This document shows positions 1 through 64,000 of a stretch of DNA of 64,000 nucleotides, one piece after another. The notes below the pieces were generated by a model. The model had not been told where the DNA came from, ran no database searches, and saw nothing but the letters and a program-made list of their open reading frames with translations. The DNA is from an uncultured Clostridia bacterium (GTDB taxonomy: Bacteria; Bacillota; Clostridia; TANB77; CAG-508). Within the stretch, counting starts at the first letter, position 1. Every line of letters begins with the position of its first letter. The stretch is taken from NCBI GenBank assembly GCA_944391865.1, contig CALXVD010000005.1, positions 144 to 64,143 on the forward strand, given 5' to 3'. The position numbers were made by a program, and so were the translations under genes.

Positions 1-72
1 CATGGTCGTCCTCCCCTATAGATTTTAAAATATATTTTCTCATTAAAATTACACAAATTGCAATTTATATAA

Positions 73-1006
73 CTAATCATTTTTCACAGTTTCAATAATG
101 TCTTCTGCTGTTAGTTTAAAATATTTCAATAATTCTTTTGCAGGTCCAGACTTACCATATTTATCTTTTATTCCCATTTTAATAAGCTTACATGGGTATT
201 TTTCTGCTAACACATCAGATATTGCACTTCCTAACCCATTGATTACACTGTGGTCTTCTATAGATATTAATTTTTTTGTTTCTTTTGCACATTTTATAAT
301 TAATTCTTCATCTATTGGTTTTATTGTGTGCATATCTACTACCCTTATATTTATTCCTTGCTTTTCCAATTCATCTTTTGCTTTTATTGCCTCTGGAACT
401 ACAACACCTGTTGCAAATACAGTTGCATCAGTTCCAACTCCAATTTGAACTCCTTTCCCTATTTCGAATTTTTGATTTTCATCATATATTTGTGGCGTTG
501 CGTATCTGCATAGCCTTAAATAGACTGGTTCTTTTATTTTAGAAATTGCCTCTACTGCCCATTTTGTTTCTAAATCATCAGATGTACACATAACATACAT
601 GTTAGCAAGTCCTCTCATCATTCCTATATCTTCTAGCATTTGATGAGACGCTCCGGTCTTCTCCTACAGTAACTCCTGCATGTGATGCGCATATTTTTAC
701 ATTAAGGTGTGGATATGCTATGCTGTTTCTTATTTGATCATATGCTCTTCCACATGCAAACATTGCAAATGAACTTGCAAACGGTATTTTTCCAAAAGTA
801 GCAAGCCCCGCTGCAGTAGACATCATATCTTGCTCTGAAATTCCCATGTCAAAAAATCTTTCTGGAAATTTTTTTGCAAAAATTGAAGTCTTTGTTGCCC
901 CTGATAAATCTGCATCTAAAACTACAATATCTTTATTTTTTTCTCCTAACTCTGCTAACTTTTCTCCATAGCTTTGTCTTGTTGCTTTTAAGTTCTCTAA
1001 ATCCAT
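73..1006 (-). CDS. Transketolase, C-terminal (pyrimidine-binding) subunit. ORF pieces 602-1006 and 73-639 are joined by a +1 shift at in-frame CGG 653-655.
   Basis: FFDMGISEQ motif is present. The junction gaa gac CGG Agc gtc restores [25 protein letters not shown] when the C is skipped. Confidence 0.85.
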
Positions 1007-1088
1007 ATATATTCTCCTTTTTTAATATTTACAAGGTTTGAGGAACGACCTCGCTTACCGGCATTTCTCATAAATCGAGGAATGTCCC

Positions 1089-1973
1089 TCATTTTATGTA
1101 CCAGTTTTTTATTATTGTATCTGGAATATTTAAATTTCCTTTTCCTACTCCTACCTCTACACTTGGTCTTTTCGTTCCGTGGTAATCTGTTCCTCCACTT
1201 ACATATAAATTATTGTTTTTGCAATAATTTAATAAACCTTCTGTTTGTTCTTCTGTAAAATTACTATAATAGCATTCTATTCCATCTAAATTACTATCTT
1301 TTAATAGCTGAGTTATATACTCTATTTTATCTTCTACCCATTTGTATTCATAAACATGAGCTAAGAATGCAACTCCACCAGCCAAATGTACTTGTTCTAC
1401 TGTCTGTTTTGGCGATGGATAATCATCTTTCTTATCTAAGAAAAACATGTTGTTTCTATTGTAGACATAATCTTTTTTAAAATTAGCAAAGCTTTCCCAT
1501 AAATCTTTTGGTACTTTTGCTTCATTTTCTGGATGTTTTTTTACTTCATTATAGAAAACTACACTCCCCCAGTCTGAATCTGGATTCCACTGCAAGCTAT
1601 CTATTGGATCTAGTACTAAATTATATCCTTTTGATTGTTTATAAAGGCAAGTTAAATTTTTAGTTTCTAATATTCTATGGGTTTTTTGTTTATAATTTTT
1701 GTCTAGATAATTATTAAATTTATCTATATCTATGTTATAAGCCAAAATATCTATTACTCTATCTTTGTAATAATTTTTTAATTCAACACCAGGTATAATT
1801 TTCCCAGAATAATAATCTTTTATGTTTATATTCCTTAACTCGCTATAACCGTTTACACTTTCATGATCTGTTATTGATATGTAAGATAATTTTTGTTTTT
1901 CTGCTTTTTTTAATACTTCTATTACATTATCTGAACCATCTGAGTTGTTAGTATGAATATGTAAATCTATCAT
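1089..1973 (-). CDS. PHP-domain (polymerase/histidinol phosphatase-like) phosphoesterase
   Basis: IDLHIHTNNSDGSD is an N-terminal PHP motif and GGTDYHG lies near the C-terminus. The start is moved to the Met preceded by AAAGGAG; the upstream part of the ORF runs through a GC-rich intergenic segment. Confidence 0.75.
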   Translation of the reverse strand: MIDLHIHTNNSDGSDNVIEVLKKAEKQKLSYISITDHESVNGYSELRNINIKDYYSGKIIPGVELKNYYKDRVIDILAYNIDIDKFNNYLDKNYKQKTHRILETKNLTCLYKQSKGYNLVLDPIDSLQWNPDSDWGSVVFYNEVKKHPENEAKVPKDLWESFANFKKDYVYNRNNMFFLDKKDDYPSPKQTVEQVHLAGGVAFLAHVYEYKWVEDKIEYITQLLKDSNLDGIECYYSNFTEEQTEGLLNYCKNNNLYVSGGTDYHGTKRPSVEVGVGKGNLNIPDTIIKNWYIK

Positions 1974-2059
1974 TTCTCTAACTCCTTTAATTACGGGCGC
2001 AGTTTGGTATTTCTCATTGGTATTCCTAACCGACAACGCCCCTACATTCATTATTTAAA

Positions 2060-2891
2060 TTATTTTTGTAGTTCTTCCATTGCTATTTTATATTCTTCTT
2101 CGTTTGGAGCTTTTCCGTGCCAATCTGCTACATTTTCCATAAAAGAAACTCCTTTTCCTTTTATGGTTTTTGCTATTATTACAGTTGGCTTTCCTTTTAC
2201 TGTTTTTGCTTTATTAAATGCATTAATTATTTGTTTAATATCATGTCCATCAATGCTAATTACTTCAAATCCAAAACTTTTAAATTTTTTATCTAACGGA
2301 TAAATATTCATTACTTTATCTACTTGTCCATCAATTTGTAAATTGTTGTTATCTACAACTACGCATAAATTATCTAATTTGTAATGACTAGCACTCATTG
2401 CAGCTTCCCAAATTTGCCCTTCTTCTAGTTCTCCATCTCCACATATGCAATATACTCTTACTCCTTCATGATCTAGTTTAGATGCAAGTGCCATACCGTT
2501 TGCAGCAGATAATCCTTGTCCGAAGTGAGCCAGTTGACATATCTATTCCTGGAGTTCTTTTCATATCTGGATGCCCTTGAAGCATTCCATCAACCTTTCT
2601 CAATTTTTTTAATTCATCTTTACTAAAATATCCTTTTTCTGCAAGCACGCTATATAGTGCTGGCGCGACATGCCCTTTTGATAACACTAGCCTATCTCTT
2701 GATCTAGCTTTTGGTTCATTCTCGTCTATATTCATCTGATTGAAATATAAAACTGTTAGAATATCTGCAATTGACAGTGATCCTCCTGGATGACCTGATT
2801 TTGCATTATAAACACCTTCAATTATTCCTATTCTAACTCTTCTTGCTATTTCTTCTAGCTCTTCTATATCAGTGATTTTCAACAAACTCAC
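2060..2891 (-). CDS. Transketolase, N-terminal (TPP-binding) subunit. Pieces 2478-2891 and 2060-2494 are joined by a +1 shift at CGG 2520-2522.
   Basis: GHPGGSLS and GDGELEEGQIWEA motifs are present. The junction ctt CGG Aca agg restores MSTGSL-G-QGLSAANGMALAS. Confidence 0.85.
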
Positions 2892-2964
2892 TCCTTTAAT
2901 TTATTTTCCTTAATCATTCTATATCATAAAAAAATAAAATTCTATATTTTTTTAATTTTTTATT

Positions 2965-3076
2965 AAATTGTGATTTAGCGGTGAGATGTGTGAGGTGAGA
3001 GGTGAGATTTTAGGGATACGCTTCGCAGGCTCCGCCCTAATTTCACACTTCTCACATCCCACTTATCACTTCTCAT
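2965..3076 (-). repeat. Family-1 heptad-armed palindromic intergenic element, copy 1 (right terminal 12-mer missing)
   Basis: Reads gtgagatgtgtgaggtgagaggtgag...ttagggatacgcttcgcaggctccgccctaa...cacacttctcacatcccacttatcacttctca. It is homologous to the copies at 7792, 11586, 23918, 31084 and 38208. Confidence 0.8.
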
Positions 3077-3081
3077 ACAAA

Positions 3082-3108
3082 AAAGGAACAGAATAAAATC
3101 TGTTCCTT
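3082..3108 (-). terminator. Rho-independent terminator downstream of rpsR
   Basis: The minus strand reads GGAACAG-attttatt-CTGTTCC followed by TTTTTT. Confidence 0.7.
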
Positions 3109-3113
3109 AAACA

Positions 3114-3401
3114 TTAGTTTTGTGTGTATGGTAAAATAGCTATATGTCTTGCTCTTTTTATAGCTTGTGTAATATCTCTTTGATGTTTTGCGCAAGCACC
3201 TGTTGCTCTTCTTGGTAATATTTTACCTTTTTCATTTATAAATTTCTTTAATTGATCTGCATTTTTATAATCTAAAACAAAATCTTTATTGCTACACATT
3301 ACACATACTTTTTTTCTAGCTTTTCTGAATTTTGGATTGAAGTCATCATCGCTTCCGTTTCTTCTTCTATTGTTTTTTGAGTTTTGTTTTTTGTCTGCCA
3401 T
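3114..3401 (-). CDS. rpsR: 30S ribosomal protein S18
   Basis: Sequence includes KKVCVMC...[49 protein letters not shown], in rpsF-ssb-rpsR synteny. Confidence 0.95.
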
Positions 3402-3482
3402 TATATTTTCCCCCTTTCCAAAATTTGCTCTGCAAATTTTGTATTTTTAACTATCTACTTTAACTCTTTTTTGAAACAATTC

Positions 3483-3899
3483 TTAAAATGGTAATTCATC
3501 ATCTGAAGATGTAGTAAATTCTGAATTCTCTGATATTGTACTTCCAAATGTATTCTCAAAATTTGAAGTATCTCCTTCTCTTTTACTATCTGCAAAATAT
3601 GCTTCTTCTGCTACTACTTCTGTAACATAATGCTTTTGCCCTTTATCATCTTCCCAATTTCTTGTTTGAAGTCTTCCTATTACTCCAACTTGTTGTCCTT
3701 TTTTAAAATATTTGCTACAAAATTCTCCTGTTTTGCTCCAAGCAACAACATTTATAAAATCAGCTTGTCTTTCCTCACCTTGTCTTACAAATCTTCTATT
3801 TACTGCAAGTGAAAAAGATGCAACTAATGTATTATTAGTTTGAGTATATCTAACTTCTGGATCCCTTGTTAATCTGCCCATTAAAACAACTTTGTTCAT
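3483..3899 (-). CDS. ssb: Single-stranded DNA-binding protein
   Basis: MNKVVLMGRLTRDPEVRYT OB-fold N-terminus and an acidic C-terminal tail ending DDELPF. Confidence 0.95.
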   Translation of the reverse strand: MNKVVLMGRLTRDPEVRYTQTNNTLVASFSLAVNRRFVRQGEERQADFINVVAWSKTGEFCSKYFKKGQQVGVIGRLQTRNWEDDKGQKHYVTEVVAEEAYFADSKREGDTSNFENTFGSTISENSEFTTSSDDELPF

Positions 3900-3902
3900 A
3901 TT

Positions 3903-4187
3903 TTATTTCTCCTCTTTTACAACGATAAATTTTATTACTTCGTCTGTAATTCTATATATTCTTTCTAATTCAGCGATTAACTCTGGTTTAGCTTCGAATT
4001 TAAATACAATATAGTATCCTTCTTTGTTCTTTTTTACTTCATAAGCTAATTTCTTTTTACCAATTTCTTCTACTGAATCAAGTTTACCATCAGTATTAAT
4101 TAAATTTGAGAATTTTTCTATTAAACCTTTAATAGCTTCACCCTCTAAATTTGGATTAATAATGATAACACTTTCGTATTTATTCAT
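3903..4187 (-). CDS. rpsF: 30S ribosomal protein S6
   Basis: MNKYESVIIINPNLEGE... The start is trimmed to the Met behind a GAGGAGG RBS. Confidence 0.9.
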   Translation of the reverse strand: MNKYESVIIINPNLEGEAIKGLIEKFSNLINTDGKLDSVEEIGKKKLAYEVKKNKEGYYIVFKFEAKPELIAELERIYRITDEVIKFIVVKEEK

Positions 4188-4329
4188 TATTTCTTCACCT
4201 CCTCTTGGCTTATAACCCATACATATATATGAGTAAGGAAAAATAGCAATGCTATTTTCAAACATTGCTATTTTATCACATATTTATTACATTTGCAAGC
4301 TTTTTTAAAAATTCTAACCTTATAAATTT

Positions 4330-4746
4330 TTACTTATTAATCTTATGATAAACCTCTCCATTTCTTTCTATACCCTTTAGATAATAAACTTCTAAAGCAT
4401 TATTAACGACATAAATATCAGAATTACTATTTAAATCTTTTCCAAACTCACTTCCATAAAATAGTGTTACATTTTCTAATTTTGATAAATCTATTTCATA
4501 ATAATCTTGTGCTTCTATAGTTACTTTTCTTTCTGTTATAGGTAATTCTCCATACTCATTATAATAAACTAATATTGCATCTTCCAATTGCCCTATATCT
4601 GAAATCATATTATTATAATATGTTGGATTATTCGAAGAATTTATGCTATACGCAACAGCAGTTGCTAATATAAGTAATATTACAATTGTAAAAACTAATG
4701 CAATTAGAGTTATTCCTTTTTCTCCTTTATTATGTTTTCTTATCAT
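4330..4746 (-). CDS. Prepilin-type N-terminal cleavage/methylation-domain protein (pseudopilin-like)
   Basis: KGEKG|ITLIALVFTIVILLILA is a class III signal-like N-terminus. The remainder is unassigned. Confidence 0.55.
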   Translation of the reverse strand: MIRKHNKGEKGITLIALVFTIVILLILATAVAYSINSSNNPTYYNNMISDIGQLEDAILVYYNEYGELPITERKVTIEAQDYYEIDLSKLENVTLFYGSEFGKDLNSNSDIYVVNNALEVYYLKGIERNGEVYHKINK

Positions 4747-4800
4747 TTGTTTCCTCCATTAAAGGTATAAATTTATAATTTTATTTTTACATTTAATCAT

Positions 4801-5451
4801 TTAAATGTCAATACATTTCTCTCTTTTTTGTATTGTATCATAAATTTTTTTCTTCATGCTATATTTTTTATTTTCTTTTATTACGATAAACCAAAGATAT
4901 ATTATTATAAATAATATTGCTATGTTTTTAAAATATAAAATTCCTATACTAGACATTGCTGTAAGAATAATTACAATTGCATTTGAGATTTTATTCACTA
5001 TGTAGTTTGATTTCATTTCAGGATATTTTAACTTTATTATTCCTTTTAAAACTCTGCCTCCATCCAAAGGATAAAGTGGAATCAAATTAAAAATTCCTAT
5101 TAATATGTTAGAATATATTATAATTTGTTTTATTTCTATGTTGATATTTAAAAAGTACACTAATAATATTATTATAAAATTAGTAATAGGACCTGCTAAA
5201 GCTAAAAATATTTTTTTTAATTCTAATAACTTCTTGTATCCATAAGCTTCAAATACTATGCTTATTCCAAATGGCATAAATTCTAATGATTTTGGTTTTA
5301 GCTTAAGCAAAATTCCAGCTATCATATGTCCTAACTCATGAATTAAAGCAAAAAACATTATACAACCATAAATTTTAATTTGATGTGTAAACACAAATAT
5401 AATTATAAACAAAAAGATTTGTAAATTTATTTTTATTCGCAAGTAAATCAC
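4801..5451 (-). CDS. spoIVFB: Site-2 protease family M50 metallopeptidase (SpoIVFB-like)
   Basis: HELGHM zinc motif and NLIPLYPLDGGR motif, multi-pass membrane protein, directly downstream of an M23 gene. Confidence 0.75.
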   Translation of the reverse strand: MIYLRIKINLQIFLFIIIFVFTHQIKIYGCIMFFALIHELGHMIAGILLKLKPKSLEFMPFGISIVFEAYGYKKLLELKKIFLALAGPITNFIIILLVYFLNINIEIKQIIIYSNILIGIFNLIPLYPLDGGRVLKGIIKLKYPEMKSNYIVNKISNAIVIILTAMSSIGILYFKNIAILFIIIYLWFIVIKENKKYSMKKKIYDTIQKREKCIDI

Positions 5452-5463
5452 TTCCTTAGTTTT

Positions 5464-6382
5464 TTAGTCAAACTTTAGTATCAAATCTGGATCCACATAT
5501 CTATTATTTTTTCTTATTTCGAAATGTAAATGTGGTCCTGTTACATTTCCTGTTGCTCCCACTTCTCCTATTTCTTGTCCTTGGGCTATTTCATCTCCTT
5601 CTTTTACATATATAGTTTTGCAATGAGCGTACACAGTTTTTACATCATCACTTACAATTGTAAAATGATTGCCTAAATCTCCGCTCACTAGATACCTTTT
5701 CGACCCTACCTGCCATAGAAGCAATAAATACTGTGCCTTCATTTACCGCAATATCAATTCCTGTATGATTTTTTGGTACAGTTGGTGTTTCTGGGTTTCT
5801 TAGTCCATATCTTGATGTAATAGTTCCTTTTAGCGGAATAATTAGTGATTTGCTTGCAAGGATATCTTTTGCATCTTGCTCCATTTGAGTAAGATCTCCT
5901 GTCTCATTTTCACTTAAAACTACATTTTCACCCCCTATATTTTCACTTAATGATTCGTTTGTGGGTTCACTATTTAGGCTTTCAGTATTTGTGTTTATGC
6001 TACTTTCACTATTATTACTATTACTGTTATTGTCATCTTGCGGATGGCTAATAGCCGCCCCTACATTGTTTGTAAATTTATTTAAGTACAACATAACTTG
6101 TTCATATAAATTTTTTATGTTTAAATCATATGATAATATTTCATTTGTTTTTTTAATTACATCATCAGAAAATACGTAATTTGTATTTTTTATCATATAA
6201 AAAATACTGTATATAACTGCACAAATAAGTAATTGTAATAACATTTTTTTAAGCATTCCAAAATCTTTTTCTTCTGAAACATTCACTCTTGCAGAATTTC
6301 TATTGCTGGCTTGTATCTTTTTTCTATAATAAATTTCTTCTGCTCTTTTTATTCTTTCATCTGGGGTTAAAGTTCTTTCCAT
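5464..6382 (-). CDS. M23/LytM-family peptidase (SpoIVFA-like position). Pieces 5648-6382 and 5464-5742 are joined by a +1 shift at CGG 5681-5683.
   Basis: The junction agt gag CGG Aga ttt restores VEKVSSE-G-DLGNHFTIVSDD...GATGNVTGPHLHFEI. Confidence 0.8.
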
Positions 6383-6462
6383 AAAAAAACACCTCTTCCT
6401 TTGTAATATACTTTTTCTAATGTATATTCAAAAGAAGAAATGTTAGAACTTTATGTATTAAT

Positions 6463-6786
6463 TTAATTGGATTTTATGTAAGTAAATTTATTTTTTAGGT
6501 TCGCTCCCAGAGATTTATTTATATTTTTTCTCACGCGCCCCAACTGCGCAGATTATGTAATAAAATTTTAGCTGACGCTAAATTTTCTGAACATAATCTA
6601 AGCTTGTCGGTCCCCACCCGTAACCCGCTCGAAAAATATAAATGGAAATCTCTTCGCGCTACTCTACAATTTAAAATCATCAATTTAATGAAAATTTTAA
6701 TTTTCATTAAAGGGTTAAAATATAAAAATATTAATTTTAATAATTAAAAATGTTTGCAATTAATTTAATCATGCAAATTCCAATTT
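6463..6786. repeat. Type-C intergenic element (about 324 bp): long imperfect palindrome 6509-6653 plus hairpin 6685-6710, bounded by AAATTNNAATTT-like 12-mers
   Basis: Left end taattggatttt and right end aaattccaattt (6775-6786), which overlaps the stop of ORF 6785-7129. The arms agagatttatttatattttt / aaaaatataaatggaaatctct pair around the centre tgac. Confidence 0.55.
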
Positions 6787-7129
6787 ATTTCACAAAAAAA
6801 GTTCCTAAAAATAAAATTCCTAAAATTATTGAAATTCCCCTTAATCTTTTGTATTTTGTTTCCATTTTTTTATTTATTTTATTAACACTTGTTTTATCTT
6901 TCTCCAATTTAGATAGGTAATTGCTAACTACCATTTCGGCTTCATTTATTATATATTTTTTAGGATTTTTACATACTACTTCCTTATTTTGTTTGTTTTT
7001 ACAACCTTTTTCTGATGTGTTTAAACTTTTTAATTTAACATTAGGTTTTAATATTACTATTGCCTCATCCACTATATTAGATGGTAAATTTTTAAGAACT
7101 ATCATATTTTTCATGTTTTCTGAATCCAT
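6785..7129 (-). CDS. Hypothetical tail-anchored membrane protein
   Basis: Open frame with a C-terminal hydrophobic helix ISIILGILFLGTFFV. No family was recognised. Confidence 0.4.
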   Translation of the reverse strand: MDSENMKNMIVLKNLPSNIVDEAIVILKPNVKLKSLNTSEKGCKNKQNKEVVCKNPKKYIINEAEMVVSNYLSKLEKDKTSVNKINKKMETKYKRLRGISIILGILFLGTFFVK

Positions 7130-7182
7130 TTGTATCCCCCTGAAAAAAATCTATATATAAATTTTTTCCATTTTTTCTAGGT

Positions 7183-7722
7183 TTATACATTGATAACGTT
7201 ATATATTCCATATGCTGTACATTCCGCCATATTCATAATAAGTCCTAGAGGAGTATTTTGTAATAGCTTAAAGTTGTATTGTGGTCTTTTTAAATCCTTT
7301 GCAACTATTCCTTTTATGCTAACATCTCCTACATACATATCTTTTTTATTTAACCCGCTTCCGACATTCATTTTGTGTTCAGATACTATAATCTTTCCAA
7401 TATTATTTTTTTTTGATATTGCAGCATCAATTGCAATAATAAACGATGTTTCATATGTATTATTTATATTATAAATAATTTTTTCAATATTGTTTGCAGT
7501 AACTATATTATCTAAATCTCCAATTACTTTTATATTTTCTTCATTTTTAAATAAATGTTTTAATTTATATCCAACAAGTGGTCCATAGCTGTCTCCTGTT
7601 ATCCTATCTGTTCCAATACATAAAAAAATTAATTTTGAAATCTCTATATCTTGAATTTTTCCCCTTAAAATCTTACTAAAATCATATATGAAGTTATTAT
7701 ATATTTCTTCTTTAAGTATCAC
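7183..7722 (-). CDS. yyaC: Putative sporulation protein YyaC (GPR-like endopeptidase family)
   Basis: CIGTDRITGDSYGPLVGYKL and IAIDAA motifs are typical of YyaC. Confidence 0.8.
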   Translation of the reverse strand: MILKEEIYNNFIYDFSKILRGKIQDIEISKLIFLCIGTDRITGDSYGPLVGYKLKHLFKNEENIKVIGDLDNIVTANNIEKIIYNINNTYETSFIIAIDAAISKKNNIGKIIVSEHKMNVGSGLNKKDMYVGDVSIKGIVAKDLKRPQYNFKLLQNTPLGLIMNMAECTAYGIYNVINV

Positions 7723-7791
7723 TTTTTGCTCCTCATTTTGTTTTTATAAAGTATATGTTTTTTAATCAACAAAATGATTATTTAAATCAAT

Positions 7792-7925
7792 AAATTGGAA
7801 TTTGTTTTTGTGATGTGTGAGGTGCGAAGTGCGAGGTGTGCTTTTTAGGGTTAGGCTACGTAAGGCTTACCTTAATTTCACACTTCCCACATCCCACTTC
7901 TCACTTCTCAGATAAATTACAATTT
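7792..7925 (-). repeat. Family-1 element, copy 2 (134 bp, core inverted relative to copies 3-6)
   Basis: aaattggaattt...gtgatgtgtgaggtgcgaagtgcgaggtgtgc...tacgta...cacttcccacatcccacttctcacttctc...aaattacaattt. The right 12-mer abuts the stop of ORF 7924-8175. Confidence 0.9.
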
Positions 7926-8175
7926 ACTTATTTAATTTTCTTGGAGCAATAACTATATTTATATTCTCTTTTTTATTATATTTATTTATAATATCTCCAG
8001 AAAAGCTTGCCACTTCATTAGACAACACTATTGTTGTATATTTTTGATTTACTAATTCTTTTATTTTTTCGTCAGTTTTGTCTAAATCGTTTATCTCAAA
8101 AACATCAAATCCTAAATTTTTAAAAATTCTAAAACTCTTATTGTCATTTGAAGACTTAAGCCATGAAATGCTCAT
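7924..8175 (-). CDS. Small protein resembling V-type ATPase subunit F (orphan)
   Basis: FRIFKNLGFDVFEI...KYTTIVLSNE...NIVIAP resembles the ATP-synt_F pattern. No other V-ATPase genes are nearby. Confidence 0.35.
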   Translation of the reverse strand: MSISWLKSSNDNKSFRIFKNLGFDVFEINDLDKTDEKIKELVNQKYTTIVLSNEVASFSGDIINKYNKKENINIVIAPRKLNK

Positions 8176-8270
8176 AATTTACCACCATTATTATTTTGGC
8201 TTATTTTACGCAATCTTATTCTTGTTTTTTTAGCAAAACAAATACTTTTTGACAAATTTCATATATTATT

Positions 8271-8771
8271 TTACCACTTATATATTGAATCTATGTGAAC
8301 AAATCTTATATTTTTAAATGTATATGAAGAAACCCTTCTATTATATGAATCATACGTATGTGAGGCTGTATAAATATTATTCAAGTCTAATTTATCACCA
8401 ACATTTACAACCATTAATGTATGTGAAAATTTTATTCCATCAAAACTTAGTTGAATTATATCTCCTATTTCTATTTTATCTAATCCTACTTCATTTCCTC
8501 TAGGTCCTACACTTTTATTATTTATTAAAAAATTATACAAAAATTCTACTCCAGACCAAGAAGGACTTCTATCATTTACCGAGTTATAGTACCAACCTGT
8601 ATTTTTAGTATAATTCATTATTCCTGATCCTGCATATATACATTGAGATATAAAGCTAGTACAATCTCCTCCAATAATATCAAAATTATAATAACTTGGA
8701 TTTCTGCTATATGCCCATTTCTTTGCATATTCTTTTGCTTTTGCCCTATTATATTTTTCTTTTTTCATCAT
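8271..8771 (-). CDS. Putative amidase-domain protein (Amidase_6-like)
   Basis: YNRAKAKEYAKKWAYSRNPSYYNF...GGDCTSFISQCIYAGSG. The start is trimmed to MMKKEKY. Confidence 0.6.
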   Translation of the reverse strand: MMKKEKYNRAKAKEYAKKWAYSRNPSYYNFDIIGGDCTSFISQCIYAGSGIMNYTKNTGWYYNSVNDRSPSWSGVEFLYNFLINNKSVGPRGNEVGLDKIEIGDIIQLSFDGIKFSHTLMVVNVGDKLDLNNIYTASHTYDSYNRRVSSYTFKNIRFVHIDSIYKW

Positions 8772-8930
8772 ATCACCTAATATATGATATGAATTTAGAT
8801 TTTTTGCGCTACAATTTGTCATTTTGTATTGACATTTATTTTCCATATTTTGTATAATGTACATGAAATAGGAATAAGCAGAAATGTGGCTCTGTCATCT
8901 CTTTATACAAATGATAAGGAGGTGATGCTT

Positions 8931-9044
8931 ATGGTAGAACAAATTTTGCTACATATAATAATTTTACTTTTTTCTGCACTTGTTGCAGTTACCATAATTG
9001 CTGTTGCCTTAATTATAGCTTTGGTTATAATTACTAGCAAATAA
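8931..9044 (+). CDS. Small (37 aa) hydrophobic membrane peptide
   Basis: An AAGGAGG RBS lies 8 nt before the ATG. The sequence is MVEQILLHIIILLFSALVAVTIIAVALIIALVIITSK, followed by a terminator. Confidence 0.4.
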   Translation: MVEQILLHIIILLFSALVAVTIIAVALIIALVIITSK

Positions 9045-9047
9045 AGC

Positions 9048-9086
9048 AAAACACATCTCTGCTGGTCATTAGAGATGTGTTTTAAA
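9048..9086 (+). terminator. Rho-independent terminator
   Basis: aaacacatctct / agagatgtgttt form a 12-bp stem followed by ttt. Confidence 0.6.
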
Positions 9087-9176
9087 CACCAATGATGGCA
9101 ACCACGTTTTTGTGGCTTCCTATTTCTTTTTTTATTATACCATATATTTACAATTTGTAAATAGTTTTTTCACAAA

Positions 9177-11531
9177 TTATATCTCCCTATTCAGATTTCC
9201 ATTAGTGTAATTTTCTCCTTCTAATCTCTCTCCTTTTTTATGAATATTTATTATTTGTTGTATTTCTTCTTCAGTTTCATCTAAAATATCAATTCTTATA
9301 GAATCTACATTTAAATCTTTCCATGATATTGATGTTATCTTTGAATTATAAATTAAGTTATTACAATTTACCCTATCTGTATATATTGGAAATTCAAATC
9401 CCTTTCTATCTTTTAGTTTATACGTTCCTTTTTCGCAAATTCCAGGGCAATTATTTACTCTTCCAATTGTACAATATTCTGTTGTCATTAAAAGAGTTCG
9501 ACCATAAACTATAGCTTCTTTTTTAATATTTCTGTCTAAACTTTGAATACTTTCTTTATCTAGTTCTGGTGGTAAAGTAACCTTAGATACACCTAATTTT
9601 TCTAATTCTTGGGCGGTGTAGCTATTAGATACATTTAATGTATAATTTGCTATTAAATCTAATTTCTCAATTTCATATTTTTTTAGTAATTCTAAATGAG
9701 AAAGATTAGATAATACTATTCCTTTTACATTATTTCTTAATATCTCTTTTAAATTATTTTCTATCAAGATTTCATAATTACCCTTTGTAATTGCTGGAAG
9801 TAGTACATATGTATTAAACTTTTTACTAATTTTATTTATTTTTTCCTTATTTCTTAAAAATAATCTAAATGGAATATATATATTATCTACTCCTGTTAAA
9901 TTGCTATAATTTGTATTTTCATTAAAAGTATTTAATGCTAAAGAAACTTTAGGTTCTGATGTATTATTTTTAACAGTATTTTTTGGTTTGCATTCTATAC
10001 TTATGCTCTTTTTTCTTTTAAAACTTTTTAATATCTCATCTTGCAATTCTTCTATTGCATTTCTTCTTATACTATTTATTGCACTTATTGGAAGTATTAT
10101 ATTATCATCTGCTACTACTTGAATTTCCTCAATTTCAAAAGGAGTGTTTCCAGTTTTAGAAAGTTGCTCTTTTATTCTCTCTTTGCTTATTCCATTTTTT
10201 TCTGCCTTTTTTACAATTGTTTCTTCTGTTTTTATTAATCTCGTTTTACTCAAAATATCTTCTATTCCCAATTTTATAGGTTCATTTTCTTTTAAATAAA
10301 TTTTTACATTTATTGGTCTTTTTATATTTTCTTTGCTAGAAATTTCAATTATTTCTTTATTTAGTTTTTGAGATACTGTCCTATAAACTTTATTACCTCG
10401 CAAAATCTTTCCTTTTATTCTTCCTACTGTTACAACTTGTCCAATATTTGCAAATTTAATATTGTTATTACCATTCATAAGCTCAGAAATTTTGCATGAT
10501 GAATCATTAATTGAAATACTATCTCCTAAATTTAACTCTTTTGATAGCTTAATTTTTACATGGCCTTTACTTGGATTATAACTAATCACTTCTCCTGCTT
10601 GAACACCCATATGATTTGGTCTTTTAATATACATCATATCTTTTCCTAGTTTTCCCTTTAAATATCCAGTGCTAAATCCACCTCTATTAAAAATCTGCAT
10701 TAATTTTTCTCTATCATCTTCATCTACTATATATTTTTTTCCACTTTCAGCAAGGTCAATATATTTTCTATAAATACTAGTTACTATGCCTACATATTCT
10801 TTTGATTTCATTCTTCCTTCTATTTTGAATGATTTTACTCCGGCATTAATTAAATCCGGAATAATATCTAATGTACAAACATCTTTAGAGCTTAAAAGAT
10901 AGCCGTGTTCTTGAACTTTTCCGTTATTTATTAAACTGTATGGAAGCCTACAAGTTCCAGCGCACTTACCTCTATTTCCGCTTCTTCCGCCTATCATACT
11001 ACTCATTAAACATTGTCCAGAATAGCTTATACATAGTGCCCCATGGATAAATACTTCTATATCAATTTTAGTATTTTTACAAATATGCTCTATTTCTTCT
11101 ATTGATAACTCTCTTGCAAGAACACATCTTGAAAATCCTAAACTTTCTATTTCTCTTGCTCCATCTAAATTGTATATTGTCATTTGTGTGCTACTGTGGA
11201 CTTCTAAATCTGGGAAAAATTCTATTATTCTTTTAGCAAGCCCCAAATCTTGAACAATTACTGCATCTATTCCGGCATTATATGCAAATTCTACAAGCTC
11301 AATTGCATCTTCAAACTCATCGTTTTTTATTAATATGTTTATTGTTAAATGTGTTTTTACTCCTCTTAGCTTTGCATATTCTATTGCTTGCACTAATTCT
11401 TCTTTATTAAAATTTTCGGCATTTGCTCTTGCATTAAACTCTGATGCTCCAAAATACACAGCATCTGCTCCTGTTTGAACTGCTGTTTTTAAACATTCTA
11501 AATCTCCTGCTGGAGATAATAACTCTACCAT
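9177..11531 (-). CDS. Peptidase U32 family protein (collagenase-like)
   Basis: MVELLSPAGD start behind AAAGGAG, plus the U32 signature EVFIHGALCISYSGQC. The 55-aa N-terminal extension in the ORF track reads through repeat copy 3 and is discarded. Confidence 0.85.
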   Translation of the reverse strand: MVELLSPAGDLECLKTAVQTGADAVYFGASEFNARANAENFNKEELVQAIEYAKLRGVKTHLTINILIKNDEFEDAIELVEFAYNAGIDAVIVQDLGLAKRIIEFFPDLEVHSSTQMTIYNLDGAREIESLGFSRCVLARELSIEEIEHICKNTKIDIEVFIHGALCISYSGQCLMSSMIGGRSGNRGKCAGTCRLPYSLINNGKVQEHGYLLSSKDVCTLDIIPDLINAGVKSFKIEGRMKSKEYVGIVTSIYRKYIDLAESGKKYIVDEDDREKLMQIFNRGGFSTGYLKGKLGKDMMYIKRPNHMGVQAGEVISYNPSKGHVKIKLSKELNLGDSISINDSSCKISELMNGNNNIKFANIGQVVTVGRIKGKILRGNKVYRTVSQKLNKEIIEISSKENIKRPINVKIYLKENEPIKLGIEDILSKTRLIKTEETIVKKAEKNGISKERIKEQLSKTGNTPFEIEEIQVVADDNIILPISAINSIRRNAIEELQDEILKSFKRKKSISIECKPKNTVKNNTSEPKVSLALNTFNENTNYSNLTGVDNIYIPFRLFLRNKEKINKISKKFNTYVLLPAITKGNYEILIENNLKEILRNNVKGIVLSNLSHLELLKKYEIEKLDLIANYTLNVSNSYTAQELEKLGVSKVTLPPELDKESIQSLDRNIKKEAIVYGRTLLMTTEYCTIGRVNNCPGICEKGTYKLKDRKGFEFPIYTDRVNCNNLIYNSKITSISWKDLNVDSIRIDILDETEEEIQQIINIHKKGERLEGENYTNGNLNREI

Positions 11532-11585
11532 AATATTTGCTCCTTTGTTGGTATTATATAATATATTTTTGCTATTTACTATATC

Positions 11586-11719
11586 AAATTGTAATTTATC
11601 TGAGAAGTGAGAAGTGGGATGTGGGAAGTGTGAAATTGTGGTAAGACTTGCGTAGCCTTGCCATAAAAAGCACACCTCACACTTCGCACATCGCACTTCA
11701 CAAAAACAAATTACAATTT
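11586..11719 (+). repeat. Family-1 element, copy 3 (134 bp)
   Basis: aaattgtaattt...gagaagtgagaagtgggatgtgggaagtgtgaaa...cacacctcacacttcgcacatcgcac...aaattacaattt. Confidence 0.9.
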
Positions 11720-11782
11720 ATTTTTATTTGAATTTTTAAAAAATTTGTGATATATTTCCATTTATAGAAAGAGGGAATCCAA

Positions 11783-12511
11783 ATGAAAATATGTACAAAA
11801 AAATTTGATATTAGTTTTTGTGATGTTGGTGAAAATAATCACTTAACAAATAAAGGAATTTTAAGAATGATGCAAGAAATTGCTGGCATTCATAGTGGTA
11901 TTGCAGGGTATGGCTTAAATGACATTCCCAAAACTGGTCTTGCATGGCTTCTTTTAAATTGGAAATTAAGAGTTTTTCTTCGCCCTAAATGGGGAGAAAC
12001 TTTAACTATAAATACTTGGAGCAGATCTCAAAATGCACTTTTCTCATATAGAGATTTAGAAGTTTATGACAGTAAAAATAATTTAGTTGCAATAGCTACA
12101 TCAAAATGGCTTTTATTTGATGTTAACAAGCAAGCTATCGCTAAAACTACCCCTGAAATGAGAGAAAAATTTGAGAGCACTGATAAGGCAGTTTTTGAAG
12201 AAAAATTTAATGAAAAATTAAAAGAACCAGAAAATTCTGAGTTCGTTTTAGAATATAAAATTGAAAGAAGAGATATAGATACAAACCACCATGTAAACAA
12301 CTTAAATTACCTAGATTTTGCATATGAGGCTTTGCCAGAAGATATATATAAAAATGGGGAATTCAATAATGTTGAAATTATGTATAAGCACGAGGCAAAA
12401 TTGGGTGATACACTTTTTGTTTATTATGCACAAACTGAACAAAATGAGCATATTATTACTATTAAAGATAAAGAAACAGGTAATCTTCATAGCATAATAA
12501 AACTATATTAA
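11783..12511 (+). CDS. Acyl-[acyl-carrier-protein] thioesterase
   Basis: Tandem hot-dog layout with DTNHHVNNLNYLDFA, typical of the Acyl-ACP_TE family. Confidence 0.8.
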   Translation: MKICTKKFDISFCDVGENNHLTNKGILRMMQEIAGIHSGIAGYGLNDIPKTGLAWLLLNWKLRVFLRPKWGETLTINTWSRSQNALFSYRDLEVYDSKNNLVAIATSKWLLFDVNKQAIAKTTPEMREKFESTDKAVFEEKFNEKLKEPENSEFVLEYKIERRDIDTNHHVNNLNYLDFAYEALPEDIYKNGEFNNVEIMYKHEAKLGDTLFVYYAQTEQNEHIITIKDKETGNLHSIIKLY

Positions 12512-12518
12512 AATTTTA

Positions 12519-12558
12519 AAACGCAGATTTATAATATTTATAAATCTGCGTTATTTTT
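12519..12558. terminator. Bidirectional terminator between convergent genes
   Basis: aacgcagattta / taaatctgcgtt stem flanked by A-run and T-run. Confidence 0.65.
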
Positions 12559-13093
12559 ATCCTATTTTTTCTATATCTATTCTTGCATTTGGATAGGTAA
12601 TGTCTTCAATAGAAACTCCACCTAAATTCAAAACATCACCTGCATTTAGTCTTAAAATAACTGTGCTAGTTAAAGTCATTCTGTTGGGAATATTTTCTCT
12701 TAAAATTGGACTTTCGTTAAATGTAGAATCTATTCCTTCATTATTTACTATTAATACCGCATTAAAATTAAATGTTGCTATTGCATCTTGGGTTCCAAAT
12801 AATTGATATGATATTTGGTAAATTCCATCTTCATTTATTATTATATCTTGGCTTCCTTCTTCATGGCTAATTGCATTTCCTACTACTATATCATTTTGGC
12901 TAAATCTTATTCTTGCAACTCCTACTTCAGTATTGTCACCTTGAACAGCTATCGCTGTTAGAATATCTTTTTGTTCCATATTGTTTTGGGAAAAAATTGC
13001 TAAAAAAATTAAAAACACTACAAATATTGCAATAACCGTACCACATAAAACTTTGCATAATAATTCTTTATTACATTTGCATTCTATATTCAT
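12557..13093 (-). CDS. Membrane-anchored hypothetical protein, possibly with a BclA-C/C1q-like beta-sandwich C-terminal domain
   Basis: N-terminal TM helix (VIAIFVVFLIFLAIF). The C-terminal part resembles C1q-like spore-surface domains only loosely. Confidence 0.35.
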   Translation of the reverse strand: MNIECKCNKELLCKVLCGTVIAIFVVFLIFLAIFSQNNMEQKDILTAIAVQGDNTEVGVARIRFSQNDIVVGNAISHEEGSQDIIINEDGIYQISYQLFGTQDAIATFNFNAVLIVNNEGIDSTFNESPILRENIPNRMTLTSTVILRLNAGDVLNLGGVSIEDITYPNARIDIEKIG

Positions 13094-13151
13094 TATAATT
13101 CCCCCTAGTTTATTATATGGGAAATTAATTTTTATGTGAGTTAGTATAGTT

Positions 13152-13190
13152 AAAAAAAACAGAGTAGTTTATAACTTCTACTCTGTTTTG
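13152..13190 (-). terminator. Rho-independent terminator downstream of spo0A
   Basis: The minus strand reads acagagtag-aagttataa-ctactctgt followed by tttttttt. Confidence 0.7.
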
Positions 13191-13209
13191 ACTATGTTAG
13201 TTCCAATTA

Positions 13210-14028
13210 TTAAGCACTCTTTAATTCTAGTCTTAGTTTATCAGCTATCATTGCTATAAATTCACTATTTGTAGGCTTTCCTTTAGCAGCAGAAATTGTA
13301 TAACCAAATATTCTTTCTACTACTGCCTGTTCTCCTCTAGACCATGCTACTTCTATTGCATGGCGTATTGCTCTTTCTACTCTACTTGGGGTAGTTTTAA
13401 ATTTTTTTGCTATCTCTGGATATAACTGTTTTGTTATTTGATTTATCATATCTATATCATTAATAACCATAACTATTGCTTCTCTTAAATATTGATAACC
13501 TTTTATATGTGCTGGGACTCCCAATTCATGAATTATATTTGTAACTAATGCCTCCAAATTATCTTCGTCTTTTTTACTTTCTTCAGAAATTTCTATGTAA
13601 GGAACTTTTATCTCTCTATTAATAAAATTCTTTTGATTAGGTGCAGGTTGAAAATATTTTATGTCTTTTATTCTTTTTATTAGTAACTCTATATCAAAAG
13701 GTTTAACCACATAATATTCTGCCCCTAAATTTATTGCTTGTTGTGTAATTTTTGCTTGTCCCACTGCCGAAAGCATTATACAAATTGGTTTTTTGTTCAT
13801 CTTGGCTACTGAAATTCTTTCTAATACACCTAGCCCATCTAAATATGGCATTATAACATCTAATAAAGCAATATCTGGTTCTGTATTAATTATCATATCA
13901 CATGCTTCTTTACCATCTTTAGCAATGCCAATAACCTCCATATCTTCTTCTTTTTCCAAATAACTAGCTAAAGTCATTGCAAAGTCAGGATTATCGTCTG
14001 CAATTAAGACTGTAATTTTTTCTTTCAA
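13210..14028 (-). CDS. spo0A: Sporulation master regulator Spo0A
   Basis: Receiver domain (LIADDN...[11 protein letters not shown]) plus the Spo0A-specific C-terminal domain ([18 protein letters not shown]). Confidence 0.95.
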
Positions 14029-14142
14029 GTTTATACCCCCTAAAAATAAATTTGTAAATTTTTTACAATTCGAATTATAATATGATTTTACGAATATTGC
14101 AATAGTTTTTTGGAAATTTTTTCTAATTTTTCGTAAAAGTAT

Positions 14143-14773
14143 CTATATTTCAATTAATTTTTCTTCCAAAATATCATATTTTAAAATTTTTATAGGTATT
14201 TTACTGTTGCAATTTGTAATTTCATTTAAAACTTCTTTTGTAATCTCTATAATACTTTCTATATTTTCTAAATATTCTAATTTTATAATTTTAAATTTAT
14301 TTTTATTGGCATAATATTTTAATTGTTCTAAATTATCATATTCTATATATAATTTTACTTGATAACCTAATATTTTATTTATATATTCTGTTTTGTTCAG
14401 CGCATTTATTGTAGCATCAGAGTATGCTCTTACTAGTCCTCCTGTTCCTAAAAGTATTCCTCCAAAATATCTTGTTACTACTACTAAAACATTTGACAAT
14501 CCCTGTTCTAATATTATTTTTAATATTGGGCTTCCTGCTGTTCCTTGTGGCTCTCCATCGTCATTGTATTTTACAGCAATTCCTCCGATCTAAAGTTTCT
14601 ACTGCATACGCAAAAACATTATGTTTTGCATCGTGATATTCTTTTTTTATTTCTTTTATATATTTTTCCGCTTCTTCTATTGTTTCTACATAAAATATAT
14701 GTGCTATAAATTTAGACTTTTTTTCTGTAATTTCAGCTGTTGCATTATTACTAATTGTTTTAATTTTTTCCAT
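14143..14773 (-). CDS. yigZ: YigZ/IMPACT-family protein. Pieces 14561-14773 and 14143-14499 are joined by a +1 shift at CGG 14585-14587.
   Basis: The junction tta gat CGG Agg aat restores AYAVETLD-G-GIAVKYNDDGEPQGTAG...VVVTRYFGGILLGTGGL. Confidence 0.8.
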
Positions 14774-14802
14774 TTTTATTTATCCTTTATTAAATATCTT
14801 AT

Positions 14803-14944
14803 AAATTGTAATTTGTATGGTTAATTAATTGCAAATGTTGTAGGGGTCGCCGCCCACGGCGACCCGCATATCAATATTTAAGGGTCGCCCTGGGGTGCGA
14901 CCCCTACAGATTTAAAATTAATTTTCTCACATAAATTACCATTT
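14803..14944. repeat. Type-B GC-rich double-hairpin element bounded by the same 12-mers as family 1
   Basis: aaattgtaattt...tgtaGGGGTCGCCG-ccca-CGGCGACCCgc...GGGTCGCcctggggtGCGACCCctaca...aaattaccattt. The right 12-mer overlaps the stop of the 14943-16205 gene. Confidence 0.75.
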
Positions 14945-16205
14945 AGTTCATTCCTGCAGTGTAACCTGTAGACCACGCTATCTGTAAATTAAAACCTCCT
15001 GTTAAGCTATCTACATCTATTATTTCCCCTGCAAAATATAAACCTTTTACTATTTTTGATTCCATTGTTTTAGGGTTTATTTCTTTTATATTTATTCCAC
15101 CTGAAGTTATTATTGCTTCTTCTATTGGTCTTACACCATTTATATTAATCTCTAAACATTTAAGAACTTTTACTATTTTAGCTCTTTCGTCTTTTGTTAT
15201 TTCATTTACTTTTTTGTATGGATTAATGCCTGTTTTTTCTATTACAATAGGTATTAATTTTTGTGGGAGCAATTTATTTAAACTGTTTTTAAATTCTTTA
15301 TTTTTTTCATTTTCAAAATCTCTTAATATTCTTAAATCTAATTTTTCATCTGATAGTGCAGGCTTTAAATCAATTTCTAATTTAATGCTATTATTTTTAA
15401 ATAATTCTTCTATATTTTTATATCTAATTAAATACGCAGAAGCACTTAATATTATTGGTCCAGATACCCCAAAATGTGTAAATAGCATTTCTCCGAAATC
15501 TTGATATATAATTTTATCATTATTTTTTAATTTTATCGAAACGTTTTTAAGTGATAAACCTTGTAGTTTAGAACATATGCTATCTTTTGAGATTAGTGGC
15601 ACTAGTGATGGCTTTATTTTTGTAACTGTGTGACCTAATTCTTTTGCTATTTTATATCCATCTCCAGTAGAACCTGTTACTGGATAACTTTTTCCTCCTG
15701 TTGCTAAAATTATTTTATCAGCTTTTAATTCATTACTTATTTTGTTGCCGTGAGCACCTACATCATTTATTTTTACTCCTTCTGCTTTTCCATCTTTTAC
15801 AACTATTTTTTCTACTTTTGTATTTGTTAAAATTTTAACATTTAATTTTTTTAGAATTTTTAGTAATGCTTCTAGCACATCTATTGATTTATCTGATACA
15901 GGAAATATTCTTCCTCCTCTTTCTACCTTTGTTTTAACTCCTTCTTTTTCTAATAAATTAACAATGTCATTGTTATTAAAATTGTTTAAAGCTCCATATA
16001 AAAATTTTCCATTATTTGGTGTATTTTCAATAAAACCATTTAAGTCTGTACTGTTTGTTATGTTACATCTTCCTTTTCCTGTAATAAGTAGCTTCTTGCC
16101 ACAAGAACTCATCTTTTCTATTATTGTTACTTTGTTTCCACATTCTGCTGCTGATATTCCAGCAATTATTCCTGCCGGTCCGCCGCCTATTATAATAACA
16201 TTCAT
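14943..16205 (-). CDS. NAD(P)/FAD-dependent oxidoreductase, HI0933/YhiN (BaiN-like) family
   Basis: VIIIGGGPAGIIAG dinucleotide-binding N-terminus and the C-terminal GLYFAGEIIDVDSLTGGFNLQ motif. Confidence 0.8.
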   Translation of the reverse strand: MNVIIIGGGPAGIIAGISAAECGNKVTIIEKMSSCGKKLLITGKGRCNITNSTDLNGFIENTPNNGKFLYGALNNFNNNDIVNLLEKEGVKTKVERGGRIFPVSDKSIDVLEALLKILKKLNVKILTNTKVEKIVVKDGKAEGVKINDVGAHGNKISNELKADKIILATGGKSYPVTGSTGDGYKIAKELGHTVTKIKPSLVPLISKDSICSKLQGLSLKNVSIKLKNNDKIIYQDFGEMLFTHFGVSGPIILSASAYLIRYKNIEELFKNNSIKLEIDLKPALSDEKLDLRILRDFENEKNKEFKNSLNKLLPQKLIPIVIEKTGINPYKKVNEITKDERAKIVKVLKCLEININGVRPIEEAIITSGGINIKEINPKTMESKIVKGLYFAGEIIDVDSLTGGFNLQIAWSTGYTAGMN

Positions 16206-16234
16206 TTAATCTCCTTTTCTTATTTTTTTGTATT

Positions 16235-16996
16235 TTACTTTTCAAATATGTTTATTTCTTTTATTAAATCTTTTATAACTTCATATGTAAACTTTTGACA
16301 TTTTAGTGCTGATAATTCATCATATTCTTCCTCTAATATTGTATTATTTGATATAACTCTTACGCCTACTACTGGAATATTATAATTATTTGAAACAGTA
16401 TATACTGAAATTCCTTCCATTTCTTCACATAGTACATCGTGTTTTTTATTTAAATACTCAATTTTATCTTTTTCACCATTCCATATATCTCCGCTTCCAA
16501 TTACACCTATATATATGTTTCCATTTAAATATATATTTTTTCTCTTATATATAAAATTGACCAATCTTTTGTCAGCTTTAATTGTCCTTTTCTTATCTAT
16601 TCCTCCATTTGTAAAACTTACATATTGCCACTCTAATGAATTACTTCCTTCGTTTTCTCCTTTATTTGGTGTTTTGGCAGACATGATATTAAAACATTCT
16701 GAACCTATTACAATGTCGCCTTTATGGATATTTCTTGTATATCCTCCTGCTGTCCCTTGATTTATAATTAGTAATGGATTATATTTTTCTATAGATAATG
16801 CTGTTATAACAGACGAATTTATTACTCCTACTTCTGATTGTGATATAATAATTGGATACCCATCTATTTCACCTTTATATACATTATATATATTTAGATT
16901 ATTTGTTTCTAAGTTTTCTAATCTATCTATTAAAAAATTTATTTCTACATCCATTGCCCCTATAATTAAAATTGGTCTTTTCATACTTTTAATCAC
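16235..16996 (-). CDS. 5'-methylthioadenosine/S-adenosylhomocysteine nucleosidase-like (PNP_UDP_1 family)
   Basis: ILIIGAMDVE, GTAGG and EEMEG motifs. The GTG start overlaps the recoded end of the upstream gene. Confidence 0.7.
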   Translation of the reverse strand: MIKSMKRPILIIGAMDVEINFLIDRLENLETNNLNIYNVYKGEIDGYPIIISQSEVGVINSSVITALSIEKYNPLLIINQGTAGGYTRNIHKGDIVIGSECFNIMSAKTPNKGENEGSNSLEWQYVSFTNGGIDKKRTIKADKRLVNFIYKRKNIYLNGNIYIGVIGSGDIWNGEKDKIEYLNKKHDVLCEEMEGISVYTVSNNYNIPVVGVRVISNNTILEEEYDELSALKCQKFTYEVIKDLIKEINIFEK

Positions 16997-18237
16997 CTAA
17001 CTTACTAATTGCTTTCATAACTCCGCAACTTTCCATATTCATATGTAAGTCCACCCTGCAAAAAAGCCGTATATGGAGGTCTTATTGGTGCGTCACATGA
17101 TAATTCAATAGATGAACCTTGTGTAAATGCTCCTGCTGCCATTATTACTTTATCTGTATATCCTGGCATATCCCATGGTTCTGGAATAGAAGATGAATCT
17201 ATTGGTGATGCAGCTTGTATTCCTTGGCAAAATTTTATTAATTTATTTGGATCTCCAAATTGTATAGTTTGTACTATATCTGCTCTCTTGTCATTATATT
17301 TTGGTTCTACATTATATCCTAATTTTTCTAACATTCTGCTTGTAAATATTGCTGTTTTAATACTGTTTGCCACAACTTGCGGAGCAAAAAATAACCCTTG
17401 CAGAATTTGCTTATTAATACCTAAACTTGGGCCTACTTCTTTTCCAAGCCCTGGTGCCGTTAATCTTTCACTTGCAAGTTCAACTAAGTCTTTTCTTCCT
17501 ACTATATAAGCACCATTTGGAGCTATTCCTCCTCCTAAATTTTTTATTAATGAACCAACTGCTATATCTGCTCCTACTTCAATTGGTTCTTTTTTTCCTA
17601 CAAACTCGCAATAGCAATTGTCTATCATTACAATTACATCTTTATCTATCTCTTTTATAAGTTTAATTACTTTTTCTACTTTTTCTATATCTATTGACTT
17701 TCTAGAAGAGTATCCTCTTGAACGTTGTATTTCAATTAATTTTATATTTCCTTTTTTTAATCTCTCTTCTATACTCTTATAGTCGAAATCATCGTTTACT
17801 AAATCTATTTCTTCATAATTTATTCCAAAGCTTTTTAAAGAACTATTATTTTCTTTAATTCCTATTACTTCATCTAAAGTATCATATGGCTTTCCAGAAA
17901 TGCTTACTAATGTGTCTCCTGGTCTTAAAACCCCAAATAAAGCTGTAGATAATGCATGCGTACCAGATATAAATTGAGTTCTTACTAGTGCATCTTCACT
18001 TTTAAATATTTCTGCATATATATTTTCTATTGTATCTCTTCCTATATCTCCATAACCATATCCAGTTGTTCCATTAAAATGCATTTCTGATAAATTATAT
18101 TTTTGAAATGCCATTAATACTTTTAAACTGTTATATTCTGCAATTTCATCAACTTTTTTAAAACATAAATTAATGTCATTTTCTATATTTTTAGATAAAT
18201 CTATAACTTCTTTTTTTATTCCAAATGTTTCATACAT
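16989..18237 (-). CDS. Methionine gamma-lyase-like PLP enzyme (aluminium-resistance/YnbB family). A cryptic +1 shift at CGG 17023-17025 rewrites the C-terminus.
   Basis: Family-typical sequence throughout. The end reads gga aag ttg CGG Agt; skipping the C gives ...YEYGKL-G-VMKAISKLGD* with the stop at 16989-16991, in a GTGATTAA overlap with the next gene. Confidence 0.75.
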
Positions 18238-18283
18238 TTATATTACTCCTTTTTTTAGGCGGACAATTTGCCCGCCTATGTTT

Positions 18284-19651
18284 TTATTTTTTATCTTCTT
18301 CTGTTTCTTCTTTGTCTACTTTTTTATTTTCCTCTTCATCTTCTTCATCTTCAATGCTTTCTTCTATATTATTTCTACAAGCTTTAACCCATAATATTCT
18401 TTTTTCTTCATATTCTTCAATTTTATATGTTACTCTTTTTGTTTCTATTACAGGTTTTTCATCATCTGATGGAATTCTTCCAAGCAATTCTATTAAATAT
18501 CCCGATAATGTATCGTACTCACCTTCTGGAATCTCTACATTTAGTATCTTTCTTAGTTCATGTATAGAAACTCCTCCGCTTATCATAAAAGTATTGTCGT
18601 CAATTTTTTCATATTCTTTTTCTTCTTCGTCATATTCGTCAAAAATGTTACCTACTAATTCTTCTATAATGTCTTCCATTGTAACTAAGCCTGCTGTTCC
18701 ACCGTATTCATCTAATACTATTGCTAATTGGTGTTTGTTTCTCTGTAAGTCTCTAAATAGTTCATTTATAGGTTTATTTTCTGAAACAAAATACGCTTCC
18801 CTTAATAAACTTGAAATTTTTACTTTTCCTTTTTTATTTATGCTTGCCAATAAATCTTTTACAAATAACATACCAACTATATTATCTATGCTATCTTCAT
18901 ATACTGGTATTCTGCTGTATTTATACTCATCCAATTCTTTCAAGATATTATCTATGTCTGAATCTATATCTATTGCATAAATATCCATTCTGTGTGTCAT
19001 TATTTCTGATGCTACTTTATCATTAAATTCAAACACATTATTAATAAGTTCTTTTTCTTCTTCTTCGATTGAACCTTTTTCTTCTCCAACATCAACCATC
19101 ATTCTTATTTCTTCTTCTGTTACAGTTTCTTCATCTGTACCAGTAATTCCAAATAATTTTGATATACCATTTGTAGATGCTGTAAGTAATTTTACGAATG
19201 GGGCTGTAATAATAGCTATAGTTCTAACTACCCCTATTGTACCAAAAGCTATTTTTTCAGAATTTCTCATTGCAAGTCTTTTTGGAACTAATTCTCCAAA
19301 AACTAAAGAAAAATATGAAAGTATAATTGTTATCAATACAATTGATATGTTTCTCCAAACGGTTATACCTAATGGTATTAGGTTTTCTAATGCTGGAGCT
19401 AAATCATCTGCAAATGCATCTGCTGCAAATGCACTTGATAAAAATCCTGCAAGTGTAATTCCTATTTGTATTGTAGCCAAAAATTTGCTAGGTTCCTTTA
19501 ACATCTTTCTAATTTGTTTTGCTTTTTTGTTTCCTTCTTTTGCTTGTTTTTCAATTTTTGCATCGTTTATTGAAATAAATGCTATTTCTGTAGCTGCAAA
19601 AAATGCGTTTACTAAGATTAATATAGCCAAAACTATCACTTGTGTGATCAT
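18284..19651 (-). CDS. Hemolysin-family protein (CNNM/DUF21 + CBS pair + CorC_HlyC)
   Basis: N-terminal four-TM DUF21 region, a CBS region (IMTHRMDIYAID...) and the C-terminal GRIPSDDEKPVIE...KACR transporter-associated domain. Confidence 0.8.
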   Translation of the reverse strand: MITQVIVLAILILVNAFFAATEIAFISINDAKIEKQAKEGNKKAKQIRKMLKEPSKFLATIQIGITLAGFLSSAFAADAFADDLAPALENLIPLGITVWRNISIVLITIILSYFSLVFGELVPKRLAMRNSEKIAFGTIGVVRTIAIITAPFVKLLTASTNGISKLFGITGTDEETVTEEEIRMMVDVGEEKGSIEEEEKELINNVFEFNDKVASEIMTHRMDIYAIDIDSDIDNILKELDEYKYSRIPVYEDSIDNIVGMLFVKDLLASINKKGKVKISSLLREAYFVSENKPINELFRDLQRNKHQLAIVLDEYGGTAGLVTMEDIIEELVGNIFDEYDEEEKEYEKIDDNTFMISGGVSIHELRKILNVEIPEGEYDTLSGYLIELLGRIPSDDEKPVIETKRVTYKIEEYEEKRILWVKACRNNIEESIEDEEDEEENKKVDKEETEEDKK

Positions 19652-19741
19652 TTGTGTATTTCACGTTCCCTTCTTGTTTATATAGTGTTACATGAAATAT
19701 TATATATGGTATGTAAAAAAATGTCAAGGAACAAGGATTAA

Positions 19742-21010
19742 TTACATTCCAGTTTTAGGTAACTTAACTACTTTTTCAGTATTACTTTGTTTTACAGTAT
19801 TTTCTGTTTCTTTCTTTTCTGTTTTAATATTAGGTTCTTCTTCAGAATTAATAACGTTTATAGTTGCTGTTTCATTTAATTCGAGTTCAACTTTTATTAA
19901 TTTATCATAAATTTCGTACCCTTCTAATGTTTTTGTTTCTTTTATGTAATATGTTCCTGGAAGCAAATTATCTATTATAATTTGTCCATTTTCATTTGTT
20001 TTTAATTCAGTGTACAAAGCATTTTTATTTTCGTCTAATAGCTCAAATTCAACTCCTTGTAAATTATTTTTACCAGATTCATCTTTTTTATTAATTATTA
20101 ATTTTGTGTCGTTTCTGGTGTAATATACTTTTTTACTACCTACTCCATCTTCGTATGTATACCCAGTTATTGCATAGCTTTGAAGAGATGCATCTCTAGT
20201 TTTACCATAAAAGACTGGTTTTGTTGCAACTTTTCCTGATACATTAATTGTAAAGTTTCCATCTTTTGTTATATTTGTTACTGGTATTAATATTTTAAAT
20301 ATTTCGTTCGAATTAAATTCTTGTTTTTCTTTGTTGTTTTTATCTACTATTTTTGCTCCTTCTATAGCTAAATTTTTAATTTCAACTTTATAACTATCAA
20401 ATCCCGCATTTGCAGATACCGAAAATGTTTGAGATACATAGTTTTTATCTATACTATCTATTTTCCATAAGCTGTTTTCTTGGTTTATTGTAAGATCTGC
20501 TGATACTTTGTTAACATTTGAACTTCTTGCTTTGTTTACTATTTGTTTTAAAGCTTTTAATGTTCTTTTACCAGATTCTCCAATTGCTGTATATTCGTCT
20601 ACATCTCTATTTGTTAGCATACAATACACTGCCTGTTTTGTTGCTAAGTATGCTTCTTCTACTGAATTACAACCCAATTCAGAAACTGTTTTGTATGGAT
20701 ATCCATTTATAATTGCTCTCCAAACTTTTACATTACTAATTACATCTGATATATCTACTGTTTGCGAAAAGCCTATTTCAACTCCTGGTAAATCTCTATC
20801 TAAACAATACGCAGGATATTCTTTTCCATCTTTTTTATATACTGCCATATGGGTGTGAATTTTCATTCCATCCCACATTAATAACCCATCTGTTTTTTTA
20901 TTTGCGTAAATATATGCACTATCTATTGGTACTACTGCATTACTTTTTATTGGTATAATACCTGCTAAAATTACTAATATTATTGTTATAATTGTTATTT
21001 TCTTTTTCAA
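19742..21010 (-). CDS. Surface adhesin: signal peptide, thioester (TQXA-like) domain, Cna-B/SpaA-type domain, and LPKTG at the extreme C-terminus
   Basis: TTG start behind AAGGAGG. Motifs include AYCLDRD and ATKQAVYC (thioester-domain-like) and GVEFELLDEN...LLPGTYYIKETKTLEGYE. The protein ends VVKLPKTGM*. Confidence 0.65.
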   Translation of the reverse strand: MKKKITIITIILVILAGIIPIKSNAVVPIDSAYIYANKKTDGLLMWDGMKIHTHMAVYKKDGKEYPAYCLDRDLPGVEIGFSQTVDISDVISNVKVWRAIINGYPYKTVSELGCNSVEEAYLATKQAVYCMLTNRDVDEYTAIGESGKRTLKALKQIVNKARSSNVNKVSADLTINQENSLWKIDSIDKNYVSQTFSVSANAGFDSYKVEIKNLAIEGAKIVDKNNKEKQEFNSNEIFKILIPVTNITKDGNFTINVSGKVATKPVFYGKTRDASLQSYAITGYTYEDGVGSKKVYYTRNDTKLIINKKDESGKNNLQGVEFELLDENKNALYTELKTNENGQIIIDNLLPGTYYIKETKTLEGYEIYDKLIKVELELNETATINVINSEEEPNIKTEKKETENTVKQSNTEKVVKLPKTGM

Positions 21011-21012
21011 AT

Positions 21013-21570
21013 TTATTCCTCCTTTAATTCTATTGCTTGAACACATAATCTTTTACTTGGCTCGTTTTCTACACAAGTAATTAATGTTATTCTATTATCT
21101 TTTGTTTCTTTTAAATATGACCAATCTGTATCTTTTATAATTTTTATACTTTTAACTTTATATGTTTTTTTACCATATTTAGATGTGTATATTATTTTGT
21201 CGCCGACTTTCAATTCTTTAATTCTGGAAAAATAGTTGATCGGAAAGCCTCTATTGTGTGCCGCAAGCCCAACATTACCTTCAAAATATTCTGTGTTTTC
21301 AAAATGTCCAACATAATCTAGAAGCACGTCTTGACTTGTTCCTTCTGAAATTGGAGCTACGAGTTTTATTTTAGGAATTTCAATTTGCCATATATCTTCT
21401 AAATTGGTTTCTTTTGTTTCTTTATATTCTTTTGCCTTTATTTCTTCTGTTTTTACAACTTCTTGTACTATATTCTTTTCTATATTTGTTTGTTCTTTAT
21501 TTTGTTGTAAATAAAAACTATACAACTCATTAAAGCAAAAATTTATTATAAAAAATATAATAACTGACAA
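21013..21570 (-). CDS. Sortase family transpeptidase (N-terminus uncertain, may start upstream)
   Basis: TLITC catalytic-Cys motif (RITLITCVE) and an N-terminal TM helix, adjacent to an LPKTG substrate. Confidence 0.75.
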   Translation of the reverse strand: MSVIIFFIINFCFNELYSFYLQQNKEQTNIEKNIVQEVVKTEEIKAKEYKETKETNLEDIWQIEIPKIKLVAPISEGTSQDVLLDYVGHFENTEYFEGNVGLAAHNRGFPINYFSRIKELKVGDKIIYTSKYGKKTYKVKSIKIIKDTDWSYLKETKDNRITLITCVENEPSKRLCVQAIELKEE

Positions 21571-21785
21571 AATAAAAGAAATTGTAAAAATGCTTCTTTC
21601 TGTATAATTAATCAGATAGGCATCACCTCTTAAATATGAAATTTTAAATTTGGATTTTTAAAAAGATTTAAACTTTTTAAGAATTAAAATTATTTTAAAA
21701 TTGCTAGAATGCAATTTCGATACATTTATATTAATACATTTATTTACATTTGTAAAGAATTTTCCATCGACAAATTATTACAAAA

Positions 21786-21817
21786 AACTGCTAACAAATT
21801 GTTAGCAGTTTTTTTAT
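21786..21817. terminator. Terminator hairpin downstream of 21823-22341
   Basis: ctgctaaca / tgttagcag stem with flanking A-run and T-run. Confidence 0.6.
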
Positions 21818-21822
21818 TTGTA

Positions 21823-22341
21823 TTATTTTCCTTCTAATTCTTTTTTGGCTTCATTTTCCCTTATAACACCTAGTCTTGCTCCTAATATTCTTTTATCAGC
21901 ATAACTAATATCTTCTCTTTCTAGTAAACTCTCTATTTGTTCAGCTTCACTAACTGTGCGTGCATCATGAAATAATGTCCTTAGTTCGCAAAATCTACTA
22001 TAAGACTCTTTATCAGTAAATTTTGCTGCCCTTGCTTTTCCCACAGCTCTTTGTAATTCTGTAGATTCCCTAAGGAAGCTAAAATTATTTGTAAATGATC
22101 TTGTTTGTTCATAATATAAGTTATCTTTTTCATCTGAAATCCTCTTGTCTATCATTGAAAAAATTTGCTCTTCAATTCCTTTATTAAGTCTTATTTCACT
22201 CCTTTTACTCACTAATTCCCTTACAGCTTCCCAACACTCAGGTCTAGTTTTGTCTTTTTTTAAGCTTAATCCTTCAACTATTTTTTCTATGTCTTTCCAG
22301 GCATCTTTAACTTTTCTTTCTTTTACAAATTTGTTTGTCAT
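21823..22341 (-). CDS. Hypothetical soluble helical protein
   Basis: Clean 172-aa ORF with an RBS. No family was recognised. Confidence 0.4.
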   Translation of the reverse strand: MTNKFVKERKVKDAWKDIEKIVEGLSLKKDKTRPECWEAVRELVSKRSEIRLNKGIEEQIFSMIDKRISDEKDNLYYEQTRSFTNNFSFLRESTELQRAVGKARAAKFTDKESYSRFCELRTLFHDARTVSEAEQIESLLEREDISYADKRILGARLGVIRENEAKKELEGK

Positions 22342-22516
22342 ATATTTTTTTCCTTTCCATTAAAATTTGTTAATCATTACCAATTAATATTATAACACGT
22401 TTACATAAGTTTTGCAAGTTTTGTATATATCTCTATTTTGCTTATAGTTATTTATTGTTTTTTGATATTATTTGTGTTATACTTTTATTCGAAACAAATA
22501 ATAAGGGTGTAGTTTT

Positions 22517-23047
22517 ATGAAATTAACACAAAATAGTGAAATATTAGCAGAAAAAAAAGCTTTAATATTATATATTTTAAATAAAGTATCAAAGCCAATA
22601 AGCAATGATGCCCTTTTAAACTTGGTTATTTCAATAGATAATATGAATTATTTTTATTTTCAACAATTTTTATTAGATTTATTAGAAAATAAATATATTA
22701 TAAATTATGAAAAAGATGGAGAAATGTTATATGAATTAACTTCTGAAGGAAAGCAGGCTTTAAACTTAGTAAAAGATATAATACCTGGTATTACTAAATT
22801 CAGAGTAGATAATAGTTTTAAAGAAACTTTAGGTGAATTTCAAAATGAAGTTTCAGTAACAAGTGATTTTATTCCACATAGTGAACACGATTATAGTGTT
22901 AAATGCAAAATAGTAGAAAACAATCAAATTCTATTTGAACTACAAATTTATGCTGGTTCAAGAGAACAAGCAAAAGCAATTTCAGATAACTGGAATAATA
23001 ACGCAGAAGAGCTATACCCTAAAATTTTAGAAATTTTAACTAAATAG
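22517..23047 (+). CDS. DUF4364-family protein
   Basis: AEKKALILYILNKV...ISNDALLNLV N-terminal winged-helix-like pattern typical of DUF4364. Confidence 0.55.
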   Translation: MKLTQNSEILAEKKALILYILNKVSKPISNDALLNLVISIDNMNYFYFQQFLLDLLENKYIINYEKDGEMLYELTSEGKQALNLVKDIIPGITKFRVDNSFKETLGEFQNEVSVTSDFIPHSEHDYSVKCKIVENNQILFELQIYAGSREQAKAISDNWNNNAEELYPKILEILTK

Positions 23048-23051
23048 AAAC

Positions 23052-23108
23052 AAAAAGGGACAGACCCCAATCGTTTCAAAATGAAACGATTGGGGTCTGT
23101 CCCTTTTT
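23052..23108. terminator. Perfect 27-bp-stem hairpin acting as a bidirectional terminator (REP-like)
   Basis: aaaaagggacagaccccaatcgtttca-aaa-tgaaacgattggggtctgtcccttttt lies between convergent genes. Confidence 0.7.
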
Positions 23109-23112
23109 ATTT

Positions 23113-23899
23113 CTATTTTAATTTTTGCCTTACATATTCATATAATACAACTCCTGTTGCAACTGCAGCATTTAAGCTTTCTGTTTTGCCAAGCATAGGT
23201 ATTTTTATTTTTTTATCTGCCATTTCCAAAACTTCTTTTGATACTCCATTTGCTTCATTTCCGATTACTATCGCCATTTTCTTAAATTCTACATCGTAAA
23301 TACTTTCTTGTGTTTCAAGTGATGTTGCCACTACTTTGAATTTATGTTTTTTTAATTCTTTTAAAGTTGTTTCTAAATTTTCACTTTCTATTACATTTAC
23401 TCTAAATATTGCTCCCATTGTAGAACGCACAACTTTGGGATTAAATACATCCCCACTTCTTTTAGATACAATTACTTGCGTAAGTCCGAACGCTATCTAT
23501 AGTTCTTAGTATTGTTCCTAAATTTCCAGGATCTTGTATATCATCTAGTACTACTATTATATCTTCATCAAATTTAATATCTTTGTCTGTATTTTTTTTG
23601 TCAATTACAGCTAAAAGCCCTTGAGGATTTTGTACATCTGTAATATTACTAAATACTTTTTCATCAACATATACACAATTGTATTTTGCAATTTCATATA
23701 AAATATTTTGATTAATCTCACCAGTTTTTACACAATTATCACACACCACAATAGTGTTTATGTCTGCTTTTTCTTCTATTGCTTCTTTTATTAGTTTAAC
23801 TCCTTCTATAATGTATTTTCCACTAATATCTCTTTGCTTTTTCTCTTTTAATTTTCTAATTTTTTTAATTGTTTCATTATCTTTACTTGTAATAATCAT
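23113..23899 (-). CDS. TrmH/SpoU-family RNA 2'-O-methyltransferase. Pieces are joined by a +1 shift at CGG 23486-23488.
   Basis: The junction agc gtt CGG Act tac restores DPGNLGTILRTIDSV-G-LTQVIVSKRSGDVFNPKVVRSTMGAIFR. Confidence 0.8.
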
Positions 23900-23917
23900 G
23901 GCTTTCCTTTCTTAAAT

Positions 23918-24051
23918 AAATTGGAATTTGAATGTGAAGTGAGAAGTGGGATGTGGGAAGTGTGAAACTAGGGTAAGCCTTACGTAGCCTATCCCTAAAA
24001 AGCACACCTCACACTTCGCACCTCACACATCACAACAACAAATTACAATTT
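23918..24051 (+). repeat. Family-1 element, copy 4 (134 bp)
   Basis: aaattggaattt...gaagtgagaagtgggatgtgggaagtgtgaaa...tacgta...cacacctcacacttcgcacctcacac...aaattacaattt. The right 12-mer overlaps the mfd stop. Confidence 0.9.
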
Positions 24052-27000
24052 ATATATTTAAAAATTCATTAATTTCCTTTAATACATCATTCTTTTCTAA
24101 TTTGTATGTAATATATGGTTCTTTTGCTGGTGAAAATTTAATTCTATTATTAAATAAGTTTATTAATTTATCAATATCTATTGCAAGATTTTCTGGTTCA
24201 AATGTGAATATGATATTATTTTGTTTCTGCAAAACTTTTATTATTCCTTTTTCCTTGCATTTCTCTTTTATTTTTGCAATTTCTAATAAATTATATACTT
24301 CTTTTGGAAATTTTCCAAATCTGTCTGTTATGTCTTCTTCTATATTTTTTATATCTTCTTCATTTCTGCATAAAGCAATATTTTGATATACCTCAATTTT
24401 TTGACTACTGTTTTCTATATAGTCATCTGGTATATAGCTTGATACATTTATATCAATACTTATATCAGGTTCTTCTTTTTCTTCTATTCCTTTCATTTCT
24501 TTTACAACTTCATCCAATAATTTGCAATAAGTTTCATATCCTACTTGATCCATATGACCATGTTGCATTTCTCCAATTAAGCTTCCTGCTCCTCTAATCT
24601 CTAAATCTCTCATTGCTATTTTAAATCCTGATCCAAATTCGGTAAATTCTTTTATTGCTTTTAGCCTCTTTTCGGCTACTTCGTTAATTAGCTTATCTCT
24701 TTTATATGTGATATACGCATATGCTTGTTTATTGCTTCTTCCTACTCTTCCTCTAATTTGATAAAGCTGTGCTAAACCTAGCCTATCTGCATCTTCTACT
24801 ATTATTGTGTTTGCATTTGGAATATCAATTCCTGATTCTAATATGGTTGTGCATATTAAAACATTTATTTCTTTATTTACGAAATCTAGCATTATATCTT
24901 CTAGTTCTTTACCAGACATTTTTCCATGTGCAAAACCTATTTTTGCTTCTGGAACTAATTCTGATATTTCTCTTGCTTTTCTTTCTATTGTTTCTACTTT
25001 ATTATATAGATAAAATACTTGACCTTTTCTCTCGAGTTCTTTAGTTATTGCTTCTTTTATTACTTCTTTATCATATTCTAATACATATGTTTGAACTGGC
25101 AATCTGTTTTGTGGAGGTTCATAAAGACATGACATATCTCTAATTCCTACTATTGACATATGGAGTGTTCTAGGTATTGGCGTAGCAGTCATACTTAATA
25201 CATCTACATTTGTTTTTAACTTCTTTATTTTTTCTTTATCTTTTACCCCAAACCTATGCTCTTCATCTATTATTAAAAATCCTAAATTTTTGAATTCTAC
25301 GTCTTTACTAAGTAATCTATGGGTTCCTATTATAATATCTATTTCTCCTAGTTTTAATTTCTTTACAATTTGTTCTTGTTCTTTTTTAGTTCTAAATCTA
25401 TTTAAAAGTTCTATCCTTATAGGATAATTTTTCATTCTTTCTTTAAAAGCTTCATATTGTTGGTTTGCAAGTATTGTTGTTGGAACCAAATAACAAACCT
25501 GTTTTTGATCCATACAAGCTTTAAATGCACCTCTTATTGCAACTTCTGTTTTTCCGGTATCCTACGTCTCCACAAAGTAATCTATCCATTGGTTTTGGTT
25601 TTTCCATATCTTTTTTTAGCTCATCAATTGCTCGCATCTGATCATCTGTTTCTTGGAATTCAAAGCTATTATCAAATTCTTTTTGCCATTCCGTATCTTT
25701 AGAAAAAGCATATCCTTTTATTTTTTCTCTTTTTGCATACAATTCTATTAAATCACGGGCAACTTCTCTTAAGTTTGATTTTACTTTTTGTTTTGTATTT
25801 GCCCATTCTTTGCTACCTAATCTATTTATTTTTGGTGCTCTATCTCCAACACCTATATATTTTCTAATGTTGTCTAAATTAGTAGTTGGAATATAAAGAA
25901 TGTCGTCATCTCTATATTTTATTTTTATATAATCTTTTGTTACTCCATCTGCTTTTATAGTATTTACACCAACAAATTGTCCTATACCATTGGTTTTGTG
26001 AACTACATAATCTCCGTATTTTTAAATCAGAAAATATTACTGTTTCTCCTTGTTTAAATTCTCCGCTTAATTTTCTTCTTCTTTTTGGAGCTGTAAACAA
26101 TTCGTGTGCTGATATTACTAATAAATTAAAATCATACGACTCAAATCCAGAAGATAACTCTCCTTGTTCTAAAATAATATTTTTTAAACTTGTTCCTAAC
26201 TTTTCTTCTAATAGCTGTCTTAACTGTTTTTCGTTATTTTTATTTCCAGTTAAAATTACAACTGTTTTTTCTTTTTCTCTAGCTTTTTGTATTTCCTCAA
26301 TACATAAATCCATTGAACTACGAAAAAAGTTTACCTCCCTATAGCTAAAGCTATATCCGTTTCTTTTTGCATGCATACTTTGTTTATCTACAAAACCTAT
26401 ATCTTGTTTTTCTAAATATATTGTTTGTAATTCTTTTATAACTTCTACAAATTTTATATAGTCTCTTAAATTTGTAATTGCCTCAGGTACTTCTCTTCCG
26501 TTTTTCAATTAATGTTTTTACTATATTTGCATTATCTTTTACAATATTTTCTGACCTTGCTTTTATTTTTTCTATCTCATCTAAAAATATTATAAAATTA
26601 TCTTTCAAATAATCTAATATTGTTTGCTTATTATTATAGAAGCTATTAAAATACTTGTCTATTTTATTTATATAATTACCTTGTTTTATCTCCTCTATAT
26701 CTTCAGTAAGTCTCGTACTATCTGCACAATTTTTTTCTATTTTGCTAGCAACGCTTTCTAAACTATTTTCCAATACAAACTCTGTTGCAGGATATATTAT
26801 AGCTTTTTTTATTTTGTCTGTTGACCTTTGAGATTCTACATCAAACTCACGAATTGAATCTATTTCGTCGCCCCAAAGTTCAACTCTTATACCTTTTTTT
26901 GAAGAAACTGCTATATCAATTATGCCCCCTCTTATGCTGTATTCTGCAACTTCTTCTACTAAATCTTTTCTTTCGTAGCCTAATTCAGTAAGTTTTCTCT

Positions 27001-27454
27001 TTATATCATCTAAATTTATACTTGTATCCTGCTTTAATTCAAATATATTTTTATATAAAGTTTCTTTAGAAACTATTTCTTGAGATGCTGCTTCAATAGT
27101 AGTTACAATAACCTTTGCTTTTTTATTATAAATACTATTTAAGCATCTTATTCTATCTAAAGATATATCTTTACTTTCAGCAAGATAGTCATATGCCAAA
27201 ATCTCTCTTCTTGGAAAATATGCTACATCATCGCAAAAGTATTGTAAATCTTTTATAATTTTTCTTGCTTGAAGTTCATTATATGTAATTATGCATATAG
27301 GTTTTTCTGCGTAAAAGTATGTTGAATAAGCAAAGTGAACCTTTGCAACATCAGTAAGACCTGATAACATTATAGGGTTAGTACCAGATTTTACATTTTT
27401 TATATAATCATTAAATTTTTTAAAATTAGGCAATACCTTTACAATCTCACTCAT
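24050..27454 (-). CDS. mfd: Transcription-repair coupling factor Mfd. Four ORF pieces are joined by +1 shifts at CGG 26498-26500, 26014-26016 and 25554-25556.
   Basis: The junctions restore IEK-G-REVPEA, DLKI-G-DYVVHKTNGIG and Walker A GDVGY-G-KTEVAIRGAF. DEEH box and helicase C motifs lie downstream. Confidence 0.9.
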
Positions 27455-27465
27455 AAAATATCCTT

Positions 27466-28425
27466 CCTGATTTTGGGGACGGTTCCATTTTTCCTGTTAT
27501 TTAGGGACACCCCATATTATGATTTTAAAGTTTCCATTTTCCACTTAGAAATATTTAATTTTTTCATTATATCTACATATGTAATTTTATATCCTTGCTT
27601 TAAGTATTTTACTAGTTCTCTAGCTTCACTTTTATCGCATAATATTTCTTCTGTTTTTTTGTTTGAAACCTCTTCATACTCTCTAATTCTTGATTCTAAA
27701 ATTATTTCTTTGTTAATATCTATATCCATAAAAATATCTGTATTTTTGTCTTCTTCTAAAATTAAGTTATAATCGTTTTTGTCTAATATATCCTTCAAAC
27801 AATCTATTGAAATTTTATCTTTTTTATTAAAGTAATCATTATAGCTAGAATACTTATACTCTCCACTTTTGCTAACTATGTTTGCTTTTACTGGATTTAG
27901 GTGTATGTATTGTATACATTTAATTAAGTATCTTTTATCATAAATAGGCTCACTTAAATATCTATCTCTAAATACATATCCTACTCTATTATTTTCCATA
28001 AAATTATAATATTGTGCATATGACATATTTACAATGTGCATAAAACCTGACATCTCTTCTATTTTATCTGTAAAGATTAACATATGCGCATGGTTGTTCA
28101 TAATACAAAAAGCAACAATTTCAATTTTATATTTTTTTCTATAGATATTTAGTAATTCTAAATACCTTTTTATATAAATTTCCTTTTTAAAAATATGTTC
28201 TTTTTTTATTCCTTGAATCATTACATGAAAAAATGATGTATTTAATGATTTTCTTGCTATGCGAGGCATATAATCATCTCTCTTTCCTTTTTTTATTATG
28301 TGCCCCCATATGTATAAATCTTATACATCCTTTTCATTTTAACATATTTTTCTAATTCTTTCAACCTGAAAATTGGGGACGGTTCCAAAAATCCAGGCTT
28401 TTTGGAACCGTCCCCAATTTTCAGG
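27466..28425 (-). mobile_element. IS200-like / REP-associated tyrosine transposase unit with flanking GGGGACGGTTCC repeats
   Basis: CCTGAnnnTTGGGGACGGTTCC occurs at 27466-27486 and 28365-28386, with an inverted copy at 28404-28425. The last two form a perfect 27-bp hairpin. Confidence 0.65.
27517..28269 (-). CDS. Y1 (HUH) transposase, IS200-like/RAYT family, with a C-terminal HTH-like tail
   Basis: The N-terminal core includes NNHAHMLI (HUH motif) and YIHLNPVKANIV (catalytic Tyr region). Confidence 0.75.
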   Translation of the reverse strand: MPRIARKSLNTSFFHVMIQGIKKEHIFKKEIYIKRYLELLNIYRKKYKIEIVAFCIMNNHAHMLIFTDKIEEMSGFMHIVNMSYAQYYNFMENNRVGYVFRDRYLSEPIYDKRYLIKCIQYIHLNPVKANIVSKSGEYKYSSYNDYFNKKDKISIDCLKDILDKNDYNLILEEDKNTDIFMDIDINKEIILESRIREYEEVSNKKTEEILCDKSEARELVKYLKQGYKITYVDIMKKLNISKWKMETLKS

Positions 28426-29290
28426 TTTCTTTAAATCCTTCTCCAAATACTTCTCTTGCGTTTGATATTATTATAAATGCGTTAGGATCCATGTCACTTA
28501 TTATTTGCATTATTTCTCTTACTTCTCCCCTTGATACTACACACATAAGAATATTCTTTTCTTCTCCTTTATACATTCCTGTTCCTTTCAAGGAAGTACT
28601 TCCTCTTCTTACTGTTATGCTAATTTCTTTTGCTATTTCTTTATATTTAGGTGATATTACAAGTATCATTTTTGCAAAATCGATACCTTCAAAAAATATG
28701 TCAAGCATTTTTCCCATTATATATATAGCAATTGCTGAATATAAACCAATTTCTAGCTCTTTAAAAAATACTACGTTCAAAGCTACAATAATTGTATCTA
28801 ATAAAGCAAGTAAGTTACTTATTCTAACATTTGGTTTAAATGCTTTTATTATTTGTGTTAGAAGGTCTGTGCCACCAGTAGATGCATTTGCTTTTAGTAC
28901 AATAGCTGTACCTATTCCAGCTATTATTCCTCCATATATACACCCCAAAACTCTATCTGTTGTAAGAGGCTCAAATTTATCAAAGAAGTTTAGAAAAAAA
29001 GATAAGGATATTGTTCCTAGCAGTGCATTTAAGAAGAATTTTTTCCCATTTTTTATTGCTGATATTATAAATAAAGGAATGTTTAAAGCAAAAACGGTAG
29101 TACCTAGTGGTATTTCAAACAAATAATATGTAATTGTTGCAATTCCTGAAAATCCACCAGCTGACAATTGGTTTGGAAGTAAAAGTAAGCTGGTTGCAAT
29201 AGCAATAAAAGCAGTTCCAATTATAATTTGTACTGCTTGCTTAATAAGATGTTTAATTTTAACTATTTCTCTTATAGTTTTAAATTTCAT
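28421..29290 (-). CDS. YitT-family membrane protein (DUF2179 C-terminal domain)
   Basis: Multi-pass N-terminal region followed by the C-terminal GTGMYKGEEKNILMCVVSRGEVREI pattern. Confidence 0.75.
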   Translation of the reverse strand: MKFKTIREIVKIKHLIKQAVQIIIGTAFIAIATSLLLLPNQLSAGGFSGIATITYYLFEIPLGTTVFALNIPLFIISAIKNGKKFFLNALLGTISLSFFLNFFDKFEPLTTDRVLGCIYGGIIAGIGTAIVLKANASTGGTDLLTQIIKAFKPNVRISNLLALLDTIIVALNVVFFKELEIGLYSAIAIYIMGKMLDIFFEGIDFAKMILVISPKYKEIAKEISITVRRGSTSLKGTGMYKGEEKNILMCVVSRGEVREIMQIISDMDPNAFIIISNAREVFGEGFKET

Positions 29291-29331
29291 ATAAAAACAC
29301 CCATATATATTATGGATGTTTTTGGTAATAA

Positions 29332-30385
29332 CTATTCATCTAAAAAATCTTTATATGTTTTTAAAATATTTATTTCAAATTTACCGGGTCTAATTGTTTT
29401 TACTTGTTTTATTTTTACGTCTAAATCATATAATTCTTTTAACTTTTTAATATTTTCTTTTTTGTGTCCAACTACATTGTTTACATTTTCTGGATTTGTT
29501 TTTATTTCTATTTCTTTTACTTTTACATTAAATTTTTTTATTTTTTCTACTATGCTATCATACCATATGCTATCTTCTACTAGCTGTCCAAAGGCTTCGT
29601 GATATGGTCCGAGCAACTACTTCACTCTTTTCATTTTCTGGACTACATATTAAATCTGTGCTTTGAAGTCCCATTCTAATTACTGTTATTTTTTTATGGG
29701 TAAAATAATAATAAATTTCTTTGCATCTTTCTACCGCTTGAAGCACAGTAAGTGGTTCATACTCTCCGTTTTTATATTCTTTTTCTAGTTCTGTATTTTT
29801 TATTACTAAAACTGGGTAAAGCCTTACTATTTTTGGCTTAAGTTTTGCCAAATCTCTTGCTGTGTTTAATTCATCTAATTTAGTACTTTCTGGAAGTCCT
29901 ATCATCATTTGATGACCTAAATCAAAACCATATCTTCTAATTAACTTAGAAGCCTTCTTAACATCTTGGAACGTATGACCTCTTTTACACTTTTTTAATA
30001 TATAATCATTAGTAGATTGTACGCCTAATTCTATTGTTTTTACTCCATATTTTTTTAATAATTTTAATTTTTCTACATCTATATAGTCTGGTCTTGTTGA
30101 TACTCTTATAGAATTTACTTTTTTATTTTTTACATACTCGTATGCCACTTGCAATAGTTCTTCTTGTTTTTCTTTTTCTATACCTGTAAAACTTCCTCCA
30201 AAAAAAGCAATTTCTCTATATGTATTTTCTTTAAAAATTTTTAAATATTCTTCTATAGTATTTTTTACATCTTCTTTTGTAACTCTTTTAGTTTGTCCAC
30301 TTATGCTCTTTTGGTTACAAAATGTGCAATCGTTTGGGCAACCTAAGTGTGGTACAAATATTGGAATTATATATTGATGTTTCAT
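29332..30385 (-). CDS. Radical SAM protein (ELP3-like family). Pieces are joined by a +1 shift at CGG 29609-29611.
   Basis: CPNDCTFC is the CxxxCxxC cluster motif. The junction gtt gct CGG Acc ata joins SEVVA-G-PYHEAFGQLVEDS. Confidence 0.75.
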
Positions 30386-31063
30386 TACTTCCTCCTTTTT
30401 TCTAATGCTATTCTTGCTGCTTCCATTTCTGCTGCTTTTTTGGTTTTTCCTTCCCCCTTAGCCAAAACTTCTCCATCACATTTTACTTCTACAATAAATG
30501 TTTTGTCATGGTCTGGTCCTTTTGTATCTAATAAGATGTATTCTATTTTTACATTTCCTTTTACTTGCAATTTTTCTTGAAGCACTGTTTTATAATCTTT
30601 CATTCCCACGTGTTTACTTGCAATTTCTATTGGCTCACTTAAATTATCTATTATAAATTTTTTTGCTTCTTCTAAATTTGAATCTTTGTATATTGCTGCA
30701 ATAACAGCTTCTACGCTATCAGCTAAAATTGCGGGTTTTTTATTTCCGTTTGCATCTTATTTCGCTTTTCCCTAAATATAGAAAATCACTAAAATTATGC
30801 TTAATTGCAACTTTATATAGACTATCTTCACAAACAACTGTTGCTCTAACTTTAGTCATTTCCCCTTCTTTTAATTTTTGATAATTTTTATATAGATAAT
30901 CGCTAACTACAAATTCTAATATACTGTCTCCTAAGAATTCCAACTTCTCATTGCTCTCTACTTTATGGTCATGCGCATAAGAAGTATGCGTTAGTGCTGT
31001 TTTTAATAGATTTATATCATTAAATTTATGTCCTATATCTTCTTCAAATTTTTCTATATTCAT
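30385..31063 (-). CDS. rnc: Ribonuclease III. Pieces are joined by a +1 shift at CGG 30746-30748.
   Basis: NEKLEFLGDSILE catalytic signature. The junction tgc aaa CGG Aaa taa restores GKSEIRCK-G-NKKPAILADSVEAVIAAIY, followed by the dsRBD. The N-terminal ORF extension through repeat copy 5 is discarded. Confidence 0.85.
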
Positions 31064-31083
31064 TCCTTCATCTCCTTTTATAT

Positions 31084-31217
31084 AAATTGGAATTTGAATG
31101 GGAAGTGAGAAGTGGGATGTGGGAAGTGTGAAATTAGGGTAAGCCTTACGTAGCCTAGCCATAAAAAGCACACCTCACACTTCACACCTCTCACCTCACA
31201 AAAATAAATTACAATTT
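31084..31217 (+). repeat. Family-1 element, copy 5 (134 bp)
   Basis: Same architecture as the other copies. The right 12-mer aaattacaattt encodes the last two codons and the stop of murG (K L *). Confidence 0.9.
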
Positions 31218-32327
31218 GATTAATTCTTTTATTTCCTCATAAATTTTATCTTCCACGTTATCAATTGAAACTTTTTGAGCTTTTTGTCCCATTTTAATCA
31301 ATTTGTTTTTGTCTTTTAACATACTTTCTAATTCTTTTGTTAAAGTACTTTCATTTAAATCTTTATCTAATATAATTTTAGCAGCTCCAACATTTTCTAA
31401 TACCTTTGCGTTATATTCTTGATGATTTTCTGTTGCAAATGGAAATGGTATAAAAATTGCAGGCTTTCCTGTTTTTGCAACTTCTGTTATTGTCATTGCT
31501 CCACTTCTTGATATTATTATATCAGCTAAATTCATCATCTCTTCCATATTGTATATGTATGGCATAATTTTAACATTTTCTATTTTATTAATATTAATAT
31601 TTTTTTCTTCCAATTGTTCTTTTATTATGTCATATTGTTTTGGTCCTGCTGCCCATATAATTTGATAATTTTTGTTAGATTTGTTTTCTATAATACTAGT
31701 TAGTGTAGTATTAATTGATTTAGCTCCTTGACTTCCCCCAAAAACTAATACTATAGGTAAATCACTATTTAATCCAAGAGAGCTAATTATTTTATTTTTT
31801 TGACTTTCTGATAAATTTACCTTTTTAATTTTAGTTGGTGTACCTGTTACTACAATTTTTTTTGCTTTTGGCAATCTTTTTATTGCATCTGAAAATCCTA
31901 CTAATACTGTGTTTACTTTATTTGATAGTAGCTTTGTTGCAACACCGGGGAATGCATTACTTTCATGTAAAATTGTTGGAATTTTATATTTTGTTGCAGC
32001 AAGTATTGTTGGCCCACAAATAAATCCACCTGTTCCTATTACTATATCAGGCTTGAATTGTTTTACAATTTTTTTTGCTTCGCTAAAACCTTTTATTGTT
32101 TTAATCATATTCTTAATGTTATCTATACTTATTTTTCTATTTATACCATATGCATCAATTGTTTTTAATTCGTATCCTGCTCTTGGAACTAAATCATTTT
32201 CTAGCCCTCTTGTTGTACCAATAAACATTATTTCTGCTCTAGGATTTTCTTTTTTTATTTTATTTGCAATCGCTATTCCTGGGTTAATATGTCCTCCAGT
32301 TTGTGCTGCTGCAATTATAACTTTCAT
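31209..32327 (-). CDS. murG: UDP-N-acetylglucosamine--N-acetylmuramyl-(pentapeptide) pyrophosphoryl-undecaprenol GlcNAc transferase
   Basis: AAQTGGHINPGIAIA N-terminus, GGSQGA motif and dcw synteny. Confidence 0.9.
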   Translation of the reverse strand: MKVIIAAAQTGGHINPGIAIANKIKKENPRAEIMFIGTTRGLENDLVPRAGYELKTIDAYGINRKISIDNIKNMIKTIKGFSEAKKIVKQFKPDIVIGTGGFICGPTILAATKYKIPTILHESNAFPGVATKLLSNKVNTVLVGFSDAIKRLPKAKKIVVTGTPTKIKKVNLSESQKNKIISSLGLNSDLPIVLVFGGSQGAKSINTTLTSIIENKSNKNYQIIWAAGPKQYDIIKEQLEEKNININKIENVKIMPYIYNMEEMMNLADIIISRSGAMTITEVAKTGKPAIFIPFPFATENHQEYNAKVLENVGAAKIILDKDLNESTLTKELESMLKDKNKLIKMGQKAQKVSIDNVEDKIYEEIKELIKL

Positions 32328-32358
32328 TTTTAATTTCCCTCCGTGGATTATAATTATT

Positions 32359-33508
32359 TTATATCTTTTGGCTTTGTCTTGATATATTCAGCAATACCCC
32401 CACTGCACAAAGCAAAATAATTAGCGATGTTCCTCCATAGCTAAAGAAAGGTAGTGCCATTCCTGTTACTGGCATTGATGATGTAACTACTGCAATGTTT
32501 ATAATTGCTTGTAATCCTATTAATGCTGTAATTCCTGTTGCAAGCAAACTTCCGAACATATCAGGTGCTTTCATAGCAATTAAAATTCCTCTCCAAATAA
32601 ATACAGCAAACAGTAATATTACCGCAAGACATCCAATAAAACCTAGCTCTTCTGCAAGAACTGCAAATATAAAGTCATTATGTGGTTCTGATATGTATAA
32701 ATATTTTTGTTTACTGTTTCCAAGTCCTACACCAAAAAGTCCTCCTGAACCAATTGCATATAAGCTTTGTATTATTTGCCAGCCTGAGTCTTGTGCATCT
32801 GCCCATGGATTTAAAAATGATGTTATTCTTTCTAATCTATATGAACCTATATTAAAGAATTTTGCAAGTATATACATTGCACCAATTCCTAAACTTGCTC
32901 CTACAGCTCCAAAAGAAACAAAATGTACTAATCTACTTCCTGCAACAAGCATCATTACAGCAACAACTGCAATAATAATTACAGAAGCACTAAAGTGAGA
33001 TTGTACACCAAGTAAAATTAAAATAACTGGTGACAAAATTAAAAATGGCTTTAGGAAACCCTTCCATACATTTCTTAAATCATCTTTATGTTTTGTAAGA
33101 TAGTAAGCAAAAAATACTATAACTCCTATCTTTGTGAGCTCAGATGGTTGGAATGATGAAACAATAGGTAAATTAATCCATCTTCTTGCTCCATTTACAC
33201 TTCTTCCGAAGTCCTGGCACTAAAACTAGTAATAGTGCACCAATTGATATAATATAAGCTATCTTATAAAATTTGCTGTATATTCTATAATCTATTTTTG
33301 ATAATATAAGCATTGCTACAATTCCTATTACAGCACTTATTAGTTGTTTAATAACATATGTATAACTGCTTCCAGTAGTTGCAAGTGACGATGGTGAACT
33401 TGCCGACAATACCATAGTTATACCTAAAGCTAGCAAAAGCATTACGGTTATAAATAATATAAAGTCAAATGACTTATTTGTTTCTACTTTCTTAGTGTTT
33501 TTTACCAT
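32359..33508 (-). CDS. ftsW: FtsW/SpoVE (SEDS family) peptidoglycan polymerase. A +1 shift occurs at CGG 33206-33208.
   Basis: The junction gga ctt CGG Aag aag restores LVPGL-G-RSVNGARRWINLPIVSSFQPSELTK. The C-terminal part carries the SEDS motifs. Confidence 0.85.
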
Positions 33509-33535
33509 AAACCTCTAACCTCTAATTTATAATCT

Positions 33536-34517
33536 CTAAATAGCAAACAATGCTATAACACATAACAATAGTGTTATAACACAGAAAACTGATACTACTT
33601 TATTTTCTTTCCACCCTGATAATTCAAAGTGATGATGTAGTGGTGCCATTTTTAAAAGTCTTTTTCCTCCTGTTTTTTTAAAATATGCCACCTGTAATAC
33701 TACAGATAAAGTTTCTAGTACTGGTATTAAGGCTATAATTAATAATATTAATGGCATTTTTAAATATAATGCTATTGCTGATATTATTCCTCCGAAGAAG
33801 TAGTGAGCCTGTATCACCCATAAAAACTTTTGCTGTGTTTAAATTAAATATTAAAAATCCTAAACAAGCACCAACTATTATGCTTCCAAATATAATAACT
33901 TCTTTTACATCTAATATTATTGCTATAACTGTAAGACAAGTAGTAATAATTGCTGAAATACTTGTACTTAATCCATCTATACCATCAGTTAAATTAATTG
34001 CATTTGTTGTTCCTAGCATTACAAATATAACAAATGGTATATATAAAATCATTGGTAGGGTAATATAATTTTTTGCAAAAGGTATGAATGTTTCTGTTCC
34101 CAAATGTATACCCTTTGTTAAATATAATGTATATGCAACAGATATTATAAGTAACCCTAACATTTTATATGCTGGTTTTAAACCTGTTGTATCTTTAAGT
34201 ACTAATTTTTTAAAGTCATCTATAAATCCTATTATTCCAAATCCAATAGTTATAAATAGTAATGGAAGAATATTTTTTGCTACTTCTGGTTCTCTTGGTG
34301 CATAATAAATATACCCTCCAATAGTTCCTATAATAATTCCTATTGCAATTATTATTCCTCCCATTGTTGGTGTTCCTTGTTTTTTAAAATGAGACTCTGG
34401 TCCGTCATCTCTTTCTATTTGACCAACTTTTAATCTTCTTAATATGGGTATTACAAATATTGAAATAATTACTGTCGCTATGAAAGATACAAATAATATC
34501 TTCGTTTGGAAATACAA
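33536..34517 (-). CDS. mraY: Phospho-N-acetylmuramoyl-pentapeptide transferase. A +1 shift occurs at CGG 33792-33794.
   Basis: [12 protein letters not shown] motif. The junction ctt ctt CGG Agg aat restores [19 protein letters not shown]...APLHHHFE. The start is TTG behind AAGGAGG. Confidence 0.9.
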
Positions 34518-34631
34518 GTCCGGTTCCTCCTTAAAAATTCGTGTGTATAGGCATATATTCAGCCCATCTACATATATACATAGTGTTTTTTATACAGGTC
34601 GCTCTTGGCAAAGCGCCCCATACGTGTATTA

Positions 34632-36095
34632 TTATTTTATTATCTTTTTTATTATCTCTCTTTCATCAAATGGATATTTTTTCCCATTTATTTCTTGATA
34701 AGTTTCATGTCCTTTTCCTGCAAGAACTATTATATCATTTTTATTTGCCATATCAATTGCGTATTTTATTGCTTCTATCCTGTCTGTTATTGTTATATAT
34801 TTTCCTTTATTTTTTTTAGTTCCTTCTTCTATTTGTTTAACTATTTTTTCAGGATCTTCTGTTCTAGGATTGTCTGATGTAATTATTGTAAAGTCAGCAA
34901 TATTTCCTGATATTTCTCCCATTTGAGGTCTTTTGCCTGGGTCTCTATCTCCTCCGCATCCAAATACAGATATTACTCTTCCCCTTGTATAACTTTTTAC
35001 TGCCAATAATATGTTTTGAAGGCTTTCTGGTGAATGTGCATAATCAATCATAATTGTAAGTTCTTTCTTATTGGGAATGAGTTCGCTTCTTCCAGGCACC
35101 CTTACATCTATAAGTGCTTCTTTAATTTCCTCTGCTGTAACACCAAATTTTGTTGCAACACTTATTGCTGCTAATGAATTATATACACTAAATCTTCCTG
35201 GTATTCCTGTTTTTACTCTTTCATTTCTTGTTCCTATTTTTACTTTAAAATCCACGCTTGAATTTGTAACGGTAATATCTTTTGCAAGTAAATCGCAAGC
35301 ATTATCTATGCCATATGTTTTTATCTCGCAAGGTAAATTCATTTTCTTTATTTTTGCTACATGAAAATCATCTGCATTTATAAATCCTATTCTGCACATT
35401 TCAAAAAGTTTTAGTTTAGAATTAAAATAATCTTCCATATTTGGATGTTCTTTTTCGCTTATATGGTCTTCTGAAAAATTTGTAAATACTCCTATATTAA
35501 AATCACACCCATACACTCTTTTTAACTTTAAACTTTGTGATGAAACTTCCATAATAACTGTATCTACCTTTTCTTCTACCATTTTGCTAAATAATTCTTG
35601 CAATTCCAAGCTTTCTGGAGTTGTTCTATCACTATCTCCTAAATTTTTGTTTCCAATATAATTTGCAATTGTTCCAATTAGTCCTACTTTTTGCCCATGT
35701 TTTTCTAATATTGATTTAAGCATAAAAGTTGTAGTTGTTTTTCCTTTAGTTCCTGTTATTCCTATTAAGTTAAATTTAGAAGATGGGTTGTTATAAAAAT
35801 TACATGCAATTTTAGCAAGTGCGAGTCTTGTATCTGGAGCAACTATAATTGTTATATCGTCTTTTATATCGTCTTTTTTTAATACAGATATATCTTCAAT
35901 TACAATTGCTATTGCACCTTTTTTAATTGCTTCTTTTATGTATTTATGTCCGTCTGTTTCATATCCTCTTATTGCAACAAACAACGAATTATTTATTACT
36001 TTTCTTGAATCGTGAGAAATACTTTCAATATCTAATTCTAAATCTCCTTTTGCCTTCAACCCTTCTATTCCATTTAATACCACTTTTAATTTCAT
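34632..36095 (-). CDS. murE: UDP-N-acetylmuramoyl-L-alanyl-D-glutamate--2,6-diaminopimelate ligase
   Basis: HDSRKV, GITGTKGKTTT and DYAHSP motifs. The frame is intact. Confidence 0.9.
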   Translation of the reverse strand: MKLKVVLNGIEGLKAKGDLELDIESISHDSRKVINNSLFVAIRGYETDGHKYIKEAIKKGAIAIVIEDISVLKKDDIKDDITIIVAPDTRLALAKIACNFYNNPSSKFNLIGITGTKGKTTTTFMLKSILEKHGQKVGLIGTIANYIGNKNLGDSDRTTPESLELQELFSKMVEEKVDTVIMEVSSQSLKLKRVYGCDFNIGVFTNFSEDHISEKEHPNMEDYFNSKLKLFEMCRIGFINADDFHVAKIKKMNLPCEIKTYGIDNACDLLAKDITVTNSSVDFKVKIGTRNERVKTGIPGRFSVYNSLAAISVATKFGVTAEEIKEALIDVRVPGRSELIPNKKELTIMIDYAHSPESLQNILLAVKSYTRGRVISVFGCGGDRDPGKRPQMGEISGNIADFTIITSDNPRTEDPEKIVKQIEEGTKKNKGKYITITDRIEAIKYAIDMANKNDIIVLAGKGHETYQEINGKKYPFDEREIIKKIIK

Positions 36096-36196
36096 AGTTA
36101 ACCTCCGATTCTAAATTTTAATTAACCTTATTTATTATATAATTAAATTCTTATTTTGTATAGTAAAATTCGTTATTTTTTGATATATAATATTTT

Positions 36197-38193
36197 TTAT
36201 TGAGCATAAATTACTACTTTTGTTCCAGAATTTACTTGTATACCCTTTTTAGGAAGCTGATCTGTAACAATTACGCTATCATCTACCTTATTTTCTTCTG
36301 TTTCTCCGTTTACTTCAACATCTAATCCTAATTCTTTTAAAGCATTTTTTGCGTCTTTAATACTTAAACCTGTTACTTCTGGCATATCTACTACTTCTTT
36401 TATATCTTCTGCATTTTCTTGTTTAGAAATTTCTAAATATGGAAGAACTTCTCCGCAATACTTGAGATGCTATTGGAGAAGCTATTCCTCCTCCTTGGTG
36501 TCCTCCTTCTCCAGTTGGGTTATATAATATAATCATTATAACAACTTCTGGGTCAGATATATCTGCAACTCCAACAAATGATGCTACATACTTTCCTGTA
36601 TTTACGCCGTCTTCTGATGTACCTGTTTTTCCTCCTATCGAATATCCTTTTACTTGAGCTCCTTTTCCTGTACCTTCTGCCACAACTGATTCCATCATAC
36701 TAAGTACTTTTTTTGCCGTTTCTTCTGAAATTACTTGTTCTCCTTCTTTTACTTCTATATCTTTTCTTTCACCAGTTTTGCTATCAATAGTAGCTTTTAA
36801 AATTCTTGGAGTGAATTTCTTACCATTGTTTGCAATAGTTGAAACAACCGAAAGCATCTGAATTGGTGTTATTTCAAATCTTTGCCCAAACGATATTGTT
36901 GCAAGCTCAACTGGTCCTACTTTATCTTCTTTTAAAAATATACTTCCCGCTTCTCCTGGCAAATCTATTCCAGTTTTTGATAGCAAGCCAAATTTTTCTA
37001 AGTAATCATAATACTTTTCGACACCTAACTTTTGCCCGGAGTCCTATAAAAACTGGGTTGCAAGAATTCATTAATGCTTGCCTTAAACTTTGAGCGCCAT
37101 GTGGTCTATAATATCTCCAACATTTTATTCTTGTTCCTGCAATATTTATAGACCCTGTGCAAGAAAATTCTCCACTATTATCTGTATCTGTAATTCCTTC
37201 TTCTAATGCAACTGACGCCGTAACAAGTTTAAAAACAGAACCTGGTTCGTAAGTATCCGAAATTGCTTTATTTCTCCACATTTGTTGCAAAGCAGTATTT
37301 TTTTCTTCGGAAGATAATGAATCCCAAACTGATTTTAAATCTTCGTTATTAATCTCATAAGGATTATTTAAATCATAATTTGGATAACTTGCTATCGCCA
37401 AAATATCTCCTGTTTTAGGATTTGCAATTAAAATGTTGCCACCATCTGTGCACTCATTATCAATGCAAGCTTGAGTCAAGTATTTTTCTGCAATTGATTG
37501 TATTGTCATATCTATTGATAGAACTAAACTATCTCCATCAACAGCTTCAATATAATCCTCTCCTTCAGTTCCCAGGTCCGTTCCTGTTGCATCTGTTATT
37601 TTTAAAATTTTTCCTGTTTCACCTTTTAAAATATCATCATATACACTTTCTATTCCATCTAATCCTTGATTATCGCTCCCTGTAAATCCAATTACATTTG
37701 ATGCAAGTGTAGAATATGGATAATATCTTTTAGAATCTTCATCTATATTAATTCCTGTGGTTATATTATTCTCCTCCATCCAAATCCTTAACTTATCTGT
37801 TTCCTCTTTATCTACTTTTTTTACTATAGTTTCAATAGAGCTATTTTTACTAACTTTTTTCAATACTGTTTCATAATCTAAATCAAATATATCTGTTAAT
37901 GCTCTTGCTACTTTTTCTTTATCTTCTTTCTTTATATTGCCCGGATTTACAGATACAGTTTCTACACTAGCACTTACTGCTAAAACATTTTTTCCCGTAC
38001 TATCATAAATGGTTCCTCTTTTAGGATTTATTTTTCTATTTAATGTTTGCTGAGTATATGCCATAGCTTGCAATTCAGAGCCCTGCACAAATTGAATAAA
38101 ACCAATTCTAACAATAAGCAAAAAGCAAATTATAAAGCTTACAAATAGCATATTTCTCAATTTTCTTTTTCTTTTAATATTTGTAGGTTTCAT
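36197..38193 (-). CDS. Class B penicillin-binding protein (SpoVD/FtsI-like) with a C-terminal PASTA domain. +1 shifts occur at CGG 37036-37038 and 36453-36455.
   Basis: SVFK active-site motif. The junctions restore SCNPVFIGL-G-QKLGVEKYYDYL and ASPIASQVL-G-EVLPYLEISKQ, followed by PASTA (MPEVTGLSIKDAKNALKELGL). Confidence 0.85.
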
Positions 38194-38207
38194 AAAACAC
38201 CTCTGTA

Positions 38208-38326
38208 AAATTGGAATTTATCTGGGAAGTGAGAAGTGGGATGTGGGAAGTGGGAAACTAGGGTAAGCCTAACAAAGCCTAGCCCTAAAAAGCACACCTC
38301 ACACTTCGCACCTCACACCGCACAAA
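38208..38326 (+). repeat. Family-1 element, copy 6 (right 12-mer missing)
   Basis: aaattggaattt...ggaagtgagaagtgggatgtgggaagtgggaaa...cacacctcacacttcgcacctcacaccgcac, lying between ftsL and the PBP gene. Confidence 0.85.
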
Positions 38327-38340
38327 ATATTTCTTAAATA

Positions 38341-38372
38341 AAAAGATTAGTATTTATTTAATACTAATCTTA
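38341..38372 (-). terminator. Terminator-like hairpin immediately after ftsL, inside the dcw cluster
   Basis: The minus strand reads agattagtatt-aaataa-atactaatct followed by ttttt. Confidence 0.55.
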
Positions 38373-38921
38373 TTTAAATATATTCGAAATTGCATTTATT
38401 ATACCTTTAATACCGGTTTCTTTTTCTTCTATAACTACTTCTTCTGTTGCTGGTTCAATATAGTCCGTTTTTGGTAATGTTATATATGTTATTTGTTTAG
38501 AATTAAGTTTTTGCATTCCTAGTTTTTCTTTTGCTTCTTGTTCTAGATTATTTAAATTGAGTCCATTTTCTATTGAAATTTCTAATTGTGCATTTTCTTT
38601 TTCTACTGCTGCTAATTCTTCTTTTAGGTTTTGTACTTTTGCAAAATTTTCATCAATTTGTGAATTTCTGTAACTAATTCCAAAAAGTATTAAAAAACCT
38701 ATTGCTAAATATTTAATTGCTCTTCTTTTCTGTTTTCTTAATTGTGCCTCTTTAGAGTATTTTTTCTTGGGCTGTGTATTTAATTTTCTTGCAGTAGACT
38801 TTTTTGTTTTATACGGTGTTTTAATGGGTGTATATTCTGGCTCAAGTTTTCTTGGGCTTGTTTCATATTGATATTTATTAAAGTTTCTTGGCACTTTATA
38901 CACCTCCTTATATTTTTTCAA
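38370..38921 (-). CDS. ftsL: Cell division protein FtsL-like (bitopic, coiled coil)
   Basis: Basic N-terminus, a single TM helix ([13 protein letters not shown]) and a coiled coil, positioned between rsmH and the PBP gene. Confidence 0.7.
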
Positions 38922-39847
38922 ATACTCTTAATTTAGCACTTCTACTTCTTGAGTTCTGTTTTAATTCCTCATCACTTGGCAAGATTGGTTTTTTAGTTAT
39001 TATTTCTCCTAAATTCTTTTTTCCACACACACAATATGGAAGCCCAGGAGGACAAGTACATTTTCCTTTAGCATCTTTAAAAGCATTTTTTACTGCTCTA
39101 TCTTCTAAAGAATGAAATGTTATTACACACAACCTACCTTTACTATTTAGTGTTTCTATTGAATTTATAATTGTATCATATAGCGGTTTTATTTCATTGT
39201 TAACTTCTATTCTTATTGCCTGAAATGTTCTTTTTGCAGGATGACCTTTTTTTTCTCTATTTGCTTTTGGAATACTCTTTTCTATTATTTCAACTAATTG
39301 ATTTGTTGTTTTTATTTCTTCTGCTTTTCTATATTCACATATATTTTTTGCAATTCTTCTAGAAAACTTTTCTTCTCCATATTCAAATATTATTTTTGAA
39401 AGTTCTTCTTCTTTATAATTGTTTACAATGTACTCTGCTGTAAGTTTTTGAGTTTTATCCATTCTCATGTCTAAAGGTCCATCTTGCATATATGTAAATC
39501 CTCTTGTTTTTTCATCTATTTGATATGATGAAACTCCTAAATCTAATAAAATTCCATCAACATTGTTTATTCCCAATTCATTAATTATTTGCTTTATATT
39601 GTCGTGGTTATCATGCACATACTTCACATTATTAAATGCTTTCAATCTTTCTTTTGCTGCATTTAAGGCTTCATTATCCCTATCTATTCCTATTAAGAGC
39701 CCACTTTTAGATAATCTTTTTGCAATTTCAAAGCTATGACCAGCTCCGCCGCATTGTTCCATCTACATATATACCGTCTGGCTTAATATTTAAGCTTTCA
39801 ATACATTCATTTAGCATTACTGGAGTATGGTTAAATTCTATTTTCAT
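38908..39847 (-). CDS. rsmH: 16S rRNA (cytosine1402-N4)-methyltransferase. A +1 shift occurs at CGG 39749-39751.
   Basis: ATG at 39847. The junction aca atg CGG Cgg agc restores [14 protein letters not shown] (SAM motif DxTxGxxGHS). Confidence 0.85.
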
Positions 39848-40200
39848 AATCTAACCTCTAATTTCTAATTTCTAATAAGTATAAACAGTTGGTATTAATT
39901 ATGTACCAACTGTCATTCCCTGTTTGTTCTATTATTTTATCTTTTGTGTTTTACCAGGCTTTATTTTACCTGCTTGTCCTTTGTTTTTTATACAACCCCT
40001 CTTAAAAGTCGTATTAAATCATTTGTTTCCTTAATATTTTATCTTTAGTAAATATATAATTATACTTTTGTAAATTATATTCTTTTTTCATTTGTACATC
40101 TTTTGTATACATTTCTTTTTGTTTTTTCTTTTGTATTTTTTGATTTTCTTTTGTGTATTTTTATTTTATCTTTTGTGTAATTTATATAAACTTTTGCAAG

Positions 40201-40641
40201 TTATATACCTAGGTTTTCCATTCTTTCAGCAATTTCATCTGCTGCTAAATTTTCTTCTTCGCTATATGCAAGCCATTTATCTTTGCTCCAAATTTCTATT
40301 TTGTCAAGTACTCCTATAATTACTACTTCTTTTTCTAGTCCTGCAAATTCTCTTAAGTTGCTACTTATTAAAAATCTACCTTGTTTATCTATTTCACATT
40401 CTGTAGCTTTTGCTAAGAAAAATCTTTTCAAAGCTCTTGCATCTTTATTTGTAAGTGGGAAAGTTCTTAATTTTTCTTCAAAGTTTTTCCATTCGTTCTG
40501 CGAATATACAAACAAACACCCATCAAGTCCTTGTGTTATAACAAACTTTTCTCCGATATCGTCTTTTAGCTTTGCTGGCATTATTAGTCTTCCTTTTGCA
40601 TCTATATTGTGTTCATATTCGCCTATTAACAAATGTTTCAC
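40201..40641 (-). CDS. mraZ: Transcriptional regulator MraZ
   Basis: [19 protein letters not shown] and a second DKQGRFLIS repeat (two SpoVT/AbrB-like halves). Confidence 0.9.
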
Positions 40642-40656
40642 CTCTTTTTCTGTTTG

Positions 40657-40695
40657 CTACTTTTTGTTCCACTTTCCTCCACTTCGTTCCACTTT
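40657..40695 (-). promoter_or_regulatory. Putative MraZ operator: direct repeats AAGTGGA at exact 10-bp spacing upstream of mraZ
   Basis: Plus-strand tccactt occurs at 40668-40674, 40678-40684 and 40688-40694, with a degenerate fourth unit (ctactt) at about 40658. Confidence 0.6.
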
Positions 40696-40802
40696 GACCA
40701 TATTTTATATGATAAATTACCAAAATGCAATACTTTTTTATAATTTTTTTAAAGTTTTTTGCGCAAAAAAAGAACAGGTTTTGTTCCTGTTCTAAACAAA
40801 TT

Positions 40803-42221
40803 TTATTTTACATTATCGTGAACTTCTTGTCTTCCTGTATTTGTTTGCTCAAATTCACCATTTCCCGCTCTTTCTTGTACTTGTTTAGTTCCTTCTTCAA
40901 ACTCTTTTTTCTGTTTAGGAGTCCAATCATAAAATGGATCGTCTTTTCCATTTGTTTCCTCTTTGCTTGACCTTAACCCTAATTGCTCATCAACTTCTGA
41001 TACTTCATAATTATTTCTAGAATCTCTAACAACAAGATTTTTATCTATCAAGCCAAGTTTTCCTATTCCAGTAAAATTATAATTTATTATAAAATTCTCT
41101 GGTTTTTCTTTAAGATCTAAACACATTAAATATTCTTCTAAATTTTCAGTATTATTTTCTAGTAAATAATTAGAAATATTAGGGTCAGCTTTAATTAGTG
41201 TTTTAAGTGATACTTTCATTTGGTTTCTTTTATTAAATTTTCTTAATGCAGAAAACGCCTTTATTCTATCTCTTAATTTTAAAGTTTCTCTCTTTTCAGT
41301 TTCTCCATTTGCTTTTGTAAATTGATATGTATTTGTTTGTCCGTCATAGTATATTAATTTAATATCTTCTACTTCTTCTTGAGTTAGTTCTTCTTCCTGT
41401 ACTGATTCATCATCATAAGGTGTAAAAGTATATGCTGGCTCTGTTTGTTCTGGCTCAGTTTGTCCTGGTTCTGTTTGTCCTGGTTCTGTTTGTCCTGGTT
41501 CTGTTTGTCCTAGTTCTGTTTGTTCTGGCTCTGTTTGTCCTAGTTCTGTTTGTTTTGGCTCTGTTTGTCCTAGTTCTGTTTGTTTTGGCTTTTGCTTTTC
41601 TACTTTCTTTTCCTCTTTAGGAAAAACTCTTCCTTTAATTTTTTCAATTTCTATGTCACATTGTTTGATTCCAGCATCTAATGCTTTTTCATCTTTCTCT
41701 TGTTCATTTAACACTGCATATAAATCCATTATTTGCTCGTCAGATTTTTTATCAGGATTACCTAAATTTACAAAGTATTCTTCTATTTTTATTTTTGTTT
41801 TATTCATCTTTAGTCTTTGCTCTCTTAATTTTAATTCAAGCTCTTGTTTTTTCTCATTTAAATTTTTAATTGTTGCATCAGCTTTTCCTTCTAGAGTTCC
41901 CTCAAGTTTTTCTCTAATAGTTCCTTCGGCTTTTCTCTCCATTTGCGTCTTATTATTTATAAATTTAATTTGTTCAGTCAATTTTGTTCTATCTTCTTCT
42001 AGATGTTTTATCCTCGCATTTAATCTTTCTTCCATGTCCGCATCTTCTGGAATTCTATCTGGGTTTAAATGAGAAATAGTTTCTTTATACCCTTTAATTC
42101 CTTCTTCCATTTTCTTAACAAGTTCTTCTTTTTCCTTAATGTCTTTAGACAGTTTGTTTTCTTGTTCTACAAAATCGAAAAATTGTTTTGAAATTTTCTT
42201 AACTTCACTTACTTCATCCAT
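40803..42221 (-). CDS. Hypothetical coiled-coil protein with an internal (K/E/G)QTE(LGQTE)P tandem repeat
   Basis: Intact 472-aa ORF with a long charged helical N-terminal half. No family was recognised. Confidence 0.5.
   Translation of the reverse strand: MDEVSEVKKISKQFFDFVEQENKLSKDIKEKEELVKKMEEGIKGYKETISHLNPDRIPEDADMEERLNARIKHLEEDRTKLTEQIKFINNKTQMERKAEGTIREKLEGTLEGKADATIKNLNEKKQELELKLREQRLKMNKTKIKIEEYFVNLGNPDKKSDEQIMDLYAVLNEQEKDEKALDAGIKQCDIEIEKIKGRVFPKEEKKVEKQKPKQTELGQTEPKQTELGQTEPEQTELGQTEPGQTEPGQTEPGQTEPEQTEPAYTFTPYDDESVQEEELTQEEVEDIKLIYYDGQTNTYQFTKANGETEKRETLKLRDRIKAFSALRKFNKRNQMKVSLKTLIKADPNISNYLLENNTENLEEYLMCLDLKEKPENFIINYNFTGIGKLGLIDKNLVVRDSRNNYEVSEVDEQLGLRSSKEETNGKDDPFYDWTPKQKKEFEEGTKQVQERAGNGEFEQTNTGRQEVHDNVK
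41441..41590 (-). repeat. In-frame 15/30-nt tandem repeat encoding GQTEP / KQTELGQTEP units
   Basis: The plus strand reads ggttctgtttgtcct reiterated, with variants ggctctgtttgtcctagttctgtttgtttt. Confidence 0.85.
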
Positions 42222-42332
42222 AAAAAATTCCTCCTCTTACTTCACTCTATTATAGTATAAAGTTATATCCTTTGTCTTTTCTCTTATGCAAATTATTATA
42301 TAATAAATTAAATATATACACTTAGCAAGTTT

Positions 42333-43813
42333 TTATCTTGTTTCTCCGCTATTTGTTGGTACATTTCTTTGGTCAAGTCTACTTCTAGAATCTCTGCTTC
42401 CTCTTGCTACTACTGGTGGTTGATTTATAGCAGTTTTCCCAACATTTTTACGTAAATTATTTAATAAACCAAATCTATCTTGTCTTCTTTTTGTTTTTCC
42501 ATCGTAGTATGATATCATCTTTTCTTTTAAATTATTTATGCGTTCATCATCTCTGCTAAAAGCAGTTTTAATTCTTCTCATTATATCTCCTCTTCTAGCA
42601 TCATATAATAAACAGCTATATTTAATTTTTTGAAGTACATCACTCTCAAATGCTTCTATTTCTTTTGGTGTTTTTTCTCCAAAATCCCTATTAAAATCGT
42701 TTATTTCTTGAGACATATTTTCTAAATCTACATCTATTTTTTCTGGATCTACTCCTAATTCACTTGCTCTGTTTCTTAAAATGATTCTTAGCTTTCCTCT
42801 ATTTATCGGTCCAAGATGTTCTATAATAGATGCAATATCTCCATATCCCATACCATCTAACATCTCTATTTGATTTCCTGAGTTTCTTAAATTTCTTAAT
42901 ATATTAACGGCATCTTTTCTTGAATTACATTGGGTTGATATTGCTGGCAAATCTGACTCTTGTTCTTCTTGGTCAATAGTTTCCTGAGGATATACCATTC
43001 CACCTTGTCCGACCATTACCTCCACCTTGAGTTCCTCTTTCTGCTTGCTGAGTTATAGGTCGTCCATTATTTTCAGTGTCTTGTAATTTTATATTATTTT
43101 TTCCTAACAATTCTAATAACTTTCTTTTATTATCCCTCATCTGTCTAGCAAAGCTAGCTTGTTGTGCTTCTTGTTCTGCAATTGTTTTTCCAGGATTACT
43201 TGAATCAAATACCGTTAACATATCTATTTTTTCTTGTACATTATCCATTTTTTTAGAATTAGCTTTTAATTTTCCTCTTACTTCTGCCAATTCCTCATCG
43301 TGTCCAATTATTCCAGTATGCTGCTCTTCTTGCCCTTCGAGTTCTGCTTGCTCTTCTTTTAATTGCTCTAGTTTTTCATTTAACCTTTTCAATTCTTGTT
43401 TCTCTCTTGTTATAATATCAGCATTTTCTTTTACGATTTCTTCCTGTTTTTTTAATACAGCTAATGCTAACTCACTACAAGATTTAGTACAAGCTTCTCT
43501 TATGCTTTTCAAATCCTCTAACAATTTGTTTGTTTTACTTTCATCCATTGCTTTCTCGTTAAAATTGTCTGCTATATATTTTATTAAATCATCTAAGTCT
43601 ATATCATCTGGATCTCCGTTTTTAGAAAGTGCTTGCCAAAATTCGTATCCATCAGCATAATCACTTTTATCTGGATCTCCGAACATTTTTAAATTCTGGC
43701 ATTTCTTTAATAAACTCTTTGCATACTATTTTTAGGTCTACTTCCATGCTTTCCAAACTATGTTTTATACTAGCAACATCATTTGCAAACATGCTGTTAT
43801 CAAAATTTAACAA
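42333..43813 (-). CDS. Hypothetical coiled-coil protein (about 492 aa after joining three pieces by +1 shifts at CGG 43679-43681 and 43009-43011)
   Basis: TTG start 6 nt after GGGAGGG. The junctions are aat gtt CGG Aga tcc (EFKNV-G-DPDKSDY) and aat ggt CGG Aca agg (GGGNG-G-QGGMVYPQE). Confidence 0.55.
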
Positions 43814-43814
43814 C

Positions 43815-43937
43815 TTAATCCCTCCCAATTATTTTTAAAAGTTGCATAATTTTATTGTATAATTCCTGACTTTTTTTCATATTTTCTTTATTCTTAGCAA
43901 ATTCATCCTGTGTTCTTTCAATCTCATTTTTATCCAT
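43815..43937 (-). CDS. Small (40 aa) helical protein preceding the coiled-coil gene
   Basis: AGGAG RBS 8 nt upstream. The sequence is MDKNEIERTQDEFAKNKENMKKSQELYNKIMQLLKIIGRD, and its stop lies 1 nt before the next start. Confidence 0.35.
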   Translation of the reverse strand: MDKNEIERTQDEFAKNKENMKKSQELYNKIMQLLKIIGRD

Positions 43938-44024
43938 AGTTTAATCTCCTATCTATTAAAGATTAACACATTATTCTTTTCTATTATATCATTTTATAAT
44001 GTTTATGTCAATTTTTGTCAAAAC

Positions 44025-44803
44025 GAATTTTTTCGTTTGTGTCATTTTTTAAGTGTTCATTTCCTTATATTTCCATCTTTAATATTGAATCTTCTGCAGT
44101 TTTCCTCGCATAAAGTGATCATTGAACATGTAATCTCTGTCAATTCTTCCATTTAGCCTTTCTATTTCTGTTCTCATTTTGTATTTTGCCTTGAATTTCT
44201 TACTCTCTCTTGCTACTGGTGTATATATTCTATAGTCTGTTTCTAATGGTATTCTGTATATCTTTTTTCTCTTTTATATTTAGTATATCGTAGACTATTG
44301 TTTTATTTGTCATATCCTGCATCTCCCGTTAGATTTTTCATTTTATCCAATGTATCTTTCTTCATCTCTGTCCATTTCTTTTATCATATTATCCAATTCT
44401 ACTTGTTCTGAATTTGTTCTCCTCTATCATCATTTGCCTTATTCTCATAAAATTGATTTCCATATGAATCTAAATATTTTCCGTCTACTGCACAGTCTTT
44501 TCCAAAATCTCCTAAATTTTCAATTTCAGTATAGTCAAATATTGAAATTTGTGATATATTATTCATAGATTTTTCAACTCCTTTGATTTTGTTTTTTAGC
44601 AATTACATTATATCAAATTCGAGTTAAAAAATCCACAAAAACACTTGAAAAATCAAGTGTTTTTGCTATTCCTGTCGTGATTTTTTAAATATCTTATTTT
44701 TATACATATTTTTCTCTTAAAACTGCATAACTTCATGTCGTTAAGTCTTTTGATGATTTTTTAGTCTTACTTACTAAAGGGGTTTAGACAAACGAAAAAA
44801 TTC
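44025..44803 (-). mobile_element. Internally deleted (non-autonomous) IS derivative, copy A
   Basis: Perfect 16-bp terminal inverted repeats GAATTTTTTCGTTTGT / ACAAACGAAAAAATTC. Only transposase remnants remain (MNNISQISIFDYTEIENLGDFGKDCAVDGKYL...). Confidence 0.75.
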
Positions 44804-44890
44804 TTATATCTAAATTATTATATAATAGAAAATAGTGGATAGAGTCTAAATATCCTCTTTCCACTACTCACAATAACACAATTATTTTAA

Positions 44891-45565
44891 TTACATTTTT
44901 TCTACAACAGCATTTGTTAAGTCTGGTCTTGCTACATTTTCATCTTTGACTGTATCTAGTTTAATGTTTTCATTAATAACAGTTTTAAATGAAATAAATA
45001 AATATTTTTTATAAAATTCTTCAATTTCCATTATAAGTCCAGTTTCTTTATCAATTGTATATTTTTTAACATTAGATCCATTTTTTAATTGTATAACTAT
45101 TGCTTTTCGCCCAGAAAAATCTTTCTCTCCAAGATATTTGTACTCAAAATTTTCATCTAAAATTTCAGAATAATCTACTCCATATTGTGTATTTTCTTGT
45201 TTTTTTGCATCATTTGTTATTGTTGCAGTAGTAGCATCTCCTGATTTAGAAATAAAAATTCTTTCTCCTGTATTGTAATCAGTCCATTCTGTTAATTGGG
45301 AATTAATATAATATGCCATTACGTTATCTTTAATATAGATATCTGCTTTTAAAGGTTCTTCTGTTGCTGGTGGATTAGACTCAGGACTTGAATAATAATT
45401 TGAATATGAAGTTCCTTTTTTTACTAATTCGATAACTTCACTTCTTCCCATTGTATTAGTTTTATCTAATCCCAAATTGTTCCAAACAATAAATTCTCTT
45501 ATTATAAAAATTAAAAAAAGTAATATGATTATTAAAAGAACAAATATTGCAACTTTTTTTCCCAT
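44891..45565 (-). CDS. Hypothetical membrane-anchored protein (LolA-like/DUF4367-like fold possible)
   Basis: N-terminal TM helix followed by a beta-rich ectodomain. The frame is intact. Confidence 0.4.
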   Translation of the reverse strand: MGKKVAIFVLLIIILLFLIFIIREFIVWNNLGLDKTNTMGRSEVIELVKKGTSYSNYYSSPESNPPATEEPLKADIYIKDNVMAYYINSQLTEWTDYNTGERIFISKSGDATTATITNDAKKQENTQYGVDYSEILDENFEYKYLGEKDFSGRKAIVIQLKNGSNVKKYTIDKETGLIMEIEEFYKKYLFISFKTVINENIKLDTVKDENVARPDLTNAVVEKM

Positions 45566-45721
45566 TTTTCTCCCCCTTTTTTATTAGATTATAGCATACA
45601 TTGCTTTATAGTCAATATATTTGCAAAACCTTACAAAACAATATATTTTACGACATTTTTTGACAATGAATATTCTATTTTTTTGAATTTTTTTAATGAA
45701 TAGATATACATTCAAAAGCGA

Positions 45722-45752
45722 AAACTCCAGCTCATATTAAGCTGGAGTTTTT
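45722..45752 (-). terminator. Terminator after the displaced cgs 3' copy
   Basis: The minus strand reads ctccagct-taatatg-agctggag followed by tttt. Confidence 0.6.
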
Positions 45753-45753
45753 G

Positions 45754-46239
45754 CTATAATATTACCTCAATTTCGTTTATTGAGCCATTGTCTTCTAGTT
45801 TTATTTGCTTTTCTTCTATTTCTCGCCCATTAAAGTAAAATTTTTGATTTTCCCCTGTGCATTTTCCATTTGGATTTTTTACTTTTATATTATATATACT
45901 AGTTTTGTACCTATATCTTATGCTATATTCTTCCCATTTGCTGGATATACAAGGGTTAATGCTCAGCATACTTTCTTTTACTTTTAAGCCTAGTATATCT
46001 TCTAGTCCTACCTTACAAAACCAACTACTTGAACCTGTGTACCAAGTCCAACCTCCTCTTCCTTGAAGATTATTTGCTCCATATACATCTGCTGCTATTA
46101 CATATGGCTCTACTTTGTATTTTCTTGCAGCGTCTTTTGTTCTAGAATGTTCAATAGGGTTTACCATTCTATAATATTCTACTGCTTTATCTCCAAAGCC
46201 TAGTTTGCTATATGCCATTATTGCCCACATTGCAGCGTG
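45754..46239 (-). pseudogene. Promoterless duplicate of the last ~160 codons of the cyclic glucan synthase gene
   Basis: It is identical to 54548-55033 (offset 8,794 bp) except for the last ~35 nt and the stop codon (TAG versus TAA). Identity ends at ...cattgcagcgtg. Confidence 0.85.
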
Positions 46240-47171
46240 AGCCTTTTGTTGCATTTATTACTTTCTTTGCTCTTTCAAAATCTTCTTTACTTATAATAGC
46301 TTCATGCATATTCTCTACTTTTATCCAGTCTTCTTCTGGTAAATCTATAAACTTTTTAGATTTAAAACTTACTTTCTTTCTTTTTCCTTGTATCACTGTT
46401 CCTGTGTAAATTTCATTTGAAAGAATAAATCTTACTGTAGATTGTTGCCATAGTCCATAAGTTAGAGACTTTGTTCCCCTTTTTCTCTTGTTATAATCTG
46501 ATGGAATTGGAATTTTCTTTTTACTTAAGTAATCTGCTATTTGCATTGTACCAAAACCTGCTAAATACTTTGCATATATTAGTTTTACAACATTTGCTGC
46601 TTCTTCATCTATTATTAAATGGTATTTATTTTCTGGATCTTTTTTATAGCCATAAGGTGCTGTTCCTAAATATTCTCCAAGATTTCTTTTTGATTGTAAT
46701 ACACTATTTATTTTCTTTGATGTATCTTTTGCATACATTTCATTTAATATTGATTTAAATGGTGCTATATCATTGTTTGATGTATCATAAGCCGTATCTA
46801 TATTGTCTAATATTGCAACAAACCTTACTTCATGTTCTGGAAAATATGTTTCAATGTATAATCCTGATTGCACATAATTTCTACCTAGTCTTGATAAGTC
46901 TTTTGTTACTACCATATTGATTTTACCGAGCTTCTATATCTTGAATCATTCTATTAAATGCTGGTCTATCAAAACTTGTACCACTTACACCATCATCAAC
47001 ATATTCTGATATAAAGTTTAATTTGTTCTCTTTGATATATTGCATTAGCAAAGTTCTTTGGTTTCCAATACTTTCGCTTTCTTGATATTTTTCTTTTTCT
47101 TCATCTTCTCTTGAAAGCCTTATATATATGCCTACTTTATAATCAATATTATTCATTATTGTATAGCTCAC
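46240..47171 (-). pseudogene. Large serine recombinase truncated after the recombinase domain. It also carries a +1 CGG site at 46925-46927.
   Basis: YIRLSREDE (catalytic Ser region). The junction gaa gct CGG Taa restores DIEA-G-KINMVVTKDLSRLGRNY. The zinc-ribbon and coiled-coil C-terminal half is missing, and the frame runs into the cgs fragment at 46239. Confidence 0.75.
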
Positions 47172-47270
47172 ATTTACCTCCTTCTTATGCTATTTAAAGA
47201 TAATGAGATAATATTGATACTCTTTGCAAGTATTATAACATATTATCTCATTAAATACCATTATTTTACT

Positions 47271-47411
47271 TTAATTTTTCTTTAGACAATAATTTCCAAA
47301 TGCTCTTTCTATAATCTTTTCTAACGCTTCTCCTTTTTCATTAAATATAATATTTATTTTAAAATTGTTTTTCTTTTTATACTTTTTCTTTTCTATCTTT
47401 TCTTCTTGCAT
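47271..47411 (-). CDS. Small basic ORF (46 aa) upstream of the recombinase
   Basis: AAAGGAG RBS and the sequence MQEEKIEKKKYKKKNNFKINIIFNEKGEALEKIIERAFGNYCLKKN. It is below the ORF-track cutoff. Confidence 0.25.
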   Translation of the reverse strand: MQEEKIEKKKYKKKNNFKINIIFNEKGEALEKIIERAFGNYCLKKN

Positions 47412-47604
47412 AAATTTCACTCCTTTAGTTGTAATTATTTCCAAATTCTCCTTTCTTTATACAATACACTTTCTTATATCTTATAAATTCAAAAACTACA
47501 AGTGGTAAACACCCATATGAGATTTGCCCTCATTCCTCTTTTTAGAGAATCGCCCCTTTACATCACGTTAGCCAGGCGAAAGTTTCATTATCTGTGCTTA
47601 TAGT

Positions 47605-47633
47605 TTGCTATTCAATTTTCAATGTACTATAAT
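47605..47633 (+). promoter_or_regulatory. Sigma-A-type promoter candidate for the 47786 gene
   Basis: TTGCTA, a 17-nt spacer, then TATAAT. Confidence 0.45.
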
Positions 47634-47785
47634 AGAAAATAATTATTTGCACGTGCCATTTTCTATCTTGATAAAATCATTATAAAATGCTAAAATAGTG
47701 TTGTAAATAGATTTGTGTAAGTCTATAGATAAATTAAGAATTGAAATAGCTATATTCTATTTTGGGAAATGGAGGAAACTTTGAT

Positions 47786-49067
47786 ATGATAACTAATTTC
47801 ACACTTAAGAATAATAAAATTGTAATAAAAAATAATCGGAGAGTTTTTTGGTGCTACTCATGATTTTGAATATAATATTGGAGATAAATTATATGAATTT
47901 GCAATAATGAGTTATGAAGATTTTGATAAATTGAAAACAATATATACCCAATTAATAGAACTTGTATGTACTGCCAAAGAATCAAATACCATGGATGAAA
48001 AATTGGATTGTTTCTTTAAATTGTTTCAAATAGTTAGAGCGTGTTTAGAATTTTCGCCATATACTCATTTTTATACACAAGTCTTAATAGATATAATTGT
48101 GAAAACATATAATTCTAAAGTATTTAGAACTGACCTATTATTTAAATCTCAAATTGGCGTTTTTATTGAAAATCCAAAATACTATGCTAAAGAATTTTAT
48201 GAAGATTTAAAAGAAAATCCGTATACAATAGAACTTATACTTCACGAATTTACTGATAATATTGAAAAAGTATCAACTAAAAAACATAATGAATATATAA
48301 AATACTTTAAAACTATAAGAGACTTATTAATAGAAAACCTTATGGAAAAAAAGACTGATTTAAAAAAGAGAATAGAATTGATAAGTAAATATTCTAATAA
48401 CTCTATTGTAAGAAATTTAAGTACAGAAGAAAGACTATATTTATATGAGGCAAAAAGAGTTTTTGACATACACTATCTTAATACTAATCCAGCACATGCA
48501 ATTTTTTTAGATACTAAATTTAAAACAAAATATGTATGTGATAAAGAGTTATCACTACAAGAAAGAAGATTAGATGTAGAGGATGTAGTTAAATTAATAA
48601 AAGAAAAGCATATGGCAGTAGAAGAAGTCTATGAATTGGAAAATACTGAAGAACAAATTAGATTTGAGTTATTTAAAGTAATTCAAAATAATTTTACTAT
48701 CAATAAATGTGAAAATTGTGGAAAATTATTTATTCCTGTAACCAGTAGTAAAAATCCAAATCAAAAAGGAAGAAATGACCAAAAATATTGCAATAACTTA
48801 TATTTAGATACTGGAAAAACTTGTAAAGAAATTGGAGCTATTTATAAACAAAAAGAAAAAGTTCAAAATAGTTCAATTTTAAAGGAATACAACAGAGAAT
48901 ATAAAAGAATGCATGGTTTACACTATAATCATACGAAAGAATTTAAAGAAAAACAATTCAAAGAATGGTCTGAAAAAGCTAGAGAATTAAGAGATACTTA
49001 TACTAATGAACAAATAGAAGATTTTAAAATAGAATTGAAGAAATTAAGTGATTTGTATTGGAAATAG
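47786..49067 (+). CDS. Hypothetical island protein with a C-terminal Cys-rich (CxxC...C...C) motif. The N-terminus is extended by a +1 shift at CGG 47837-47839.
   Basis: ATG at 47786 lies 8 nt after GGAGG. The sequence aat aat CGG Aga gtt terminates in frame 0, whereas the +1 frame (NN-G-EFFGATHDFEYNIGDKLYEFAIMSYEDFDK) runs straight into ORF 47907-49067. Confidence 0.55.
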
Positions 49068-49214
49068 AAAAGTATACATATATTCAATTTTTCAATTTAC
49101 TAATACATATACTTTTATAATTCATATTTACTTAAAATTACTTTTAAGAAGGAATAGACTTCCTTTAATATCTAATACCTATACTGTATATATTCCATAA
49201 AATATATAATCTGA

Positions 49215-49345
49215 CTTAATATTAGAGCGTGGCACGAAAACCAGTGTTGTTATAGTTGTTATTAGGATTGTTGTAATTGCGATAGGCGACAGGATAATTG
49301 TTTCCATTATTGTTGTAATTGCCACCGCGAATAACACGATACGAA
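49215..49345 (-). other. DGR template repeat (TR)
   Basis: 131 bp homologous to the 3' end of the target gene. In the target frame it reads SYRVIRGGNYNNNGNNYPVAYRNYNNPNNNYNNTGFRATL, which is rich in AAY codons. Confidence 0.85.
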
Positions 49346-49359
49346 TGCCTTTTTAAAGT

Positions 49360-50373
49360 CTATCCCTCTATATAAAACATACTTTTTCTTAAATTATAAG
49401 AATCTGCATGTTTAACATAGCCTAGCCAACCTGCTATACTTCTTTGTATTTCAGGTAATGTTATTTTTCCTTCCTTTAATTGTTTTGTATATCTTTTTAG
49501 CTTTCTTTTCATTCTGCATTTACTTGTATGCCTTATTTTTAGTCTTTTTTCATTAATCTTATATCCACAAAAATTAACTCCCTGTATATCTTTAAAAATT
49601 CTTGTTTTTGAGTTTAGAGTTAACTTTAAATTTTCTTTTAAAAATTTTGTTATATTATTTAAAATATCTTTTGCAATTTCTTTATTCTTACACATTATAA
49701 CCATATCATCCATATATCTGTAATAATATTTGCACTTTAATTTGTGTTTAACATACTGATCTAATTCATTTAAATATATATTAGCAAACATTTGAGATGT
49801 ATAATTACCTAAAGGTAGTCCTACCATGCCTTCTGTAGATAATAAAATTTCTCTAGTTAACCATAGTAACTTTTTATCCTTCATTTTTCTTTTTAATATT
49901 TCCCAAAGTATTCTTTTGTCTATATTTTGAAAATACTTTGTAACATCCATTTTTAATATGTAATAATTCTTCCATTTAGATTTTGCACTTCTCATTGCAT
50001 TTTGAACATCTTTAGATGCTTTATGCATTCCTCTTCCTTCTATTCCAGCATATGATGTCGCCATAAATTGTGGTACAAAGTATGGCTTTATAAATTTTTC
50101 GACATACCACCTATGTACTACTCTATCCTTATATTCTGATGCCATAATTATTCTTTCTTTTGGCTCATATATTTTAAATTTTGTGTAACCACCATGTTTG
50201 TACGTACCATTTTTTATTTTTTTCTCTAATTCTAATAATTCTTGTTCTAGTTTTAACTCAAACAATATTATTTTTTTCTTTTCTCTTTTTCCACATCTTG
50301 CTTTTTTATGTGCTTTTAGTAAATTTTCAAACGATACTGAATTATCATATATATTTTTAATTGTTTTAGGCAT
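49360..50373 (-). CDS. Diversity-generating retroelement reverse transcriptase
   Basis: The YMDD catalytic box and LPLGNYTSQMFANIYL (the DGR-typical [I/L]GxxxSQ motif) are present. The size is about 337 aa. Confidence 0.85.
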   Translation of the reverse strand: MPKTIKNIYDNSVSFENLLKAHKKARCGKREKKKIILFELKLEQELLELEKKIKNGTYKHGGYTKFKIYEPKERIIMASEYKDRVVHRWYVEKFIKPYFVPQFMATSYAGIEGRGMHKASKDVQNAMRSAKSKWKNYYILKMDVTKYFQNIDKRILWEILKRKMKDKKLLWLTREILLSTEGMVGLPLGNYTSQMFANIYLNELDQYVKHKLKCKYYYRYMDDMVIMCKNKEIAKDILNNITKFLKENLKLTLNSKTRIFKDIQGVNFCGYKINEKRLKIRHTSKCRMKRKLKRYTKQLKEGKITLPEIQRSIAGWLGYVKHADSYNLRKSMFYIEG

Positions 50374-50734
50374 ATTTCTTCACCTCCAGAGATTTAATAA
50401 GTCCTCCTAAAATTTTTCCGATTTCAGCTAGTAACTCGTTGCTATGTTTGTATTTCTTTTCCTCTATCCATTTTTGATTATACATGATTCTTATACAAAT
50501 TCTTTGATAATATATATTACTATCAACAATGTTATATATTGGTAATCTTTTACTCTTATCTATTTTACTTGCGAAAAGAATATTCTTCATCATTTCATAC
50601 ATACTTGTTTTTACTTCTGTTCCTATACTAAATTTTTCTGTTCTTGGAAGTTTAAGTAATATTGTAAGCATATATTCAATATATTTTTCTATTTTCACTA
50701 TTATTACAAATCTGTTATCTTTGCTTTTCTCCAT
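50366..50734 (-). CDS. DGR accessory variability determinant (Avd, four-helix-bundle family)
   Basis: LKLPRTEKFSIGTEVKTSMYEM pattern, about 120 aa, basic, overlapping the RT start. Confidence 0.7.
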   Translation of the reverse strand: MEKSKDNRFVIIVKIEKYIEYMLTILLKLPRTEKFSIGTEVKTSMYEMMKNILFASKIDKSKRLPIYNIVDSNIYYQRICIRIMYNQKWIEEKKYKHSNELLAEIGKILGGLIKSLEVKKYA

Positions 50735-50851
50735 CTTTATATCAACTCCTATTAAAAAATATATAAAAAAGAAGGAGGAACTCTGAAATTTCAAAGTTCT
50801 CTCCCTCTGTCTGTGCTTGGATACAATTAAAGAATTTTACAGTGGTCAGTG

Positions 50852-64000: not shown

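Follow-up and report, generated by a model that had tools for sequence, protein, structure and literature searches.

A modular palindromic repeat with heptad arms and shared termini in intergenic spacers of uncultured gut Clostridia

Introduction

The window considered here, a stretch of 64,000 nt from an uncultured Clostridia bacterium (GCA_944391865.1, contig CALXVD010000005.1), carries six copies of a palindrome whose arms are built from 7-nt units, which raises the question of what kind of element this is and how it came to lie between so many unrelated genes. The initial annotation had described a dispersed, hairpin-forming, non-coding repeat resembling a small mobile element, and this description is supported by the analysis that follows.

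Structure and location of the copies

The heptad element exhibits a 12-nt terminal inverted repeat (TIR) at each end, two arms of 4–5 GTGNGAN heptads and a GC-rich centre, and this plan of TIR, heptad arm, centre, inverted arm and TIR, proposed at the outset, is borne out on copy 4 (Table 1). All six copies were found where initially placed, give or take a few bases, the end of copy 1 being shifted from 3076 to 3081 and that of copy 6 from 38326 to 38327. Four of the six are complete at 134 nt, one terminus is missing in each of copies 1 and 6, and copies 1 and 2 run in the opposite orientation to copies 3–6. The TIRs read AAATTG(G/T)AATTT and AAATT(A/C)CAATTT and extend weakly to 14 nt. As had been noted, GC content is elevated (39–47% in the copies versus 28% in the window). 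A two-heptad 17-mer with up to 3 mismatches yields 19 matches in the window, all within the six copies, where shuffles expect 0.07; no match occurs in the window past 38.3 kb.

Table 1. Repeat copies, parts of the reference copy and related features in the window
Feature	Position	Strand	nhmmer bits	Description
Copy 1	2965..3081	-	77	most diverged; TIR AAATTGTGATTT at 2965-2976 only, L-arm-side TIR absent; between rpsR terminator hairpin and transketolase gene
Copy 2	7792..7925	-	150	complete; between ATP-synt_F-like gene and DUF1256 gene
Copy 3	11586..11719	+	149	complete; between divergent U32 peptidase and acyl-ACP thioesterase genes
Copy 4	23918..24051	+	151	complete, reference copy; between mfd stop and trmH-like RBS/start
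Copy 4, TIR	23918-23929
Copy 4, G/T-rich arm	23932-23966			5 heptads
Copy 4, centre	23967-24002
Copy 4, C/A-rich arm	24003-24035
Copy 4, other TIR	24040-24051
Copy 5	31084..31217	+	150	complete; between murG and rnc, rnc RBS after the other TIR
Copy 6	38208..38327	+	122	R-arm-side TIR missing; between ftsL/DivIC-like gene and PBP gene
Seventh TIR-bounded element	14803..14946	+		ends AAATTGTAATTT...AAATTACCATTT; interior a GTAG-tagged REP doublet (REPIN), no heptad arms
murG stop codon	31209-31211			inside TIR of copy 5
U32 ORF	9177-11696			false N-terminal extension
rnc ORF	30740-31171			false N-terminal extension
Y1/HUH transposase gene	27517-28269			NF047646, 67.5 bits (cut-off 80)
DDE IS	52025-53335

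The gene names first assigned are confirmed by Pfam, the suspected false N-terminal extensions of U32 and rnc are real, and the copies are intergenic as annotated, but the murG stop codon falls inside a TIR and element ends extend over the stop codons of mfd and of the ATP-synt_F-like gene. Among 30 nearby contexts, 21 lie between co-directional genes; the upstream stop overlaps the TIR and the downstream start is 15–20 nt off. Orientation relative to the genes shows no bias (13 versus 8).

A seventh element with the same TIR, missed in the initial annotation, folds as DNA at −36 kcal/mol (z-score −7.1).

Copy number, hosts and recent spread

The element is dispersed and multicopy. Searches with nhmmer recovered 92 non-overlapping copies, spread over 58 stretches of sequence that come from a few metagenome-assembled genomes (MAGs) of uncultured gut Clostridia, and an exact arm 19-mer matches at least 77 stretches, mostly from four or five gut Clostridia MAGs; these counts are non-independent, as copies were partly ascertained via the L arm and are related by descent. 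The repeat is genome-wide in related MAGs and not confined to the window, a point the initial annotation had proposed to check, and it combines small size (134 nt), lack of coding capacity and high copy number (92 copies, 58 sources), a trait of MITEs. Copying has been recent: the MAG BRZ_DA__bin48 holds seven identical 134-mers and two more differing by one base, with unrelated flanks.

Hosts are patchy. The suggested comparison of orthologous spacers finds the element in just 2 of 80 related species across the syntenic 21 kb around murG, and the ftsL–PBP site is empty in two relatives (L082 and L084), while in other species four distinct palindromic elements occupy it. Presence also varies between near-identical strains: among those with an identical S18 protein, the rpsR site holds the heptad element in some and a 27-nt TIR mini-hairpin in others, and five assemblies break 77 nt past rpsR, within the repeat. 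No target-site duplication of any length was found around 34 full copies, including the seven identical recent ones, and their flanks exhibit only a weak ..AT|AT.. preference. Correia/NEMIS elements, with a TA duplication, a 26-bp TIR and an IHF site, were rejected as an identity: a TA-duplication reading of the flanks fails in 8 of 9 recent copies, and the TIR here measures 12–14 nt.

The family had not been recognised initially, and no named family that it matches was found. Rfam returned no match at the gathering score and only generic miRNA-hairpin matches far below threshold, no phage match was obtained, and no paper matching the element by sequence or concept was found. The heptad element is a real and apparently unnamed repeat family.

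Hairpin folding and heptad constraint

Each copy folds, as had been predicted, into a single long hairpin well beyond shuffles, with RNA folding energies of −36 to −58 kcal/mol and z-scores of −3.7 to −8.9. One RNA strand is 7–22 kcal/mol stabler than the other in three of the four complete copies, with no such difference in copy 3. This asymmetry is due to G-U pairs: at heptad position 7, one strand forms them in 49% of cases and the other in 0.4%. As DNA, both strands of copy 4 fold equally. The initial annotation had described imperfect pairing between the arms. Position 4 pairs at chance level, Watson-Crick pairs at position 7 are rarer than chance, and not one compensatory change is seen across 15 consensus pairs. 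The paired positions never vary, and their pairing seems to be incidental, a consequence of the GTG-N-GA-N motif that the two arms share.

The constraint lies at the level of the motif. In the arm not used for ascertainment, heptad positions 1, 2, 3, 5, and 6 are fixed at 84–99% and positions 4 and 7 vary, with GTGA, GTGT, and GTGC all common, i.e., position 4 is free. Even close copies differ in their arms, which comprise anywhere from 2 to 7 heptads and change length in 7-nt steps. Judging from the letters of the arms, a G-quadruplex is not the conserved feature, because each arm of the window copies holds two GGG tracts, fewer than the at least four G3 tracts of G-quadruplex potential. The C-rich array was located 3′ to the G-rich one 59 times and never 5′ to it, and the C-rich stretch is therefore never exposed before its partner is made. 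A scan of 20001–40000 revealed no intrinsic terminator (GC-rich stem followed by a U-tract) at copies 4–6, and no promoter or terminator consensus was found at the copies.

Shared termini, other cargoes and candidate enzymes

The 12-mer termini had been described as part of the heptad element. The same 12-mers bound several other interiors in the same genomes, namely a 31-nt mini-hairpin, a REPIN cargo of the GTAG type, a GGGGAC-hairpin cargo and the heptad types TTAGANN and GTNAANA, and the repeats are therefore mosaic. TIR-only hairpins measure 22–31 nt, and at the murG–rnc, trmH–mfd, and rpsR–tkt sites relatives keep the TIR around a different or almost missing interior. Four loci (L087, L033, L067, and L086) carry bona fide GTAG REPs with heptad arms as their flanks; one GTAG occurs in the centre of the heptad element, and in its arms only the GTGG variant fits GTRG.

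A Y1/HUH transposase gene is present in the window and another in BRZ_DA__bin48, and Y1 occurs in two element-bearing genomes. The window gene is not flanked by the heptad element, as in a REPtron, but by its own different repeats, TTGGGGACGGTTCC, which occur nowhere else among 79 loci, and no heptad element lies in the 12-kb flanks of Y1 homologues (at most 51% identity) in 14 genomes. Neither the window nor about 190 loci yielded an autonomous element with these termini. No IS with such ends (a long TIR pair enclosing a transposase ORF) was seen in the loci scanned, and no TIR-like 12-mer near the DDE IS of the window.

Origin of the heptad element

We lean towards the view that the heptad element is a non-autonomous modular palindromic repeat, REPIN/MITE/BIME-like, which has multiplied in intergenic spacers of a narrow clade. 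The hosts are AT-rich (about 28% GC) uncultured gut Clostridia, and the element comprises three layers: an outer 12–14-nt TIR common to several repeat types of the same genomes, two convergent arrays of 4–5 heptads (GTG-GA- fixed, positions 4 and 7 free) that grow and shrink in microsatellite-like 7-nt steps, and a GC-rich, REP-like centre. Whole 134-nt units would be copied to new sites without target-site duplication, typically landing in the short gap of a few bases that separates a stop codon from the ribosome-binding site (RBS) after it, and on that account would be co-transcribed as a long hairpin with a mismatch every 3–4 bases. Mobilisation may occur in trans via the single-stranded hairpin, with a HUH/Y1-type (RAYT/TIRYT-like) or similar duplication-free enzyme as the candidate. 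The element may be essentially selfish, its periodic mismatches making a long palindrome tolerable to the host. Against this account, no transposase could be linked to the element: the window Y1 gene has other repeats around it, the 12-kb flanks of Y1 homologues in 14 genomes lack heptad elements, and the window and some 190 loci yielded no autonomous relative. The TIR with differing interiors at murG and rpsR would fit cargo replacement in a resident hairpin as well as repeated transposition. Furthermore, five heptad positions are conserved almost without exception, both in diverged subfamilies and in unrelated phyla. This suggests some sequence-specific reader or generator, and a purely selfish, slippage-based account names none.

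It is unlikely that the copies are host-selected, cis-acting RNA hairpins in which a mismatched stem in operon mRNA modulates processing, stability, translational coupling or Rho access. Their precise position between stop codon and next RBS within operons, the very stable RNA folds (z-scores down to −8.9), the RNA-specific strand asymmetry and the invariably 5′ G-rich arm would all suit such a role, but orientation with respect to transcription is unbiased, compensatory substitutions and terminator or promoter consensus are absent, identical copies sit at unrelated genes, and 78 of 80 related species lack a copy at the same operons, which speaks against a conserved regulatory need. Less likely again is an exchange of cargo, whereby heptad, REPIN, and GGGGAC modules would spread into older resident TIR mini-hairpins by template switching or short-homology recombination at the shared termini. 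This model expects the missing target-site duplication and accommodates both the TIR-only hairpins and the sites where relatives keep the TIR around another interior. However, 12–20 nt of AT-rich homology is short for recombination, the TIR-only hairpins differ in their loops and are explained equally well by central deletions of full elements, and no pool of empty TIR hairpins is seen in element-free species, the 12-mer being at chance in most of the 80 murG loci.

Lower still we place a sequence-specific reader with a 7-nt register, for which the heptads would be iterated protein binding or cleavage tags (e.g., of the GTRG type for a RAYT-like Y1) and the arrays, not the hairpin, would be functional. 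Both arms keep five of the seven positions fixed and show no covariation, GTGGGAN fits the GTRG tag plus “GW” bases of GTAG-superfamily REPs as well as the head of P. fluorescens REP group I (GTGGGAG...; PMC3733652; PMC3116915), the tag lies outside and in the same direction as in predominant REP dimers, and GTAG REPs flanked by heptad arms exist. Yet position 4 is free in the heptads, unlike the conserved fourth-position G of GTAG in REPs, and the heptad types TTAGANN and GTNAANA, framed by the same TIR, would call for different readers. Nor was a cognate protein found; the window Y1 gene is not heptad-flanked, and the 12-kb flanks in the 14 Y1-homologue genomes do not support co-occurrence. 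Very improbable is a classical MITE trimmed from a DDE-transposase IS and moved through its TIRs: the 12–14-nt TIRs, the small size, the multicopy intergenic distribution and a DDE IS in the window are in keeping with it, but recent identical copies have no target-site duplication, the TIR-like 12-mer is not near that IS and no IS with AAATTGTAATTT ends occurs in any locus scanned, so that lack of both duplication and parent IS largely refutes it.

Comparison with known repeat families

BIMEs of E. coli and BOX elements of S. pneumoniae are mosaics of a few motifs with a variable number of internal units (boxB), and they are intergenic, co-transcribed and hairpin-forming. The heptad element is likewise modular, with a variable heptad number, and shares their location, co-transcription and folding; however, the sequences are unrelated, the unit is 7 nt as opposed to 45 nt in boxB, and its modules are nested symmetrically within a shared TIR. 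MITEs such as Correia/NEMIS, ERIC, RUP, and Nezha resemble it in length (100–150 bp), TIRs, gene-adjacent insertion, co-transcription and stable RNA hairpins, but they possess target-site duplications (TA for Correia) and an identifiable parent IS, neither of which was found here. The copies had initially been likened to MITE, REP and Correia-type elements; for these reasons, they are not of the classical MITE or Correia type.

REPIN/REP-RAYT systems and TIRtrons, like the heptad element, are extragenic imperfect palindromes of about 100–130 nt forming one long hairpin (Bertels and Rainey, 2011, PMC3116915; Di Nocera et al., 2013, PMC3733652). Further likenesses are tens to hundreds of copies distributed patchily among relatives, no target-site duplication reported there or seen here, a convergent layout whose tag lies on the outer side, a Y1/HUH gene present in one copy per genome and the resemblance of GTGGGAN to a GTRG(+GW) tag. 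In contrast, each arm of the heptad element is a run of tandem heptads in place of a single REP stem-loop, GGGGACG-type, TIRYT-like repeats surround the Y1 gene here, and outer AT-rich TIRs are present. The phyla named as carrying GTAG- or CGTC-tagged REPs do not include Firmicutes (PMC3733652). The heptad element may be viewed as a TIR-bounded, 7-base-periodic variant among the small “selfish” palindromic repeats of other bacteria.

Heptad periodicity in both arms, considered unusual in the initial annotation, has precedents. Xanthomonas genomes each contain 70–75 pairs of heptamer simple sequence repeats (SSRs), (GGGAATC / GGGANTN)n, which are always convergent and thus potential stem-loops, and Nostoc carries GGGGA(C/T)T (Rehm et al., 2015, PMC4692102); cyanobacterial STRR and Beggiatoaceae TAACTGA heptamers are also described (PMC4679880). 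Shared features are intergenic tandem heptamers with fixed and free positions, mostly about 4 units in varying number, and, for the Xanthomonas pairs, two convergent arrays, as in the 59 versus 0 cases here. They differ in having been described as SSRs or G-quadruplex motifs with no link to mobile elements, whereas here the arrays lie within a TIR-bounded unit that is copied whole. Convergent GTGGGAA hairpins, which have no Rfam match either, are found in many phyla with the G-rich arm always 5′, and the heptad arms belong to this wider class of bacterial heptamer hairpins.

The Heptad Element and Its Distribution

The heptad element, a palindromic repeat of about 134 nt in which 12-nt terminal inverted repeats (TIRs) enclose convergent GTGNGAN heptad arms and a GC-rich centre, is genuine; it is dispersed, has been mobile recently and has no name. 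Reading of the sites and alignment show that the six copies listed in the initial annotation form one family (Table), and a two-heptad 17-mer matches the window 19 times, every time within a copy (0.07 expected). As claimed there, the copies are rich in GC (39–47% versus 28% for the window), and they create two false N-terminal gene extensions; the names given to the neighbouring genes agree with Pfam.

The window's own species is absent from the species-representative genomes searched, where the nearest MurG is ~80% identical, although several gut assemblies from ENA and Logan contain the window sequence. A 19-mer taken from the arm has exact matches in at least 77 stretches, mostly from uncultured gut Clostridia MAGs, including BRZ_DA__bin48, E25__bin59, SRR11489788_bin.70, LOHA05_bin.009 and Hadza and goat MAGs. 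A profile built from four window copies retrieves 92 non-overlapping copies from 58 sources. BRZ_DA__bin48 alone carries seven copies identical across all 134 nt and two more with a one-base difference; the flanks of these nine are unrelated at every site, a pattern typical of recent copying. Among 21-kb murG surroundings from 80 related species, only two contain any copy, which indicates a patchy, lineage-specific element and not an ancient conserved regulatory RNA.

The element was not found in phage collections, plasmid collections or viral contigs. The sole viral match is a chance 19-mer in GC-rich DNA, and the plasmid matches represent an unrelated (CCTCACA)11 microsatellite on E. coli pO157 (AB011549.2, 54350-54420), where 11 CCTCACA units lie between a hypothetical gene and IS remnants; this is the only plasmid-collection match to the C-rich arm. 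A full-text literature search for heptad sequences returned primers only.

Anatomy, Folding and Arm Pairing

Each copy folds into one long hairpin, as proposed, and does so far better than shuffled sequences. Among the four complete copies, three are more stable as RNA on one strand than on the other, and copy 3 shows no strand difference; for copy 4, the reference, the two strands reach -58 and -45 kcal/mol as RNA and an equal -26 kcal/mol as DNA. No consensus signal for a terminator or promoter role was found in the copies. Against Rfam, at the gathering score and at a permissive E-value, the element only matches generic long hairpins (miRNA precursors), far below threshold.

Features of the window
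Feature	Position	Details
Copy 1	2965-3081	most diverged, one terminus missing; inverted relative to copies 3-6
Copy 2	7792-7925	complete, exactly 134 nt; inverted relative to copies 3-6
Copy 3	11586-11719	complete, exactly 134 nt; same orientation as copies 4-6
Copy 4	23918-24051	complete, exactly 134 nt; same orientation as copies 3, 5, 6
Copy 4, first TIR	23918-23929	AAATTGGAATTT
Copy 4, five heptads	23932-23966	ATGTGAA GTGAGAA GTGGGAT GTGGGAA GTGTGAA
Copy 4, centre	23967-24002	TAGGG...ACGTAG...CCCTA
Copy 4, C/A-rich arm	24003-24035	
Copy 4, second TIR	24040-24051	AAATTACAATTT
Copy 5	31084-31217	complete, exactly 134 nt; same orientation as copies 3, 4, 6
Copy 6	38208-38327	one terminus missing; same orientation as copies 3-5
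REPIN-cargo element	14803-14946	shared TIR
GTAG-tagged REP doublet	14840-14905	
Palindrome	23057-23103	perfect, 47 nt, GGGACAGACCCCAATCGTTTC...GAAACGATTGGGGTCTGTCCC; T-runs both sides; between convergent genes
Y1/HUH gene	27517-28269 (-)	250 aa; HAH and YIHLNP motifs
Y1 gene flanks	27473-27486 and 28366-28421	perfect hairpin AAAATTGGGGACGGTTCC...GGAACCGTCCCCAATTTT upstream, one half-site downstream
Split housekeeping genes	24050-27454; 23113-23899; 30385-31081; 36423-38193; 2060-2891	consecutive ORFs in different frames
15-nt tandem units	41398-41622	at least 10 units, GTTTGTCCTGGTTCT; within ORF 40803-42221 (-)
Mobile-element-rich stretch	43980-55320	
Serine recombinase	46208-46915	
DDE transposase IS	52025-53335	
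Partial copies of DDE IS	44018-44803 and 53535-54459	98-100% identical
Duplicated GH94 gene fragment	45754-46254 and 54548-55321	
Diversity-generating retroelement	49069-51772	
Retroelement, RT-14 RNA	49069-49227	Rfam, 82 bits
Retroelement, template repeat	49252-49345	
Retroelement, reverse transcriptase	49360-50373	
Retroelement, variable repeat	50906-50999	3' end of FGE-sulfatase-fold gene
Very large ORF	55257-62729 (-)	2490 aa

Most arms hold four or five heptads (range 2–7), and close copies differ in arm length by whole heptads. In the arm that played no part in retrieving the loci, the base frequencies are G 86%, T 99% and G 97% at positions 1 to 3, G 98% and A 84% at positions 5 and 6, and variable at position 4 (T 62%, A 20%, C 12%, G 7%) and position 7 (G 44%, T 31%, A 25%, C about 0%); since the copies share descent, these values and the pairing counts are descriptive and not statistical tests. 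When 40 diverse copies were folded with RNAalifold, 15 pairs between the arms were retained; every one is invariant and none shows compensatory change, so that covariation is uninformative as a test for RNA structure. Descriptively, facing heptads form Watson-Crick pairs in 30% of cases at position 4 (24% expected by chance) and in only 8% at position 7 (26% expected), where 49% are G-U pairs on one strand, against 0.4% on its complement. Invariant pairs together with near-chance or below-chance pairing at positions 4 and 7 argue that what is constrained is the motif within each arm. The helix, mismatched every 3–4 bases, is a consequence of two convergent arrays of one motif. Similarities with Spo0A, DnaA and Rex/CRP boxes, with Chi sites and with anti-Shine-Dalgarno mimicry were considered partial and set aside.

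Insertion Sites and Shared Termini

Comparison of orthologous intervals revealed presence and absence at two of the annotated sites, after rpsR and between ftsL and the PBP gene. Downstream of rpsR, some strains carry the element and others only GAATTGTAATT-ATAC-AAATTCCAATTT, the S18 protein being identical and the flanks near-identical among the strains compared. The ftsL–PBP interval is empty in the loci L082 and L084 from other genomes, and four different palindromic inserts occupy it in the window, L081, L085 and L087. A polymorphism look-up of copies 2 and 4 returned one allele across all samples. Short-read assemblies are broken by the copies, five contigs stopping 77 nt past rpsR, within one copy of the repeat, and gene calls in these MAGs acquire false N-terminal extensions and false stop positions.

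No target-site duplication was found around 34 full copies, which show a weak flank preference (..AT before the element, AT.. after). Duplication models of 2–10 bp, TA (mariner/IS630-like) and AATT are unsupported by the recent identical copies, whose flanks were read by eye. Of 30 close contexts, 21 place the copy between co-directional genes; often the stop codon of the upstream gene is inside the TIR or directly adjoins it, and 15–20 nt separate the far end of the element from the following start codon. The copies show no orientation bias with respect to the genes (13 against 8).

In close relatives, murG always ends at the murG–rnc interval with AAATTGTAA followed by TTT, which is the TIR, and the interiors differ: nothing in L082, a GGGGACAGACCCC hairpin in L085, GTAG-tagged REP doublets in L086, L089, L091 and L093, an AT-rich palindrome in L081 and L084, and a diverged heptad element in L087. 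Across loci, the pair AAATTGTAATTTG...CAAATTACAATTT likewise encloses a 31-nt mini-hairpin, the GTGNGAN element, TTAGANN heptad arms around a REPIN (a REP doublet), GTNAANA-type heptads or GGGACTGTCCC doublets. TIR-bounded elements are often concatenated. These repeats are thus nested mosaics with a common terminus and exchangeable cargo, a logic that resembles the mosaic BIMEs of E. coli. Two readings would account for this: whole units may transpose, with later decay and replacement of the interior, or cargo may be swapped among resident TIR hairpins. Neither the stretches between distant TIR pairs nor the surroundings of solo half-elements yielded an autonomous element; only composite non-coding mosaics were found there.

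GTAG-tagged, REPIN-like doublets (e.g., GTAGGGGTCGCCGCCCACGGCGACCC ... GGGTCGCCCTGGGGTGCGACCCCTAC) also occur in the window and in the gut Clostridia loci L040, L033, L046 and L067. A 2013 survey (PMC3733652) names the phyla with GTAG or CGTC REPs; Firmicutes is not one of them and goes unmentioned throughout. A well-defined, currently active palindromic repeat family is here added to Firmicutes. The 47-nt palindrome of the window looks like a bidirectional terminator built from a GGGGWSAS-type repeat, a type which is also found as cargo in TIR hairpins of relatives.

Identity and Candidate Machinery

The heptad element works like a REPIN, MITE or BIME. It shows neither the target duplication nor the parent IS that define a classical MITE, and it does not flank the RAYT (REP-associated tyrosine transposase) gene, as would be required of a REPtron. 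The window holds a single Y1/HUH gene of RAYT/TIRYT-like type, whose product matches Pfam Y1_Tnp (6e-10) and the NCBIfam REP-associated tyrosine transposase (1e-18; 67.5 bits, below the cut-off of 80). It has 1325 homologues; among the best 120 clusters listed, nearly all come from one or a few contigs. As a lead, GTGGGAN equals the GTRG REP tag plus the extra bases "GW" and agrees with the head of REP group I from P. fluorescens, and heptad arms frame true GTAG REPs in several loci; however, position 4 is a conserved G in REP tags and free in the heptads. The gene has its own hairpins (GGGGACGG) and is bordered by inverted repeats of its own, TTGGGGACGGTTCC, which occur nowhere else in 79 loci and are similar to the GGGGWSAS TIRs described for "TIRtrons" (PMC3733652); comparable GGGGACG sequences flank the homologues in other MAGs. 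No heptad element lies within 12 kb of the homologues in 14 genomes, and this, together with the gene's own flanking repeats, leaves its link to the element unproven. RAYT is thus not supported as the cognate enzyme, given the differing repeats, the absence of the gene from the syntenic position in close relatives and the lack of a co-occurrence signal in the genomes compared.

The initial annotation regarded heptad periodicity in both arms as unusual. This feature has a precedent in the convergent (GGGANTN)n pairs of Xanthomonas, where each genome has about 186 arrays, mostly with four units, and 70–75 pairs that are "always" convergent, are of unknown function and were not found associated with mobile elements (Rehm et al., PMC4692102). 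An excess of heptamer SSRs in bacteria is attributed to Mrazek (2007), as cited by Rehm 2015 (PMC4692102). What appears new is the packaging of heptad arrays in a TIR-bounded unit copied whole, of which no description was found in the literature; it joins two so far separate literatures, on the unexplained excess of intergenic heptamer repeats in bacteria and on the mobile REP/REPIN-type palindromes.

The 19-mer scan also revealed heptad arrays and hairpins in unrelated, often GC-rich taxa. Scanning for the convergent order GTGGGAAGTGGGA-N(8-38)-TCCCACTTCCCAC alone, the divergent order being TCCCACTTCCCAC-N(8-38)-GTGGGAAGTGGGA, gave 29 hairpins, several per genome. The hairpins occur in Planctomycetota (Thermoguttaceae, Tepidisphaeraceae, Phycisphaeraceae, Pirellulales, Botrimarina), Gemmatimonadales, Gallionella and Ferrigenium, Deinococcus and Thermaceae, Lewinellaceae, Verrucomicrobia and Butyrivibrio, and none of them matched Rfam. 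GTGGGAN arrays abut other heptads in L071, L073 and L076 from other phyla (GTACGTA/GTGCGTA; TTTGACC), and mixed arrays are therefore not peculiar to Clostridia. In L026 (333-433, Bacillota MAG) and L196 (2-60, Gemmatimonadales MAG), a GTGGGAA hairpin adjoins tRNA-like sequence, judged by eye.

It is conceivable, though improbable, that heptad-armed hairpins constitute a cross-phylum class made or read by machinery in a 7-nt register. Consistent with this, G-rich heptads always run 5'->3' toward the central palindrome on both strands and never in reverse (a complementary array near the 19-mer lies 3' of the G-rich array in 59 cases and 5' in 0), GTGGGAA is multicopy in Planctomycetota, Gemmatimonadota, Deinococcota, Betaproteobacteria, Bacteroidota, Verrucomicrobiota and Bacillota, and the arms frame REP/REPIN centres in Clostridia. 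Y1/HUH enzymes might then lay down or use the arrays as repeated GTRG-type tags, or else the arrays might be 3'-end extensions added at breaks in the central REP-like hairpin, and the element of the window would be a mobile, TIR-packaged member. If the register does reflect a specific enzyme, the search for it could draw on dozens of naturally occurring substrates whose lengths vary in 7-nt steps.

Other Features of the Window

The window further contains a diversity-generating retroelement, for which 13 of the 17 differences between template and variable repeat fall at T on the + strand, corresponding to A on the coding strand, and a stretch rich in mobile elements (Table). Several housekeeping genes are split, with mfd in four pieces, the trmH-like gene in two, and rnc, the PBP gene and the N-terminal part of transketolase also affected. 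The independent assemblies L078 and L161 show identical splits of mfd, trmH and transketolase, the last being split in related strains as well, which argues for real frameshifts, pseudogenes or a lineage habit and not for random error. Read on the coding strand, the 15-nt tandem units translate to a pentapeptide repeat resembling E-P-G-Q-T; the protein that contains it is 472 aa long and matches nothing in Pfam. The very large ORF adjoins the mobile-element region.

Follow-up and report, generated by a model that had tools for sequence, protein, structure and literature searches.

Non-coding hairpin modules with a common AT-rich foot and differing cores in a gut Clostridia genome

We found that the palindromic modules in the window (the whole stretch of DNA analysed, 64,000 nucleotides in length) end in a common short sequence, here called the foot, and that the cores enclosed by the feet differ at fixed sites across related genomes and between strains. 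We regard it as reasonably probable that these modules form one superfamily of non-coding hairpin-forming repeats in the style of REP, BIME and NIME sequences, with the foot, rather than the core, being the unit that would be recognised by a mobilising or recombining machinery. Modules would enter AT-rich sites having A-Y before the first foot and R-T after the second, in either orientation and without detectable target duplication; once a foot was in place the site would persist and the enclosed core would be replaced over time, either because a module re-inserts beside the foot already present and a deletion follows, or because the feet of different copies recombine.

The foot and its modules

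We counted 11 exact copies of the 12-mer AAATTGKAATTT in the window compared to an expectation of 0.40 and a maximum of two after shuffling, and all 11 are at the ends of palindromic modules. The looser 12-mer AAATTNNAATTT was observed 16 times (3.3 expected, shuffle maximum 8), and the TT- or AT-centred matches at 5370, 6692, 41074 and 62115 look like AT-rich background. An initial annotation of the sequence had quoted a number of these 12-mers, all of which we found where they were said to lie, and had allowed that they might be no commoner than the AT-rich composition predicts; the excess of exact copies goes against this and supports the feet as a common and specific feature rather than an AT-rich coincidence. 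The two 12-mers of a module are inverted copies of AAATTG[G/T]AATTT, in which a single base is polymorphic; this terminal repeat is 12–13 nt long and perfect in most module copies, and the pair AAATTGTAATTTG...CAAATTACAATTT (12–13 bp, AT-rich) forms the base of a long imperfect hairpin. The folds of the modules are far more stable than those of shuffled sequences (z -3.7 to -9.4). The centres of the feet in relatives are GT/AC or GG/CC. Family-1 copies, which are defined by core homology, have TTG/CAA feet in the window and in bin48, and feet of the form AAATAATAATTT/AAATTATTATTT in two other metagenome-assembled genomes (MAGs), with two positions changed on both sides. It should be noted that the cores are not wholly unrelated to the ends, because positions 13–18 beside the foot (GTATGA, GAATGA, ATCTGA) are common to family-1 and REP-type modules.

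The window start cuts through a REP-type module of which the last 66 nt remain (1–66), with the foot AAATTGCAATTT at 55–66 (AAATTGCAATTTGTGTAATTTTAATGAGAAAATATATTTTAAAATCTATAGGGGAGGACGACC on the reverse strand) lying 7 nt beyond the transketolase-C stop (73–75), and a complete REP module is found at the matching position in L086. What had been described as a solo pair of 12-mers at 46–66 is actually this foot and the first ~50 nt of the module leaving the window. Family-1 copy 1 (2965–3078) has the left foot AAATTGTGATTT but lacks a right foot and adjoins the rpsR terminator hairpin; it is conserved in L086, and in a contig of run X7 (~93% identical over the compared stretch) 19 nt, GAATTTGTATAATTACAAT, stand in place of 2971–3072. 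The composite type-C module (6464–6786) has a degenerate left foot, TAATTGGATTTT, and a right foot, AAATTCCAATTT, which overlaps the stop of ORF 6785–7129(-), and it has ~40 subterminal nt in common with the type-B module (14803–14944). The latter consists of feet, carrier arms and a GTAG-type REP dimer (GTAGGGGTCGCC...), folds as RNA with -67.5 kcal/mol (z -9.4), and overlaps the stop of ORF 14943–16205(-) with its right foot; the same site is empty in L088 and L089.

Family-1 copy 2 (7792–7925) has its core in the orientation opposite to that of copies 3–6 and a right foot overlapping the stop of ORF 7924–8175(-), and is identical at 134 of 134 positions in L083 although the overall match of L083 to the window is 93%. 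Copy 3 (11586–11719) has perfectly symmetric GT/AC feet and lies between divergent genes, 55 nt upstream of the start of a U32 peptidase. In copy 4 (23918–24051) the right foot overlaps the stop of the C-terminal mfd ORF and the left foot is 18 nt from the next start codon, and in copy 5 (31084–31217) the right foot contains the K-L-stop of murG, with 11 nt from the left foot to the start of mini-RNase III (the identities of neighbouring genes are supported by Pfam matches in syntenic contigs). A sixth copy (38208–38329), overlooked in the initial annotation, retains only the left foot, the gene-proximal foot being degenerate, and precedes the start of ORF 37006–38193(-) by 14 nt. The source is an uncultured chicken-gut Clostridia genome which carries many non-coding hairpin repeats.

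Stop codons and gene ends

The ORF coordinates bear out the five overlaps between stop codons and 12-mers that had been reported, with the right 12-mer sharing its final two bases with the stops of ORFs 6785, 7924, 14943 and 24050 (mfd), and with the K-L-stop of murG (31209) encoded inside it. The proposed link to gene 3' ends is strong in the larger set: half of the genes running towards a foot (39/78) have their stop at offset -1 (n = 25) or +6 (n = 14), a further six stop deeper in the module, and 28 of the 53 with unique flanks terminate within the foot. The base preceding the foot is T (68%) or C (23%), also at sites without a gene, and the foot supplies TAA in two frames, once at the junction with a preceding T and again 6 nt in, with further stops reached in the third frame; this applies to either strand. 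A gene would therefore still be terminated after an insertion at its stop codon, or a few codons inside it. The termini of REP sequences can likewise provide stop codons (PMC3733652). The modules are intergenic or at gene ends and their orientation relative to the upstream gene is unbiased (14 vs 18). We suggest that this supply of stops, together with selection against hits in coding sequences, ribosome-binding sites and promoters, would leave modules flush on stop codons.

Turnover and orientation of the cores

At least seven unrelated core types are found between the same feet in MAGs of related gut Clostridia, including family-1 (with arms of ~50 nt that are not individually palindromic), GTAG-type REP dimers, other hairpins, 31-nt mini-hairpins and mosaics, and the k-mer depth of the cores is 200–300x that of the flanks. 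Across related genomes the foot stays and the core changes at the sites of family-1 copies 2–5 and of the type-C module; the sites of copies 2, 4, 5 and type C have different cores or are empty in relatives, and four species keep the right foot at the site of copy 3, ~55 nt ahead of the U32 start codon, each with a different core (synteny is broken at this module in L085). At two sites, strains whose flanks agree at 99.5–100% also have different cores, and the change-over falls precisely on the foot's inner edge; L022:4473–4606 has a family-1 core in bin48 vs type E in runs X28, X30 and X33, and L006:3961 has a mini-hairpin in X21, X22 and X26 vs another core in X30. These comparisons draw largely on MAGs and on short metagenome contigs which break at module repeats, with a contig end at almost every module in the runs examined. 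The suggested comparison of occupied and empty sites produced empty sites in relatives and core swaps between strains, but no exact pair of empty and filled sites at >99% flank identity was recovered from this material.

The sequence comparisons support an exchange of cores of some kind between ends that stay fixed, which may involve site-specific recombination, re-insertion at hot-spots or short-homology conversion. This lends support to the cassette-exchange mechanism proposed earlier in so far as cores are swapped at retained feet in relatives and strains. Nothing suggests that genes move as cassettes, given that the neighbours are syntenic housekeeping genes; only the non-coding cores turn over. 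Core swaps could arise by short-homology recombination without a dedicated enzyme, and host recombination might even account for the whole pattern if cores were replaced, and occasionally inverted, through template switching at stalled replication forks or through gene conversion over short homologies among hundreds of dispersed hairpins that have 12–18 bp ends in common. Long quasi-palindromes are known substrates for template switching, the switch points are always at the end of the homology (the foot plus 1–6 nt), and both mosaic half-modules and a break in synteny at a module were seen. We nevertheless judge host recombination alone to be a decidedly unlikely explanation, as homologies of 12–18 bp are shorter than RecA usually needs to recombine efficiently and cores have nevertheless been swapped between strains that differ by only 0.5%, and it leaves unexplained the colonisation of new sites, the flank preference and the way in which the two feet have changed together in other species so as to compensate each other.

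The initial annotation had also inferred that a core was inverted between unchanged ends. Copy 2 (7792–7925) does have a reverse-complemented core between GG...AC ends like those of copies 4 and 5, but the 'unchanged' part of the end is one G/T base per foot. The ends barely record orientation, because there is only this one polymorphic base per foot, copy 3 is symmetric, and relatives have GT/AC or GG/CC; the probability that three mixed-centre copies have one polarity by chance is ~0.25. As the argument rests on a one-base polymorphism it is weak, and core inversion between unchanged ends is not compelling. Seven conspecific contigs and the 93% relative all show one orientation, though such contigs drop rare variants and flipping at low frequency may have escaped notice, and no strand-switch joint was seen at the site of copy 4; the seven contigs from the window's own species have zero variation.

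Orientation also bears on whether the modules might be integron attC-like or invertible phase-variable sites for a site-specific recombinase, with the foot as a dyad-symmetric crossover with a 2-bp centre. The foot itself is nearly palindromic (AAATT-NN-AATTT) and the feet of a module face each other in inverted orientation as in hix-type sites, the modules resemble attC in being imperfect palindromes at gene 3' ends whose stem base is conserved and whose top varies, and the core of copy 2 is flipped with the same end polymorphism. However, mixed GG/AC centres would block crossover by a serine recombinase, the AAATAATAATTT variant of the foot is no longer a palindrome in itself although its left-right complementarity is kept, and the conspecific contigs are uniform in orientation. 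The attC analogy drawn earlier is also lost on sequence and context: the feet, AAATTGKAATTT and AAATTMCAATTT, read at the stem base show no RYYYAAC/GTTRRRY core sites, no integrase was found among the window ORFs scanned, and instead of a cassette array the modules are dispersed among fixed, syntenic housekeeping genes. The scan of these ORFs recovered as recombinases only a serine-recombinase fragment and an IS transposase, both in a separate mobile island, and we consider a recombinase-site origin very improbable.

Related repeat systems and a candidate enzyme

Among seven identical copies in bin48 the bases at -1 and +1 are unrelated and direct repeats are absent beyond the foot, and we therefore found no target-site duplication at these copies, although the palindromic AT context could hide one of 1–2 bp. 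The flank preference is symmetric (A-Y before the first foot, R-T after the second). Symmetric flanks are typical of a target consensus, and ordinary MITEs, as non-autonomous families which have their terminal inverted repeats in common because one DDE transposase encoded elsewhere moves them in trans, could coincide in position through target preference and selection. This explanation would fit the 12–13 bp terminal inverted repeats, the size range (31–340 nt), the occurrence in both orientations, and the high copy number with bursts of identical copies; like the bacterial MITEs Correia/NEMIS, ERIC, RUP and bcr1 (70–300 bp), the modules have terminal inverted repeats, fold into hairpins, and adjoin or overlap gene ends. 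We think it unlikely, as identical copies lack a target duplication (a 2-bp AT duplication could stay hidden), ~600 kb of the window and related loci contained neither a longer element with feet enclosing a transposase nor an autonomous IS whose ends match the foot, and the IS5/IS1182-like element in the window has ends that differ from the foot. Moreover, here one pair of ends serves many unrelated interiors that are exchanged at fixed sites. Independent insertions would need to hit the same nucleotide again and again, even in strains with 99.5% identical flanks.

The superfamily reading has its closest analogues in Neisseria NIME/dRS3 and E. coli BIME/REP sequences. The NIMEs, after Parkhill et al. 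in 2000, are reportedly variable RS repeats each bounded by a short dRS3 inverted repeat, and the dRS3 consensus is ATTCCC-N8-GGGAAT. Here, too, a short conserved repeat bounds many unrelated non-coding segments of 50–150 bp, with intergenic arrays or mosaics, a high copy number, and loci tied to recombination and local variability (mosaic Neisseria regions are mentioned in PMC3733652). The resemblance is architectural only, as the AT-rich foot AAATTGTAATTT does not match the dRS3 consensus and is unrelated to it in sequence, the host belongs to a low-GC Clostridia clade, the two repeats that bound a module pair with each other at the base of a single hairpin, and the modules are usually single and lie on stop codons inside operons.

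The modules resemble the REP, BIME and REPIN–RAYT systems of E. coli and Pseudomonas in being extragenic hairpin repeats of inverted doublets without target duplication, in forming mosaics with linker motifs, in varying between strains at fixed intergenic loci, and in lying at gene 3' ends. REP dimers inside longer carrier palindromes are known from Anabaena variabilis and Halothiobacillus neapolitanus (PMC3733652). Here, some of the cores are GTAG-type dimers and the window has a RAYT-like gene that is single-copy and syntenic; in contrast to those systems, the unifying element is an AT-rich 12-mer foot common to GTAG and non-GTAG cores. The GTAG/CGTC head is found in the REP-type cores (GTAGGGGTCGCC...) and is absent from family-1, type E and the mini-hairpins, which share only the foot with them.

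Such repeat families influence how operons are expressed, how stable mRNAs are and how genomes rearrange, and they break metagenome assemblies. The present system has an unusually clean architecture, in which a single short foot accompanies many interchangeable cores and modules are placed on stop codons, and cores that turn over between otherwise nearly identical strains, making it a tractable case for asking whether REP/BIME/NIME-type mosaics are mobilised by a dedicated enzyme that acts on a short conserved end or are shuffled by host recombination. The foot is also a simple marker with which modules, and perhaps polymorphisms between strains, could be found in this little-known clade of gut Clostridia.

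The likeliest enzyme class for the proposed recognition would be a HUH/Y1 transposase that recognises single-stranded hairpins. The search for a cognate recombinase or transposase advocated in the initial annotation yielded a RAYT-like Y1 (HUH) transposase homologue (27517–28269, minus strand, 250 aa; Pfam Y1_Tnp 5.9e-10), which has a match to NCBIfam REP_Tyr_transpos (1.1e-18) at 67.5 bits, under the cut-off of 80. No enzyme is tied to the foot; this gene is the sole candidate seen, and its link to the modules is unproven. It is tentatively conceivable, and on balance doubtful, that the foot is a reusable docking site at which a dedicated enzyme, possibly a domesticated RAYT-like Y1 transposase, swaps cores among hundreds of pads. 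The enzyme would read the foot of the folded single-stranded hairpin and cut at its inner edge, whole non-coding cores would be swapped in either orientation, and the 31-nt mini-hairpins would be empty pads; if true, this would amount to a 'pad and cassette' system for hairpins at gene 3' ends.

In the window the RAYT-like gene is not flanked by the dispersed footed repeats, as would be the case for REP/REPIN–RAYT, but by hairpins of another type (GGGGACGG) which are without a foot and occur only beside the gene. A near-perfect palindrome with TTGGGGACGGTTCC arms lies directly upstream (28363–28427) and its partner half-site downstream (27473–27508). The GGGACGGTTC motif of these hairpins is found inside some footed REP-type modules of bin48, and the gene order YitT–RAYT–mfd is kept in L092 and RAYT–mfd in L093.

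The foot and the cores it bounds

The window has a G+C content of 28% with most of its genes on the minus strand, and sequence near-identical to it is present in chicken-gut metagenomes. Its first 38 kb holds nine hairpin modules in which a variable core is bounded by 12-mers we refer to as feet: six family-1 copies (2965–3078, 7792–7925, 11586–11719, 23918–24051, 31084–31217 and 38208–38329), a REP-dimer module (14803–14944), a composite module (6464–6786) and a REP-type module of which only the cut end is included (1–66). The 12-mers at 46–66, which the initial annotation had read as a solo pair, belong to the last of these. The neighbours are ordinary genes (transketolase, the S6–SSB–S18 cluster, U32 peptidase, spo0A, mfd, murG and mini-RNase III). 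There are no footed modules in the last 26 kb (38400–64000), which contains a mobile island, a 2490-aa ORF (55257–62729) and an ORF that carries a tandem array of 15-nt repeats (41398–41622).

The sequence AAATTNNAATTT occurs 16 times in the window compared to 3.3 expected, and the stricter AAATTGKAATTT 11 times compared to 0.40 expected with 11/11 at the ends of palindromic modules, confirming the earlier proposal that the 12-mer is enriched at element ends above the AT-rich background; four matches with a TT or AT centre look like background. At Rfam gathering thresholds the modules were unmatched, and the sole match in the window was the RT-14 RNA (49069–49227, minus strand). On reading the sequence, we rejected the foot as a transcription-factor box and as a dif/Xer site.

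The two ends of a module are identical when read outward-in, and the foot is therefore a terminal inverted repeat. The 12-mers pair as the base of a hairpin, and the modules fold far more stably than shuffled sequences (z −3.7 to −9.4). The family-1 core is found in several uncultured Clostridia MAGs, and copies identified by core homology alone have AAATTGTAATTT/AAATTACAATTT feet in the related MAG species bin48 and AAATAATAATTT/AAATTATTATTT feet in two other MAGs, where two positions are altered on both sides such that complementarity is retained and the self-palindromy of each 12-mer is gone. It should be noted that a list of foot pairs picked for complementarity was left out as circular, and that RNAalifold analysis of 25 family-1 copies returned invariant core stems, misaligned ends and no usable covariation statistic.

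The initial annotation had also proposed that the family-1 core was inverted in situ between unchanged ends, which we do not regard as shown. Mixed GG/AC feet are unusual to the window, with GT/AC in copy 3 and GT/AC or GG/CC in relatives, and the apparently unchanged ends thus amount to one polymorphic base per foot, with a chance probability of ~0.25 that three copies share polarity. Conspecific contigs and a 93% relative all keep the same core orientation. Sites of the attC kind, to which the same annotation had loosely likened the placement of the modules, and invertase sites fail the defining tests here.

A survey of pairs of feet in ~530 kb of related low-GC loci recovered cores of family-1, several GTAG-type REP dimers, a GGTGAATTCAGGACAGTCCC type and a type with AGAGATTAGAGG arms, as well as mini-hairpins of 31–41 nt which are hardly more than two feet, and mosaics of two footed hairpins with a conserved linker between them (a 241-nt mosaic unit occurs at four listed places, in loci L001, L007, L039 and L058). 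The six bases just inside the foot (GTATGA, GAATGA or ATCTGA) are common to different families. In four metagenomes the family-1 k-mer depth was 200–300x the flank depth, which implies hundreds of copies. We note that the ~80-nt mosaic linker, AAAGTAATTGTTGATTTTTTGTTGA...CACTTTTCACTTTTAG (L001:5196, L007:7000, L039:2289, L058:1293 and L003:4580), contains TTGACT followed 17–19 nt on by TTTACT or TACTAT, and on this motif spacing it might carry a promoter. Beside the linker the outer 2–4 bases of the foot differ, a hint that the part of the element end under strict conservation is TGTAATTT...AAATTACA.

Placement at stop codons

The stop-codon overlaps described earlier for the window are correct, and in the broader set 28/53 genes end in a foot when only unique flanks are considered. 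ORFs of at least 70 codons run towards 78 foot ends. For 25 of these ends the stop is at offset −1, for 14 it is at +6 (K-L-stop), for 6 it is deeper inside the module and for the remaining 33 it is 4–38 nt upstream of the foot. These offsets, together with the use of all three frames, fit insertion at or just inside a stop codon, where the foot provides the terminator. At ends without a nearby gene, the base before the foot is a pyrimidine in 91% of cases (T in 68%) and the commonest preceding dinucleotide is AT; the junction TAA therefore comes mostly from the element itself and the context it favours. Modules show no orientation bias with respect to the upstream gene (14 vs 18). Five window modules are flush with the upstream stop and leave a spacer of 11–300 nt on the opposite side; selection sparing ribosome-binding sites and promoters probably contributes to this placement, and with these data it is inseparable from a target preference for stop regions.

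The modules could possibly be plain MITEs that an unseen DDE transposase mobilises. Against this, the bases at −1 and +1 are unrelated among seven identical bin48 copies, and there is therefore no target duplication outside the foot; over 1–6 nt outside the feet we found nothing beyond what a shared AT preference predicts. Nor did ~600 kb of the window and related loci contain a longer element with these ends around a transposase; only ordinary multi-gene stretches separating distinct modules were recovered. The ends of the IS5/IS1182-like element of the window have no resemblance to the foot.

Core turnover at fixed sites

The same sites carry different cores in related species. At c2, the site of family-1 copy 2 after an 83-aa gene, L086 has a truncated REP-type core and L089 a REP dimer where the window has family-1, and L088 is empty; after a 114-aa gene the composite (type C) module of the window corresponds to a mini-hairpin plus linker in L086, a single REP in L088 and an empty site in L089. 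Upstream of the U32 peptidase gene (c3, family-1 in the window) different cores are found in L085/L086, L088 and L089, with the right foot AAATTACAATTT lying ~55 nt ahead of the start codon in 4/4 species and synteny broken at the module in L085. Family-1 at the mfd stop (c4) is matched by a type B module (REP dimer within carrier arms) in L040, a REP without a foot in L092 and an empty site in L093, and at the murG stop (c5) by a single REP in L092. Exact-protein look-ups with the c2 and c4 neighbours returned conspecific contigs with identical modules. The c2 module (7792–7925) is also identical over 134/134 positions to L083 407–540, compared to 93% for the contig overall with a visibly diverged downstream flank, and is thus better conserved than its surroundings.

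Core differences were also found between strains. At L022:4473–4606, family-1 in bin48, a contig from the public metagenome run X30 (mismatched at 5 of 1,122 flank positions) enters a type-E core after the foot and a G, runs X28 and X33 have a similar type-E junction, and another X30 contig resumes the match at the base preceding the right foot and continues onward. At L006:3961 a 31-nt mini-hairpin is present in X21, X22 and X26, and X30 has a contig, identical over 363 bases of flank, with another core ending ...CGTTTCAC|C+foot. Run X7 has a 19-nt insert in place of the c1 core. Contigs of the Logan build derive from 31-mers, and a shared foot of 13 nt alone is unable to create such joins. 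In a search for exact empty sites, contigs of 12 public runs compared to five stretches nearly always ended in modules, and provided only core replacements with no clean excision or empty allele.

Our preferred reading is a superfamily of the REP/BIME/NIME kind, where the foot would be the recognised unit and the cores would be exchangeable; core turnover by host short-homology recombination alone is a possible alternative. The Neisseria NIME/dRS3 architecture is close to that of foot-bounded modules. Published precedents support placing the modules among known kinds, since longer carrier palindromes with REP dimers inside them and stop codons supplied by REP ends have both been described (PMC3733652). 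Neither 12-mer came up in any paper on bacterial repeats in a text search of the literature, and as far as we found, the shared AT-rich foot, breadth of cores, stop-codon placement and strain-level core swaps are undescribed.

A RAYT-like candidate enzyme and other features of the window

The candidate enzyme is the product of the ORF at 27517–28269 (minus strand), which matches Pfam Y1_Tnp (5.9e-10) and the NCBIfam model for REP-associated tyrosine transposases (1.1e-18; its 67.5 bits fall short of the cut-off, 80), and includes H-A-H and YIHLNPVKA motifs. RAYT-like genes were located by tblastn with E. coli RayT; a regular-expression search of the loci for IS200-like motifs gave no match. 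In L092, a 74% relative, the neighbours of the gene are YitT and mfd, and in L093, a 68% relative, mfd follows it directly; it thus behaves as a domesticated RAYT and not as an IS. Conserved CCTGAAAATTGGGGACGG hairpins (its own GGGGACGG hairpins) lie on either side of the gene. They are without a foot and not dispersed in the window, and for this reason a link between the gene and the foot is a hypothesis only, though the GGGACGGTTC motif is found inside footed REP-type modules of bin48.

Two other footless structures were noted. A REP-like GTAGGGGCG...CGCCC (1995–2050) is found where a short spacer separates the transketolase-N ORF from a PHP-domain gene, and a palindrome at 23042–23118 (37-nt arms, 97% complementary, GGGACAGACCCC centre), spanning the stop of ORF 22517–23047 (plus strand) to the 3' end of ORF 23113–23430 (minus strand), is probably a bidirectional terminator. 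Several genes are split: mfd (24050–27454) is three ORFs in the window (26483–27454, 25912–26508 and 24050–25513), repeated in 99.9–100% identical contigs from three samples with no module in the gap, and two ORFs in two relatives (L092 4812–8224 and L093 966–4371). Both transketolase halves and the SpoU-type methyltransferase are each two overlapping or adjacent ORFs (73–1006, 2060–2891 and 23113–23899), splits also called in some relatives (L086 and L088) and not in L089.

A likely diversity-generating retroelement at 47907–51772 combines a reverse transcriptase (49360–50373; Pfam RVT_1), the RT-14 RNA, an FGE-sulfatase-fold protein (50852–51772), a template/variable-like repeat pair (49223–49345 and 50862–50999; 82–85% identical) and a DUF6076 protein (47907–49067). 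The mobile island (43900–55400) includes an intact IS5/IS1182-like transposase (52025–53335), two degenerate copies 98–100% identical to each other (44018–44803 and 53535–54459), a large serine recombinase fragment (46208–46915) and duplicated GH94 gene fragments (45754–46254 and 54548–55321).
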